Sequence record: SRR9188676_1426
Strand: one strand, 5' to 3'
Length of the DNA: 47,175 bases
A program made the position numbers and the translations under genes. Each line of letters starts with the position of its first letter. The stretch's first letter is position 1. Of this stretch, positions 1 through 47,175 are shown one piece after another. The notes beneath the pieces were generated by a model. The model saw nothing but the letters and a program-made list of their open reading frames with translations, did not search any database and was not told the DNA's origin.

Positions 1-89
1 ACTTATCAAAAAGATGGAAAATCCTATCTCTGAGATAGGTTTCGTTTGGCTTATCAAGCAAACATCTATATAAAACCAAATAAAATTCC

Positions 90-143
90 GAATTAGATTA
101 GTTTTAAGATTTAACAACTTTTAAAAAAAGTCTAATCTAATTC
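90..143 (-). terminator. Inverted repeat downstream of the histidine kinase, putative terminator
   Basis: GAATTAGATTAG (90-101) / CTAATCTAATTC (132-143), 12 bp past the stop codon. Confidence 0.5.
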
Positions 144-154
144 AAAATGTATTT

Positions 155-2095
155 TTAGTAGCTTGTTGTCATTACCGCTAAATCACTCGTTTTCTTCAAT
201 GGAATAGTAAAAAAGAAAGTTGTACCTTCATCTGGTTTACTTTCGAACCAGATATTGCCATGATTTTTCTCTACAAGCTCTTTACACAACAAAAGCCCCA
301 AACCACTGCCCTTTTCTTGAGCAGTACCAAAACTTGAATAAGAAGTGTATTTATTGAAGATTTTAGACTGAGCCTCTAGTGAAATTCCCTGTCCATCATC
401 TTTAATTGATACAATAAGTTTATCCTCTTTTTCTTCAGTAGCAATGCTTACACTATTCCCTGCTTTCAAAAACTTCACAGCATTTTCTACCAAATTCCTT
501 ATTACAATATCAATCATCGCTTGGTCAGCCAAAACCATTTGCGAATCCTTCCCTTCTTCCTTAAAAACCCTAATGCTTTTCTCAGTAGCTCTTGCTTCAA
601 TCAAAGCAATGTTTTGCTGAATCACCTGCTGAATATCAAAAGGAATGGTATTTACTTGCATACCGTCCATTTGGCTTCTTGCCCAATACAATAAATTATC
701 AAGCAAATTGGCTGTTACATGAAGACTCTGGGAAGCTTTTTCGATAAAATATTCTTTTTCTTCCTCATCCATACTTTCAGTTTTCAACATATCCATCATT
801 CCTGAAATAGAATGAACAGGTCCACGAAGGTCATGCGCAATGATAGAAAAAATTCTATTTCTTACTAGAATCAATTCTTCTAAATGTTGATTTTTATTAC
901 TGATGTCTCTATTTTGTTCTTCTAATTGCTTGATAAGCTTCTTTTTATCAACAAAGTTTTTCACCAAAAGCAAAGCCAGTACCAATAAGAATAAAGCTAC
1001 CGCAGTAATCAAATTCCGTTTTAGCTCGGTATTCTTTAATTCTTCTTGTTTAATAATGGCACTTTTTTTCAGTAAATTAATTTGTTGCTGCTGCTTTTCA
1101 AGACCATAACCAGATTGAATTTTTGTGATAGCCCTTGTTTTCTCGACACCGCCAAGGCTATCTTTCAAGGCTACTTCCAAATTCCTAATTTGCAGTGCTT
1201 CTTTATAATTCCCAAGTTTAAGGTGAATCAAATACAATACATTATACACTTGCTTTGAGATTTCATTAATCCCAATTTTCTTATTTTCTTTCAATGCCAT
1301 TTGGGCATATTCTAGGCTCTTTTTATATTTCCCAGTATGATAATAAACCAAAGCAAAAGCACTATGACAATAAGTGATACCTTCGTCATCGTTCATTTTC
1401 ACGGCTAAAGGCAATGCTTTATTAAGGTAATTTTGGGCGAGTTGATAGTTTTTTAGGGCAATGTAATTCTCACCAATATTGTAGTATGTAACAATAATTC
1501 CAAAGGTATCTTTCGCTGCTTGGGCAATTTTAAGGGCTTTTTGATTGTAAGCAATTGTAGAATCAGCGTGATTTTTGTACTTAAATACTTCACCAATATT
1601 AACCAATTCATTGAAGGTAGGATAGTTATGTTGAAGCGCAATATTATAAGCCTTTTTATAATAAAAAAGAGCATTATTGTAATCTTCCATGTCGGCATAC
1701 ACAATACCAATGTTATTAAAAACATTCTGAGAAAGACCAATCAATCCTAATTTTTCACTCATGCGAAGACTTTGAAAAAGGCATTCGAGTGCTTCGGGCA
1801 AGCGTCCTTTCGAAACTAAAGACACCCCTTTTGTAAGATATGCCAAAGCAATTCCTTTATCAAAATGGTTTTTTTGAGCAAGAACAAGCGATTTTTCTGC
1901 CATAAAAAGGGCAGTATCTGCATTTTTATTCCAGTAATATCTTGAAAGGGAATAATATGTATTTACTCTGTCGGTATCATGTTTGGCAGTTCTGAGTTTC
2001 TCTTGCAAGGTTTTCAAACGACCTGTTTGAGCATGACAAACTAAGGAACAACACAACATTAATCCCAATATAAAAAAGAAGCCTTTTTTAACCAT
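155..2095 (-). CDS. TPR-repeat membrane sensor histidine kinase
   Basis: Signal peptide from ATG 2095 (MVKKGFFFILGLMLCCSLVCHA; ORF track opens at 2140), TPR-like repeats, TM helix LITAVALFLLVLALLLV, H-box IIAHDLRGP, N-box NLVENAVKF, G1 DDGQGI, G2 GSGLGL. Confidence 0.9.
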   Translation of the reverse strand: MVKKGFFFILGLMLCCSLVCHAQTGRLKTLQEKLRTAKHDTDRVNTYYSLSRYYWNKNADTALFMAEKSLVLAQKNHFDKGIALAYLTKGVSLVSKGRLPEALECLFQSLRMSEKLGLIGLSQNVFNNIGIVYADMEDYNNALFYYKKAYNIALQHNYPTFNELVNIGEVFKYKNHADSTIAYNQKALKIAQAAKDTFGIIVTYYNIGENYIALKNYQLAQNYLNKALPLAVKMNDDEGITYCHSAFALVYYHTGKYKKSLEYAQMALKENKKIGINEISKQVYNVLYLIHLKLGNYKEALQIRNLEVALKDSLGGVEKTRAITKIQSGYGLEKQQQQINLLKKSAIIKQEELKNTELKRNLITAVALFLLVLALLLVKNFVDKKKLIKQLEEQNRDISNKNQHLEELILVRNRIFSIIAHDLRGPVHSISGMMDMLKTESMDEEEKEYFIEKASQSLHVTANLLDNLLYWARSQMDGMQVNTIPFDIQQVIQQNIALIEARATEKSIRVFKEEGKDSQMVLADQAMIDIVIRNLVENAVKFLKAGNSVSIATEEKEDKLIVSIKDDGQGISLEAQSKIFNKYTSYSSFGTAQEKGSGLGLLLCKELVEKNHGNIWFESKPDEGTTFFFTIPLKKTSDLAVMTTSY

Positions 2096-2409
2096 ATTTC
2101 TTGTATGAAACCCAGATTTGTAAATGGTAGGTTTACCCATATAAACTTTAATTTGCGTGTGTTATTTCAAGAAAAACATAAGGCGAAACTATTATTGTGA
2201 AACAAAAAAGAATTAAGAATATAAGTTTTTAACTCTTTAATCAGCAATCATTTAATATACTTTGACAATGTTTTAATAATAAACTTATACAGAATGGCTT
2301 AAAGCTACAAGGCTAATCGTTATTTTTTTCTATGAGTTTTATCATACTATTATCATACCAACATAAAAAAGGTAATTAAGAAAAAATCATTCAAATTTGG
2401 TAAAAACAG

Positions 2410-2455
2410 AAAAATGCCCTTCAATCCCGAAAAGACAGGTTAAAGGACATTTTTT
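2410..2455 (-). terminator. Rho-independent terminator after the GH106 gene
   Basis: Minus strand AAAATGTCCTT...AAGGGCATTTTT stem followed by a T-rich tract. Confidence 0.6.
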
Positions 2456-2588
2456 ATTTTTTTCAGAAGAGATTATTTTGTTAAAATATTGCTTTTCAAA
2501 AACATAGTAAATATTAGCCACATGTTTATATTTTTAAAAAATTATTGCTTTTTACTGATTTAGACCTGATTTTTTTCAGTTCCAAAAT

Positions 2589-5500
2589 CTAAATCTCTTT
2601 CTCTGCAACGGTATATAAACGCACTGGACCTAATAAGCCTGAGGCTAGTAATGGGTCAGTTTTCTGGAAATGTTTCCAAGCAGAAAAAGTAATTCTTTGA
2701 CCTTTTTTCGTTTGATTATTTTTATACCATTCTGGAAAATTCAAAATAAATTTATGTGGACTATAAGTATTTTCTTCTGGCAAATATTCATCACCAATCA
2801 TACGATTTGGCCAAAGGTTTGTAACTGCAATTTCTAGTAAATTCTCTCCTTGCTTTAAAGCACTTGTCAATTCCACGACAAAGGGTTCTTTCCAAGTAAG
2901 TGCCAGATATTTACCATTGAGTTTTACTTCCGCCAATACTTCTACAAGACCCAAATTCAAGAAATAACGTAAATGTTTAGCATTTTTATTGAGTGAAAAA
3001 TGAAAGCTTTTATGATAATTTGCAGTACCTGAAAAATGCCTTACACCAAAGTTTTCATGCAAATGCAATGATTGTAAATTGGCTAATTCAATCGAATCTG
3101 GCGCACCTAATCCTTTAGGAAAATTGATTTTCCAAGCTCCATCCAAATTCAATACTTTACAACTTGCTACTTGTGCTAAAGTACTTGTTTGTGTTTTAGT
3201 CTTTGCTTGATATTTCCCATTTTGCCAAAAAAGCATTTTAGTTTTTCCTTTTTTTGAAGCTTCAAAAGTAATTGGAAAAGTAATTTCTGATGCTGGTAAA
3301 CCTTTCTTAAATAATACTTTTACAGATTCTTCATCCAGTGCTTTTTCTATCAATTCGGGGCGAGTATAATTTCCTTCAAATTGACAAATAAATTGTTCTT
3401 CTGTAGGACTTGCCCAAAGTCCGGGATGAACCATTTTGTTCGAATCTGTTTCTTTAATGGCTAAAGTATTCTCTGCCAATATTCCATTTATGTATAATTG
3501 GGCTTTGGCATTTTGATAGACTAAAGCGAGGTGTGTCCAGCCAGAAATTGGTTGATTTGCAAACACGACATCAAGTAAAGCAGCATTTGCACGTTCAAAA
3601 ACTCTAACGCCATTTTGTCCAACAGAAAGCCCAACGGTGTAATGTCCTTCTGGATAAAGACCTGTAGTTTTTGGCGAAAAAATTAGCATACTTTTCCCTC
3701 TGTGAGCAAAAGTATCAGGTTTACACCAAGCCGTAATCGTGAAATTATTTTGAACAGATTTGAAAGTAGCAAGCTGATTTACAAATGGTTTTACCTCAAG
3801 AATCATTTCATTATTGAATAAAACACTTTGAAAAGAAAGCTTTTTATCAGCACGTCTGAAGAATACAAATAGCGCTTGAGCAGGAGCAAAATTTAGTGTC
3901 ATTTGAATACGACCATCAGACAAATTCTGATAAATTGGATAATGATATTTTTGTCCCGTTTCAGCATCCCAAATTTCAGGGACAAGATTTTTTACGTTGA
4001 AATTAGCAACAATTTGCTCCGCTTGTCTTTTATGATTTCCTAAAAAATAATACGTTCCTTCTGCTAATTCTTTATGAATATAATGAATCGTAGCTTCTGG
4101 TTGAAGTGCCGTATATTCAAAATCAGGCAATAATTTTAATTGCTTGAAAACATTTGTTAAAGTCGTTTGAGTATAAATTATTCCTTTTCCAAAACTCGTG
4201 ATTGTTTCTTTACTTCTCCCTAACAAATTAGCTGTTAGTGTATTATTTTCAAATTCTTGTGATAACCTTCCCGCTTCTGGATTCACTTTCCCAAGTACCA
4301 GCAATCGCATTCCAGCTTTGACAAGTACTTCAATTTTTAGCAAAGCTTCATTAGAAATTATACTGTTTGGCAATATTGCCATAACACGGTACTTCATTCC
4401 ATGTGGTAAAAAAATTTCATTATTTTGAACGGAAAGACGATTCATCAACACAGATTTACCAATTACATCACCCGCATAACCTCTTGGTAAAAATGTACTA
4501 ACATCTGGTATCCCCGATTCAGGACTTTCACCTTTATAAAAACAAACATCCATCAATGTCTGCCCTTGTTGTAAAAGATATTGACAGCGTGTTAAATACT
4601 CCGTCCAGCCTTTTGCTTGGTTTGTCCATGTTGAATTTCTGTCGAAATGTGTTCCAAATGGCCCCATCGTCATCGCAGGTACTCCAACACGATAAGGTTG
4701 GTGAACAAACACATGAAAAACCAGTCGATTGATACCAATACTAAAAAAACGGTCGGCTTGGGCTTTTAGGGCGTAAGGATATTCTGTCCATTTTGCAGTA
4801 AGTGGCATTCCAGTGTAAGCTTCGGCAGCTATTACTTTTTGTCCATAAGCATTTCCAATAGATACCGCTTGACGACTCGTTAAATCACTTCCGTAAATGT
4901 ACCTCGTCCAAAATTCAGCCATTGGTACATCTAAAAATTGACTAATCGCTAAACTATCAAGATTACCATCGCCATAAGGTTCGGCATGATAACTTAGTTG
5001 ATTTTCATGGCATTTTTTCTGAAAATGTGCATAATAATTTTCAGTCAATAATGCAGTTTGCGTTTTACGAAAATCCCATAAAAATGCTTCTGAACTAGCT
5101 ACACTATCTACAATTCTCCCTCCTGCTAAAACAGGTAAAAACGGAAGAATATCATAATTACAATGTTTTTTAAAATCAAACGGAAATGTTTTTGTCCAAT
5201 TTTGTTTGCCTGCTTCCCAACTATCTGTCGTAAATCCTTTGAAACTATTGTAAGGTTTTAAAAGAGTAATAATTTTATTCAGAAAGTGTTCAAAATGAAA
5301 ATCAAGCGCTTTTTTATTGAATTTATCAATTTCTAAACCTGCTCCTGAATCTGGATGAGCAGCAGTTTCTTCTCCTGTTGTTGTATGACCAATGCGTAGA
5401 ATTGTCCAATTTCCGATGGGTGCTTCCCAAATTAAACGTCCGTTGGCATCCATTTTATCACTGATGTCAATAATTTGAGTAGAAAGAATTACTTCATTTT

Positions 5501-6551
5501 CAGCTACTGAAGGATTTACGCCTGAAACATCACCATGTGTAAAGTTTGTTTTACCCGACCAACCCGCCAATCTTGGTGAAGTATGTAGTTCTATTTCAGA
5601 CAAGTAAGTAGCTGAGCTACAAGACAAGCGATAGTATTTTGCTTCTATTTTTTCAAAGCTCAAAGACGAAGGCGTATCCATTTCTCGCAATTCAGGCAAA
5701 CGAATTTGTCCGATTGTTTGAAATTGTTTGCCATCGAAAGAATACTCCAATTTCACCACAGGCGGATGGTCTCGTGGACCATCAAATAAATCTTTGGGTG
5801 TTTCAGCTTTACGATTGATTGTGATAGAACGAGCTTCGAAAGTATTTTTAAAAATCAAAGTAAGCGTTGCTTCATTGTTTTCTGGCTCAATTCTTATTTT
5901 CGTTTCAGGATTTTTATCCAGTAAAATTTGAAAGTCTATCGCTTTTCCATTGAGCAATATTGCTTGTAATTGCTCTTTCATCAATGTTTTTTCAACGGAT
6001 AAAGCTGGATAAGCAATCAAAAAAGCATCTTCATAATAATCAAGTTTGGCAAAAGGTTTGGGTAGTAAAGTATCTATTTTACCTGTAGAATGTTGAAGTG
6101 TTTCCGTCCAAACAAGTTGTTGCATACTCATTTCTGGTGTAATCCAAGAACCTCCTGTGCCAGAATAACCGGGAGAATTATGAATCATTAAACTCATTCC
6201 CAAACGATTTGTTTCTTTAGCAGCGTGTTCTGTTGCCTCAAACCATTCTTTTGACGCATAATCGACAGCACCACGAGGCATTCCGACTGCATTGTTAAAA
6301 CATAAAGCTCCACCAACGCCCATTTTGTGCATTGCTTCAAGGTCGAGCGTGATTCCATCCTTTGTAATATTTCCATTCATCCACTGCCAAAATACCCAAG
6401 GTCTGGCAGTTTGTGGAGGGTTTTTAAATTGAAGAAATAATTTATCCCCAACTTTTTCAGTCAATAGTTCTCTCGCAAATATTTGCTGGTTATTCAACAT
6501 CAACCCTGTTGAAACAAAACTCGTATTTTTTAAAAATGCTCTTCTTTCCAT
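2589..6551 (-). CDS. GH106 alpha-L-rhamnosidase-like glycoside hydrolase with Tat signal and inserted LamG-like domain
   Basis: ERRAFLK twin-arginine motif; PWVFWQWMNGN, DSWEAG, AEPYG, PMAEFW, AAEAYT, GINRLVFH and VTNLWPNRMIGD motifs typical of GH106. Confidence 0.85.
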   Translation of the reverse strand: MERRAFLKNTSFVSTGLMLNNQQIFARELLTEKVGDKLFLQFKNPPQTARPWVFWQWMNGNITKDGITLDLEAMHKMGVGGALCFNNAVGMPRGAVDYASKEWFEATEHAAKETNRLGMSLMIHNSPGYSGTGGSWITPEMSMQQLVWTETLQHSTGKIDTLLPKPFAKLDYYEDAFLIAYPALSVEKTLMKEQLQAILLNGKAIDFQILLDKNPETKIRIEPENNEATLTLIFKNTFEARSITINRKAETPKDLFDGPRDHPPVVKLEYSFDGKQFQTIGQIRLPELREMDTPSSLSFEKIEAKYYRLSCSSATYLSEIELHTSPRLAGWSGKTNFTHGDVSGVNPSVAENEVILSTQIIDISDKMDANGRLIWEAPIGNWTILRIGHTTTGEETAAHPDSGAGLEIDKFNKKALDFHFEHFLNKIITLLKPYNSFKGFTTDSWEAGKQNWTKTFPFDFKKHCNYDILPFLPVLAGGRIVDSVASSEAFLWDFRKTQTALLTENYYAHFQKKCHENQLSYHAEPYGDGNLDSLAISQFLDVPMAEFWTRYIYGSDLTSRQAVSIGNAYGQKVIAAEAYTGMPLTAKWTEYPYALKAQADRFFSIGINRLVFHVFVHQPYRVGVPAMTMGPFGTHFDRNSTWTNQAKGWTEYLTRCQYLLQQGQTLMDVCFYKGESPESGIPDVSTFLPRGYAGDVIGKSVLMNRLSVQNNEIFLPHGMKYRVMAILPNSIISNEALLKIEVLVKAGMRLLVLGKVNPEAGRLSQEFENNTLTANLLGRSKETITSFGKGIIYTQTTLTNVFKQLKLLPDFEYTALQPEATIHYIHKELAEGTYYFLGNHKRQAEQIVANFNVKNLVPEIWDAETGQKYHYPIYQNLSDGRIQMTLNFAPAQALFVFFRRADKKLSFQSVLFNNEMILEVKPFVNQLATFKSVQNNFTITAWCKPDTFAHRGKSMLIFSPKTTGLYPEGHYTVGLSVGQNGVRVFERANAALLDVVFANQPISGWTHLALVYQNAKAQLYINGILAENTLAIKETDSNKMVHPGLWASPTEEQFICQFEGNYTRPELIEKALDEESVKVLFKKGLPASEITFPITFEASKKGKTKMLFWQNGKYQAKTKTQTSTLAQVASCKVLNLDGAWKINFPKGLGAPDSIELANLQSLHLHENFGVRHFSGTANYHKSFHFSLNKNAKHLRYFLNLGLVEVLAEVKLNGKYLALTWKEPFVVELTSALKQGENLLEIAVTNLWPNRMIGDEYLPEENTYSPHKFILNFPEWYKNNQTKKGQRITFSAWKHFQKTDPLLASGLLGPVRLYTVAEKEI

Positions 6552-6603
6552 CTCTTAATACTGTTCAAAAGCTTGAATCTTGGTTTATACTTTGTTCACA
6601 ACC

Positions 6604-8532
6604 TTACTTCAAATCCCAATAAACGACATAACGTTCACGATGAATGTCGTATAAAGGACGAAGTGTTATTCCTTCTTTTGACGTTTTGAAAGCGAGTGGT
6701 TTTCCAGCCAAAGGTTTAATATCATTTTCTGGATGTGCTTTATCAATACTCAAGATTTTCACTAAATCGGTTGGAACTTTATAATTGTAAGTATAATAAT
6801 CGTTGTAAAGTGAAGGGTTTGAATAAGGTGCTGGTGTTTCCATTTGTGCCGTTCCCATTTCGCCTGCTAATACAATTGGTCCATACAAAATGGCTATTTT
6901 ATCAGGATTATCGTTCGTCGCCACAGTCGTTAAATTCATTGGGAAATTTATTTCTACACGGTCGTTCGCTTTCCAAATACGAGTAATAGCAATATAACTT
7001 CCAGCAGATTGTTTGATTTTCATTGGCTTTCCGTTGACTATAACATTGACAGCACTTGCCCAAGAAGGATAACGAAGATTTAAAGTAAGTAACTGATTTT
7101 CGGCTGATTCAATAGTAAAAATCGTTTTACCTGATTCAGGAAAATTGGTTTCTTGTTTGATTTTAAAGCCTTTTTCTTGCCAATTCAAGCTTGAAGCAAT
7201 GAATAAATTCACATAAAGTGCGTCTTTACTATGATAATAAATGGCTTCTCCGTATTTAGCGTGATTCTCAAAACCACTTCCCACACAGCACCAAAAAGAG
7301 TTTTCGGGAGTACTATAAACTTTGTGCGCACCAGCCATCATCGGTAAAAAGTAAGCGACCATTCCCGTTTGTGGGTCTTGTTGACCAAGAATATGATTGA
7401 AAAGTGCTTTTTCGTAATAATCTGCATATTTTACATCGGCAGTATGCGAAAACAAATGACGAGTCAATTTAAGCATATTATAAACATTGCAAGTTTCGCC
7501 CGTGAAGCCTGTTAAATGTTGAGAAAGCTCATCTGCTTTAAAGAATTTCTCTTTATCACTATTACTTCCTGTTGCAAAAGAATGATGATTGATGACTGTA
7601 TTCCAGAAAAAACTTGCCATTTCATCGCCTTGTCCTTGTCCTTCTAGTTCAAATTCACGAGTTACTCCCAACAATTTTGGAATATAAGTATTGGCATGTT
7701 TTTTCTCCAAAATATCTTTCCCTTCTTTCAAAGGCTCAAGCATTTCATTATGATAAAAAAACTCCGCTAACCATTTATATGTTGGTTTTCCTGTAATGGC
7801 ATAAAGATTATAAAATGATTCATTGATACCTCCAAATTCATTACGAAGCATAATTGCTCTTTGCTCAGGAGTAACGGGTTGAAGCTTTTTATAAGCCCAA
7901 TCGCCCATTTTTTGAACGACTTCCAAAGCTTGCTGATTGTTACAATACAAGTATTGGTCAATCAGACCTGAGACTATTTTGTGCAAAGTGTACCAAGGAG
8001 CCCACACTCTTTTTCCTGCAATGTTTCTATTGATTAATTCTTGCGGATAAGCACTTAAATAACCCTCTTGATTCAATACTTTTTGTACTTCTGCCAAGCC
8101 AGAAACAATGCTATCTGATTTTATTTTAAAGCGTTCATCGCCCGTTTGGGCATACATTAATGCCAAACCAGAAAGCAAATGTCCAGTAGAATGTCCACGC
8201 AAATCACAATCTAACGACTCCCAACCGCCATATTTTTTAAGCTCAAAATAACCACCTTCATTAGCATCATAAATACCTGCATTATTTCGAAAACTGTGTA
8301 AAAGTCTTTTGGTATCCAACGATAAAATCCAGCTTTGTTCACGTAACATATTCTCTTTAAAGCGACCATCCAACAAACGAATAGCGGATAAATCAAAGCT
8401 ATAAACAGCCGGTTGCAATTTATCTTGCAAAGCAAATTTTCCATCGTGTTGACCGGGATAATGAGATTGGGCAAAAATACGCCCTTGAAAACATGAAAGT
8501 ATAATGATAAAAAAGTACGTGTGTTTCTTCAT
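6604..8532 (-). CDS. GH127/GH146 (DUF1680) beta-L-arabinofuranosidase-like cysteine glycosidase, secreted
   Basis: Signal peptide from ATG 8532 (MKKHTYFFIIILSCFQGRIFA); GWE, EFGG, HANT, GETCNVYNMLKL and FWCCVGSG motifs. Confidence 0.85.
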   Translation of the reverse strand: MKKHTYFFIIILSCFQGRIFAQSHYPGQHDGKFALQDKLQPAVYSFDLSAIRLLDGRFKENMLREQSWILSLDTKRLLHSFRNNAGIYDANEGGYFELKKYGGWESLDCDLRGHSTGHLLSGLALMYAQTGDERFKIKSDSIVSGLAEVQKVLNQEGYLSAYPQELINRNIAGKRVWAPWYTLHKIVSGLIDQYLYCNNQQALEVVQKMGDWAYKKLQPVTPEQRAIMLRNEFGGINESFYNLYAITGKPTYKWLAEFFYHNEMLEPLKEGKDILEKKHANTYIPKLLGVTREFELEGQGQGDEMASFFWNTVINHHSFATGSNSDKEKFFKADELSQHLTGFTGETCNVYNMLKLTRHLFSHTADVKYADYYEKALFNHILGQQDPQTGMVAYFLPMMAGAHKVYSTPENSFWCCVGSGFENHAKYGEAIYYHSKDALYVNLFIASSLNWQEKGFKIKQETNFPESGKTIFTIESAENQLLTLNLRYPSWASAVNVIVNGKPMKIKQSAGSYIAITRIWKANDRVEINFPMNLTTVATNDNPDKIAILYGPIVLAGEMGTAQMETPAPYSNPSLYNDYYTYNYKVPTDLVKILSIDKAHPENDIKPLAGKPLAFKTSKEGITLRPLYDIHRERYVVYWDLK

Positions 8533-8549
8533 TTTAGAATGCAATAAAT

Positions 8550-8557
8550 TATATTTG
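8550..8557 (+). promoter_or_regulatory. Bacteroidota sigma70 -7 element for the 8580 ORF
   Basis: TATATTTG matches TAnnTTTG, 22 bp upstream of ATG 8580. Confidence 0.5.
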
Positions 8558-8579
8558 ATAAAAAAATGTCTTTACTGTT

Positions 8580-8819
8580 ATGAAAGCAGCTCAAACGATT
8601 TATGATGATGTTGCCGATTTTATCGCCAGCATGGATCCAAGTAAGGTGATAGCATTTCAGCCTACTCAAAACAACCAAAAGCGACTTGATTTTTTATTAG
8701 ATAAACAAATAGAATCAGGGTTAACTCATGCTGAAAAAGATGAACTTGACCACTATCTTGTTCTAAATCGTATAATAGGGCTTGCTAAGGCTCGTGCCTT
8801 AAAACTCATATCTGCATGA
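8580..8819 (+). CDS. Small hypothetical protein, putative antitoxin-like partner of the HNH nuclease
   Basis: 79 aa, helical (RLDFLLDKQ...LTHAEKDELDHY), translationally coupled to the HNH ORF by ATGA overlap. Confidence 0.7.
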   Translation: MKAAQTIYDDVADFIASMDPSKVIAFQPTQNNQKRLDFLLDKQIESGLTHAEKDELDHYLVLNRIIGLAKARALKLISA

Positions 8820-9222
8820 GAAAAACGATTTCTACCCTTATAAAAAAACAGGTTGCTCTACGTGCGAATTTTCATTGTGAATATTATCTCCAACCCGAAC
8901 AAGTTTCTTTTTTCTCTTTTCACATCGACCATATCATTAGCATTAAACATGGCGGAAACTCTTCCTTCAATAACTTAGCCTATTGTTGTCCAGATTGCAA
9001 TCATGCTAAGGGAAGCGATATTGCAAGTATTATTCAAAAGGATATTTTAGTTCGATTTTTCAATCCTAGAAAAGATTCTTGGAAAGACAATTTTGATATA
9101 ATTGATGGTGCAATCATTGGAAAAACTGAAATGGGAAAAGTAACAGAACGTATTTTAAGTTTAATGAATTAGAAAGATTAATTTTCAGAAAACAGTTAAT
9201 AGCATTAAGGCTTTATCCATAG
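8816..9222 (+). pseudogene. HNH endonuclease, probably inactivated (CEYC->CEYY and a frameshift near the 3' end)
   Basis: HIDHIISIKHGG...NLAYCCPDCNHAKGSD...FNPR motifs; ORF stops at 9172, but a family-like tail FKFNELERLIFRKQLIALRLYP* runs in another frame from 9154 to 9222. Confidence 0.7.
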
Positions 9223-9290
9223 TACTTCATATTATGAATCATGGATAAGTAACTGCATTTCAATTTGAGAAAAAGAGAGAAAGGAATATG

Positions 9291-9336
9291 ATACATACCC
9301 TATTTCTATGATTTATTTAAGAAATAAGGTATGTAT
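9291..9336. terminator. Hairpin between the convergent HNH and kinase genes
   Basis: ATACATACCCTATTTCT...AGAAATAAGGTATGTAT imperfect inverted repeat; no strong U-tract. Confidence 0.45.
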
Positions 9337-9354
9337 GAAGGGAAAGGAAGGGAT

Positions 9355-10842
9355 TTAAGAGTTCTCCTGAATAATATTTTTCCAAGCCCTGAAGGCTGCA
9401 TCAATTTTCACTTGATTGTTTTCTTGTGGTAATACTGCTTGGGCTTTTCCAAACAAGACTTTGAGTGAATCTACCGATTCAAAAATTTGTACTCCTAAAC
9501 CAGCCATCAAAGCTACACCCAAAGCAGAAACATCTGGCATACCTTTGTTTACGACGGGAATATTTAATAAATCAGATAAAGTGCTCAATACAAAACCGTT
9601 TGAGGTCATTCCACCATTTACCATTAATTCTTGTAAATGGATTTCTGAATCTTCTTCCATTGCCAAAACAACATCTTTTATCTGAAAAGGAATAGATTCT
9701 AAAGTAGCCCGAACAATATGATTTTTATTTGTTCCAAAAGTTAGACCATGAATTGATGCTTTGCGTTTCATATCCCAATAAGGTGCGCCCAAACCACTAA
9801 AAGCAGGAATCAAATAAACACCTCCGTTGTCTGGAACAGATGTTGCCATACCTTCAGTTTGCTTACTTTCTGCAAATAAACCTAATTCATTTTTCACCCA
9901 TTCTACACTTGCTCCGCAACTTACAATGGCACCTTCTAAAGCATAATCTATTCTTCCTTCAGTACTCCAACAAATGGTGGTAATCATACCATTTTGTGAT
10001 TTTTGAGGCTTATTACCAATGTTCATTAAAATTGAACAGCCAGTTCCTAAAGTAGCTTTGGCAGTTCCTGCTTCAAAGCAACCTTCGCCAAATGCGGCAG
10101 CGTGACTGTCGCCAATCATGCCAGAAATACTGATGGCTTCTGTAAAAATTCCGCCAAAAGTACTTGTTCCAAAATTGGCGGAAGATGCTTTTACTTCAGG
10201 AAGATTAAGTGTTGAAAGATTGAAAGTTGAAAGTAAATCTTTATCCCATTCAAGCGAATGAAGGTTGAAAAACAATGTTCTTGAAGCGTTGGTATAATCC
10301 GTCGCAAATACTTTCCCACCCGTTAATTTATACAATAACCAAGTATCAACTGTTCCAAAAAATGCTTTCCCTTCGTCTATTACTTGTTTGATTGCTGGTT
10401 TGTTTTCATACAACCAAATCAATTTTGTTCCTGAAAAATAAGGGTCGATGATTAAACCTGTTCTTTCTTTAATATTTTCGGCTAAACCTTCTTGATTCAA
10501 ACGTTCGCATACTTGTACCGAACGCTTACATTGCCAAACGACGGCATTATGTAGAGGATTCCCATTTTCATCCCAAAGAATAAAAGTCTCTCTTTGATTA
10601 CTGATGCCACAAGTTTTGATTGCTGATAACTCAAAACCTTTTTCCTGAAAATCGGCTAAACAATTTTTAACGGCTGTCATGGCATTATCAAAAATGCCTT
10701 CTGGGTCTTGTTCTACAAAACCATCTGCTAAATATTGTGTTTGAAGTGGCTCTGAAGCTCGTGCCATCACCTGACCTTTTGCATCAAAAATCAAAGCTTT
10801 GGTACTACTTGTTCCTTGGTCAATTGCCAAAATATATTGCAT
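9355..10842 (-). CDS. FGGY carbohydrate kinase, glycerol-kinase-like (candidate apulose kinase)
   Basis: DQGTSSTKA, NQRET, DPYFSGTK, TDYTNASRT, PAFSGLGAPYW; GDSHAA and TGCS replace GlpK GDQQAA and TGCF. Confidence 0.85.
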   Translation of the reverse strand: MQYILAIDQGTSSTKALIFDAKGQVMARASEPLQTQYLADGFVEQDPEGIFDNAMTAVKNCLADFQEKGFELSAIKTCGISNQRETFILWDENGNPLHNAVVWQCKRSVQVCERLNQEGLAENIKERTGLIIDPYFSGTKLIWLYENKPAIKQVIDEGKAFFGTVDTWLLYKLTGGKVFATDYTNASRTLFFNLHSLEWDKDLLSTFNLSTLNLPEVKASSANFGTSTFGGIFTEAISISGMIGDSHAAAFGEGCFEAGTAKATLGTGCSILMNIGNKPQKSQNGMITTICWSTEGRIDYALEGAIVSCGASVEWVKNELGLFAESKQTEGMATSVPDNGGVYLIPAFSGLGAPYWDMKRKASIHGLTFGTNKNHIVRATLESIPFQIKDVVLAMEEDSEIHLQELMVNGGMTSNGFVLSTLSDLLNIPVVNKGMPDVSALGVALMAGLGVQIFESVDSLKVLFGKAQAVLPQENNQVKIDAAFRAWKNIIQENS

Positions 10843-10847
10843 AGAAA

Positions 10848-11822
10848 TTAATCGTTTTTAGCATTAGCACGGTCGATAATTACCGCTAATAATATCACCA
10901 TTCCTTTTACTACTTGTTGCCAGAAAGGCGATACATTTAATAAAACCAAACCATTATTTAATACTCCAATGATGATTGCTCCGAGAACAGTTCCTAAAAT
11001 TGAGCCTCTCCCACCCGAAAGCGAAGTACCACCAATTACAACTGCGGCAATAGCATCTAATTCATATCCAGTTCCTGCATTGGGTTGGGCAGAATCTAAT
11101 CGGGCAGTGACCATCAAACCGCCTAAAGCGGCTAAACCACCCGCAAGCGTATAAACTATCAATTTAATTTTATGAATTTTAATACCTGATAATCGAGCGG
11201 CATTTTCGTTGCCACCAATGGCATAAATGTAGCGACCTAGCGGTGTTTTTGTAGTAAGTACTATTGCGATAATGATGACAAAAATACTTATCCAAACGGG
11301 AACAGGTACGCCAATAAACCAGCCAGTTCCGATATAATCGAAGTTTGAACCTAAATTACTGATGGGAAAACCTTTCGTCCAAAGCATCGTCAAACCTCTT
11401 GCCATTGTCAGCATAGCTAAAGTTGCTACGAATGGAGGAACTTTGAAACGAGTAATTACCCAACCATTAAAAAAACCCAACGCTCCACCAAAAACTAATC
11501 CTATAATAATTGCTCCCAGTAAAGTAAAACCGATGAATAAATTCTGTGTAGGCAATTCTATGCCATTTTTCAATAATCCCGCCGTAATTGCTCCGCATAA
11601 TGCTAAGACCGAACCTACAGACAAATCAATCCCTGCGGTAAGAACGACTAAAGTCATGCCGACAGAAATACAAATATTTACGGAGATTTGTCGGAGTACA
11701 TTCCAGCCATTTGCAATCGTTAGGAATTTATCAGATAAAATACTGATGATAATACATAGCACAAAAAGGGCAATCAACGATTGCAATTTGTACAATTTCT
11801 CTTTTTGTATAATCAAATTCAT
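10848..11822 (-). CDS. Sugar ABC transporter permease (RbsC family)
   Basis: Hydrophobic; GIDLSVGS, GRYIYAIGGNENAARLSGI, YELDAIAAVVIGGTSLSGG. Confidence 0.92.
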   Translation of the reverse strand: MNLIIQKEKLYKLQSLIALFVLCIIISILSDKFLTIANGWNVLRQISVNICISVGMTLVVLTAGIDLSVGSVLALCGAITAGLLKNGIELPTQNLFIGFTLLGAIIIGLVFGGALGFFNGWVITRFKVPPFVATLAMLTMARGLTMLWTKGFPISNLGSNFDYIGTGWFIGVPVPVWISIFVIIIAIVLTTKTPLGRYIYAIGGNENAARLSGIKIHKIKLIVYTLAGGLAALGGLMVTARLDSAQPNAGTGYELDAIAAVVIGGTSLSGGRGSILGTVLGAIIIGVLNNGLVLLNVSPFWQQVVKGMVILLAVIIDRANAKND

Positions 11823-11860
11823 GTGTATGTCTTTTTGAATTTCTGAACGTTTTTTTCAGC

Positions 11861-13360
11861 TTAGGCTATCGCCGCTTTTAGTAAAATTTCTTCTGAGGCT
11901 TCGTTAATCATATAATCGCCTGTTACTTTTCCATCACTTAATACAATTACTCTATCGCTTACGGCGAAAATCTCAGGCAATTCTGATGAAATCATGATAA
12001 TACCCAAACCAGATTCTGCTAATTGATTGATGAGTTTGTAAATTTCTGCTTTGGCATTAACATCAATTCCTCTGGTTGGTTCGTCCAATAATAATACTTT
12101 TGGTTTAGTCGCCAACCATTTTGCCAAAATGGCTTTTTGCTGATTTCCTCCGCTGAGATTTTTTATCAATTGGTCAGATGATGACGTTTTTATCCGCAAT
12201 TCTTGAATATACTTATCGGCAAGATTATTTTCTTTTCGGTTATCAAGCACGCCATTGCTCAATAAATCAGGAAGCGTGGTGATACAAATATTTTGCTTGA
12301 CACTCAGTTCAGGCACAATTCCGTCTTTTTTTCTGTCTTCACTCACCAAAGCCAAACCCGCTTTCACTGCATTCGCTGGCGAATGAATATGAAGACGCTG
12401 TCCTTCCATCAATACTTCTCCTGAAACTTTGCGTGGCGCCAAACCAAAAATGGCTTCAAACAATTCAGTTCGGCCTGCTCCCATCAATCCAAAAATGCCC
12501 AGAATTTCGCCTTTATTAAGTACAAATGAAATATCTTTTAGTAAATCACTTTTTCCGAAAGTTTCGTGTTTGATGCCTAAATGACTTACTCTTAACAATT
12601 CGGTTTTACTTCCCTCCTGTTTTTTCTTCGGAATCATCACCAATTCACGACCTACCATTTTTGAAACGATATTGTCACGAGTAACGGCACTCATCTCCCC
12701 CGATTCTATACTTTTTCCATCACGCAAAACAGTATAAGTATCAGCGATTTTAAAAAGCTCGTCGAGTTTATGGGAAATATAGGCAATGGCTTTTCCTTCT
12801 GCTTTTAGTGCCGTGATAATCTCAAACAAAACATCTACTTCAGCACCTGTGATAGCAGAAGTTGGTTCGTCCATGATAATTACTTTGGCATCAACTAACA
12901 AAGCTTTGGCAATTTCAATCAGTTGTTGTTGACCAACTTTCAGGTTTTTTACTGGCGTATTCGGGTCGATATTTAAACGTAATTTCTGTAATAAAGTTTG
13001 CGTTTTTTTCAGCATAAAAGCCTTATCCAACAGCCCAAAAGCATTACTTACTTCTCTTCCTAAAAAAATATTTTCTACTACACTCAAATAAGGAATCATA
13101 TTTAATTCCTGATGAATGATGGCGATTCCAGCATTTTCAGCTTCTTTGGTACTCGCAAATTTATGTGGCTTATTTTGTAGGTAAATCGTCCCTTCATATT
13201 CTGTATAAACACCACTCAAAATCTTCATTAAAGTAGATTTTCCTGCTCCGTTTTCACCGATGATGGCATTTACTTTGCCAGCCTGTAAATCAATACAAAC
13301 GGCATCAAGAGCAGTAACGCCCGAGAATTTTTTAGTAATATTTTTCGCTGATAACATCAT
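11861..13360 (-). CDS. Sugar ABC transporter ATP-binding protein (RbsA family, two ABC domains)
   Basis: Walker A GENGAGKST, MDEPT, LSGGNQQK, LLDEPTRGIDV. Confidence 0.93.
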   Translation of the reverse strand: MMLSAKNITKKFSGVTALDAVCIDLQAGKVNAIIGENGAGKSTLMKILSGVYTEYEGTIYLQNKPHKFASTKEAENAGIAIIHQELNMIPYLSVVENIFLGREVSNAFGLLDKAFMLKKTQTLLQKLRLNIDPNTPVKNLKVGQQQLIEIAKALLVDAKVIIMDEPTSAITGAEVDVLFEIITALKAEGKAIAYISHKLDELFKIADTYTVLRDGKSIESGEMSAVTRDNIVSKMVGRELVMIPKKKQEGSKTELLRVSHLGIKHETFGKSDLLKDISFVLNKGEILGIFGLMGAGRTELFEAIFGLAPRKVSGEVLMEGQRLHIHSPANAVKAGLALVSEDRKKDGIVPELSVKQNICITTLPDLLSNGVLDNRKENNLADKYIQELRIKTSSSDQLIKNLSGGNQQKAILAKWLATKPKVLLLDEPTRGIDVNAKAEIYKLINQLAESGLGIIMISSELPEIFAVSDRVIVLSDGKVTGDYMINEASEEILLKAAIA

Positions 13361-13369
13361 TGAGCCTGC

Positions 13370-13993
13370 TTATATTTTATTGAATTCGATAGGTAAAATC
13401 TCAAGATTTTGAAGCTTCAAATACTCTTGGTTCATTTCTAAAGCCCCTACAAATTGAATGGAATCGCCTACTTTTATTTGCTTTTTAAAAGCGGGTACTC
13501 TTTCGGTTCTGATGATTTTATTGATTTCAGAAGAAATATTATTGATGTCGGAAGTATTGGTAAATTGTTTAATATCAAATACGCCAGCGGCATCACGAAT
13601 GGCATTTCCGTAGATAAATTCTGTGGCTAATTTTACACTGATTGGCTGTGTTTGATTGGGCAACAAAACTTGTATTTCATCGTCCTGAATCTTGGTAATT
13701 TGCCCTTCTCCTTTTACCAAAAAGTACCTGATATTGCCAATTGCTACAGCATTTGACATTTCTTGAAATGCTTTTTTAGGCTCTTTAGCAAGTACTTCTA
13801 AAAGTGTTGCCACTGAAGGCGCTTTACTGAAACTTGGAGGAAGTGTTTTTTCTAAAAAATTATGGGCAAAAGCCAAAGCATCAAAGGTTTCTGTTGAAGC
13901 TTTTTTTACTTCGTCCAGTTTTTTTATTTCGATAGAATGATAGCCAATAAAAAGTACTGCAATGCTAGCAACAACAATTTTGACGATTTTCAT
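13370..13993 (-). CDS. DUF2291 family membrane-anchored protein associated with sugar ABC importers
   Basis: N-terminal hydrophobic anchor; YGNAIRDA...F...F...N.IS.EIN pattern; lies between the SBP and ATPase genes. Confidence 0.75.
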   Translation of the reverse strand: MKIVKIVVASIAVLFIGYHSIEIKKLDEVKKASTETFDALAFAHNFLEKTLPPSFSKAPSVATLLEVLAKEPKKAFQEMSNAVAIGNIRYFLVKGEGQITKIQDDEIQVLLPNQTQPISVKLATEFIYGNAIRDAAGVFDIKQFTNTSDINNISSEINKIIRTERVPAFKKQIKVGDSIQFVGALEMNQEYLKLQNLEILPIEFNKI

Positions 13994-14132
13994 AGTGATG
14001 GTTTTGAATTATGAGTTGTGAACTTAAAGCCCTATTTTTCGTAAATTAGTTTACTCTTCACGTCGTTTTTTCAAAGACTACTTAAATGATTTTGAGGTTG
14101 AATTGACATAAAATCAATTCATTTATTTTCAA

Positions 14133-15068
14133 TTATTTTTTACCGAAAGCGGTATAATGAGCAATGTTCTCTTTGGTCACTAATTCTACTGCTACAGGAA
14201 TTTTGGCAGGAAAATCTCTTTTACCTTTCAAATATTCATCGGCATAAACGGCTGCCATTTGTGCCATTACTTTCGGAAATTGCATGCCTGTTGCGGCAAC
14301 TTTTCCGTCTTTGATTGCTCCTACTACATCGTCTGCTCCGTCAAAACCAAATACTTTTATTTTATTAGCTTTGCCAGCACCTGCCAAGGCTTGATAAGCA
14401 CCCATTGCCATCGCATCATTTCCACAAAAAACGGCATCAATATTTGGTTGAGCTTGCAAAATAGATTCCATTACTTCCATCGCTTTGTTGCGGTCGAAAT
14501 CTGCACTTTGTTGTGCCACCATTTTGAGATTTGGGTAATTATCGACCAAACTATGAAAGCCTTTTGAACGAGCCCAAGTATTATTATCGCCCACCAAACC
14601 AAGTAATTCTACATAATTGCCTTTTTTGTTGAGTTGCTGCACAAAGAATTTTCCAATGGCTACGCATCCAGAAAAACTATCCGATAAAATTTGTGAAGTA
14701 GCGGCATTGGCTGAATTAATTTCTCTGTCCATACAAAAAACTGGAATACCCGCATCTTTGGCTTTCAGAACATTTACCACACTTCCGTCGGCATCAGTTG
14801 GATTAAATAAAATTGCTTGATAACCCGAAACAATGGCATTTTCGAAATGGTCTGATTCCAAAGCAGTATTATTTTGCGAATCAAATATTTTGGTTTCATA
14901 GCCTAATTCTTTGGCTTTTGCGGCGGCATTTTCAGCCAAAAACACAAACCAAGGATTGTTTAGGGTGGAAACGACAATCGCCATTTTCTTTGGACCTTCC
15001 GAAGTTTTTTTCTGCTGACAAGCCATCGTCAACAAAAACAACAACATTAGGGATAGATATTTTTTCAT
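14133..15068 (-). CDS. Sugar ABC transporter substrate-binding lipoprotein (RbsB-like; candidate D-apiose binding)
   Basis: Lipoprotein signal ...[32 protein letters not shown] motifs. Confidence 0.88.
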
Positions 15069-15069
15069 G

Positions 15070-16689
15070 TTAATTAGGAATTTCAGTGATTCTTAAAGCT
15101 AAATATGGCTTTAAAGGAAGTCTTACTTGTTTCAGGTCTTTATCGTAGAGGCGATAATCATTTACTTCTGAAAGCTCAAAAGTGCTTGGAACTACTTTGG
15201 TGGTCATCTCCCAAGTATCAATAATTTCAACTTTATAGCGATTCCCTTTTTTAGGTTTTTCAAATTCAGCATTTTTATTGGGCAAATTAAAAAGCCATTG
15301 CTGATTGATTTCTTTACCGAAATAAATCAAATAAACACCTTTCCCACTGGTGACGATTTTACTGTCTCGACTAATATCAGCGGGTTCAAGTGGTGCATTA
15401 ATTTCTTCTAAAATTGTTCTCAGAAAAGCTACTCTTTTCCAGCTTGTCCCTTTAAATCCTCCACCTTTTGCCCAAAAAACAGTATCTCTATGGTCTTTAA
15501 ACATGTACGATTCGCCATGAGTAACATAAGTACCACCGATAATGCCCATCCAAATCAAATGATTCATTTCCTCTCCGCTGTAGCGTCCCCAACGTTGTTT
15601 CAAATTTCCTTCGTAGCCCACTTCATCGTAAATAATTGGCTTATTGTAAATATTTCGGGCGATAGAAGCAGCTCCCCAATTCATCACTGGTGCTTCGTCT
15701 TGTACAGAAACATGTGTAAATTCTGGTCGCCAATATTCAAAGTATTTTGCGGTGCTTCCATGAATTGAACATAAATGACGATATGGGTCATTTTTTACAA
15801 CTGCTTTGGTCAAAGTCAACCAATCGGCATTGGTTTTACTTTTCACATAATCATATTCATTGGCTAAAGACCACCAAATATTTCGAAAGGAAGCCAAACG
15901 AGCGGTTAAATATTGAATATAATTGAGATTCGCTTCCATTGGCATTTCATCAAATCCCCATCTTCCTTTGTCGTAAGGATGAAAAATAATTAAATCCGTT
16001 TCGATGCCTAAATCACGCAGATTATCAATTCTCTTTTCTAAATGTTGGAAAAACGCTGGATTGAATTTTGTAAAATCCCAAACCTTTACTTCTTTTCCAT
16101 TCGCATCTTTTTTTACTTCTTTCAATTCATAAGGGAAAAGTGTTGGTTCTTCTTTCACTAAATCATAATTTTTCGGAAAAACACCCATCCTGATTTTATT
16201 GAAACCTGTATTTTTCAAGGTTCTAAGCGTCAGTTCTTGCACTTCGTTTGTCATGTGCGTCCAAGCGTAAGACGTAGTTCCTAAGGGAAAATACTGTTTT
16301 CCATCGGCATATTTAAAAGCATAAACATCACTTACTTTCACCATTCCGTGATTATTCCCTGTCGCTTTTACGCACTCAAACGTTCCTTTTTTGTTGTTCA
16401 AAACCGCAATATTACTTTGGGTAACGTAATTCCACGTTCCGGTTTTTTGTGGCATAAAACGAATGATAAAATTGTCGTTGCCATCATAAAAACCAGCAAT
16501 TGTGTAAGAAGTATCTTTACTTGTAAATGTCGCTTTCAAATTCACATTCGTGAAAGCATTTACTTTTGACTGATATTTTAAAGTAAGTTCAAATCTATCC
16601 CATTGTTCAATTGTTGATTGAGCATTGGTTGAATGAAAAATAAAGAAAAACAGAGAGTAAGCTAAAAGATATTTCAAAAGAACTTTCAT
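15070..16689 (-). CDS. Secreted DUF5060/DUF4038/DUF5605 protein, apiosidase-like (GH140-related) glycoside hydrolase
   Basis: Signal peptide; [10 protein letters not shown] and GFYDG..RFMP (DUF5060); [41 protein letters not shown] at the C-terminus. Confidence 0.75.
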
Positions 16690-16715
16690 CGCTTGAATCG
16701 ATAATGATTTAAATG

Positions 16716-17681
16716 CTACTGATTATTCAATAATTTTAAAGCCTCATTTTTGATTCCGATTCCCGAAATGCCATAATGGTTAAAAATCTCATTTTGCGAA
16801 CCACTTACGGTATATTCATCAGGTAATCCAATAATTTTAAAAGGCTTAGTTAACTGATTTTGAAGTAAAAAAGAAGCACAAGCTTCACCCAAACCACCAT
16901 AGACGCTGTGTTCTTCTACTGTAATAATTGCTTTACATTGTTGTGCATATTGAGCAATCAGTTCAGTATCAAGTGGTTTGATGGTGTGCATACTTATCAC
17001 GGCGGCATCAATATTTTCTGTTGCCAATTGTTCTGCGGCTTGCAAAGCTGGATATACTGCTTCGCCAGTGGCAATGAGTACAATATCTTTTCCTTCTTTG
17101 ATGACTCTTCCTTTTCCAAACTCAAATTTGGTATTGGTTTCGCTTAATAATGGCATTACTTTTTTGCCAAAACGAATGTAAAAAGGCGAATCAGTTGCAG
17201 CAGCTTGACGGATAGCTTCAGCAGTTTCAAAATTATCGGCTGGTGCAACAACCGTAAGATTATTGATGGCACGCATCACCGCATAATCGTGCAAACTGTG
17301 GTGCGTACTTCCTAAAGCGCCATAACTTACGCCAGCACTGATACCGATAAGTTTTACTGGATTATCGGAGTAAGCGACATCGTTTTTGATTTGCTCTAAA
17401 GCTCTTGCTGCTAAAAAACAAGCTGGCGAAACAGCAAATACTTTTTTGCCAGATGAAGCCAAACCTGCCGCCATGCCTACTAAATGCTGTTCGGCGATGC
17501 CTACTTCTACGATTTGTTTTGGATATTTTTGTCCGAATGGGACTAACTTTCCTGAACCTCTTGAGTCACTGGTTACTACCAATAAATTCTTGTCGGTTTC
17601 TGCCAATGTTTGGAGTACTTCTGAAAAAATATCCAAATTGGCTTTATCTTTTGTAGCGATATTATCAATTGTTGCTCCCAA
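16716..17681 (-). CDS. Transketolase C-terminal subunit (candidate apulose-4-phosphate transketolase B)
   Basis: EVGIAEQHLVGMAAGLA, EQIKND, GSTHHSLHD, TIKPLD, TVEEHSVYGGLG; TTG start. Confidence 0.9.
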   Translation of the reverse strand: MGATIDNIATKDKANLDIFSEVLQTLAETDKNLLVVTSDSRGSGKLVPFGQKYPKQIVEVGIAEQHLVGMAAGLASSGKKVFAVSPACFLAARALEQIKNDVAYSDNPVKLIGISAGVSYGALGSTHHSLHDYAVMRAINNLTVVAPADNFETAEAIRQAAATDSPFYIRFGKKVMPLLSETNTKFEFGKGRVIKEGKDIVLIATGEAVYPALQAAEQLATENIDAAVISMHTIKPLDTELIAQYAQQCKAIITVEEHSVYGGLGEACASFLLQNQLTKPFKIIGLPDEYTVSGSQNEIFNHYGISGIGIKNEALKLLNNQ

Positions 17682-17702
17682 TTTCTTAAGCGATTTAAGG
17701 GT

Positions 17703-18536
17703 TTAAGCTAAAGAAAGACTTTCTTGAACGCTTGTCAATTCTTCAATAGCTTGCTGATATTGTTCTGGAGAAGGTACTCCATGATGCCATTTCAAGGTAT
17801 TTTCCATGTAACTAACACCTTTCCCTTTTACGGTTTTGGCAATAATTACACTTGGTTTTCCTACTTCAAAAGGCAAAGCGTTGAAAGCTTCTTGAAGGGC
17901 TTCAATATTATTACCATCAATAATTCTAACTGCCCAGCCGAAGCTTTCAAACTTTTTGTCTAGTGGTTCGGTATTACATACTTCATGCGTTGGTGCAGTA
18001 ATTTGTAAGCCATTCAAATCAACAATGGCACATAAATTATCTAATTTATAATGCGCTGCTGAAAGTGCGGCTTCCCAATTACTTCCTTCGGGCAATTCGC
18101 CATCGCCTAGAAGGGTAAATACTTTATAATCAACATTATCTAATTTAGCAGCTAGGGCATTTCCACAGCTCATCGAAAGTCCGTGACCTAAAGCACCAGT
18201 ATTTTGCTCAACGCCATTTACTTTTTTGGTTGGATGACCTATATAATAAGATTTGTACTGACAAAGTGTTTCTAAGGCTGATTCTGGGAAGAAACCTTTG
18301 TCGGCTAAAACGACATACAAAGCTTCTACACAATGTCCTTTACTTTGAATGTATCTGTCACGAAGCCCAGATTTAAAATTCTCTGGATTTACGTTCAGTA
18401 CATCATTATACAATACATTCAAAATATCAATACAAGAAAGTGAACCACCTGTATGCCCAGCTTTTGCTTGGTAAATGTATTTCAGTATTTTCTTGCGATA
18501 TTCAACTGATTTAAGTTGTAACTCTTTGGTTGTCAT
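17703..18536 (-). CDS. Transketolase N-terminal subunit (candidate apulose-4-phosphate transketolase A)
   Basis: GHTGGSLS, DRYIQSKGH, TGALGHG, TPP motif GDGELPEGSNWEA...N, TVKGKG. Confidence 0.9.
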   Translation of the reverse strand: MTTKELQLKSVEYRKKILKYIYQAKAGHTGGSLSCIDILNVLYNDVLNVNPENFKSGLRDRYIQSKGHCVEALYVVLADKGFFPESALETLCQYKSYYIGHPTKKVNGVEQNTGALGHGLSMSCGNALAAKLDNVDYKVFTLLGDGELPEGSNWEAALSAAHYKLDNLCAIVDLNGLQITAPTHEVCNTEPLDKKFESFGWAVRIIDGNNIEALQEAFNALPFEVGKPSVIIAKTVKGKGVSYMENTLKWHHGVPSPEQYQQAIEELTSVQESLSLA

Positions 18537-18638
18537 AAGAAATCTTTTTAATGAAAAATATTACCTTAGCATAGTTTGGCTGGCTCGAAAGTGTTATCAT
18601 CAAGCTTGATTCTTCCAATATCCAAACCTTTTCACATA

Positions 18639-20240
18639 CTATTTTCTAATGGTAATGATTACTCTTTGATAACTGGTCAATTCTGGTGTTCCATTGTCAA
18701 CTGCTTCAAGAATCAAATGAATGGTTTGTCCTACCAAAGCTTCTTTGGGTATTTGAACTTCTGTTTGAATTGCATTAGTATTCAAGATATTCACCACAGG
18801 CTGCGATGTTCCTCCTTCAAATTGCCACCATTTTACAGCTACTTTATTGCCATCAGGGTCTGAAACAAATCCATTCAATCGAATTTTTTCACCCGGTGCT
18901 GCCATGATACTAAGTGGACCTTCTACTCTAACAATCGGTTGATGATTTGCACCTGAAAATTTCGAGGTGACAGTCCATTGCATTCTTGTAGCAAAATCTT
19001 TTTGTGCTTGTGGGAAAAAATTAGGATAAAATGCCTTTTCTTTAGACGAATTATTCGCATTAGTAAGCACATTCGCCATCGCATTTGCACTGGTATCCGT
19101 CAATGAGAAGAAAGAAACTGAAGCGTCATTTTGTGCAATTGAACGTCCACCCCAACCACCATAAACACCATGTTCATAAGCTCTTAAGCCATTTCCAAGC
19201 ATGTTCATAAAAGTATGATTGTCGCCTTCGCCCAACCATGAACCTTTTTCTTGGACAGGCATCCATACGGCATAACCCATCTTTTTTAGTTCCTCGTTTG
19301 TATAACCTGATAAGCCAAAGTAATCTAAAATATCACCTTTTACCATTTGTTTTCCGTCACCCCAAACTCTGTATAAGTTCCCCAATGAACCACGACTACT
19401 AATATTTTCCTTCATCCAAGTAGCGGTCAGAAAAGTAGCGTCTTCCTTTTTCGCATTCAATTGAGCACCATATCCATAATTCGGACTATTTTTGAACTGG
19501 CGATATTCGATGTTGGGCCAATTGGGCTTTATATAAGTTGCATAAGTATCGTCTTGGTCACCAGAAGGAAGTAATACCACTTTTCTGGCTATTTTTTTTT
19601 GAATGGCTTCCCACTGAACAGTATATTGATATTGCTCCTGAATAGATTTTAATGCTCTGGCAATCGTACTTTGTCCACCCCAAGCAGTGATAAATAACTG
19701 ACCCGGTTTATCATCCAAAATAAGCGATTTGATAAGTTCTGAACCAGGAGAATCCTTTGAAATATCTCCATCAAATTCAATATTTCCAAATCGAATTTTC
19801 GATTTTAAATATTCAGGACTTGGATAATTTGCATTGTGAATTTTTAGATTCGGGTATGATTTTTCATAAGCTCCCACAATGTCGTGAATAAAATGTTCGT
19901 CTTTTGCCCAACGCCAAGATTCACAAGGACAAAGGTTTAAACCAAAACGACTGTATTCTCTTCTTGGCACCGACCATTTTGTTCCTTTTCCATCACCTGT
20001 CCAGTGAAAACCGCTACTTGCATAAATCAAGCCTTCTATTTCGAGGTCAGTACTATAAAGCAAAAAGCGAATCAACGAGTTGTTATCATCTAATTCAGGG
20101 TCTGCCGTAATAACAATTCTCGGTTTTTTTTCTTTGCTTAAAGTCTGTGCAAATCCTTCTTTGTGAAGAACAATTACAGTCATCAGTACGACTAAACTGA
20201 AAAGCATTGATTTTTTAAAATAAATAGCGATTGTTCTCAT
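18639..20240 (-). CDS. Secreted DUF1593 (Sde182 nucleoside-hydrolase-like) protein with C-terminal Ig-like domain
   Basis: Signal peptide; ITADPELDD, AWGGQST, EGD, GGWGGR, ANHQP, SDPDG, HLILEAVDNG..LTSYQRVII. Confidence 0.85.
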   Translation of the reverse strand: MRTIAIYFKKSMLFSLVVLMTVIVLHKEGFAQTLSKEKKPRIVITADPELDDNNSLIRFLLYSTDLEIEGLIYASSGFHWTGDGKGTKWSVPRREYSRFGLNLCPCESWRWAKDEHFIHDIVGAYEKSYPNLKIHNANYPSPEYLKSKIRFGNIEFDGDISKDSPGSELIKSLILDDKPGQLFITAWGGQSTIARALKSIQEQYQYTVQWEAIQKKIARKVVLLPSGDQDDTYATYIKPNWPNIEYRQFKNSPNYGYGAQLNAKKEDATFLTATWMKENISSRGSLGNLYRVWGDGKQMVKGDILDYFGLSGYTNEELKKMGYAVWMPVQEKGSWLGEGDNHTFMNMLGNGLRAYEHGVYGGWGGRSIAQNDASVSFFSLTDTSANAMANVLTNANNSSKEKAFYPNFFPQAQKDFATRMQWTVTSKFSGANHQPIVRVEGPLSIMAAPGEKIRLNGFVSDPDGNKVAVKWWQFEGGTSQPVVNILNTNAIQTEVQIPKEALVGQTIHLILEAVDNGTPELTSYQRVIITIRK

Positions 20241-20297
20241 CTGGAAATTTGTTCGATTGGAAATATTTCAATAGTTAGTTTTAAGCTAAAATCTTCA

Positions 20298-21707
20298 CTA
20301 ATGCACGTACACTTCCCAGCCCATGTAATTACTTAATGCTTCTTTCAACACGCCAGCCGTTTTTGAAGCATTCATTACTACGTGATGTTCAAAACCATTT
20401 CTACAAACGTATTGCATTAAACCTTGTAAATCATTGATTTGCGCTACAGCTCTATTACCAAAAGTTTTTAAAGCATCATCTGTCAATTCACCTTCACCAA
20501 TATAGGCTTTGATAATTCCTTTAGGGTCATCTGTACTAATTCTTCCGAAAGTCAAAGGCATTGCTGGCGTGCGTCCGTCTAAAGCACCATAAGTATTTTC
20601 AACGCCAACTGAAGTTCCTAATATTGGAGCATTGCTGATTTGAATATCTGGCAAGAATGATTTCGCCCAGTTTCCACAGTGGAATAAAACGCATTTTTCG
20701 TCATCATCTGCATAATTGTTATTCCAGTCAACCAATGCACTTGGCGAGCCCGAAGCCAGTTGCATGGCGTACATACTTAGCGTTCCTGTTACATCTACTT
20801 CGCAAGCACTTGGTAGCATATTTTCGCTCATGATACTCATACTTGTACAAACATTACAGCCGTAATTTTTCTGTAGGGAAGTCCAACATTGAATGGCTGT
20901 AGCATCTAAAGAGTGTTCTAGCATGAAATTATTCAATACTGCATCTAATTTGGCAATCTGAATCATGGCTTCACTTGGCGTTTTTCCTATCGGTGTATAA
21001 GCCAAAATTTTCTCTAAACGGTCTTTAACGATGGCATCGTATTTTGTCAATTTATTGGCATTTCCGAGAATTTCAGAAAGATCGCAAGTAACGACAGAAA
21101 TGCCATTTCTTTGTAAGATTTTCTCACTATAACGTACCGTATTGAACGCTCCCGGTCTTGCACCGATAGCCCCTATACGTACATTTTTCAAACCACGAAC
21201 TACTTTACAAACTGATAAGAAATCTTGTAAATCCTTAATAAATTCTGCATCGTTCGGACGCATTACATGTTTTGTCGTAAGTGTGTATTTGATACCATAC
21301 TGATACAAATTATTACAAACCGAAATTTTACCACACCAAGCATCTCTTCTACGAGCAACATCCAATTTATCCAAATCGTCTGGATAAGCCTGTACTAAAA
21401 CGGGAACATTCAGATTCGCTAATTTCAAACTATCGGCAACGCCTTTTTCATCACCAAAATTGGGAAGGACTACCCATACGCCAATAATTTCTTCGGCATG
21501 TTGTTTGAATAAATTCGCACATTTTTGGGCTTCTTGAAAAGTTTCTACTCCACCCAACTTAGAAGTATTGCTGTCTAAAACAATTGGATTTATTCCAAGC
21601 GAATGGCAAAGGTCAATTACTTCTACCCTAGCCTTTTCAACCAAACTATCAGGAAAAAAATCTCTATTCCCAATGATAATCCCCAAACTTAATGCAGCTT
21701 TTGACAT
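20298..21707 (-). CDS. L-fucose/L-arabinose isomerase family protein (candidate apiose isomerase)
   Basis: PNFGDE, DAWCGKIS, IQCW, ACEVD, FHCGN, GFEHH motifs of the FucI/AraA-like family. Confidence 0.85.
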   Translation of the reverse strand: MSKAALSLGIIIGNRDFFPDSLVEKARVEVIDLCHSLGINPIVLDSNTSKLGGVETFQEAQKCANLFKQHAEEIIGVWVVLPNFGDEKGVADSLKLANLNVPVLVQAYPDDLDKLDVARRRDAWCGKISVCNNLYQYGIKYTLTTKHVMRPNDAEFIKDLQDFLSVCKVVRGLKNVRIGAIGARPGAFNTVRYSEKILQRNGISVVTCDLSEILGNANKLTKYDAIVKDRLEKILAYTPIGKTPSEAMIQIAKLDAVLNNFMLEHSLDATAIQCWTSLQKNYGCNVCTSMSIMSENMLPSACEVDVTGTLSMYAMQLASGSPSALVDWNNNYADDDEKCVLFHCGNWAKSFLPDIQISNAPILGTSVGVENTYGALDGRTPAMPLTFGRISTDDPKGIIKAYIGEGELTDDALKTFGNRAVAQINDLQGLMQYVCRNGFEHHVVMNASKTAGVLKEALSNYMGWEVYVH

Positions 21708-21987
21708 ATCTTTTTCTATAAAAAATGTTTATTATTTTCTGAAATCCACAAAGAGTTTTCGATTTTACTAATGTGGTAATAATCCTCTGATAACGAGTGA
21801 ATGCTGGCGTTCTGCGGTTTTTTTTACCTCTAAAATCTAAGGCATACATTCTCCTTTTTAAGCTATTTAACAATTGAAAAGTATTTAATGTGGTGTAAGA
21901 CAAAGACAGCATCCGTAATTTGTCCGAAGCTTTTTTTATGTTTTTGATTGAAATTTTAAATAAAATTGAGTTTTGTATTGGATAATC

Positions 21988-22032
21988 ATTGCGAGTTAGT
22001 GCTAGAAATACTCTAAAACACTAACTCACAAT
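21988..22032. terminator. Hairpin just downstream of deoR
   Basis: ATTGCGAGTTAGTG / CACTAACTCACAAT 14-bp inverted repeat with one mismatch; no U-tract. Confidence 0.45.
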
Positions 22033-22050
22033 TTACTTTCACAGACTTTG

Positions 22051-22818
22051 TTATTCGGCAATAATAATTTCTATTTCATTTTTCTCGAAATGCAATTTAT
22101 CATCTTGATTGATTTCGTTGTCGGTAATGATATAATCAATCAGCGACAAAGCGCCCAAACTTGCAAAAGCACTTTTTCCAAATTTGGTAGAATCTGCTAC
22201 CAAATAAGTAGTTTCTGCGGCATCAATCATGGCTTTTTTCACCACAATGTCACTGATACTTGGATACGTCAACCCTGCTTTCAATGAAATTCCAGCCGTT
22301 GCCAAAAACAGTTTTTGGACATTGATTCCTTTAAAAAAATCTGCCGCTTTTTGTCCTGTCAATGATAAGGTGGGTGGTTTAAATTCACCTCCCGTCATAA
22401 TTACTTCTATGCCCGGCTCAGTTCCCAACATCATGGCAATATTCAAAGCATTCGTAATTACAGTCAGATTTCTAAAGCCTTTCAATTTCTTAGCAATTTC
22501 AGTAACAGTTGAACCAGAATCTAAAATAATGGTATCGCCACTCGAAATAAACTCTAAACACTTCAAAGCAATTTTCTCTTTTTGCTGAACATTCAAATCA
22601 TTATGAGCTACAGTAAATTCACGCACATGGTCTTCAATATTTTTCAAATATGCTCCACCGTGTTCTCTAATAACTAAATCATCTTTTTCCAACTTTTCTA
22701 AATCCTGACGAATGGTCACTTCGGTGACTTTAAACAATCTGGCAAGATCAGTTACTTTGGCTAAACCATCTTCTTTTAAGAGGTCTAAAATCTTTTCTCT
22801 GCGCTGATTTGGCAACAT
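22051..22818 (-). CDS. DeoR/GlpR family transcriptional regulator
   Basis: HTH VTEVTIRQDLEKL..REHGGA; LDSGST, VITNAL, LVADSTKFG. Confidence 0.93.
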   Translation of the reverse strand: MLPNQRREKILDLLKEDGLAKVTDLARLFKVTEVTIRQDLEKLEKDDLVIREHGGAYLKNIEDHVREFTVAHNDLNVQQKEKIALKCLEFISSGDTIILDSGSTVTEIAKKLKGFRNLTVITNALNIAMMLGTEPGIEVIMTGGEFKPPTLSLTGQKAADFFKGINVQKLFLATAGISLKAGLTYPSISDIVVKKAMIDAAETTYLVADSTKFGKSAFASLGALSLIDYIITDNEINQDDKLHFEKNEIEIIIAE

Positions 22819-22834
22819 ATTCTTGATATTGAAA

Positions 22835-22865
22835 CAAAGTTAAACGAAACAAAAACAAAAACAAA
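22835..22865 (-). promoter_or_regulatory. Bacteroidota promoter for the deoR operon
   Basis: Minus strand TTTG (22865-22862) - N19 - TAACTTTG (22842-22835), matching the -33/-7 consensus. Confidence 0.65.
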
Positions 22866-22880
22866 AGAAAAATATCGAAA
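22845..22880. promoter_or_regulatory. Putative DeoR operator (phased GAAA/TTTC repeats)
   Basis: GAAA 22846, CAAA 22856, GAAA 22867, GAAA 22877 at about 10-bp spacing, lying across both divergent promoter regions. Confidence 0.5.
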
Positions 22881-22896
22881 ATATTTATTTTACTTT

Positions 22897-22904
22897 TACC
22901 TTTG
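22897..22904 (+). promoter_or_regulatory. -7 element for the divergent DUF1593 gene
   Basis: TACCTTTG matches TAnnTTTG. Confidence 0.55.
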
Positions 22905-22968
22905 TTAAATAAATTAATACCAATTCAATCTTCTATTATTCATATATTTACAAAAATACAATAAACAA

Positions 22969-24489
22969 ATGAAAACAAAAGTAATTCTATTCTTTTTGAT
23001 TAGTTTCTCTTTAGTACTTCAGAGTCACTCGCCCATTCAGGCACAAAAAAGCAATATAAACACAAAAAGCCGTACCATCATTACGACCGATGGAGAAATA
23101 GATGACGTTGATTCTTTCATCAGAATGTTATTGTATGCCAATGAATTTAAGATTGAAGGTTTGGTTTACAGTAGCTCGCAATGGCATTATAAAGGCGACG
23201 GCAAAGGCACAATGTTTATTTCTGAAATGGAAAATACTGCCAAAAGATATGGAAAACGCACAGCTTTACGTTGGCCAGGCACTACTTGGATACAAGAACT
23301 ATTAGCGGAATATGAAAAAGTGTATCCAAATTTATTGCAACATGACAAAACTTTTCCAAGCGCAACTACTTTACGAAAATTGGTAAAAGTGGGCAATATC
23401 GACTTTGAAGGCGAAATGGATAAGGAGACAGAAGGCTCTGAATGGATTAAAAATATATTACTTGATAATAATCCTCAACCAATATATTTACAAATTTGGG
23501 GTGGAACCAATACAGTAGCCCGTGCTTTAAAATCAATCGAAGATACTTATAAAAACACCAGTAAATGGGCCGAGATTTACGACAAGGTTTCTAAAAAAGC
23601 CATTATTTATGCGGTACTCGACCAAGACGCTACTTATAAAAAATATATCGCTCCGAGTTGGCCAAAAATTAAGGTTTTCTATAATTCAGACCAATTTTGG
23701 TGCTTTGCTTATCCTTGGCCAAGAGTAGTTCCAAATGAATTACAAACGTTTTTACGTGGTGAATTTATGACAAAAAATATTATTCAAAATCATGGACCTT
23801 TGCTTGAAAAATATTATGCTTGGGGCGATGGACAAAAACAAGCTGGCGATGAAGAACATACTCATGGCAACATGACAGATGCTCAGAAATATAAAATGAC
23901 CCAATATGATTTTATTTCTGAAGGCGATTCTCCTGCTTATTTTCAGTTATTGGATGTTGGTTTAATGAGTAAAGACCATCCAGAATATGGAGGTTGGGGA
24001 GGCAGAATGGTACAATCAAAAGATAATCCTCATCGTTGGGAGGATGGCAAACATGTAACTGATTTTAATCCATTTACGAATAAACAAGACGCCTCTTTTC
24101 CTCAAACCCGTTGGATTGAAGCCTTGCAATTAGACTTTGCTGCAAGGGCAAATTGGTGTATCAAGCCATTTAAAGAAGCGAATCATGCACCAAAAATTAT
24201 AGTTAAAGGTAATACCATCAGAAAAGTAAAAGCGGGTACTAATATTACTTTAGAAGCTTCGGCAATTGACCCAGATGGAAATGCCGTAGATTTTAAATTT
24301 TGGCAATATCAAGAAGCAGGAACTTCTTCTGAAAAAGCAAATATTGACCAAACCTTACCGAATGCAGCTAATATTAACATTCCTTCTGGATTAAAAACTG
24401 GAGAAACTATTCATATTATTGTAGAAGGAAAAGACAGAGGACAACCTGCTTTAATTCGTTACCAAAGAGTAATATTGACAGGAGAATAA
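22969..24489 (+). CDS. Secreted DUF1593 (nucleoside-hydrolase-like) protein, second paralog
   Basis: Signal peptide; ITTDGEIDD, IWGGTNT, SEGDSP, GGWGGR, ANHAP, IDPDG, YQRVIL. Confidence 0.85.
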   Translation: MKTKVILFFLISFSLVLQSHSPIQAQKSNINTKSRTIITTDGEIDDVDSFIRMLLYANEFKIEGLVYSSSQWHYKGDGKGTMFISEMENTAKRYGKRTALRWPGTTWIQELLAEYEKVYPNLLQHDKTFPSATTLRKLVKVGNIDFEGEMDKETEGSEWIKNILLDNNPQPIYLQIWGGTNTVARALKSIEDTYKNTSKWAEIYDKVSKKAIIYAVLDQDATYKKYIAPSWPKIKVFYNSDQFWCFAYPWPRVVPNELQTFLRGEFMTKNIIQNHGPLLEKYYAWGDGQKQAGDEEHTHGNMTDAQKYKMTQYDFISEGDSPAYFQLLDVGLMSKDHPEYGGWGGRMVQSKDNPHRWEDGKHVTDFNPFTNKQDASFPQTRWIEALQLDFAARANWCIKPFKEANHAPKIIVKGNTIRKVKAGTNITLEASAIDPDGNAVDFKFWQYQEAGTSSEKANIDQTLPNAANINIPSGLKTGETIHIIVEGKDRGQPALIRYQRVILTGE

Positions 24490-24536
24490 AAAAGAAACAT
24501 TTCGAAAATAAAAGAAAGAATTTATCCCCTAAAATG

Positions 24537-24580
24537 AAGAAGCCTTCAAAACATCAATTGTTTTTGAAGGCTTCTTTTTT
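24537..24580. terminator. Intrinsic terminator between convergent genes, probably bidirectional
   Basis: AAGAAGCCTTCAAAA / TTTTGAAGGCTTCTT stem followed by a T-tract. Confidence 0.8.
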
Positions 24581-24591
24581 CAAATGATTAA

Positions 24592-27540
24592 TTAATTCTT
24601 CACCAACGCTTCCCACAAAATCTCTACGGGATGCTGGGCGATTCTGCCCGTTCCATCTTTGATTTGATGACGACAACTTGTGCCGGGTGCGGCAATAATT
24701 ACTTCTGCTGATTGTTTCCTGATGGTTGGAAAAAGTACTAATTCGCCGACTTTCATCGAGACTTCATAATGTTCTTCTTCATAACCAAACGAACCAGCCA
24801 TTCCGCAACAGCCTGAAGGAATTAATTGAACCTCATAATTGTCTGGCAATGAAAGCATTTTTTTTGTGGCTACTAAAGACGATAAGGCTTTTTGATGGCA
24901 ATGCCCATGCAGTTTTATCAGTTTATTTTCTTGTGTAAATAATGATTTACTCAGTACTTTTTTATCTATTTCCTTTGCAATAAATTCGTCAATCAAAAAG
25001 GCATTTTTGGCTACTTTTTCGGCATCTGCCAATAATTCTGCGGGTACTAACTCTAAGTATTCATCTCTTAAAGTTAATATTGCCGAAGGTTCAATGCCCA
25101 AAATTGGCGTATTGTCGCTAACGATTTTTGATAAACTTTTTACGTTTTCAATCGCAATTTGTTTGGCTTCTTTTACCAAACCTTTTGACAAATAAGTTCT
25201 TCCACTTTCTAAATGTTCGGGAAGAATTACTTCATAACCCAAAGCTGTGAGTAATGAAATCGCTGTTTTACCAATTTCTACATCGTTGTAATTGGTAAAT
25301 TCATCACAGAATAAATATACTTTTTTGTCAGTTTTTGTCGAAACTCGTTTTTTATCCCAAGCTCTTAAAGTAGTTTTTCCTAAAGTTGGTATCGACCTTT
25401 CCTGAGCAAAACCCAGTACTTTTTTGGTGATGCTGGCGGTAAGTGGTGTTTTTACAATAAAATTATATAAGGCAGGAAAATTTGACGCAAATGCCTGTGA
25501 TTTAGTGAAATTACCAATCATTTTTGTTCGGAAAGGCACGCCATGAACATCGTAATAATGTTGTAAAAACTCTGCTTTCATTTTGCCAACATCTACTTTT
25601 GAAGGACATTCAGATTTACAGCCTTTGCACGACAAACATAAATCCATCACTTCCTTAATTTCCTGATGGTCGAAACGATTTTCTTGTTCAGAATTGGTTA
25701 AAAACTGACGCAAAATATTCGCTCTGGCACGAGTCGTGTCTTTTTCGTTTTTAGTTGCCATATAACTCGGACACATCGTTCCTCCTGTTACTTCTGTTTT
25801 ACGACAATCGCCCGAACCTGAACATTTTTCTGCCAAACGCAAAATGCCTTCTTGATTACTAAAATCAAAATAAGTATCAATTGTAGGATTTTTTTTGCCT
25901 GCTTCATAACGCAAAAATTCATTCATCGGCGGCGTATTCACAATTTTATTGGCATTGAAAATACTTTTTGGGTCGAAAAGTGTTTTTACTTCTTTCAGCA
26001 AGGTAAAAACTTCTTTGCCCAAAACGCTTTCGATAAATTCACCTCTCAATCGCCCATCGCCATGCTCTCCACTTAATGAACCATTGTATTTTTTTACCAA
26101 TTCAGCCGTTTCTTTCAAAACTGTTCTAAATAAAGTTTTTCCTTCTTGCGTTTTGAGATTTATCATCGGCTCAACGTGCAATTCGCCTGCTCCTGCATGA
26201 GCATAATACGAAGCATTGATTTGATGTTTCTTCAAAAGTCCTTGCAAATCACCAATATAAGCTGGCAAATCTTCTGGAGCAACGGCACAATCTTCAATCA
26301 AATTCACAGGTTGAATATCACCTTTTAAATTACGGATTAATCCCAAACCTGCTTTTCGTACATCCCAAGCAGGTGTGGTTTCTGCCCCTTTCACGACAGG
26401 ATAAGCGTAACCGATGTTGGCTTTTTGGAGGTCAGCAATCAAAGTAGAAGTTTTTTGATTTAAAACTTCGTCGCTTTCTTCCATAAATTCCACCATCAAT
26501 ATCGCCGCTGGGTCACCTTGTATAAAAAAACGATTTTTTTCGTAAACGGGATGTCCTTTTGTAAAATCTAAAATGTACTTATCCACCAATTCAGAAGCCA
26601 TCGGTTGATGTTTCAGTGCAACCAAATTTGCTTGTAAAGAATCTTGAATTGAATTGCAGTGAATGCAAACTAAAGCGGTTTCTTTCGGAGGTAAAGGCAA
26701 TAAATTCAGCTTTGCTTCAGTTACAAAAGCCAATGTTCCTTCTGAGCCTGCCAATAATTTACAGAAATTAAAAGGCTTGTTACTATCTTGAAAAAACATT
26801 TCATTGTCCACCAACATATCCAAAGCATAACCTGTATTTCTGCGTTTTAAAGTTTTCTTTGGATAAGATTTTTCTATTGCTTCTTGATTAAAAGGATTAT
26901 TTAAGGTTCTGAAAATATCTCCGTATAATCTTCCTTCTAAAGTTTTGGCATTTACTTTTTTGAAGAATTCAGCTTTTGTCAATTCTCCAAATTCTACTTC
27001 CGAACCGTCGCTTAATAATACTTTGGCTGAAATTAGATGGTCACGAGTAGTTCCCCAAACGATTGAATGCAAACCGCAAGAGTTATTGCCAATCATTCCA
27101 CCAATCATCGCACGGTTTGAAGTAGAAGTTTCTGGACCAAAAAGTAAGCCAAAAGGTTTGAGAATCACATTCAAATCATCTCTGATAACACCCGGTTGTA
27201 CTCTCACCCAACGTTCCTCTTGATTGATTTCTAAAACATTGGTAAAGTATTTAGAAATATCAACCACAATACCTTTCCCAACCACTTGGCCAGCCAAAGA
27301 AGTACCTGCGGAGCGAGGAATCAAAGTGATTTTATACTCATTCGCAAGCTTAATTAGTGCTTTGATATCAGCAACAGTTTTCGGGATTGCCACTACCAAA
27401 GGTTTCTCTTGATAAACCGAAGCATCCGTAGAATAAAGAATTTTTTGAGCATTATGAAGGGCAGAATTATCATAATATAATTCCCCAGAAAAGCTTTCTT
27501 GTAAATACTTAAAATCAGAAATGGTAATTTTAGAAGACAT
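24592..27540 (-). CDS. FAD-linked, Fe-S-containing oxidoreductase (YdiJ/D-2-hydroxyacid dehydrogenase-like)
   Basis: GTSLAGQ, GGMIGNNSCG, GSEGTL, HAGAGELH, GEHGDG, CLSCKGCKSECP, HGHCH, CCGMAGSFG. Confidence 0.88.
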   Translation of the reverse strand: MSSKITISDFKYLQESFSGELYYDNSALHNAQKILYSTDASVYQEKPLVVAIPKTVADIKALIKLANEYKITLIPRSAGTSLAGQVVGKGIVVDISKYFTNVLEINQEERWVRVQPGVIRDDLNVILKPFGLLFGPETSTSNRAMIGGMIGNNSCGLHSIVWGTTRDHLISAKVLLSDGSEVEFGELTKAEFFKKVNAKTLEGRLYGDIFRTLNNPFNQEAIEKSYPKKTLKRRNTGYALDMLVDNEMFFQDSNKPFNFCKLLAGSEGTLAFVTEAKLNLLPLPPKETALVCIHCNSIQDSLQANLVALKHQPMASELVDKYILDFTKGHPVYEKNRFFIQGDPAAILMVEFMEESDEVLNQKTSTLIADLQKANIGYAYPVVKGAETTPAWDVRKAGLGLIRNLKGDIQPVNLIEDCAVAPEDLPAYIGDLQGLLKKHQINASYYAHAGAGELHVEPMINLKTQEGKTLFRTVLKETAELVKKYNGSLSGEHGDGRLRGEFIESVLGKEVFTLLKEVKTLFDPKSIFNANKIVNTPPMNEFLRYEAGKKNPTIDTYFDFSNQEGILRLAEKCSGSGDCRKTEVTGGTMCPSYMATKNEKDTTRARANILRQFLTNSEQENRFDHQEIKEVMDLCLSCKGCKSECPSKVDVGKMKAEFLQHYYDVHGVPFRTKMIGNFTKSQAFASNFPALYNFIVKTPLTASITKKVLGFAQERSIPTLGKTTLRAWDKKRVSTKTDKKVYLFCDEFTNYNDVEIGKTAISLLTALGYEVILPEHLESGRTYLSKGLVKEAKQIAIENVKSLSKIVSDNTPILGIEPSAILTLRDEYLELVPAELLADAEKVAKNAFLIDEFIAKEIDKKVLSKSLFTQENKLIKLHGHCHQKALSSLVATKKMLSLPDNYEVQLIPSGCCGMAGSFGYEEEHYEVSMKVGELVLFPTIRKQSAEVIIAAPGTSCRHQIKDGTGRIAQHPVEILWEALVKN

Positions 27541-27728
27541 ATCGTTGAGAGTAATTTGCCTGTAAAATTAAGGTATTCGCCTTCCATAAAGTGATATGAG
27601 TAAAACTTTTTTCCAGTCTTACCCACATTTTACCATTCAACCCATTAATAAACTCCACTTGTCATATCGTAGTTGTTTGTCAAAATTTGTGGTTTTAAAT
27701 TTATCTTGTTAAATATTAATCTCATTGT

Positions 27729-28970
27729 ATGAAACTCCTCAGACAACTACTTGAAAGCATTCGTTTCGCATGGCAAGCCCTTCGAACTAATTTATTACGT
27801 ACCGTTCTATCGCTTTTGGGCGTAACGATTGGTATTTTTTCGATTGTTGCTGTTTTTACTTTTGTTGATTCGATGAACATGGGAATTCGTGAACAAATCG
27901 ACTCATTTGGTAAAGGAGTTGTTTATGTGGGCAAATGGCCTTGGGTAATGAGCAATAATTATCCTTGGTGGAAATACATCAATCGCCCAACTATGAAGTA
28001 CAATGAATTCAAGTATTTATCTGATAATCTTGAAAATTCTCAAGCAATTTCTATCATTGATGGCAGACAAACGACTTTGAAAAATGAGAATAATAGTATG
28101 GAAACTAGGCTTATGGGAGTAAGTCAAGATTATAACAAAATTTCAGATGTACTCGTAGAAAGTGGAAGATATTTTTTAAGTAATGAAACCGACAATTCGG
28201 CCTTCGTGGTAATTTTAGGAGCTTCTGTCAAGGAAGCTCTTTTCCCAAACCGAGGCGATGTCATTGGTGAAACTATTAAAATAAATGGCATCAAATTCAA
28301 AGTAATTGCCATGATGAAGAAAAAAGGAGAAGATTTGATTAGTTTGGGAGGCTCGCCAGATGATCAAGCATTTATTCCTTACACTACTTATGCCAGTTTA
28401 TTCCAAAAAGATCAACCAGAACCTGATATTGCTGTGAAAGCTTATGATTGGGATAAAGGACAAGAAACTTTGGAAGGTGAAGTAACAGGTTTGATGAGAA
28501 GTAGAAGAGGCTTGAAGCCAACGCAAGACAATAATTTTTCAATCAATAGACTTGATGGCGCTGTAAAATTCTTTGAATCAATTTTCGCAAGTATGAACGT
28601 TGGTGGTGGAATTATCGCACTCTTTTCTTTGTTGGTTGGTGGTTTTGGGATTGCAAATATCATGTTTGTTTCTGTAAAAGAACGAACAAATATTATTGGC
28701 ATTCAAAAATCATTAGGGGCAAAAAATTACTTCATTTTATTTCAGTTTTTGTTTGAAGCTGTATTTCTAAGTTTAATTGGCGGTGCGGTTGGAATATTTT
28801 TAGTATGGATGATGTCTTACATTAATTTTGGTTCGCTCAAATTGGTACTTACTTTTGGCAATGTGATGTTTGGCTTACTTACCGCTACATTTATTGGTGT
28901 ATTATCAGGCATCGTTCCAGCTTGGGTAGCAGCAAGATTAGATCCTGTAACAGCTATTCGTTCAAAGTAA
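27729..28970 (+). CDS. MacB/FtsX-family ABC transporter permease
   Basis: RTVLSLLGVTIGI TM, periplasmic domain, VGGFGIANIMFVSVKERT.IIG..K.LGA, PA..AARLDP. Confidence 0.9.
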   Translation: MKLLRQLLESIRFAWQALRTNLLRTVLSLLGVTIGIFSIVAVFTFVDSMNMGIREQIDSFGKGVVYVGKWPWVMSNNYPWWKYINRPTMKYNEFKYLSDNLENSQAISIIDGRQTTLKNENNSMETRLMGVSQDYNKISDVLVESGRYFLSNETDNSAFVVILGASVKEALFPNRGDVIGETIKINGIKFKVIAMMKKKGEDLISLGGSPDDQAFIPYTTYASLFQKDQPEPDIAVKAYDWDKGQETLEGEVTGLMRSRRGLKPTQDNNFSINRLDGAVKFFESIFASMNVGGGIIALFSLLVGGFGIANIMFVSVKERTNIIGIQKSLGAKNYFILFQFLFEAVFLSLIGGAVGIFLVWMMSYINFGSLKLVLTFGNVMFGLLTATFIGVLSGIVPAWVAARLDPVTAIRSK

Positions 28971-28991
28971 CAATAACATATATTAAAAATG

Positions 28992-29032
28992 AAAGAATTG
29001 AATATCTTTGTATATATTCAATTCTTTTTTTT
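28992..29032 (+). terminator. Intrinsic terminator after the permease, overlapping a TATCTTTG -7-like element
   Basis: AAAGAATTGAATAT / ATATTCAATTCTTT stem plus T-tract; TATCTTTG at 29003-29010. Confidence 0.65.
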
Positions 29033-29054
29033 GTACATCTAAACAGCTTTCATT

Positions 29055-29480
29055 ATGGCATTCAACAATCAAATAAATTCGGCAAAACAAGTAGCTATGA
29101 TTTTTATTAGACGATTATTCATTGGTGTGATAACACTTGGGGTGCTTGTGCTAATGTTTAGTTTTTTAATGACAAAAGTGGCTTATTCGGTTGGGGATAG
29201 AGCTGGAGTAATTTCTAAATTCTCTAAAAAAGGAGTACTTTTTAAAACTTATGAAGGAGAATTGAACGAGGGCGCTCAAGGGCAAATGGGCAATATGGTG
29301 AATCGACTTTGGGCTTTCACGGTAGATTCTGACGACCCAGCTGTGATTCAAAAATTAGAAGATGCTATGTTAACAGGAAGGCGTATCAAAGTACATTATG
29401 AACAACGTTATATGAAATTTTCTTGGATGGGCGATACTGAGTATTTTGTAACCGAGGTAGAAGAAGCCCCTTTAAAATAA
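29055..29480 (+). CDS. Hypothetical single-TM protein
   Basis: One TM helix, then YS.G.R.G...KFS.KG..FKTYEGEL and V.VHY...GDT.YF patterns; followed by a terminator; start may be the second Met. Confidence 0.75.
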   Translation: MAFNNQINSAKQVAMIFIRRLFIGVITLGVLVLMFSFLMTKVAYSVGDRAGVISKFSKKGVLFKTYEGELNEGAQGQMGNMVNRLWAFTVDSDDPAVIQKLEDAMLTGRRIKVHYEQRYMKFSWMGDTEYFVTEVEEAPLK

Positions 29481-29514
29481 AATAGAGAATAGTTTTGAAG
29501 CTATTCTCTATTTT
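29479..29514. terminator. Bidirectional terminator between the hypothetical gene and mdh
   Basis: AAAATAGAGAATAG / CTATTCTCTATTTT perfect 14-bp inverted repeat. Confidence 0.75.
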
Positions 29515-29533
29515 AGAGAGTGATAATTATTGA

Positions 29534-30472
29534 TTACAGATTCAATGTTGATAATACATTATTCATATTACGAACAGCATCTGCTGATTTAGCAAATAAA
29601 GCTTGTTCTGCATCATTCAATTTATAGTCTATGATTTTTTCCCATCCTGTTTTTCCTAACACTACTGGCACTCCCAAACAAATATCTGATTGTCCATACT
29701 CTCCTTCTAGGAAAACAGAACAAGGAATTACACGTTTTTCATCACGAATGATTGACTCAACAACTGATAAACTTGCTGCTCCTGGCGCATACCAAGCAGA
29801 AGTACCTAATAAGCCTGTTAATGTAGCACCACCAACCATTGTATCAGCAGCAACTTTCGTTAAAGTAGCTTCGTCTAAATAATCTGTAACAGGTGTACCA
29901 TTCCAAGTAGCTAAACGAGTTAAAGGAATCATCGTTGTATCACCGTGACCACCAATTACTGAACCGTGTAAATCGTTTGGAGATACATTCATCGCTAAAG
30001 ATAAATAGCATTTGAAACGAGCTGAATCTAAAGCACCACCCATACCGATAATACGATTTTTAGGTAAGCCAGAAGCTTTCAATGCCAAGTAAGTCATCGT
30101 ATCCATCGGATTCGATACAATTACGAAAATGGCATCTGGAGAATACTTTAGAATATTATCAACTACCGATTTTACAATTCCTGCATTTACTCCTATTAGT
30201 TCTTCACGAGTCATTCCCGGTTTACGTGGAAGCCCAGAAGTAATTACAACGACATCTGAATTAGCCGTTTTTGAATAATCGTTTGTAACACCCGTTAATT
30301 TAGTATCCCAGCCTAAAATAGCAGCTGTTTGAAACATATCTAGTGCTTTACCTTCTGCAAAGCCTTCCTTGATGTCAAGTAATACTACTTCAGAGGCTAA
30401 TTCTTTTCGGGCAATGTTATCAGCTGTGGTTGCACCCACTGCTCCTGCACCTACTACAGTTATTTTTGACAT
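29534..30472 (-). CDS. mdh: Malate dehydrogenase (LDH-like)
   Basis: VVGAGAVG, PRKPGMTREEL, VSNPMD, LDSARF, GGHGD; ATG 30472 preferred because the TTG at 30523 lies within a TACATTTG promoter element. Confidence 0.95.
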   Translation of the reverse strand: MSKITVVGAGAVGATTADNIARKELASEVVLLDIKEGFAEGKALDMFQTAAILGWDTKLTGVTNDYSKTANSDVVVITSGLPRKPGMTREELIGVNAGIVKSVVDNILKYSPDAIFVIVSNPMDTMTYLALKASGLPKNRIIGMGGALDSARFKCYLSLAMNVSPNDLHGSVIGGHGDTTMIPLTRLATWNGTPVTDYLDEATLTKVAADTMVGGATLTGLLGTSAWYAPGAASLSVVESIIRDEKRVIPCSVFLEGEYGQSDICLGVPVVLGKTGWEKIIDYKLNDAEQALFAKSADAVRNMNNVLSTLNL

Positions 30473-30520
30473 AATCGATTGTAAATTAATTGTTTTAGTA
30501 AATACGTTCAAAATCTTACG

Positions 30521-30610
30521 CAAATGTAAACCATTTGCTTATTCACTAACGGTTTATTACAAGTATTTTTTGTAGAATTCTTAGTAAAAGTTTGGTAAAT
30601 TGTATATTTG
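30521..30610. promoter_or_regulatory. Divergent -7 elements for mdh and the DUF1232 gene
   Basis: TACATTTG on minus (30528-30521) and TATATTTG on plus (30603-30610). Confidence 0.55.
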
Positions 30611-30665
30611 CTACGTTTTAAGGATATGTTCATTCATCGAAGTTTTAAAATTAATCCCATAAATT

Positions 30666-31100
30666 ATGAATAATGAAGACTTAGTTGGCAGAATTCTAAA
30701 ATCTGTTTTTTTTAAAACTGCTACCAAAAAGGCTGGAAAATATGCTGGTACTGGCTTGGCTGTCCTTGAATTATTAAGAGAGGCACTCATTAAAGCTAAA
30801 GATATTGCTAAAAACGAAAATAAAGGTATTGGTCAAGTACTGGCAGAAAGAATTACAACGTTAAGTAGAATGGTGAAAGCTTATGCAACGGGTCAATATA
30901 GAATTATTCCTTGGGCAACCATCTTAAAAGTAATTGCTGGACTGATTTATTTTATTTCACCGATTGATTTAATTCCTGATTTTTTACCTTTAGTGGGTTT
31001 GTCTGATGATTTGGCTTTAGTAATGTGGCTATTTACTTCTTTAAAAACTGACATTGATAATTTTATTGCTTGGGAAAAAGGAGAATTAATTCCTGAATAA
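30666..31100 (+). CDS. YkvA/DUF1232 family membrane protein
   Basis: YFISPIDLIPDFLPLVGLSDD signature. Confidence 0.88.
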   Translation: MNNEDLVGRILKSVFFKTATKKAGKYAGTGLAVLELLREALIKAKDIAKNENKGIGQVLAERITTLSRMVKAYATGQYRIIPWATILKVIAGLIYFISPIDLIPDFLPLVGLSDDLALVMWLFTSLKTDIDNFIAWEKGELIPE

Positions 31101-31208
31101 AGCTTTACAAGGCTCTGTATGCTTTTATATAGAAAGAAAAACTAAATCGTAAAATCTAAAATCTAAAATCATTGCTTATCTTTACGCAAATATTTAATAA
31201 CTAAGGAC

Positions 31209-31418
31209 ATGATACTGACTTCAATTTATCTAATTTTCAACATGGGCGGTCCAGAATTAATTTTGGTTGGTTTAGCTGTGTTGTTATTTTTCGGTGGTAA
31301 AAAATTACCAGAATTAATGAAAGGTTTGGGCAAAGGCATCAAAGAATTCAAAGAAGCACAAAAGGACGTTACGGAACAGATTACTAAGGGCTTAGAAGAC
31401 GATACAAATACAAAATAG
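31209..31418 (+). CDS. tatA: Twin-arginine translocase TatA/E subunit
   Basis: LLFFGGKKLPELMKGLGKGIKEFK. Confidence 0.93.
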   Translation: MILTSIYLIFNMGGPELILVGLAVLLFFGGKKLPELMKGLGKGIKEFKEAQKDVTEQITKGLEDDTNTK

Positions 31419-31435
31419 TATTAAAGTATTTTAGC

Positions 31436-31480
31436 AAGAGCATAGTTGAGATAATTTTCTTCTCTCAACTATGCTTTTGT
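31436..31480 (+). terminator. Intrinsic terminator after tatA
   Basis: AGCATAGTTGAGA / TCTCAACTATGCT stem plus T-rich tail. Confidence 0.75.
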
Positions 31481-31583
31481 TTTGTTAATAGATTAGTTTT
31501 TTGAATACTTCTCAAAAAATTACAGTTCGATAGTGTTCTTATTCAGATAAGCTATTGCAATTACACTAAATTTAAAATCATTC

Positions 31584-33002
31584 ATGAAAGTATATTCAAC
31601 CTTAAAAGATATCCAAGCAGACCTTTATGCTGGTAACATTACCTGTCGCCAGTTAGTAGAGTTCTATTTGAAAAATATTGAGGAGAAGAACAACACATTA
31701 AACGCCTTTTTATCTGTTTTTGACCAAGAAGCCTTGGAAAAAGCCGATGAAATTGATGCCAAAATCAAAGCAGGAACAGCCAAGAAATTAGCAGGAATGG
31801 TTTTGGGCATCAAAGATTTACTTTGCTATAAAGACCATACTTCACAAGCTGGAAGTAGAATTTTAGATGGTTTTGAATCTCAATTTACAGCAACCGCTGT
31901 TCAAAGAGTAATAGATGAAGATGCCATTATTATTGGCAGACAAAATTGTGATGAATTTGGAATGGGTTCTACTAATGAGAACTCTGCTTTTGGACCATGT
32001 TTAAATGCTGTAGGTGAAAACCGTGTAGCTGGTGGTTCTTCTGGAGGTTCTGCCGTAGCTGTTCAAGCAGATATGTGTTTGGCTTCACTTGGTACTGATA
32101 CGGGTGGTTCTGTGAGAATGCCTGCGGGTTTTTGCGGCTTGGTTGGTTTAAAACCTACTTATACAAGAGTTTCTCGTTGGGGTTTGATTGCATACGCTTC
32201 TTCCTTCGACTGCATTGGCCCAATCACAAAATCCGTTGAAGATGCTGCTATTTTGTTAGAAATAATCGCTGGAAAAGATGAACAAGATAGTACAGTTTCC
32301 AACGAAAAAGTAGCTTCTTACACCGCTTTTCAAACAGAAAAGAAAACATATAAAATTGGTTACTTAAAAGAAGCAGTAGAAAGCGAAGGTTTACAACCAG
32401 AAGTAAAAGCTGCAACTTTAGCCAAATTAGCGTATTTAAAAGCACAAGGACATGAAGTTGAAGCGGTGGACTTTCCATTGATTAAGTACTTCTTGCCAAC
32501 TTATTATACGCTTACAACAGCCGAAGCAAGTTCAAATTTATCAAGATTTGATGGCGTTCGTTACGGGCATAGAAGTGCTGAAGCGACAGATTTAATTTCT
32601 CTTTATAAAAAATCTAGGTTTGAAGGTTTTGGGAAAGAAACTCGTAAAAGAATTATGCTTGGCACTTTCGTTTTAAGTGCAAGTTATTACGATGCGTATT
32701 ATACGAAAGCACAAAAAATCAGAAGATTAATCAAAGAATTTACAGATAATTTATTAACTGAATACGACTTTTTGGTTTGTCCAACCACGCCAACAACTGC
32801 CTATAAATTAGGAGAAAAAACAGCTGACCCTATTCAAATGTACTTGGGCGATTTGTTCACTGTTCAAGCAAATGTGGTGGGTTTACCTGCGATTTCTATT
32901 CCTAATGGTGTAGATAATGATGGAATGCCAATCGGTTTTCAAATCATGGCAGGGGCTTTTGAGGAAGCTGAATTGTTAACTTTTGCAAAATTAATTGCTT
33001 AA
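31584..33002 (+). CDS. gatA: Asp/Glu-tRNA amidotransferase subunit A
   Basis: Amidase signature IKD, DEFGMGS, GGSSGGS, GTDTGGSVR; SSNLSRFDGVRYG, RIMLGTFVLS. Confidence 0.95.
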   Translation: MKVYSTLKDIQADLYAGNITCRQLVEFYLKNIEEKNNTLNAFLSVFDQEALEKADEIDAKIKAGTAKKLAGMVLGIKDLLCYKDHTSQAGSRILDGFESQFTATAVQRVIDEDAIIIGRQNCDEFGMGSTNENSAFGPCLNAVGENRVAGGSSGGSAVAVQADMCLASLGTDTGGSVRMPAGFCGLVGLKPTYTRVSRWGLIAYASSFDCIGPITKSVEDAAILLEIIAGKDEQDSTVSNEKVASYTAFQTEKKTYKIGYLKEAVESEGLQPEVKAATLAKLAYLKAQGHEVEAVDFPLIKYFLPTYYTLTTAEASSNLSRFDGVRYGHRSAEATDLISLYKKSRFEGFGKETRKRIMLGTFVLSASYYDAYYTKAQKIRRLIKEFTDNLLTEYDFLVCPTTPTTAYKLGEKTADPIQMYLGDLFTVQANVVGLPAISIPNGVDNDGMPIGFQIMAGAFEEAELLTFAKLIA

Positions 33003-33050
33003 CGCAAATCTTTTTTCAAAACTTAACACGCTGATTTATTTATCATTATA

Positions 33051-33104
33051 AAAATGTATCGCTTATAAACCTTTATAAATAAGGATAAGCGATACATTTT
33101 TTTT
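33051..33104 (+). terminator. Intrinsic terminator after gatA
   Basis: AAAATGTATCGCTTAT / ATAAGCGATACATTTT stem plus T-tract. Confidence 0.75.
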
Positions 33105-33308
33105 GAATAATCTTGAACAAGTTATAGATTGTGTCGATGATATAAATATTTATTTTATAAAAAAGGACATTGCTCCTTTCTTATAATAAGACAATACATT
33201 CTTTCATAAACACAATAAATCATTCGTTTTTTTAGTTAAAAATATTTAGCTTTGTAATTGTATTTTTTTGTGTTAACCCTTTTTTAAAGATAGACTAATC
33301 CTTACCGT

Positions 33309-34850
33309 ATGACACTCGCCACTTTTAGAACATTCTGTATTGGTTGTTTACTTTCAGTAAGCACATTTACAAATGCCCAAATAACAGCAGGTTCGGAACA
33401 GCAAACTGCTACCACTGATACCGCTACGGTAACTATTCAACAAGTCGTGACGCCAGAACCTACTTGGCTAATTGACCCAAAAACAGTTGAACCACGTCTA
33501 GGAGCTTTACAAAAAGAGATTCCTCTTACTTATAATACTGTCACTCATCAATTTGTAGAATACTTTGCTTACCGCAAACCTTCGTTTACTAAAACAATGC
33601 TTGAACGCAAAGGTGTGTTTTTCCCACTTTATGAAAAATACTTAAAAAAATACGGTCTTCCAGATGAATTAAAATATTTATCATTAATCGAATCAGGATT
33701 AAATCCAAAAGTAATTTCAAGGGCTGGTGCTGGCGGTCTTTGGCAATTTATGCCTAAAACTGCTAAATTAGACTTTGGTTTGAAAATGGATGAGTACGTT
33801 GACGAACGTTTTGACCCAGAAAAAGCAACAGAAGCCGCTTGTAAATACATGCGTCAATTATATAACATTTTTGGTGATTGGCATTTAGTATTAGCTGCTT
33901 ATAATACCGGACCGGGTAATGTGCGTAGAGCAATTCGTAAATGTAATGGCGGACAAACTTTTTGGTCTATCTACAATTGCTTACCCCGTGAAACCAGAGC
34001 TTATGTACCTCAATATATCGGGATTCTTTATATGATGCACCACGCTGATTCGCATGATATTTATGCTGAAAATATTGAAACAGCAATTCCTCATGATACA
34101 ATTGTTTTAAATACTTATATTGATTTAGATAAATTTGCGACCTTGAGTAACATTAATTTAGAAGAAATTCAAAAATTAAATCCGCAAATTTTAACGCATA
34201 TTTTGCCTGCTCGTACTCGTAATTTTCAATTAAAATTGCCAAAAAGTGAAATGGCTTTTTTCAGAGAAAACCGTCAGTCAATTCTTGATTCTGCTACCAA
34301 AATTCCTTCAACTTTGATTGAGAAAGTAATGCAGACTCCGGGCGTAGTTTTGGCAAGTAACAAAAACGAGGATACCACAAATACTTTCCAACAAACTTTA
34401 GCTTCGATTCCTAACGAAACCAGAACGGTTTTCACAAGAGAAATTGTGGAAGATGATATGGAAGACGTTGTGATTAACAAAAAGCCTAAGAAAACGACTT
34501 ATATCGTTAAAAAGAAAGACAATTTGCATCAAATTGCTGAGCATTTTGATGTAGATGTGTACGACATCAAACACTGGAATCATCTTGCCAATACGACCAT
34601 CCAACCGGGTCAAAAACTAATCATTTTCAAAGAATCTGCGGTTTCGACAACAGTAAAATATGCTCGTTCAAACCAGAAAGAAAAAGAAAATGTAAGCAAA
34701 GGCAAAATACGTTTTCATAATGTTCAAGATGGCGATACACTATGGAATATTTCTCAACGTTACGGAGGAATTTCAATCGACAAATTGAAAAAATTAAATG
34801 GAATTAAAAACAATGTTGTAAAAGCAGGGATGAAACTAAGAGTTTCATAA
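33309..34850 (+). CDS. mltD: MltD-like lytic transglycosylase with two LysM domains
   Basis: IESGLNP, AGGLWQFM, AAYNTG, ETRAYV; LysM repeats; upstream TAGCTTTG at 33247-33254. Confidence 0.88.
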   Translation: MTLATFRTFCIGCLLSVSTFTNAQITAGSEQQTATTDTATVTIQQVVTPEPTWLIDPKTVEPRLGALQKEIPLTYNTVTHQFVEYFAYRKPSFTKTMLERKGVFFPLYEKYLKKYGLPDELKYLSLIESGLNPKVISRAGAGGLWQFMPKTAKLDFGLKMDEYVDERFDPEKATEAACKYMRQLYNIFGDWHLVLAAYNTGPGNVRRAIRKCNGGQTFWSIYNCLPRETRAYVPQYIGILYMMHHADSHDIYAENIETAIPHDTIVLNTYIDLDKFATLSNINLEEIQKLNPQILTHILPARTRNFQLKLPKSEMAFFRENRQSILDSATKIPSTLIEKVMQTPGVVLASNKNEDTTNTFQQTLASIPNETRTVFTREIVEDDMEDVVINKKPKKTTYIVKKKDNLHQIAEHFDVDVYDIKHWNHLANTTIQPGQKLIIFKESAVSTTVKYARSNQKEKENVSKGKIRFHNVQDGDTLWNISQRYGGISIDKLKKLNGIKNNVVKAGMKLRVS

Positions 34851-34873
34851 TAATTCCAAGAGACAAGATATTT

Positions 34874-34909
34874 AAAAGTCCGCATGACATTTGAGTTATG
34901 CGGACTTTT
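34874..34909 (+). terminator. Intrinsic terminator after mltD
   Basis: AAAAGTCCGCAT / ATGCGGACTTTT stem; followed by TATTTTTG (34913-34920), a likely ruvA -7 element. Confidence 0.75.
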
Positions 34910-35005
34910 GCGTATTTTTGAAGCTATCAATTCTATTCATAAAGGCAATTGAAGCACAACAAAATTGATTGTTGTAGCTCTTTTTCCAATAATTCAACAC
35001 ATTAA

Positions 35006-35599
35006 ATGATCGCCTACATTGACGGTAAATTAACTTATAAAGACCCTGCTTACGTTATTATTGATGTAAATGGTGTTGGTTATGAAATAAAGATTTCACT
35101 GCAAACTTACGCTGCTTTACAAGACGGAACCGAGCGTTGTAAACTTTTCACTTACTTAAATATTCGAGAGGATGCTCATATTTTATATGGGTTTAAAGAG
35201 CAAGAAGAAAAATTACTTTTCTTAGATTTAGTAAGTGTTTCTGGGATTGGTCCGAATACCGCTTTGGTCATGCTTTCATCAATGTCTTCGGCAGAAATTC
35301 GTCATGCTTTAATGAATGAAGACGTAAAAACTATACAAAGTATCAAAGGTATTGGTGCAAAAACAGCACAAAGAGCGATTATCGAATTGAAAGATAAGCT
35401 TAGAAAAGAGCAAATGTTAGGTTCTTCTTCACCTTCAATTTTCCCAACACAAAACAACAAAGTAAGAAACGAAGCATTAGCCGCCTTGGTTACTTTAGGT
35501 ATTCCTAAAAATGTGGCAGAGAAAAGTATCGATGCAATTTTGAAGAAAGAAGGAACTGAAATTACCGTAGAACAATTAATTAAAATGGCTTTACGATAA
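35006..35599 (+). CDS. ruvA: Holliday junction branch migration protein RuvA
   Basis: VNGVGYE, REDA..LYGF, VSGIGP, IKGIGAKTAQR..IELK, EALAALVTLG. Confidence 0.96.
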   Translation: MIAYIDGKLTYKDPAYVIIDVNGVGYEIKISLQTYAALQDGTERCKLFTYLNIREDAHILYGFKEQEEKLLFLDLVSVSGIGPNTALVMLSSMSSAEIRHALMNEDVKTIQSIKGIGAKTAQRAIIELKDKLRKEQMLGSSSPSIFPTQNNKVRNEALAALVTLGIPKNVAEKSIDAILKKEGTEITVEQLIKMALR

Positions 35600-35863
35600 C
35601 TTTAAGCATGTGTGCAAACACTTAATACTTCAAAAAATAATATTATTTAAAAATATTGAGTGGCTATTTCTCGTTTGAAGTTCAGCAAGCAGCTTTTATT
35701 CCTCTAACATAAATTCCCTTGCTGTACTTCTCTATTAAAAATTTAATGTTGTTTTAAGAAAAATTTAAACGAATAACATTCCGTTTACTCATTGACAAAT
35801 TATTCTTAAAAAATACCACATCAATTAAAATACTTAGGTATTTGAACATCAAGCTACTTAACT

Positions 35864-38800
35864 GTGCAACGAAAAAAGTTTTACTTACTTTCTGGAGGGT
35901 TAATATTGTCTGTTTTTGCTTCTCTTGCATGGGTTTCACCGATGCGAGGCACCGCTTATCAGCTGACAAATAAAAACGCAAGAGTTATATTTTCTTCTTA
36001 CTTAGCGGATACTCTAAAAAAATCTGGGAGGCGTCCTCGTTATAAATTAAAAGACCGTTACGCTAACCGTTTCACGAATAAAACGGCAACTTCTCCTTTT
36101 AGCCCCAAAGATTCTAAGGAATTAAATACTGAATTTAGGTTAGATTCCTCTGGAAAAATTTCTGTTTACGAAAAAATCAGAGGGCTTTCAGACAATACTC
36201 AATATCGCCCAGCCGAACAAATCAGCATTAAAGATTATTCTACGCTACAAGAAAATCGTTTTATGCGAGATTATTGGCGGAAATACGCTGCCGCTCAAGA
36301 TGGTAAAGACGATACCAAAGGGCGAGGTTTATTACCAAAAATAGAACTACCTCCTGCCATTGACCGTATTTTCGGAGGCGCACAAGTTGATTTTAAGCCC
36401 AACGGGAATATTTTACTTGACATCGGTTACATCGGACAATTCATTGATAATCCAGCGATTCCAGTTCAACAACGATATATCGGAAATCTTAATTTTACAG
36501 AACAGGCTCAGATAAATTTTCAAGGAAAAATTGGCGATAAATTAAACATCAATACCAATTTCGATACCAAAGCAAGTTTCAATTTTCAGAATCAACTTAA
36601 ATTAAACTGGAGAACTAACGAAGAAGACATTTTACAAAATATAGAAGTTGGAAATACTTCTTGGCAATTAAATAGTCAACTTATTCCCGGAGTGCAAAAT
36701 CTTTTTGGTTTAAAAACCTTGATGCGTTTTGGAAATTTGGATGTAACTACTGTTTTAGCTCAGCAACGTTCAAAACAAGATTGTATCACACTCAGAGGTG
36801 GAAGTCAAGGTAAAAACTTTGAAATCAAAGCAAGTGCTTATGATGAAAACAGACATTTCTTCCTTTCTACTTTTTTCAGAAATAATTACGAACGCTCTTT
36901 AAAAAATCTTCCAATTATTACTTCTGGTATCACGATTACTCGTGTAGAAGTATATGTTACCAACAGAACGCAAAGCCCTGAAACACTGAGAAATTTAGTG
37001 GCTTTTTCTGATTTGGGTGAAGCCAATCCTTATAACAAAACGAGTAAATACATTCGGCCTTTTAATGGAAGTACGCAAACACCAGTTGATAATGCTAACA
37101 ACGGTTTGTATGCTGCTACCAGAGCCGATGCAGAAGTAAGAAAAGCCGACCAAGCTACATTTAGATTACAAAACGAATTTGGTTTATCGAAAGGAACTGA
37201 CTTCGATTTACTTCGTGGAGCAAAACGTTTGTCGGATAGAGAATATAAATTCAGTCCAGAATTAGGATATATTTCATTGATTACACCATTGCGTAATGAT
37301 GAAGTGTTGGCGGTTTCTTATGAATATACTTTAAATGGACAAAGACACCAAGTTGGTGAATTGACAGAAGATTATCAAGACCAAGCTGATGATAAAGTAT
37401 TGATTTTAAAAATGTTGAAATCATCAACAGTTCGTAACAATTTGGAGCATCCGATGTGGGATTTGATGATGAAAAACGTGTATTCGCTTAATACACAACA
37501 ATTATCAAAACAAGCTTTTCAATTAAGAGTAGTTTATAAAGACGATCAAACAGGTGTTGATAATCCAAATTTACAAGAAGGTAGAAAGTTAAAAGACGTT
37601 CCTTTAATTAGAGTATTAGGACTTGATAAACTTAATCAAAACGGTGATGCTCAAGTGGATGGTAATTTTGACTTTGTAGAAGGAGTAACAATTGACAGCA
37701 AAAATGCCAAAGTGATTTTTCCTGTGTTGGAGCCTTTCGGTTCAACCTTGCAAAAACAATTTGATGTTGATGAAGTACAATTAGTTGACAAATATGTTTT
37801 CGACAAACTTTATAGAAGCACACAAACCGATGCTGCACAGTTAACAAGTAAAGATAAATTTTTCTTGAAAGGAAGTTATCAATCTGCTGGCGGTGGTGAT
37901 GTTTCTTTGCCAATTGGTGTTGATGCAAAATCTGTACAAGTATCAGCAGGTGGCGTGCCTTTAGCAGCTGGAACAGATTATATCGTTGAGCCACAATCTG
38001 GAAGAGTAAGAATTTTGAATGTTGGTGTTTCAAATTCAGGACGTGAAATTAAAATTTGTTACGAAAAACCTGATTTGTTCAATAATCAAATCAGAACACT
38101 TTTAGGGACACATTTGGATTATACTGTTGGACAAAACTTCCATTTGGGTGCTACAATCCAGCACATGAAGGAAAGTCCACCGAACTTTTTGACAAGAGTA
38201 CAAATCGGTAATGAACCTGTCAACAATACTATTTTCGGGTTTGATGCTGCCATTCAACGTCCTTCAAAATTCTTAACAAAATTAGTTGATGCTTTGCCAT
38301 TGATTTCTACTAAAGAAACTTCTGGCATTGATTTTCAAGGTGAATTTGCACAACTGATTCCTTCAGTTAACAACGACGTACAAGGAAATGCCTTTATTGA
38401 TGATTTTGAAGTAGCCAGAAATGTATTTAGTTTGAGCAACCAAGCAACTGCTTGGAAACCCGGAGCAACACCTTTGATGTTCCCACAAGGTTCTCCCAAT
38501 AGTTTAGAAAGTGGTTTCAAAAGAGCAAAAATTTCAGCTTACATTGCAGATTTTAGTTTGTATGGAAACAATGGCTCAAACATCAACGTACCAGGCTTAA
38601 ATGCAGAAGAGTCGGGAAAATATGCCTATGAAAGAGCTGTTTCGATTACAAGTCTATTTCCAAATCGTCAGTTAGCCAATAACATTACGGGTATTCCTTT
38701 GGGCGTACTTGATGTAGCTTATTTCCCTTCAGAAAGAGGTATTTATAACTTTTCGACCAGTCTGACTGACAGAGGTTTTCTAAATAATCCAACTCAAAAC

Positions 38801-41800
38801 TTTGGAGCCATTACTCGTGCCATTACTTCTGACACAGATTTCGATAATGCCAATATCGAAACGCTTGAATTCTGGATGATGAATCCATTAGTCGATGGAG
38901 AAACAGGTGTTGTAAGAGCCAGTGGCGATTTAGAACTTGACCGCCAAAATAGCCAAAGACGTAACCAAACGGGAGGAAAGTTGATTTTCAACTTAGGAGA
39001 TATTTCTGAAGATGTGATTCCTGATGGTTTCTCAAACTTTGAAAATGGGATTCCAGCAGGTGAGAAAATTATTACTGGTACTTCTGCCAATGTGGAAAGA
39101 ACCGTTTGGGGTTTAGCACCAAAACAGCAATTCGTAACAAACGCATTTTCAAATAATAGTGATAGAAGTTTACAAGATATAGGTTTAGATGGTTTGCCTA
39201 ATAAAGCCTCTGCATCGACAGATGAATTTGACGAACAACGTTTTTTCAGTACTTATCTCAATGAAGTTCGTACAAAAGTAACAGACCAAACAGCTTTGTT
39301 GGAGTTTGAAACTGACCCTGCTGGTGATGACTTCGTACATTATTTGAATGAAAAGTATAACAATACTTCAAGTGTAATTTTGCGTTACAAAAATTACATG
39401 GGTCTTGAAAACAACTCTCCTACCACTGCCGCAACTGCCAATACCAATTCTGGTTATACAGAATCAAGTAATCAGCAACCCGACCGTGAGGATTTGAATA
39501 ACGATAATACCGTTAACGACAACCAAGCTTATTACCAATATGAACTTGATATTAAGCAAGAAAAAATGGTGGTTGGTCAGAATTACATTGTTGATAAAAT
39601 CACTGAAAATGGCGTAGATTGGTTTTTATTCAGAATTCCAATTAAAGATTATACTTCAAAAGTGGGAAATGTAAATGGCTTTAAATCAATGAGATTTATC
39701 CGTACTTTCCTAACAGGTTGGGAACAACCCGTTGTTTTCCGTTTTGCCGCTTTCCAGCTTTCTGGTTTCCAATATCGTAAATATACAGGCGAACTTACAC
39801 CAAGAGGTTTACAGGATGTTCCAGAACCTTATGACGCTAATTTTAGAATTACAACGGTAAATATTGAAGAGAACGGACCAGCAAATAAAGGCGCAAATAC
39901 TGTTCCTTACGCAGTTCCTCCGGGCTTTGTTCGTGACAGAGATATTACGACAATTAGCAATTCTCAGTTGAATGAACAGTCTTTGAGTTTATGCGTTGAC
40001 GGTTTAAGAGATGGAGATTCAAGAGCAGGTTTCAAAAATACTTTGTTTGATTTTATCAATTACAAAAACTTAAGAATGTTTGTTCACATGGACAGCCCAA
40101 ATAATGATGTGGAAGATAAAGTATCTGCCTTCATCAGAATTGGTACAGATTTAACAGACAATTATTACGAAATTGAAACCAAAGGTTTAAAGCAAACGCA
40201 TTATGCAAGTTCAGTTACTTCTGAAGAAGTTTGGCGAGAAGAAAACGAAATTGATATTCCATTCGTCATTATTAAAAGTGTAAAAACTGAAAGAGACAGA
40301 TTAGGAATTAGTTTGAATAGCCCATATCGTAAAGAAGTAATTGGTAATAATGGACATACTTATTTTGTGACGGTTGTAGGTCGTCCAGACCAAAGTGCCA
40401 TCCTAACCACAATGATTGGTGTGCGAAATCCAAAATCAGCAGATGAACAAGCAAAAACATTTTGTATTTGGGTAGATGAATTAAGAGCGTCTGGTTTCGA
40501 CCAAACTTCTGGACAAGCAGCTATCGGAAAATTAGGTTTAAAATTGGCAGATTTCGCCAATGTAACCATGAATGGTTCATTCAAAAACTATGGTTTTGGC
40601 GGAGTACAATCTAAAATTTCTGAACGTGCCAGAGAAACAACCGTTGAATATGGCATTGCAGCTAATATCAATGTCGATAAACTTTTGCCTGAAAAATGGG
40701 GTTTGAAAATTCCTTTGTATGTGAGTTATGACAGAAGAAATGTAAGTCCAACTTTCAATCCGCTCGACCCAGATATTTTATTGGATAGCACACTCGCCAC
40801 CATTACTGACCCTGTAGAACGTGAAAGATACAAAAGAATGGTACAAGATAATTCTGAACGAAAAGGCTTGAACCTAACCAATATCAGAAAAGTCAAGACA
40901 AATCCTACGGCAAAATCTCATGCTTGGGATGTTGAAAACCTGACTTTCACTTATGCTTTTGCAGAATTAAAAAGAAGTAATACAACGATTGATGAGTATA
41001 GACAAACCTCGCATCGTGGTGGACTTACTTATACTTTTACTGGAAATCCAAAGTCGATTGAACCATTCAAAGGCATGAAAAGTAATCATCCTTTATTACG
41101 CTGGGTGAAAGATTTCAACTTGTCACCTTTACCAAATTCTGTTACTTTCAGAGCAGATATGGACAGAAGTTTTGTAAAAACACAATTGCGAAATGCCGAA
41201 GTAACACAATCTGGAAGCAGTGGAATTCCGACATTGACAACTGATGGTGTTGCACCACTTTTTGAAAAATATTGGTTGTTTAATCGTTACTATAATTTAG
41301 GCTGGAATTTAACTAAAAATGTTACTGTAAATTATAATGCTACTGCCAACGCCATCATTGATGAGCCTTATGGAGGTTTGGAAACACAGAAAGACAGAGA
41401 TTCGGTTGCAGCTAATTTAAGACGATTCGGTAGAACAAAAAATTATGACCAACAGATGAATACTGTTTGGCGTTTACCTTTGAATAAATCGCCGTTGACA
41501 GATTGGATGACTGCCGATTATAACCATAAATTCGGTTATACTTATGCTGCCAATTCATATAACATCAAAGATTCTTTGGATTTACCTTTTGGAAATATCA
41601 TTAAAAATACCAGAAACCGAGGCATTACTGGCAAGATAGATTTAGTAGCACTTTATAACAGAGTTCGTGCCTTACGCATTGCCAATCAACCAAGAATTGA
41701 GCGTAAAAATATTGCTAGAAGCCCCGGTGATGATGAAGATATTGTAAAACCACAAGCGAATATCCTGAAAAGTATTACTCGTTTATTAATGACGATTCGT

Positions 41801-43126
41801 GGTATTAACATCAATTATAACATCGACGAATCAACTACTTTGGCTGGTTTCATGCCAAATCCGGGATTATTAGGAATGAACAATCAAAGTTCTGCGCCGG
41901 GTATTGGTTTTATTACAGGTAGCCAAGATGGAGATATTCGTTTCAGAGCAGCTGAAAATGGTTGGCTTACCAAAAGTACTGTGCAAAATGTACCTTTTTT
42001 ACAAACGAGAACACAAAACTTAACTTATAGAAGTGCTTTAGAACCTTTCAGAGATTTTAAAATTCAGTTGGAAGGAAAATGGAGTAGATCGGATAATTAT
42101 CAGGAATTTTTCAGACCAGCCACCGTTGGTGGTGAATATCAAAGTCAAAGTCCAGTTCGTTCAGGGAATTACAGCATGTCATTTTTATCATTCTTAACAA
42201 CATTCGACAGTAATTCTCCAGATGATAATTCAGTAATTTTCAACCGTTTTAGAAGTTATCGACAAATTATTTTAAATCGTTTAAATGCACAAAAAGCAGG
42301 TTCTGGCGAATACAATGTTAATTCTCAAGATGTATTAATTCCTGCATTTTTTGCGGCATATAGTGGTGTTTCGCCCAACAAAGTAAGCTTCTCTCCTTTT
42401 GTGAATTTACCACTTCCAAATTGGCGTGTTGATTATAACGGTTTAGCAAATATTGGTTGGTTTAAAAGAACGTTCTCTAACATTTCAATCAGTCATGCTT
42501 ATACTTCAACTTATAGTGTTGGAAATTTTGTGTCGTCTTTAGAATATACCGACCCGTTCCAATTGAACTTGAATAATTTGATGTATCCGCTTTCATCTAA
42601 AGTAAATTCGGATGGTACTTTGATTCCAGTTTTTGTGATGAGTACGATAAAATTTGAAGAGCGCTTTGCGCCATTTATTGGTTTTAATGCCATCACCAAA
42701 AGTAAAATTTCTTTAAAAATTGAATATAATCAAGACAGAAATGTAGGGTTAAACTTGGCAAATTCACAAGTAAATGAACTTTCAAATAAAGATTTAACGG
42801 TTGGAATGGGCTTTACCAGAGCAAATATGTTGGTGCCTTTCAGAGTAAATGGACGAAGAGTAAGATTGCCAAACGATTTGAAATTCAGTGCAAATTTAAC
42901 CATTCGTGATACAAGAACTATTCAAAGGAAATTGGATGCTGAAACGGTAGTTACTCAAGGATTTATGAATTTCCAGTTCCGTCCACAAGCAAGTTATAAT
43001 GTCAATAAAAGGCTGAGTGTGAATGTTTACTTTGATAAAATGTTTAATAATCCGTTTGTTTCAAACTCTTATTATCGTTCAACAATTGCGGCAGGTTTCC
43101 AAGTAAGATTCAGTTTATCCGAATAA
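35864..43126 (+). CDS. sprA: Type IX secretion/gliding outer-membrane translocon SprA
   Basis: 2420 aa; IDRIFGG, YDENRHFFL, WDLMMKNVY, FNLGDISED, NEQSL, DVLIPAF; C-terminal aromatic beta-strand; ruvA-sprA-gcvH gene order. Confidence 0.93.
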   Translation: MQRKKFYLLSGGLILSVFASLAWVSPMRGTAYQLTNKNARVIFSSYLADTLKKSGRRPRYKLKDRYANRFTNKTATSPFSPKDSKELNTEFRLDSSGKISVYEKIRGLSDNTQYRPAEQISIKDYSTLQENRFMRDYWRKYAAAQDGKDDTKGRGLLPKIELPPAIDRIFGGAQVDFKPNGNILLDIGYIGQFIDNPAIPVQQRYIGNLNFTEQAQINFQGKIGDKLNINTNFDTKASFNFQNQLKLNWRTNEEDILQNIEVGNTSWQLNSQLIPGVQNLFGLKTLMRFGNLDVTTVLAQQRSKQDCITLRGGSQGKNFEIKASAYDENRHFFLSTFFRNNYERSLKNLPIITSGITITRVEVYVTNRTQSPETLRNLVAFSDLGEANPYNKTSKYIRPFNGSTQTPVDNANNGLYAATRADAEVRKADQATFRLQNEFGLSKGTDFDLLRGAKRLSDREYKFSPELGYISLITPLRNDEVLAVSYEYTLNGQRHQVGELTEDYQDQADDKVLILKMLKSSTVRNNLEHPMWDLMMKNVYSLNTQQLSKQAFQLRVVYKDDQTGVDNPNLQEGRKLKDVPLIRVLGLDKLNQNGDAQVDGNFDFVEGVTIDSKNAKVIFPVLEPFGSTLQKQFDVDEVQLVDKYVFDKLYRSTQTDAAQLTSKDKFFLKGSYQSAGGGDVSLPIGVDAKSVQVSAGGVPLAAGTDYIVEPQSGRVRILNVGVSNSGREIKICYEKPDLFNNQIRTLLGTHLDYTVGQNFHLGATIQHMKESPPNFLTRVQIGNEPVNNTIFGFDAAIQRPSKFLTKLVDALPLISTKETSGIDFQGEFAQLIPSVNNDVQGNAFIDDFEVARNVFSLSNQATAWKPGATPLMFPQGSPNSLESGFKRAKISAYIADFSLYGNNGSNINVPGLNAEESGKYAYERAVSITSLFPNRQLANNITGIPLGVLDVAYFPSERGIYNFSTSLTDRGFLNNPTQNFGAITRAITSDTDFDNANIETLEFWMMNPLVDGETGVVRASGDLELDRQNSQRRNQTGGKLIFNLGDISEDVIPDGFSNFENGIPAGEKIITGTSANVERTVWGLAPKQQFVTNAFSNNSDRSLQDIGLDGLPNKASASTDEFDEQRFFSTYLNEVRTKVTDQTALLEFETDPAGDDFVHYLNEKYNNTSSVILRYKNYMGLENNSPTTAATANTNSGYTESSNQQPDREDLNNDNTVNDNQAYYQYELDIKQEKMVVGQNYIVDKITENGVDWFLFRIPIKDYTSKVGNVNGFKSMRFIRTFLTGWEQPVVFRFAAFQLSGFQYRKYTGELTPRGLQDVPEPYDANFRITTVNIEENGPANKGANTVPYAVPPGFVRDRDITTISNSQLNEQSLSLCVDGLRDGDSRAGFKNTLFDFINYKNLRMFVHMDSPNNDVEDKVSAFIRIGTDLTDNYYEIETKGLKQTHYASSVTSEEVWREENEIDIPFVIIKSVKTERDRLGISLNSPYRKEVIGNNGHTYFVTVVGRPDQSAILTTMIGVRNPKSADEQAKTFCIWVDELRASGFDQTSGQAAIGKLGLKLADFANVTMNGSFKNYGFGGVQSKISERARETTVEYGIAANINVDKLLPEKWGLKIPLYVSYDRRNVSPTFNPLDPDILLDSTLATITDPVERERYKRMVQDNSERKGLNLTNIRKVKTNPTAKSHAWDVENLTFTYAFAELKRSNTTIDEYRQTSHRGGLTYTFTGNPKSIEPFKGMKSNHPLLRWVKDFNLSPLPNSVTFRADMDRSFVKTQLRNAEVTQSGSSGIPTLTTDGVAPLFEKYWLFNRYYNLGWNLTKNVTVNYNATANAIIDEPYGGLETQKDRDSVAANLRRFGRTKNYDQQMNTVWRLPLNKSPLTDWMTADYNHKFGYTYAANSYNIKDSLDLPFGNIIKNTRNRGITGKIDLVALYNRVRALRIANQPRIERKNIARSPGDDEDIVKPQANILKSITRLLMTIRGININYNIDESTTLAGFMPNPGLLGMNNQSSAPGIGFITGSQDGDIRFRAAENGWLTKSTVQNVPFLQTRTQNLTYRSALEPFRDFKIQLEGKWSRSDNYQEFFRPATVGGEYQSQSPVRSGNYSMSFLSFLTTFDSNSPDDNSVIFNRFRSYRQIILNRLNAQKAGSGEYNVNSQDVLIPAFFAAYSGVSPNKVSFSPFVNLPLPNWRVDYNGLANIGWFKRTFSNISISHAYTSTYSVGNFVSSLEYTDPFQLNLNNLMYPLSSKVNSDGTLIPVFVMSTIKFEERFAPFIGFNAITKSKISLKIEYNQDRNVGLNLANSQVNELSNKDLTVGMGFTRANMLVPFRVNGRRVRLPNDLKFSANLTIRDTRTIQRKLDAETVVTQGFMNFQFRPQASYNVNKRLSVNVYFDKMFNNPFVSNSYYRSTIAAGFQVRFSLSE

Positions 43127-43220
43127 ATCATCAACAAGATTGATTCGTAAGCTTTTTGAACTTTACTAATTTTAATTTAACTTGCGCCCCAATTCAAAAA
43201 TCAACAAAAAACCGACAGAG

Positions 43221-43601
43221 ATGAATTTTCCAGCAGAGCTTCGTTATACAAAAGAACACGAATGGGTAAAATTAGAAGGTGATATTGCTACAGTAGGCAT
43301 CACAGATTTTGCACAAAGTGAATTAGGTGATATTGTATATGTAGAAATTGAAACAGGAGGACAAACCTTAGCACAAGACGAAATTTTTGGTTCAGTAGAA
43401 GCCGTTAAAACTGTTTCTGATTTATTTTTACCAATCGCTGGTGAAATTTTAGAAGTAAACGAGGCTTTGGTTAATGCGCCTGAATTAGTAAATTCTGACC
43501 CTTTTGGTGAAGGTTGGATGATTAAAATGAAGGTTGCTAACATCGCTGATGTTGAAGCTTTGATGGATGCAGATACTTACAAAGAACACGTTGGACATTA
43601 A
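43221..43601 (+). CDS. gcvH: Glycine cleavage system H protein
   Basis: [23 protein letters not shown], lipoyl site [18 protein letters not shown] 43221. Confidence 0.96.
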
Positions 43602-43620
43602 TCCAAAACAGATACTTTAT

Positions 43621-43648
43621 AAAGCCCTGACAATCAGGGCTTTTTTTT
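43621..43648 (+). terminator. Intrinsic terminator after gcvH
   Basis: AAAGCCCTGA caa TCAGGGCTTT followed by T-tract. Confidence 0.85.
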
Positions 43649-43708
43649 GATACAAAAAGCCCAAGATCAAAACAATCTCTTTTTTTCAATCTGTGGTAAA
43701 ACATAAAT

Positions 43709-44977
43709 ATGAAAACTCTTATTCGTTCCGTTAAAATAGTTAGTAAAAACAGCGACCTCAACGGTCAGGTGAAAGATATTTTTGTCGAAAATGGTAACAT
43801 TCTTCACATTGAAAATGACATCAATTTAGAAGCTGATGAAATCATTGAAGGTAAAAATATTTGTGTATCAATTGGTTGGTTCGATTTGCGAGTTCATCCA
43901 AAAGAACCTGGCAACGAATACAAAGAGAGTTTTCAATCGATGGAAGCAGCAGCCTTAGCTGGTGGTTTTTCTGAAATCGCTTTATTGCCTAATACCAAGC
44001 CTGTTGTTCAATCTCGTGAGAGTGTCAATTATTTGAAAAGAGCTGGTGAAAAAATCAAGTTTCACCCAATGGCGGCAGTTACGTTAAAATGCGAAGGAAA
44101 AGATTTCACTGAAATGATTGACCTTCACCAAGCGGGTGCAGTAGCTTTTACAGATGGTGAACATCCAATTCAAAATCCAGATATTTTCTTAAAAACATTA
44201 CAATACCTTTCACAATTTGGTGGAGTACTTATCAATCGTCCCGAAGATAGCAATCTTACTCATTTCGGACAAATGCACGATGGTATTATGAGTACGTTTT
44301 TAGGCATGAAAGGAATGCCACAAATGGCAGAAGAAATTATGCTAATGCGTGATTTAAAACTATTGGAATATGTTTTGAATACGCCTTTTACAGAATTGCC
44401 TGTAGATAAAAGTATTTTACATTTCTCTGGAATCTCTTCTGCTGAATCAGTCAATTTAATCAGAATGGGTAAAGATATTGGCTTGCCAATTACTTGTGAT
44501 GTTTATGCGCATCAGCTTTGCTTTACCGAAAATGATTTGGCAGATTTCAACACCAATTTCAAAGTAAATCCTCCTTTCCGTACACAAGAAGACCTTGATG
44601 CACTTTGGGAAGGTTTAGAAGATGGAACAATTGACGCCATCGCTTCTGACCATAATCCGCAAGACGAAGAATCTAAAAAATTAGAATTCGACATGGCTGA
44701 ATTTGGCGTAATTGGTTTAGAAACCCTTTTCGCAGCTATCAATACTTATAACGAAAAAATTTCGCTAGAAGAATTGATTGAAAAAATCACCGTGAATCCT
44801 CGCAAAATACTCCAACTTCCTATTCCAAGCATTGCAGTTGGAGAAAAAGCCAATTTGACTGTTTTCTCTGAAGATGAAGAATGGGTTTATCGTGAGAAAA
44901 AAATCATTTCTGCTTCTAAAAACTCTCCTTTTATCGGCAAAACATTAAGAGGAAAAGCGATAAGAGTAATTATTTAG
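43709..44977 (+). CDS. pyrC: Dihydroorotase-like amidohydrolase, probably catalytically impaired (PyrC'-like)
   Basis: EPG.E.KE, AA.AGGF, PNT.P, KVNPPFR, IASDH.P, GLET, SKNSPF; metal-ligand positions substituted. Confidence 0.8.
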   Translation: MKTLIRSVKIVSKNSDLNGQVKDIFVENGNILHIENDINLEADEIIEGKNICVSIGWFDLRVHPKEPGNEYKESFQSMEAAALAGGFSEIALLPNTKPVVQSRESVNYLKRAGEKIKFHPMAAVTLKCEGKDFTEMIDLHQAGAVAFTDGEHPIQNPDIFLKTLQYLSQFGGVLINRPEDSNLTHFGQMHDGIMSTFLGMKGMPQMAEEIMLMRDLKLLEYVLNTPFTELPVDKSILHFSGISSAESVNLIRMGKDIGLPITCDVYAHQLCFTENDLADFNTNFKVNPPFRTQEDLDALWEGLEDGTIDAIASDHNPQDEESKKLEFDMAEFGVIGLETLFAAINTYNEKISLEELIEKITVNPRKILQLPIPSIAVGEKANLTVFSEDEEWVYREKKIISASKNSPFIGKTLRGKAIRVII

Positions 44978-45106
44978 CTATGAGCCTTGAGATGTAAGCT
45001 TTGAGTTTTTATACAATTAAAAGTTAAAGGCTTTTATAACAAGTTTTTTTGGCAATGATTTTCTTGACATACAAAAAAGCTGATAGCTCACTTCTCAAAG
45101 CTAAAT
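44978..45106. repeat. Degenerate heptamer arrays in inverted orientation
   Basis: CTATGAG CCTTGAG ATGTAAG CTTTGAG (44978-45005) and GCTGATA GCTCACT TCTCAAA GCTAAAT (45079-45106). Confidence 0.5.
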
Positions 45107-45127
45107 CATCATTTTACCAACACAAAA

Positions 45128-45679
45128 ATGTTTAACAAATCGTTCACAAAAACAATTATCATATACGGTTTTATTGCTGGGCTACTTACTTTGGCGTACT
45201 GTCTGTTGATTAATAATTTAGGGCAAATTCCTTTGGATGGCAAAAAAGCACCTTCAATGTTTTTCAGCATTATTGTGATGGTTTTGGCTGTAAAAAATTA
45301 TCGCAAGAGTAATCCTGATGAAACACTTCATTTTTGGGAAGGATTTGCCGTAGCTAATCTGACCAATATTTTCGGAGCTTGTGTGAGTGCTTTGGGTTTA
45401 TACTTTTGGTTAAGTGCTAGTGGAAATACTATTTTAGCAGATTATATCAAGCAGACAATTGATATGCTGAATGTTCCAGCCGTAAAAAACGGCTACGTTA
45501 AAGAAATGGGAATTGCATCTTTTAATACAATTGTTGAAGCTTTTAAAATCTTATCCCCGAAAGACATCGCTATCGACGAAATAATTGGCTTAAAAGGAAA
45601 AACTCCATTGGGTGTCTTAGTTTCTATTATGATTTCTTTGTATTTTAGAAGACAATATCAATACATAAAAAAACCTTAA
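45128..45679 (+). CDS. DUF4199-like membrane protein
   Basis: Four hydrophobic segments with a soluble loop before the last; L.FWEGF pattern. Confidence 0.7.
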   Translation: MFNKSFTKTIIIYGFIAGLLTLAYCLLINNLGQIPLDGKKAPSMFFSIIVMVLAVKNYRKSNPDETLHFWEGFAVANLTNIFGACVSALGLYFWLSASGNTILADYIKQTIDMLNVPAVKNGYVKEMGIASFNTIVEAFKILSPKDIAIDEIIGLKGKTPLGVLVSIMISLYFRRQYQYIKKP

Positions 45680-45682
45680 ACA

Positions 45683-46216
45683 ATGGAAAGCCAAACTACA
45701 ACTACCAGAATTGCCTTAAAATGGGGACTTATTGCAGGAATTATCTCCATTATTTTATCTGTCGCTACACAACTTTTAGGCATTAAAAACAGTGAAAACA
45801 CATCCATAGTTTTCTTTTTATCTTTAATCTCTTTTGCTTTCACTTGTTTGATACAAGTATTAGCCATGAACGACTACAAGAGTCAAAACAATGGCTATAT
45901 GAGCTACAGTGAAGGTTTAGGAATTGGTTTACTTTCTGGTACTATTTGGGGTGTTGTATCTGGGGGGTTCAATATTATTTATGTGAAATACATTGATAAT
46001 TCAGATATGGTAAAACAAGCCAATGTAATGAGACAAAGAATGGAAGAACAAGGTGCTACGGATGCACAGATGGAACTGAATGAAAAAATGATTGCTTATT
46101 TAACTGACCCTAGTTTTTTATTTATTATTAATGTTATAGTTGGATTTATAGGTGGTTTAATCGTTTCTTTGGTAATTTCTGCCATTCTTAAAAAAGAAAA
46201 ATCAATTTTTGAATAA
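45683..46216 (+). CDS. DUF4199 family membrane protein
   Basis: ALKWGLI, YK..NNGYMSYSEG, Y.KYID, GLIVSLVISAILKK. Confidence 0.8.
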   Translation: MESQTTTTRIALKWGLIAGIISIILSVATQLLGIKNSENTSIVFFLSLISFAFTCLIQVLAMNDYKSQNNGYMSYSEGLGIGLLSGTIWGVVSGGFNIIYVKYIDNSDMVKQANVMRQRMEEQGATDAQMELNEKMIAYLTDPSFLFIINVIVGFIGGLIVSLVISAILKKEKSIFE

Positions 46217-46281
46217 TCTTTCCTAAGCTGTAGAGTTATTGATAGCAGAGCACAGAATTCATTATCAAATTTAAAATTACC

Positions 46282-47004
46282 ATGTATCAAATCTTCAAAA
46301 AAGAAGTAAATACTTTCCTAAGTTCAATTGTTGGTTATATCGTTATCGGTGTTTTTTTTACCGCAACAGGATTGTTCGTATGGTTTTTTAAAGATAATAT
46401 TCTTGATTATGGCTTTGCAGATTTATCTTCATTCTTTCAGATTGCTCCTTTTATTTTCTTGTTTTTGATTCCTGCTACTACGATGCGAGCTTTTGCAGAA
46501 GAAGTAAAATCTGGCACGATTGAATTACTCTTTACCAAACCACTTTCAACTTGGCAAATCATTTTAGGAAAATACTTTGCGAGTTGTTATCTAGTTTTTC
46601 TAGCGCTTTTACCCACTACTTTATACTATTATTCGGTTTATCAACTAGGAAATCCGCAAGGAAATATTGATTCTGCTGCTGTATTGAGTTCATATTTAGG
46701 TTTATTCTTTTTGGCTTGTGTTTTTGCGGCAATTGGTATATTTACTTCTTCTTTGACAGACAACCAAGTAACAGCTTTTATTTTAGCATTTACCATTTGT
46801 TTGATTCTTTACTATGGAATCGGGCAATTAGCACAATTGTCTTTCTTGGGTGATTTTGCCTATATTTTTGCTCAATTTGGTTTAGATTATCAATATGATG
46901 CACTTGGAAGAGGTTTGATTGATTCTAGAAATGTTATTTATTTTATTTCGGTCATTTTCTTAGCTCTTTGGGGGACTAAATTGAAATTATCGACGATTAG
47001 GTAG
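46282..47004 (+). CDS. gldF: Gliding motility ABC transporter permease GldF
   Basis: IFKKEVN.F.SS..GY, FLIPA.TMR.FAEE.KSGTIELL.TKP, GNID, T.NQV.AF, RG.IDSR..IYF. Confidence 0.92.
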   Translation: MYQIFKKEVNTFLSSIVGYIVIGVFFTATGLFVWFFKDNILDYGFADLSSFFQIAPFIFLFLIPATTMRAFAEEVKSGTIELLFTKPLSTWQIILGKYFASCYLVFLALLPTTLYYYSVYQLGNPQGNIDSAAVLSSYLGLFFLACVFAAIGIFTSSLTDNQVTAFILAFTICLILYYGIGQLAQLSFLGDFAYIFAQFGLDYQYDALGRGLIDSRNVIYFISVIFLALWGTKLKLSTIR

Positions 47005-47175
47005 AGACTTCTAGGACTTAAAGACTTTAGGATTTGAGGACACAAGAAGAAAGATTTTAGAGTCAAGATTGGAGGACTATAAGATTTCAAGATATAAGCT
47101 TTTAGAAGTCAATTATTTGATATAATTATCCTAAGAGGACAAAACCACAACTCACTAAATCACTCATTCACAATT
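47005..47175. repeat. Degenerate octamer arrays downstream of gldF
   Basis: AGGACTTA AAGACTTT AGGATTTG AGGACACA...AAGATTGG AGGACTAT AAGATTTC AAGATATA, then CACAACT CACTAAAT CACTCATT CACAATT. Confidence 0.55.

Follow-up and report, generated by a model that had tools for sequence, protein, structure and literature searches.

A putative D-apiose utilisation operon in a freshwater Arcicella

Results

Organisation of the locus

The window analysed here is a stretch of 47,175 nucleotides (record SRR9188676_1426) whose host is a freshwater Arcicella of the Bacteroidota. Its core is a minus-strand operon of ten genes (9355-21707) with a DeoR gene immediately upstream and gaps of 1-139 bp between the genes from isomerase to kinase. 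The genes and coordinates named in the original prediction were all confirmed as intact open reading frames (ORFs). The features of the locus are:

2589..6551, minus: GH106 alpha-L-rhamnosidase with a Tat-type signal (PF17132, 3e-179)
6604..8544, minus: GH146-like (GH127-superfamily) exported glycosidase (PF07944)
8816..9172, plus: small HNH-endonuclease ORF in the gap after the kinase (PF01844, 2.7e-10)
9355..10842, minus: GlpK-like FGGY kinase, candidate apulose kinase (FGGY_N/C)
10848..11822, minus: ABC permease (BPD_transp_2)
11861..13360, minus: ABC ATPase of two fused cassettes (two ABC_tran domains)
13370..13993, minus: DUF2291 membrane-anchored importer accessory protein (PF10054)
14133..15068, minus: RbsB-like CUT2 ABC substrate-binding lipoprotein, SBP (Peripla_BP_4)
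15070..16689, minus: exported glycosidase of the 4N0R family, with matches to DUF5060, PF13204 'Apiosidase-like' and DUF5605
16716..17681, minus: transketolase pyrimidine-binding and C-terminal subunit, AptB-like (Transket_pyr, Transketolase_C)
17703..18536, minus: transketolase N-terminal (TPP-binding) subunit, AptA-like (Transketolase_N)
18639..20240, minus: DUF1593 copy a, exported, nucleoside-hydrolase-like with an Ig-like C-domain (PF07632, 5e-61; PF21027)
20298..21707, minus: FucI-like isomerase lacking a signal peptide, candidate D-apiose isomerase in the ApsI slot (Fucose_iso_C as sole domain)
22051..22818, minus: DeoR-family repressor, likely regulator of the operon (HTH_DeoR, DeoRC)
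22969..24489, plus: DUF1593 copy b, divergent, exported (PF07632, 2e-68)

The genes had been described as one co-directional run. This holds for the minus-strand genes from isomerase to kinase but not for an unbroken unit, since the kinase is followed by an 810-bp gap, with the plus-strand HNH ORF in it, before GH106 and the GH127/146-like gene are reached. The gap marks a variable junction, and downstream of position 9291 the window is not common to A. gelida DC2W; A. aquatica keeps a 250-bp remnant of the 3' end of the GH146-like gene. DUF1593 copy a is present in A. gelida DC2W and absent from A. aquatica, and copy b is present in A. aquatica and absent from A. gelida DC2W, where exactly 23068-24488 are missing. 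Among 80 related loci, GH106 was found in one, and GH127-family matches reached only 23-26% identity. The GH146-like gene, GH106 and the second DUF1593 gene had been counted as parts of the system; they are better regarded as strain-variable add-ons, absent from the loci of the closest relatives and nearly absent from the 80. The suggestion that the GH127/146 gene acts on an aceric acid linkage was likewise not upheld: the best PDB match is 5opj (384 bits), with just 64 bits for 5mqo, which we take to be the aceric-acid hydrolase. GH106 matches 6q2f (443 bits) and 5mqm (398 bits).

SusC and SusD domains were not found among the ORFs of at least 100 amino acids in the whole window. 'SusCD-free' is therefore right for the window but no general rule, as SusC-like genes flank 22 of the 80 related loci. 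Inspection by eye revealed a signal peptide at the N terminus of DUF1593 copy a, a lipobox (LTMAC) in the SBP and a Tat-type signal (MERRAFLK) in GH106; with signal peptides judged in this way, periplasmic or membrane-anchored deglycosylation is a better reading than the 'secreted' one put forward.

A conserved operon in pectin-degrading company

A scan with the SBP returned at least 565 relatives, and all locus counts rest on the best 80 loci. The isomerase and both transketolase halves precede the SBP gene in all 71 loci with at least 4.5 kb of upstream sequence, and this constancy places the gene order far beyond chance. The isomerase is at least 79% identical throughout the best 120 Bacteroidota matches listed, and a DeoR gene (74-100% identical), whose effector may be a sugar phosphate, lies immediately upstream of it in most related loci. 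The kinase is present in 45 of the 60 loci with at least 5.5 kb of downstream sequence; all 15 Dyadobacter loci are without an adjacent kinase, which speaks against a role in apiose use.

The predicted link to RG-II was borne out across the Bacteroidota, where RG-II and pectin machinery is the genomic company of the operon. True GH140 genes, matching PDB 3kzs/5msy and 8t9w ('Apiosidase'), occur in 7 of the 80 loci and BT_1020-like genes in 10, and other neighbours encode GH141, GH78, GH28, GH2, GH43 and pectate lyases. In two loci the operon is adjoined by genes for a RuBisCO-like protein and a DUF1537 kinase, a pair that marks oxidative apiose routes. The RG-II polysaccharide utilisation locus (PUL) of B. 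thetaiotaomicron, with its GH140 apiosidase BT1012, has the same theme, and relatives' operons are flanked by true GH140, BT_1020-like, GH141, GH78, GH2, GH28 and SusCD genes. Unlike that PUL, the window is without SusCD or a canonical GH140, but it has an ABC importer as well as a cytoplasmic pathway. B. thetaiotaomicron releases apiose yet secretes it, according to the available text of a preprint. Most tested Flavobacterium strains are likewise described in the available preprint text as secreting apiose rather than using it, which would count against our reading if those strains carry the operon.

The uptake and catabolic genes resemble known apiose clusters

According to the available part of PMC13001218, apiose supports the growth of E. 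coli strains carrying an apiose cluster but not that of K-12. The SE15 cluster comprises SBP-DUF2291-ATPase-permease, aplK and aptA/aptB, to which the window proteins are 36-47% identical (35-37% for the kinase versus AplK): 42% for the ATPase, 44% for the permease, 47% for the transketolase N-half versus SE15 AptA and 40% for the C-half versus E. coli AptB. The N-half is 71% identical to a Chondrinema gene and 44% to a Monoglobus gene. The E. coli, Rahnella, Klebsiella, Sodalis, Rhizobium and Chondrinema clusters likewise have a DUF2291 gene with the SBP and ATPase genes on either side. The isomerase is 52-53% identical to those of the plasmid-borne Rahnella, Klebsiella and Sodalis clusters, in which the kinase shares 70-72% identity with AplK of E. 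coli. The transketolase-route cluster known from Pectobacterium and from E. coli ST131 (apsI, aplK, aptA/aptB, CUT2 ABC; MetaCyc PWY-8089) and the window have in common the SBP-DUF2291-ATPase-permease order, a FucI-like isomerase, a transketolase divided over two genes and a GlpK-like kinase in which Ser takes the place of Phe270. The window differs in that identities are just 35-53%, the kinase falls in another clade, DeoR stands in for a 'sugar-binding transcriptional regulator', the SBP is of lipoprotein type and the operon includes genes for candidate exported glycosidases; the E. coli cluster has two SDR genes where the window has the isomerase.

The kinase is overall nearer GlpK (44% identity to the E. 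coli protein, 35-37% to AplK), which weighs against the apiose reading. Its signature is R-E-Y-D-S, compared with R-E-Y-D-F in GlpK (PMC3245297). Ser occupies both the GlpK specificity position Phe270 and Gln246 in 47 of 47 Bacteroidota operon kinases, including those of the window and Chondrinema, and likewise in four of four AplK sequences. A single branch (SH-aLRT 99) parts the 34 sequences with the canonical motif from the 50 with Ser/Ser, without exception, and the window kinase lies with AplK on the non-GlpK side of this 99% split. Two results count against an apulose kinase: window kinase and AplK are in different starred clades of the tree, and FastTree did not recover the Ser/Ser sequences as one group. 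The expected clustering with AplK was thus seen in part, outside the canonical GlpKs but not within AplK's starred clade.

Gene content and homology of the uptake and catabolic core, including DUF2291 and the non-GlpK kinase signature, match a transketolase-route apiose cluster, as predicted, and suggest that apiose uptake and catabolism is its likely function.

Candidate enzymes for apiose release

The 'DUF4038' gene had by implication been assigned to GH140, an assignment that was not demonstrable, and we rejected it as a canonical GH140. Its PF13204 match is modest (64.7 bits, E 1.4e-17), its sole PDB relative is 4N0R (691 bits, whole length) and GH140 structures were not matched; hhalign made it a remote relative of true GH140 (probability 89.6%, E 1.9e-6), which argues against apiose release. 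PDB 4N0R, a structural-genomics entry named 'putative glycoside hydrolase', has the three-domain layout of the window glycosidase. Acidic motifs align between the 4N0R family and GH140 and, judged from their sequences, the two are of common ancestry.

Of the 80 loci, 12 have a 4N0R-family gene, and in 7 it lies within the operon. In the flanks seen, a true GH140 accompanies it in just one of these 12 (L041), a rarity that fits substitution. Across three phyla the family adjoins apiose pathways, and these are of two distinct chemistries. In Monoglobus its gene directly follows those for isomerase (far more divergent, 26% identical), transketolase and kinase. On R. johnstonii pRL12 it lies within an ABC operon adjoining an SBP gene (608 bits versus PDB 5ibq/4ry0), after which come DUF2291, ATPase, permease, Gfo/Idh/MocA oxidoreductase and DUF1537 kinase. 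This oxidative Rhizobium apiose locus is like the window in its RbsB-like SBP, DUF2291, ATPase, permease and 4N0R-family glycosidase; its catabolic genes differ (DUF1537 kinase, 6PGDH-like protein, Gfo/Idh/MocA oxidoreductase, DhaKL), and its glycosidase is without a signal peptide, inside a second, CUT1-type ABC operon. We regard the 4N0R-family enzyme as a candidate apiosidase whose family is not canonical GH140.

The DUF1593 copies are 38% identical to each other and have conserved acidic motifs. A structure model of copy a (pLDDT 78) gave 2yhg as its only whole-fold PDB match. This is Sde_0182 of Saccharophagus degradans, the single studied member, which is inactive on nucleosides and without assigned activity (PMC8910321). 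Both have a nucleoside-hydrolase-like domain, a beta-sandwich domain and conserved acidic motifs. Sde_0182 carries CBMs, and its nucleoside-hydrolase-like domain is described as a furanose-binding module (PMC8910321), whereas the window copies are stand-alone, exported, in a catabolic operon and have an insertion of about 60 residues. DUF1593 genes occur in 33 of the 80 loci, inside the operon in 26 and at six or more different positions, several of them independent insertion positions. Copy a is a candidate furanosidase or furanose binder. Against a role in apiose use, DUF1593 is also found outside apiose contexts in Pantoea and C. felsineum, and in Selenomonas its two neighbours are a GH1 gene and a gene of a beta-glucoside PTS.

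These contexts are among the reasons to consider that the core serves apiose catabolism while the 4N0R family, DUF1593, GH146-like and GH106 proteins do not free apiose, instead acting on other furanosides or caps or merely binding sugar, co-located through a common use of pectin side chains. The 4N0R and DUF1593 families have no member of known activity, some relatives have a canonical apiosidase on hand (the seven true GH140 loci) and the accessory genes differ among Arcicella strains. We nevertheless regard this alternative as rather unlikely, given the 4N0R family's place beside apiose pathways, its GH140 ancestry with aligned acidic motifs, its infrequent co-occurrence with true GH140 and the independent DUF1593 insertions. 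Release of apiose by the window's candidate enzymes is plausible.

Ligand of the importer

The best PDB relative of the SBP is the ribose-bound RBP of T. maritima (tmRBP, TM0958; 2fn8/2fn9; 368 bits, about 65% identity), ahead of the R. etli protein 4ry0/5ibq (215 bits). Genes for a FucI-like isomerase, a split transketolase and a GlpK-like kinase are presumably part of the tmRBP locus too. The SBP keeps all ten ribose-pocket residues listed for tmRBP in the available part of PMC2630998, which argues against apiose; tmRBP binds ribose, and apiose goes unmentioned for it in that text. RefSeq labels orthologues D-ribose SBP and rbsC, and public annotation does cast orthologues of the operon as ribose, glycerol and fucose genes, in keeping with the earlier expectation for default annotation.

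The locus might accordingly scavenge ribose or ribosides, with the ABC system importing D-ribose, DUF1593 freeing ribose from ribosides and the cytoplasmic genes forming an unusual ribose route. The nucleoside-hydrolase-like fold of DUF1593 and the IU-nucleoside-hydrolase family genes near the operon in 3 of the 80 loci agree with this, but ribokinase and RbsD were absent among 233 neighbour ORF representatives from the 80 loci, the SBP scores 229, below the RbsB equivalog cut-off of 337, Sde_0182 is inactive on nucleosides, the linked enzymes are those of apiose clusters and the neighbourhood is one of pectin and RG-II enzymes rather than of nucleotide salvage. Moreover, the 4ry0/5ibq SBP is also of RbsB-like fold, and a Rhizobium copy nearly identical to it shares 68% identity with the SBP of the Rahnella apiose cluster, so that a ribose-type pocket does not exclude apiose. 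We consider a ribose system improbable. The ligand of the SBP may be apiose, ribose or both, its sequence being indistinguishable from that of a ribose binder.

Assignment of the isomerase

No PDB relative of the isomerase was found, and the name ApsI for the FucI-like gene was not found in any source; it is a candidate ApsI from gene content only, which counts against the apiose reading. Among NCBIfam models it matches only that of the sulfoquinovose isomerase SftI, and weakly (89.5 bits, cut-off 700), and the sulfo-transketolase pathway likewise pairs a FucI-family isomerase with a transketolase. That the same enzyme logic serves another sugar (a rare RG-II or branched sugar, a tetrose or short ketose, or sulfoquinovose via a sulfo-transketolase) would also fit the moderate identity to the validated cluster (36-53%) and the divergent Monoglobus isomerase, but is very improbable, as the sulfo-transketolase route needs and has no kinase, sulfoquinovosidase, sulfonate exporter and sulfoacetaldehyde reductase were not found in the window or scanned neighbours, synteny with the growth-validated cluster extends to DUF2291, and true GH140 apiosidases and the RuBisCO-like and DUF1537 pair adjoin the operon in relatives.

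Discussion

From the gene content, order, homology, conservation and co-location that we observed directly, the window probably carries an Arcicella operon for D-apiose utilisation under DeoR control, in which all activities are predicted ones. Small pectic fragments that bear apiose, be they stubs of RG-II side chains, apiogalacturonan from aquatic plants or apiosyl glycosides, would reach the periplasm via porins or SusCD systems encoded elsewhere. Exported glycosidases would trim them. The 4N0R-family enzyme is the strongest candidate for cleaving the apiosidic linkage, both nucleoside-hydrolase-like DUF1593 proteins are possible Ca-dependent apiofuranosidases or furanose binders, and GH106 and the GH146-like enzyme would, in the present strain, take off rhamnose and beta-L-arabinofuranose caps. 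The lipoprotein SBP would bind free apiose for import by the CUT2 ABC system, including DUF2291. In the cytoplasm, the FucI-like isomerase may convert apiose to apulose and the GlpK-derived kinase apulose to apulose 4-phosphate, from which the two-subunit transketolase would transfer a ketol unit to glyceraldehyde 3-phosphate, yielding DHAP and xylulose 5-phosphate, a reaction reportedly described by Carter et al. 2018.

The 4N0R family and DUF1593 are two families without assigned function that lie inside this operon, and both are good candidates for new apiose-releasing enzymes.

A ten-gene operon with a stable core in Arcicella

ORF listing together with Pfam and NCBIfam scans recovered every gene that the original prediction had named, each where it had been placed. 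The features of the locus are:

22969-24489, plus strand: DUF1593 copy b, divergent from the DeoR gene
22051-22818, minus strand: DeoR regulator, 343 bp before the ten-gene run
20298-21707, minus strand: FucI-like isomerase, gene 1 of the ten-gene run
18639-20240, minus strand: DUF1593 copy a, gene 2
17703-18536, minus strand: transketolase N-half, gene 3
16716-17681, minus strand: transketolase C-half, gene 4
15070-16689, minus strand: DUF5060/PF13204/DUF5605 protein, gene 5
14133-15068, minus strand: RbsB-like SBP, gene 6
13370-13993, minus strand: DUF2291 protein, gene 7
11861-13360, minus strand: ABC ATPase, gene 8
10848-11822, minus strand: permease, gene 9
9355-10842, minus strand: FGGY kinase, gene 10
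8816-9172, plus strand: HNH-endonuclease ORF, 118 aa, the lone ORF of the 810 bp separating the kinase and GH146-like genes
6604-8544, minus strand: GH127-superfamily gene (GH146-like), past the 810-bp gap
2589-6551, minus strand: GH106 gene, past the GH127-superfamily gene

The ten genes of the minus-strand run are spaced by 1-139 bp, and the remaining genes of the window are housekeeping genes (amidase, SLT-LysM, RuvA, SprA, GcvH and others). No SusC or SusD domain was found in any window ORF of at least 100 aa, so the window holds no PUL as recognized by adjacent SusC and SusD genes, and the earlier description of the locus as SusCD-free is borne out for the window. No Rfam family was detected in the window, and a terminator scan gave 11 hits, compared with 13.1 expected from shuffles; the sigma-70 promoter model is unsuited to Bacteroidota.

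Both the window isomerase and the SBP are 99-100% identical to Arcicella proteins. We compared the DNA of the window with its two closest loci, L008 and L009, from A. gelida DC2W and A. aquatica. The DC2W locus is 92% identical across 9291-23067, lacks exactly DUF1593 copy b (23068-24488) and has no sequence in common with the window downstream of the kinase. The A. aquatica locus has copy b and is missing copy a (18543-20306); of the GH127-superfamily gene, it retains beside the kinase just 250 bp from the 3' end (6605-6852). Thus, the GH146-like and GH106 genes and each of the DUF1593 copies come and go, while the core stays. Given the 810-bp gap, the HNH ORF and the absence from relatives, the GH146-like and GH106 genes form a loosely attached, strain-specific module. 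The HNH ORF (8816-9172) sits exactly where synteny with DC2W stops, and may be the footprint of the event that gained or removed this module.

Bordering the locus, a minus-strand gene at 24592-27540 encodes a large protein in which an FAD-linked oxidase is joined to an Fe-S/GlpC-like domain. This protein is YdiJ-like (636 bits, well under the equivalog cut-off) and neighbours the locus in DC2W too, with no evident operon link. The window also encodes a SprA homologue of 2420 aa (35864-43126, plus strand), a type IX secretion component, indicating that the organism has a T9SS; a domain scan detected no T9SS sorting domain in the glycosidases or the SBP of the locus.

The operon core resembles known apiose clusters

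Excerpts of a published study (PMC13001218) describe the apiose cluster of E. coli SE15 as aplK, aptA, aptB and ABC genes, report growth on apiose for cluster-positive strains and Pectobacterium but not for K-12, and place the isomerase gene apsI in Pectobacterium, with two oxidoreductases in its place in Escherichia. The SE15 cluster runs SDR, SDR, permease, ATPase, DUF2291, SBP, kinase, regulator, transketolase A, transketolase B, and it shares with the window the same four genes in the same order, SBP-DUF2291-ATPase-permease. Identities between window and SE15 proteins are 37% for the kinase, 44% for the permease, 42% for the ATPase and 36% for the SBP; the adjacent transketolase halves of the window are 47% (N-half) and 40% (C-half) identical to AptA and AptB, respectively.

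A tblastn search of plasmids with the window isomerase returned 19 records, of which four (Rahnella, Klebsiella, Sodalis and Chondrinema) were examined. The first three share the order SBP-DUF2291-ATPase-permease-regulator-transketolase A/B-'fucose isomerase'-FGGY kinase, and their kinases have 70-72% identity with E. coli AplK, their isomerases 52-53% identity with the window isomerase. Because the FucI-like gene is the sole isomerase of these clusters, we infer that it is apsI, an identity taken from the gene content in PMC13001218, and that the window FucI-like isomerase is a candidate ApsI. No database name such as 'apiose isomerase' appeared among the best 120 matches listed for the window isomerase, nor among the best 120 listed for the Rahnella isomerase. 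On the plasmid of Chondrinema, itself a Bacteroidota, the core stands alone, ordered as in the window, with identities of 33-72%. Its genes bear the RefSeq names 'D-ribose SBP', 'rbsC' and 'glycerol kinase GlpK', which confirms the expectation that default annotation would read such genes as ribose and glycerol genes.

Related loci in Bacteroidota

Relatives were collected in one genome scan with the window SBP as query, which is biased towards close SBP relatives and yielded at least 565 confirmed relatives. The best 80, at 73-99% identity, were taken further; by record title, 79 of them are Bacteroidota. By tblastn, the isomerase and both transketolase halves were present in all 71 of these best 80 loci (of at least 565) that extend at least 4.5 kb upstream of the SBP gene; the apparent loss of a transketolase half in four loci, suggested by ORF counts, proved to be an ORF-calling artefact. 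The kinase was present in 45 of the 60 loci with at least 5.5 kb downstream (tblastn, again among the best 80 of at least 565), and the 15 kinase-less loci are all 15 Dyadobacter loci of the set, a genus that, at 15/80, is overweighted in raw counts. In these loci (L025, L026, L043, L044, L055-L057, L061, L064, L068, L069, L072, L074, L077, L080) no kinase follows the permease, and the isomerase, transketolase, DUF1593 and ABC genes are all present. Dyadobacter would either encode the kinase elsewhere in the genome or use a different pathway.

We called 1156 ORFs in these loci, of which 474 fell outside the window families and formed 286 clusters; Pfam was run on 233 representatives, leaving out 46 singletons shorter than 435 nt and 7 antisense artefacts. 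SusC-like genes occurred in 22/80 loci. True GH140 genes, matching PDB 3kzs/5msy (7e-120) and 8t9w ('Apiosidase'), were found in 7/80 loci, plus one fragment, BT_1020-like propeller proteins in 10/80 and a GH43/BT_3657-like family in 15/80; GH141, GH78, GH28, GH29, GH2, GH35, GH39, GH88, GH105-type proteins and pectate lyases were seen in fewer loci. In a layout that recurs in Chitinophagaceae and Niabella, DUF6298-GH140-GH43-like-BT_1020-like-isomerase-...-kinase-GH63-like-GH2 lie on one strand. A DUF1593, 4N0R-family or GH140 gene was present in 42 of the 58 loci with both flanks long, where 4N0R family denotes the relatives of the 15070-16689 protein.

Two of the 80 loci have a RuBisCO-like protein and a DUF1537 kinase directly beside the operon, a pair that we take to be a mark of oxidative apiose routes. 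In the Segetibacter locus L028 (7091-8629; 16385-18978; compare L016, upstream), the pair comes after the operon kinase, which may put two apiose routes next to each other, and a GH29 alpha-L-fucosidase gene separates the two transketolase halves. Several smaller peculiarities were noted. A small module of a PF00756 esterase and a DUF1593 gene recurs beside the operon in five loci (L023, L037, L047, L060, L076), three of which have an IU-nucleoside-hydrolase (PF01156) gene too, and Runella-type loci (L010:6154-6516, L015, L016) carry a '23S rRNA intervening sequence protein' ORF between the isomerase and transketolase genes. The contig of L036, 6.4 kb long and titled as an Acinetobacter pittii MAG, holds the Bacteroidota operon at 72-82% identity, and a protein entry labelled 'eukprot' is identical to the Arcicella SBP; both assignments look like binning or contamination artefacts.

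Alternative substrates of the operon

Ribose is the alternative suggested by the SBP. Its top PDB match is the T. maritima ribose-binding protein tmRBP (2fn8; 368 bits, about 65% identity), followed in order by a Thermoanaerobacter protein, the R. etli protein 4ry0/5ibq (215 bits) and E. coli RBP (183 bits). In the part of PMC2630998 that describes its pocket, tmRBP is a ribose binder with ten given pocket residues. All ten, read off the alignment, are kept in the window SBP, which makes ribose a possible ligand by sequence. Most of these polar pocket residues recur in the 4ry0/5ibq protein; presumably 4ry0 is a ribose complex and 5ibq an apiose complex. The SBP of R. johnstonii plasmid pRL12 is a near-identical copy of this protein (608 bits) and is 68% identical to the SBP of the Rahnella apiose cluster, and hence the RbsB-type pocket also serves apiose clusters. 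In addition, the window SBP scores under the RbsB equivalog cut-off (NF007936, 229 vs 337), and neither ribokinase (PfkB) nor RbsD was found in the window or among the 233 scanned neighbour representatives. A literature search on the T. maritima locus found nothing beyond the tmRBP structure work and a review.

Glycerol is suggested by the kinase, which is 44% identical to E. coli GlpK as against 35-37% to AplK, and which passes the looser subfamily model NF000756. However, AplK itself is 39-41% identical to GlpK, and the window kinase scores below the cut-off of the GlpK equivalog TIGR01311 (558.7 vs 590.35). The specificity signature of GlpK comprises Arg83, Glu84, Tyr135, Asp245 and Phe270 (PMC3245297). 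In an alignment to E. coli GlpK, Ser occupies the Phe270 position of the window kinase and of 47/47 Bacteroidota operon kinases, so that the window kinase departs from the five-residue signature, and Ser-His replaces Gln-Gln after Asp245 in the same proteins; all four AplK sequences show the same changes, plus Leu for Tyr135. The residue pair was scored in an alignment of 154 GlpK-like sequences, 140 from library representatives and 14 named; it is canonical in 101, Ser/Ser in 50 and neither in 3. FastTree distributed the Ser/Ser class of these 154 kinases over several clades with weak deep support (0.21). A quick IQ-TREE run (LG+G4) used 85 rows: the complete Ser/Ser set (50), one in three of the canonical sequences (34) and an outgroup. 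In this tree, a single branch (SH-aLRT 99) has the canonical sequences all to one side; the window kinase belongs to a starred clade of 10 rows and AplK to a separate starred clade of 13 rows. Our reading is that the window kinase is probably not a glycerol kinase and would belong to the same non-GlpK assemblage as AplK without being its close orthologue.

Sulfoquinovose and fucose readings, and glycerol with them, were rejected because the partner genes are absent from the window and the scanned neighbours.

A second candidate apiosidase family

The 15070-16689 protein, which the original prediction had listed as a DUF4038 hydrolase, has a sole PDB relative, 4N0R ('putative glycoside hydrolase', 691 bits). 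It scores 64.7 bits with PF13204 (Apiosidase-like), over the gathering cut-off of 26.5, and gave no match at E <=0.01 to the GH140 structures 3kzs/5msy, 4qfu and 8t9w. A profile-profile comparison of 11 4N0R-family and 7 true GH140 sequences aligned 356 columns at 22% identity (probability 89.6%, E 1.9e-6). With no GH140 PDB match and this remote profile match only, assignment as a characterized-type GH140 (BT1012) failed. The 4N0R family has an invariant Asn-Glu where GH140 has Asn-Gly-Gly-Asp, and an Asp-Glu...Tyr-Glu motif that aligns with GH140. By comparison with clan GH-A enzymes, we read the family as putatively competent retaining hydrolases.

A 4N0R-family gene is present in 12/80 loci, 7 of which have it placed between transketolase and SBP. 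Beyond Bacteroidota, a tblastn search yielded 92 plasmid records with the gene, including 80 from Rhizobium, and two records were examined. The R. johnstonii pRL12 homologue (40% identity, no signal peptide) lies within a CUT1 ABC operon adjoining DUF1537 kinase/6PGDH-like/SBP/DUF2291/ATPase/permease/Gfo-Idh-MocA/DhaKL genes. That of Monoglobus pectinilyticus (43% identity, likewise lacking a signal peptide) comes immediately after FucI-like isomerase/transketolase A/B/'glycerol kinase' genes. The 4N0R family is thereby a candidate for action on apiosides, for which the strongest evidence is that one accessory hydrolase is common to three phyla and two catabolic chemistries.

DUF1593 proteins as possible apiose-acting modules

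Both DUF1593 copies of the window contain PF07632 and PF21027 and are 38% identical to each other; they diverge from the canonical members of genera such as Runella and Dyadobacter, which match Pfam at E 1e-105 to 1e-116. Acidic motifs are conserved in the family alignment: D..DD close to the N-terminus, followed by DQD and EGD. An AlphaFold model (pLDDT 78, pTM 0.81) gave in Foldseek a whole-fold match to 2yhg only (E 6e-33), the rest being matches to Ig-like domains. To our knowledge, no catalytic activity is established for the family as a whole, for which a structure has existed since 2011, and we found no literature under the name DUF1593. The domain of Sde_0182 keeps its Ca2+ site, is inactive on nucleosides and is thought to be a furanose-binding module (PMC8910321).

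DUF1593 genes occur in 33/80 loci, in 26 of these inside the operon. Most often they lie between the transketolase and SBP genes (22 loci), otherwise after the kinase (6), between isomerase and transketolase (2, and the window), between DeoR and isomerase (1), between permease and kinase (1), or divergent from DeoR (3, and the window). DUF1593 was also found on 13 plasmid records, of which three (Selenomonas, Pantoea and C. felsineum) were examined. Selenomonas ruminantium pSRC2 (L092:9393-10901) has the order alpha-L-rhamnosidase/beta-glucoside PTS IIABC/DUF1593/GH1, which looks like a plant diglycoside operon; no apiose link was seen around the Pantoea and C. felsineum genes. Since apiose exists as a furanose only, with a 2,3-cis-diol, a role for DUF1593 as an apiofuranosidase or an apiose binder is attractive but unproven.

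The GH146-like and GH106 proteins

The GH127-superfamily protein matches 5opj, presumably a GH146 beta-L-arabinofuranosidase, at 384 bits, as against 64 bits for 5mqo, which we take to be an aceric-acid hydrolase. A BT1003-type aceric-acid hydrolase was rejected for this protein, given a score of 107 with NF049879 (cut-off 950) and the distance to 5mqo. The GH106 protein has nearly equal matches to 6q2f (443 bits) and 5mqm (398 bits). Both proteins are exported, GH106 with a twin-arginine motif (read by eye).

Proposed pathway and significance

Inspection by eye gave signal peptides for the glycosidase candidates and the SBP, which puts these proteins outside the cytoplasm, and none for the isomerase, kinase or transketolase. 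In the pathway that this sequence-based analysis suggests as likely, exported glycosidase candidates would trim substrates in the periplasm, free apiose would be imported by the ABC system, and the isomerase, then the kinase, then the transketolase would act on it in turn. The window encodes no route for the substrates through the outer membrane.

Apiose anchors the side chains of RG-II and is plentiful in the pectins of duckweed and seagrass. A 2026 preprint reports that B. thetaiotaomicron, the model RG-II degrader, and most tested Flavobacterium strains secrete apiose, and describes strains producing Rha-Api-GalA; excerpts of recent apiosidase work name GH140 as the only apiosidase family. 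A speculative joint reading, which we consider rather unlikely as a whole, would have the DUF1593 proteins be glycosidases that reuse a Ca-dependent nucleoside-hydrolase scaffold on beta-D-apiofuranosides, gripping the 2,3-cis-diol as nucleoside hydrolases grip ribose, and the 4N0R family a second, unrecognized apiosidase family; with the ABC importer, these would make up SusCD-independent apiose loci, widespread in soil and freshwater Bacteroidota, whose carriers eat the apiose thrown away by RG-II degraders such as B. thetaiotaomicron.

Our search of literature joining apiose and transketolase found nothing on Bacteroidota, although the networks and supplements of Carter et al. 2018 may cover Bacteroidota or Thermotoga clusters, and that study, as quoted in a passage of a citing paper, may already mention Bacteroides. 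A published genome screen for the apiose pathway, as outlined in the quoted sections of PMC13001218, used at least 40% identity to E. coli genes including aplK; with its kinase 37% identical to AplK, the present type of locus would probably be missed.

If the operon works as proposed, numerous environmental Bacteroidota, at least 565 species-level genomes in the SBP scan, would be apiose consumers, and the current ribose, glycerol and fucose annotation of these genes would be a misreading. Furthermore, two orphan families, DUF1593 and the structural-genomics orphan 4N0R, would gain cheap and concrete tests of function, and the operon would serve as a genetic marker predicting strains that cross-feed on apiose.
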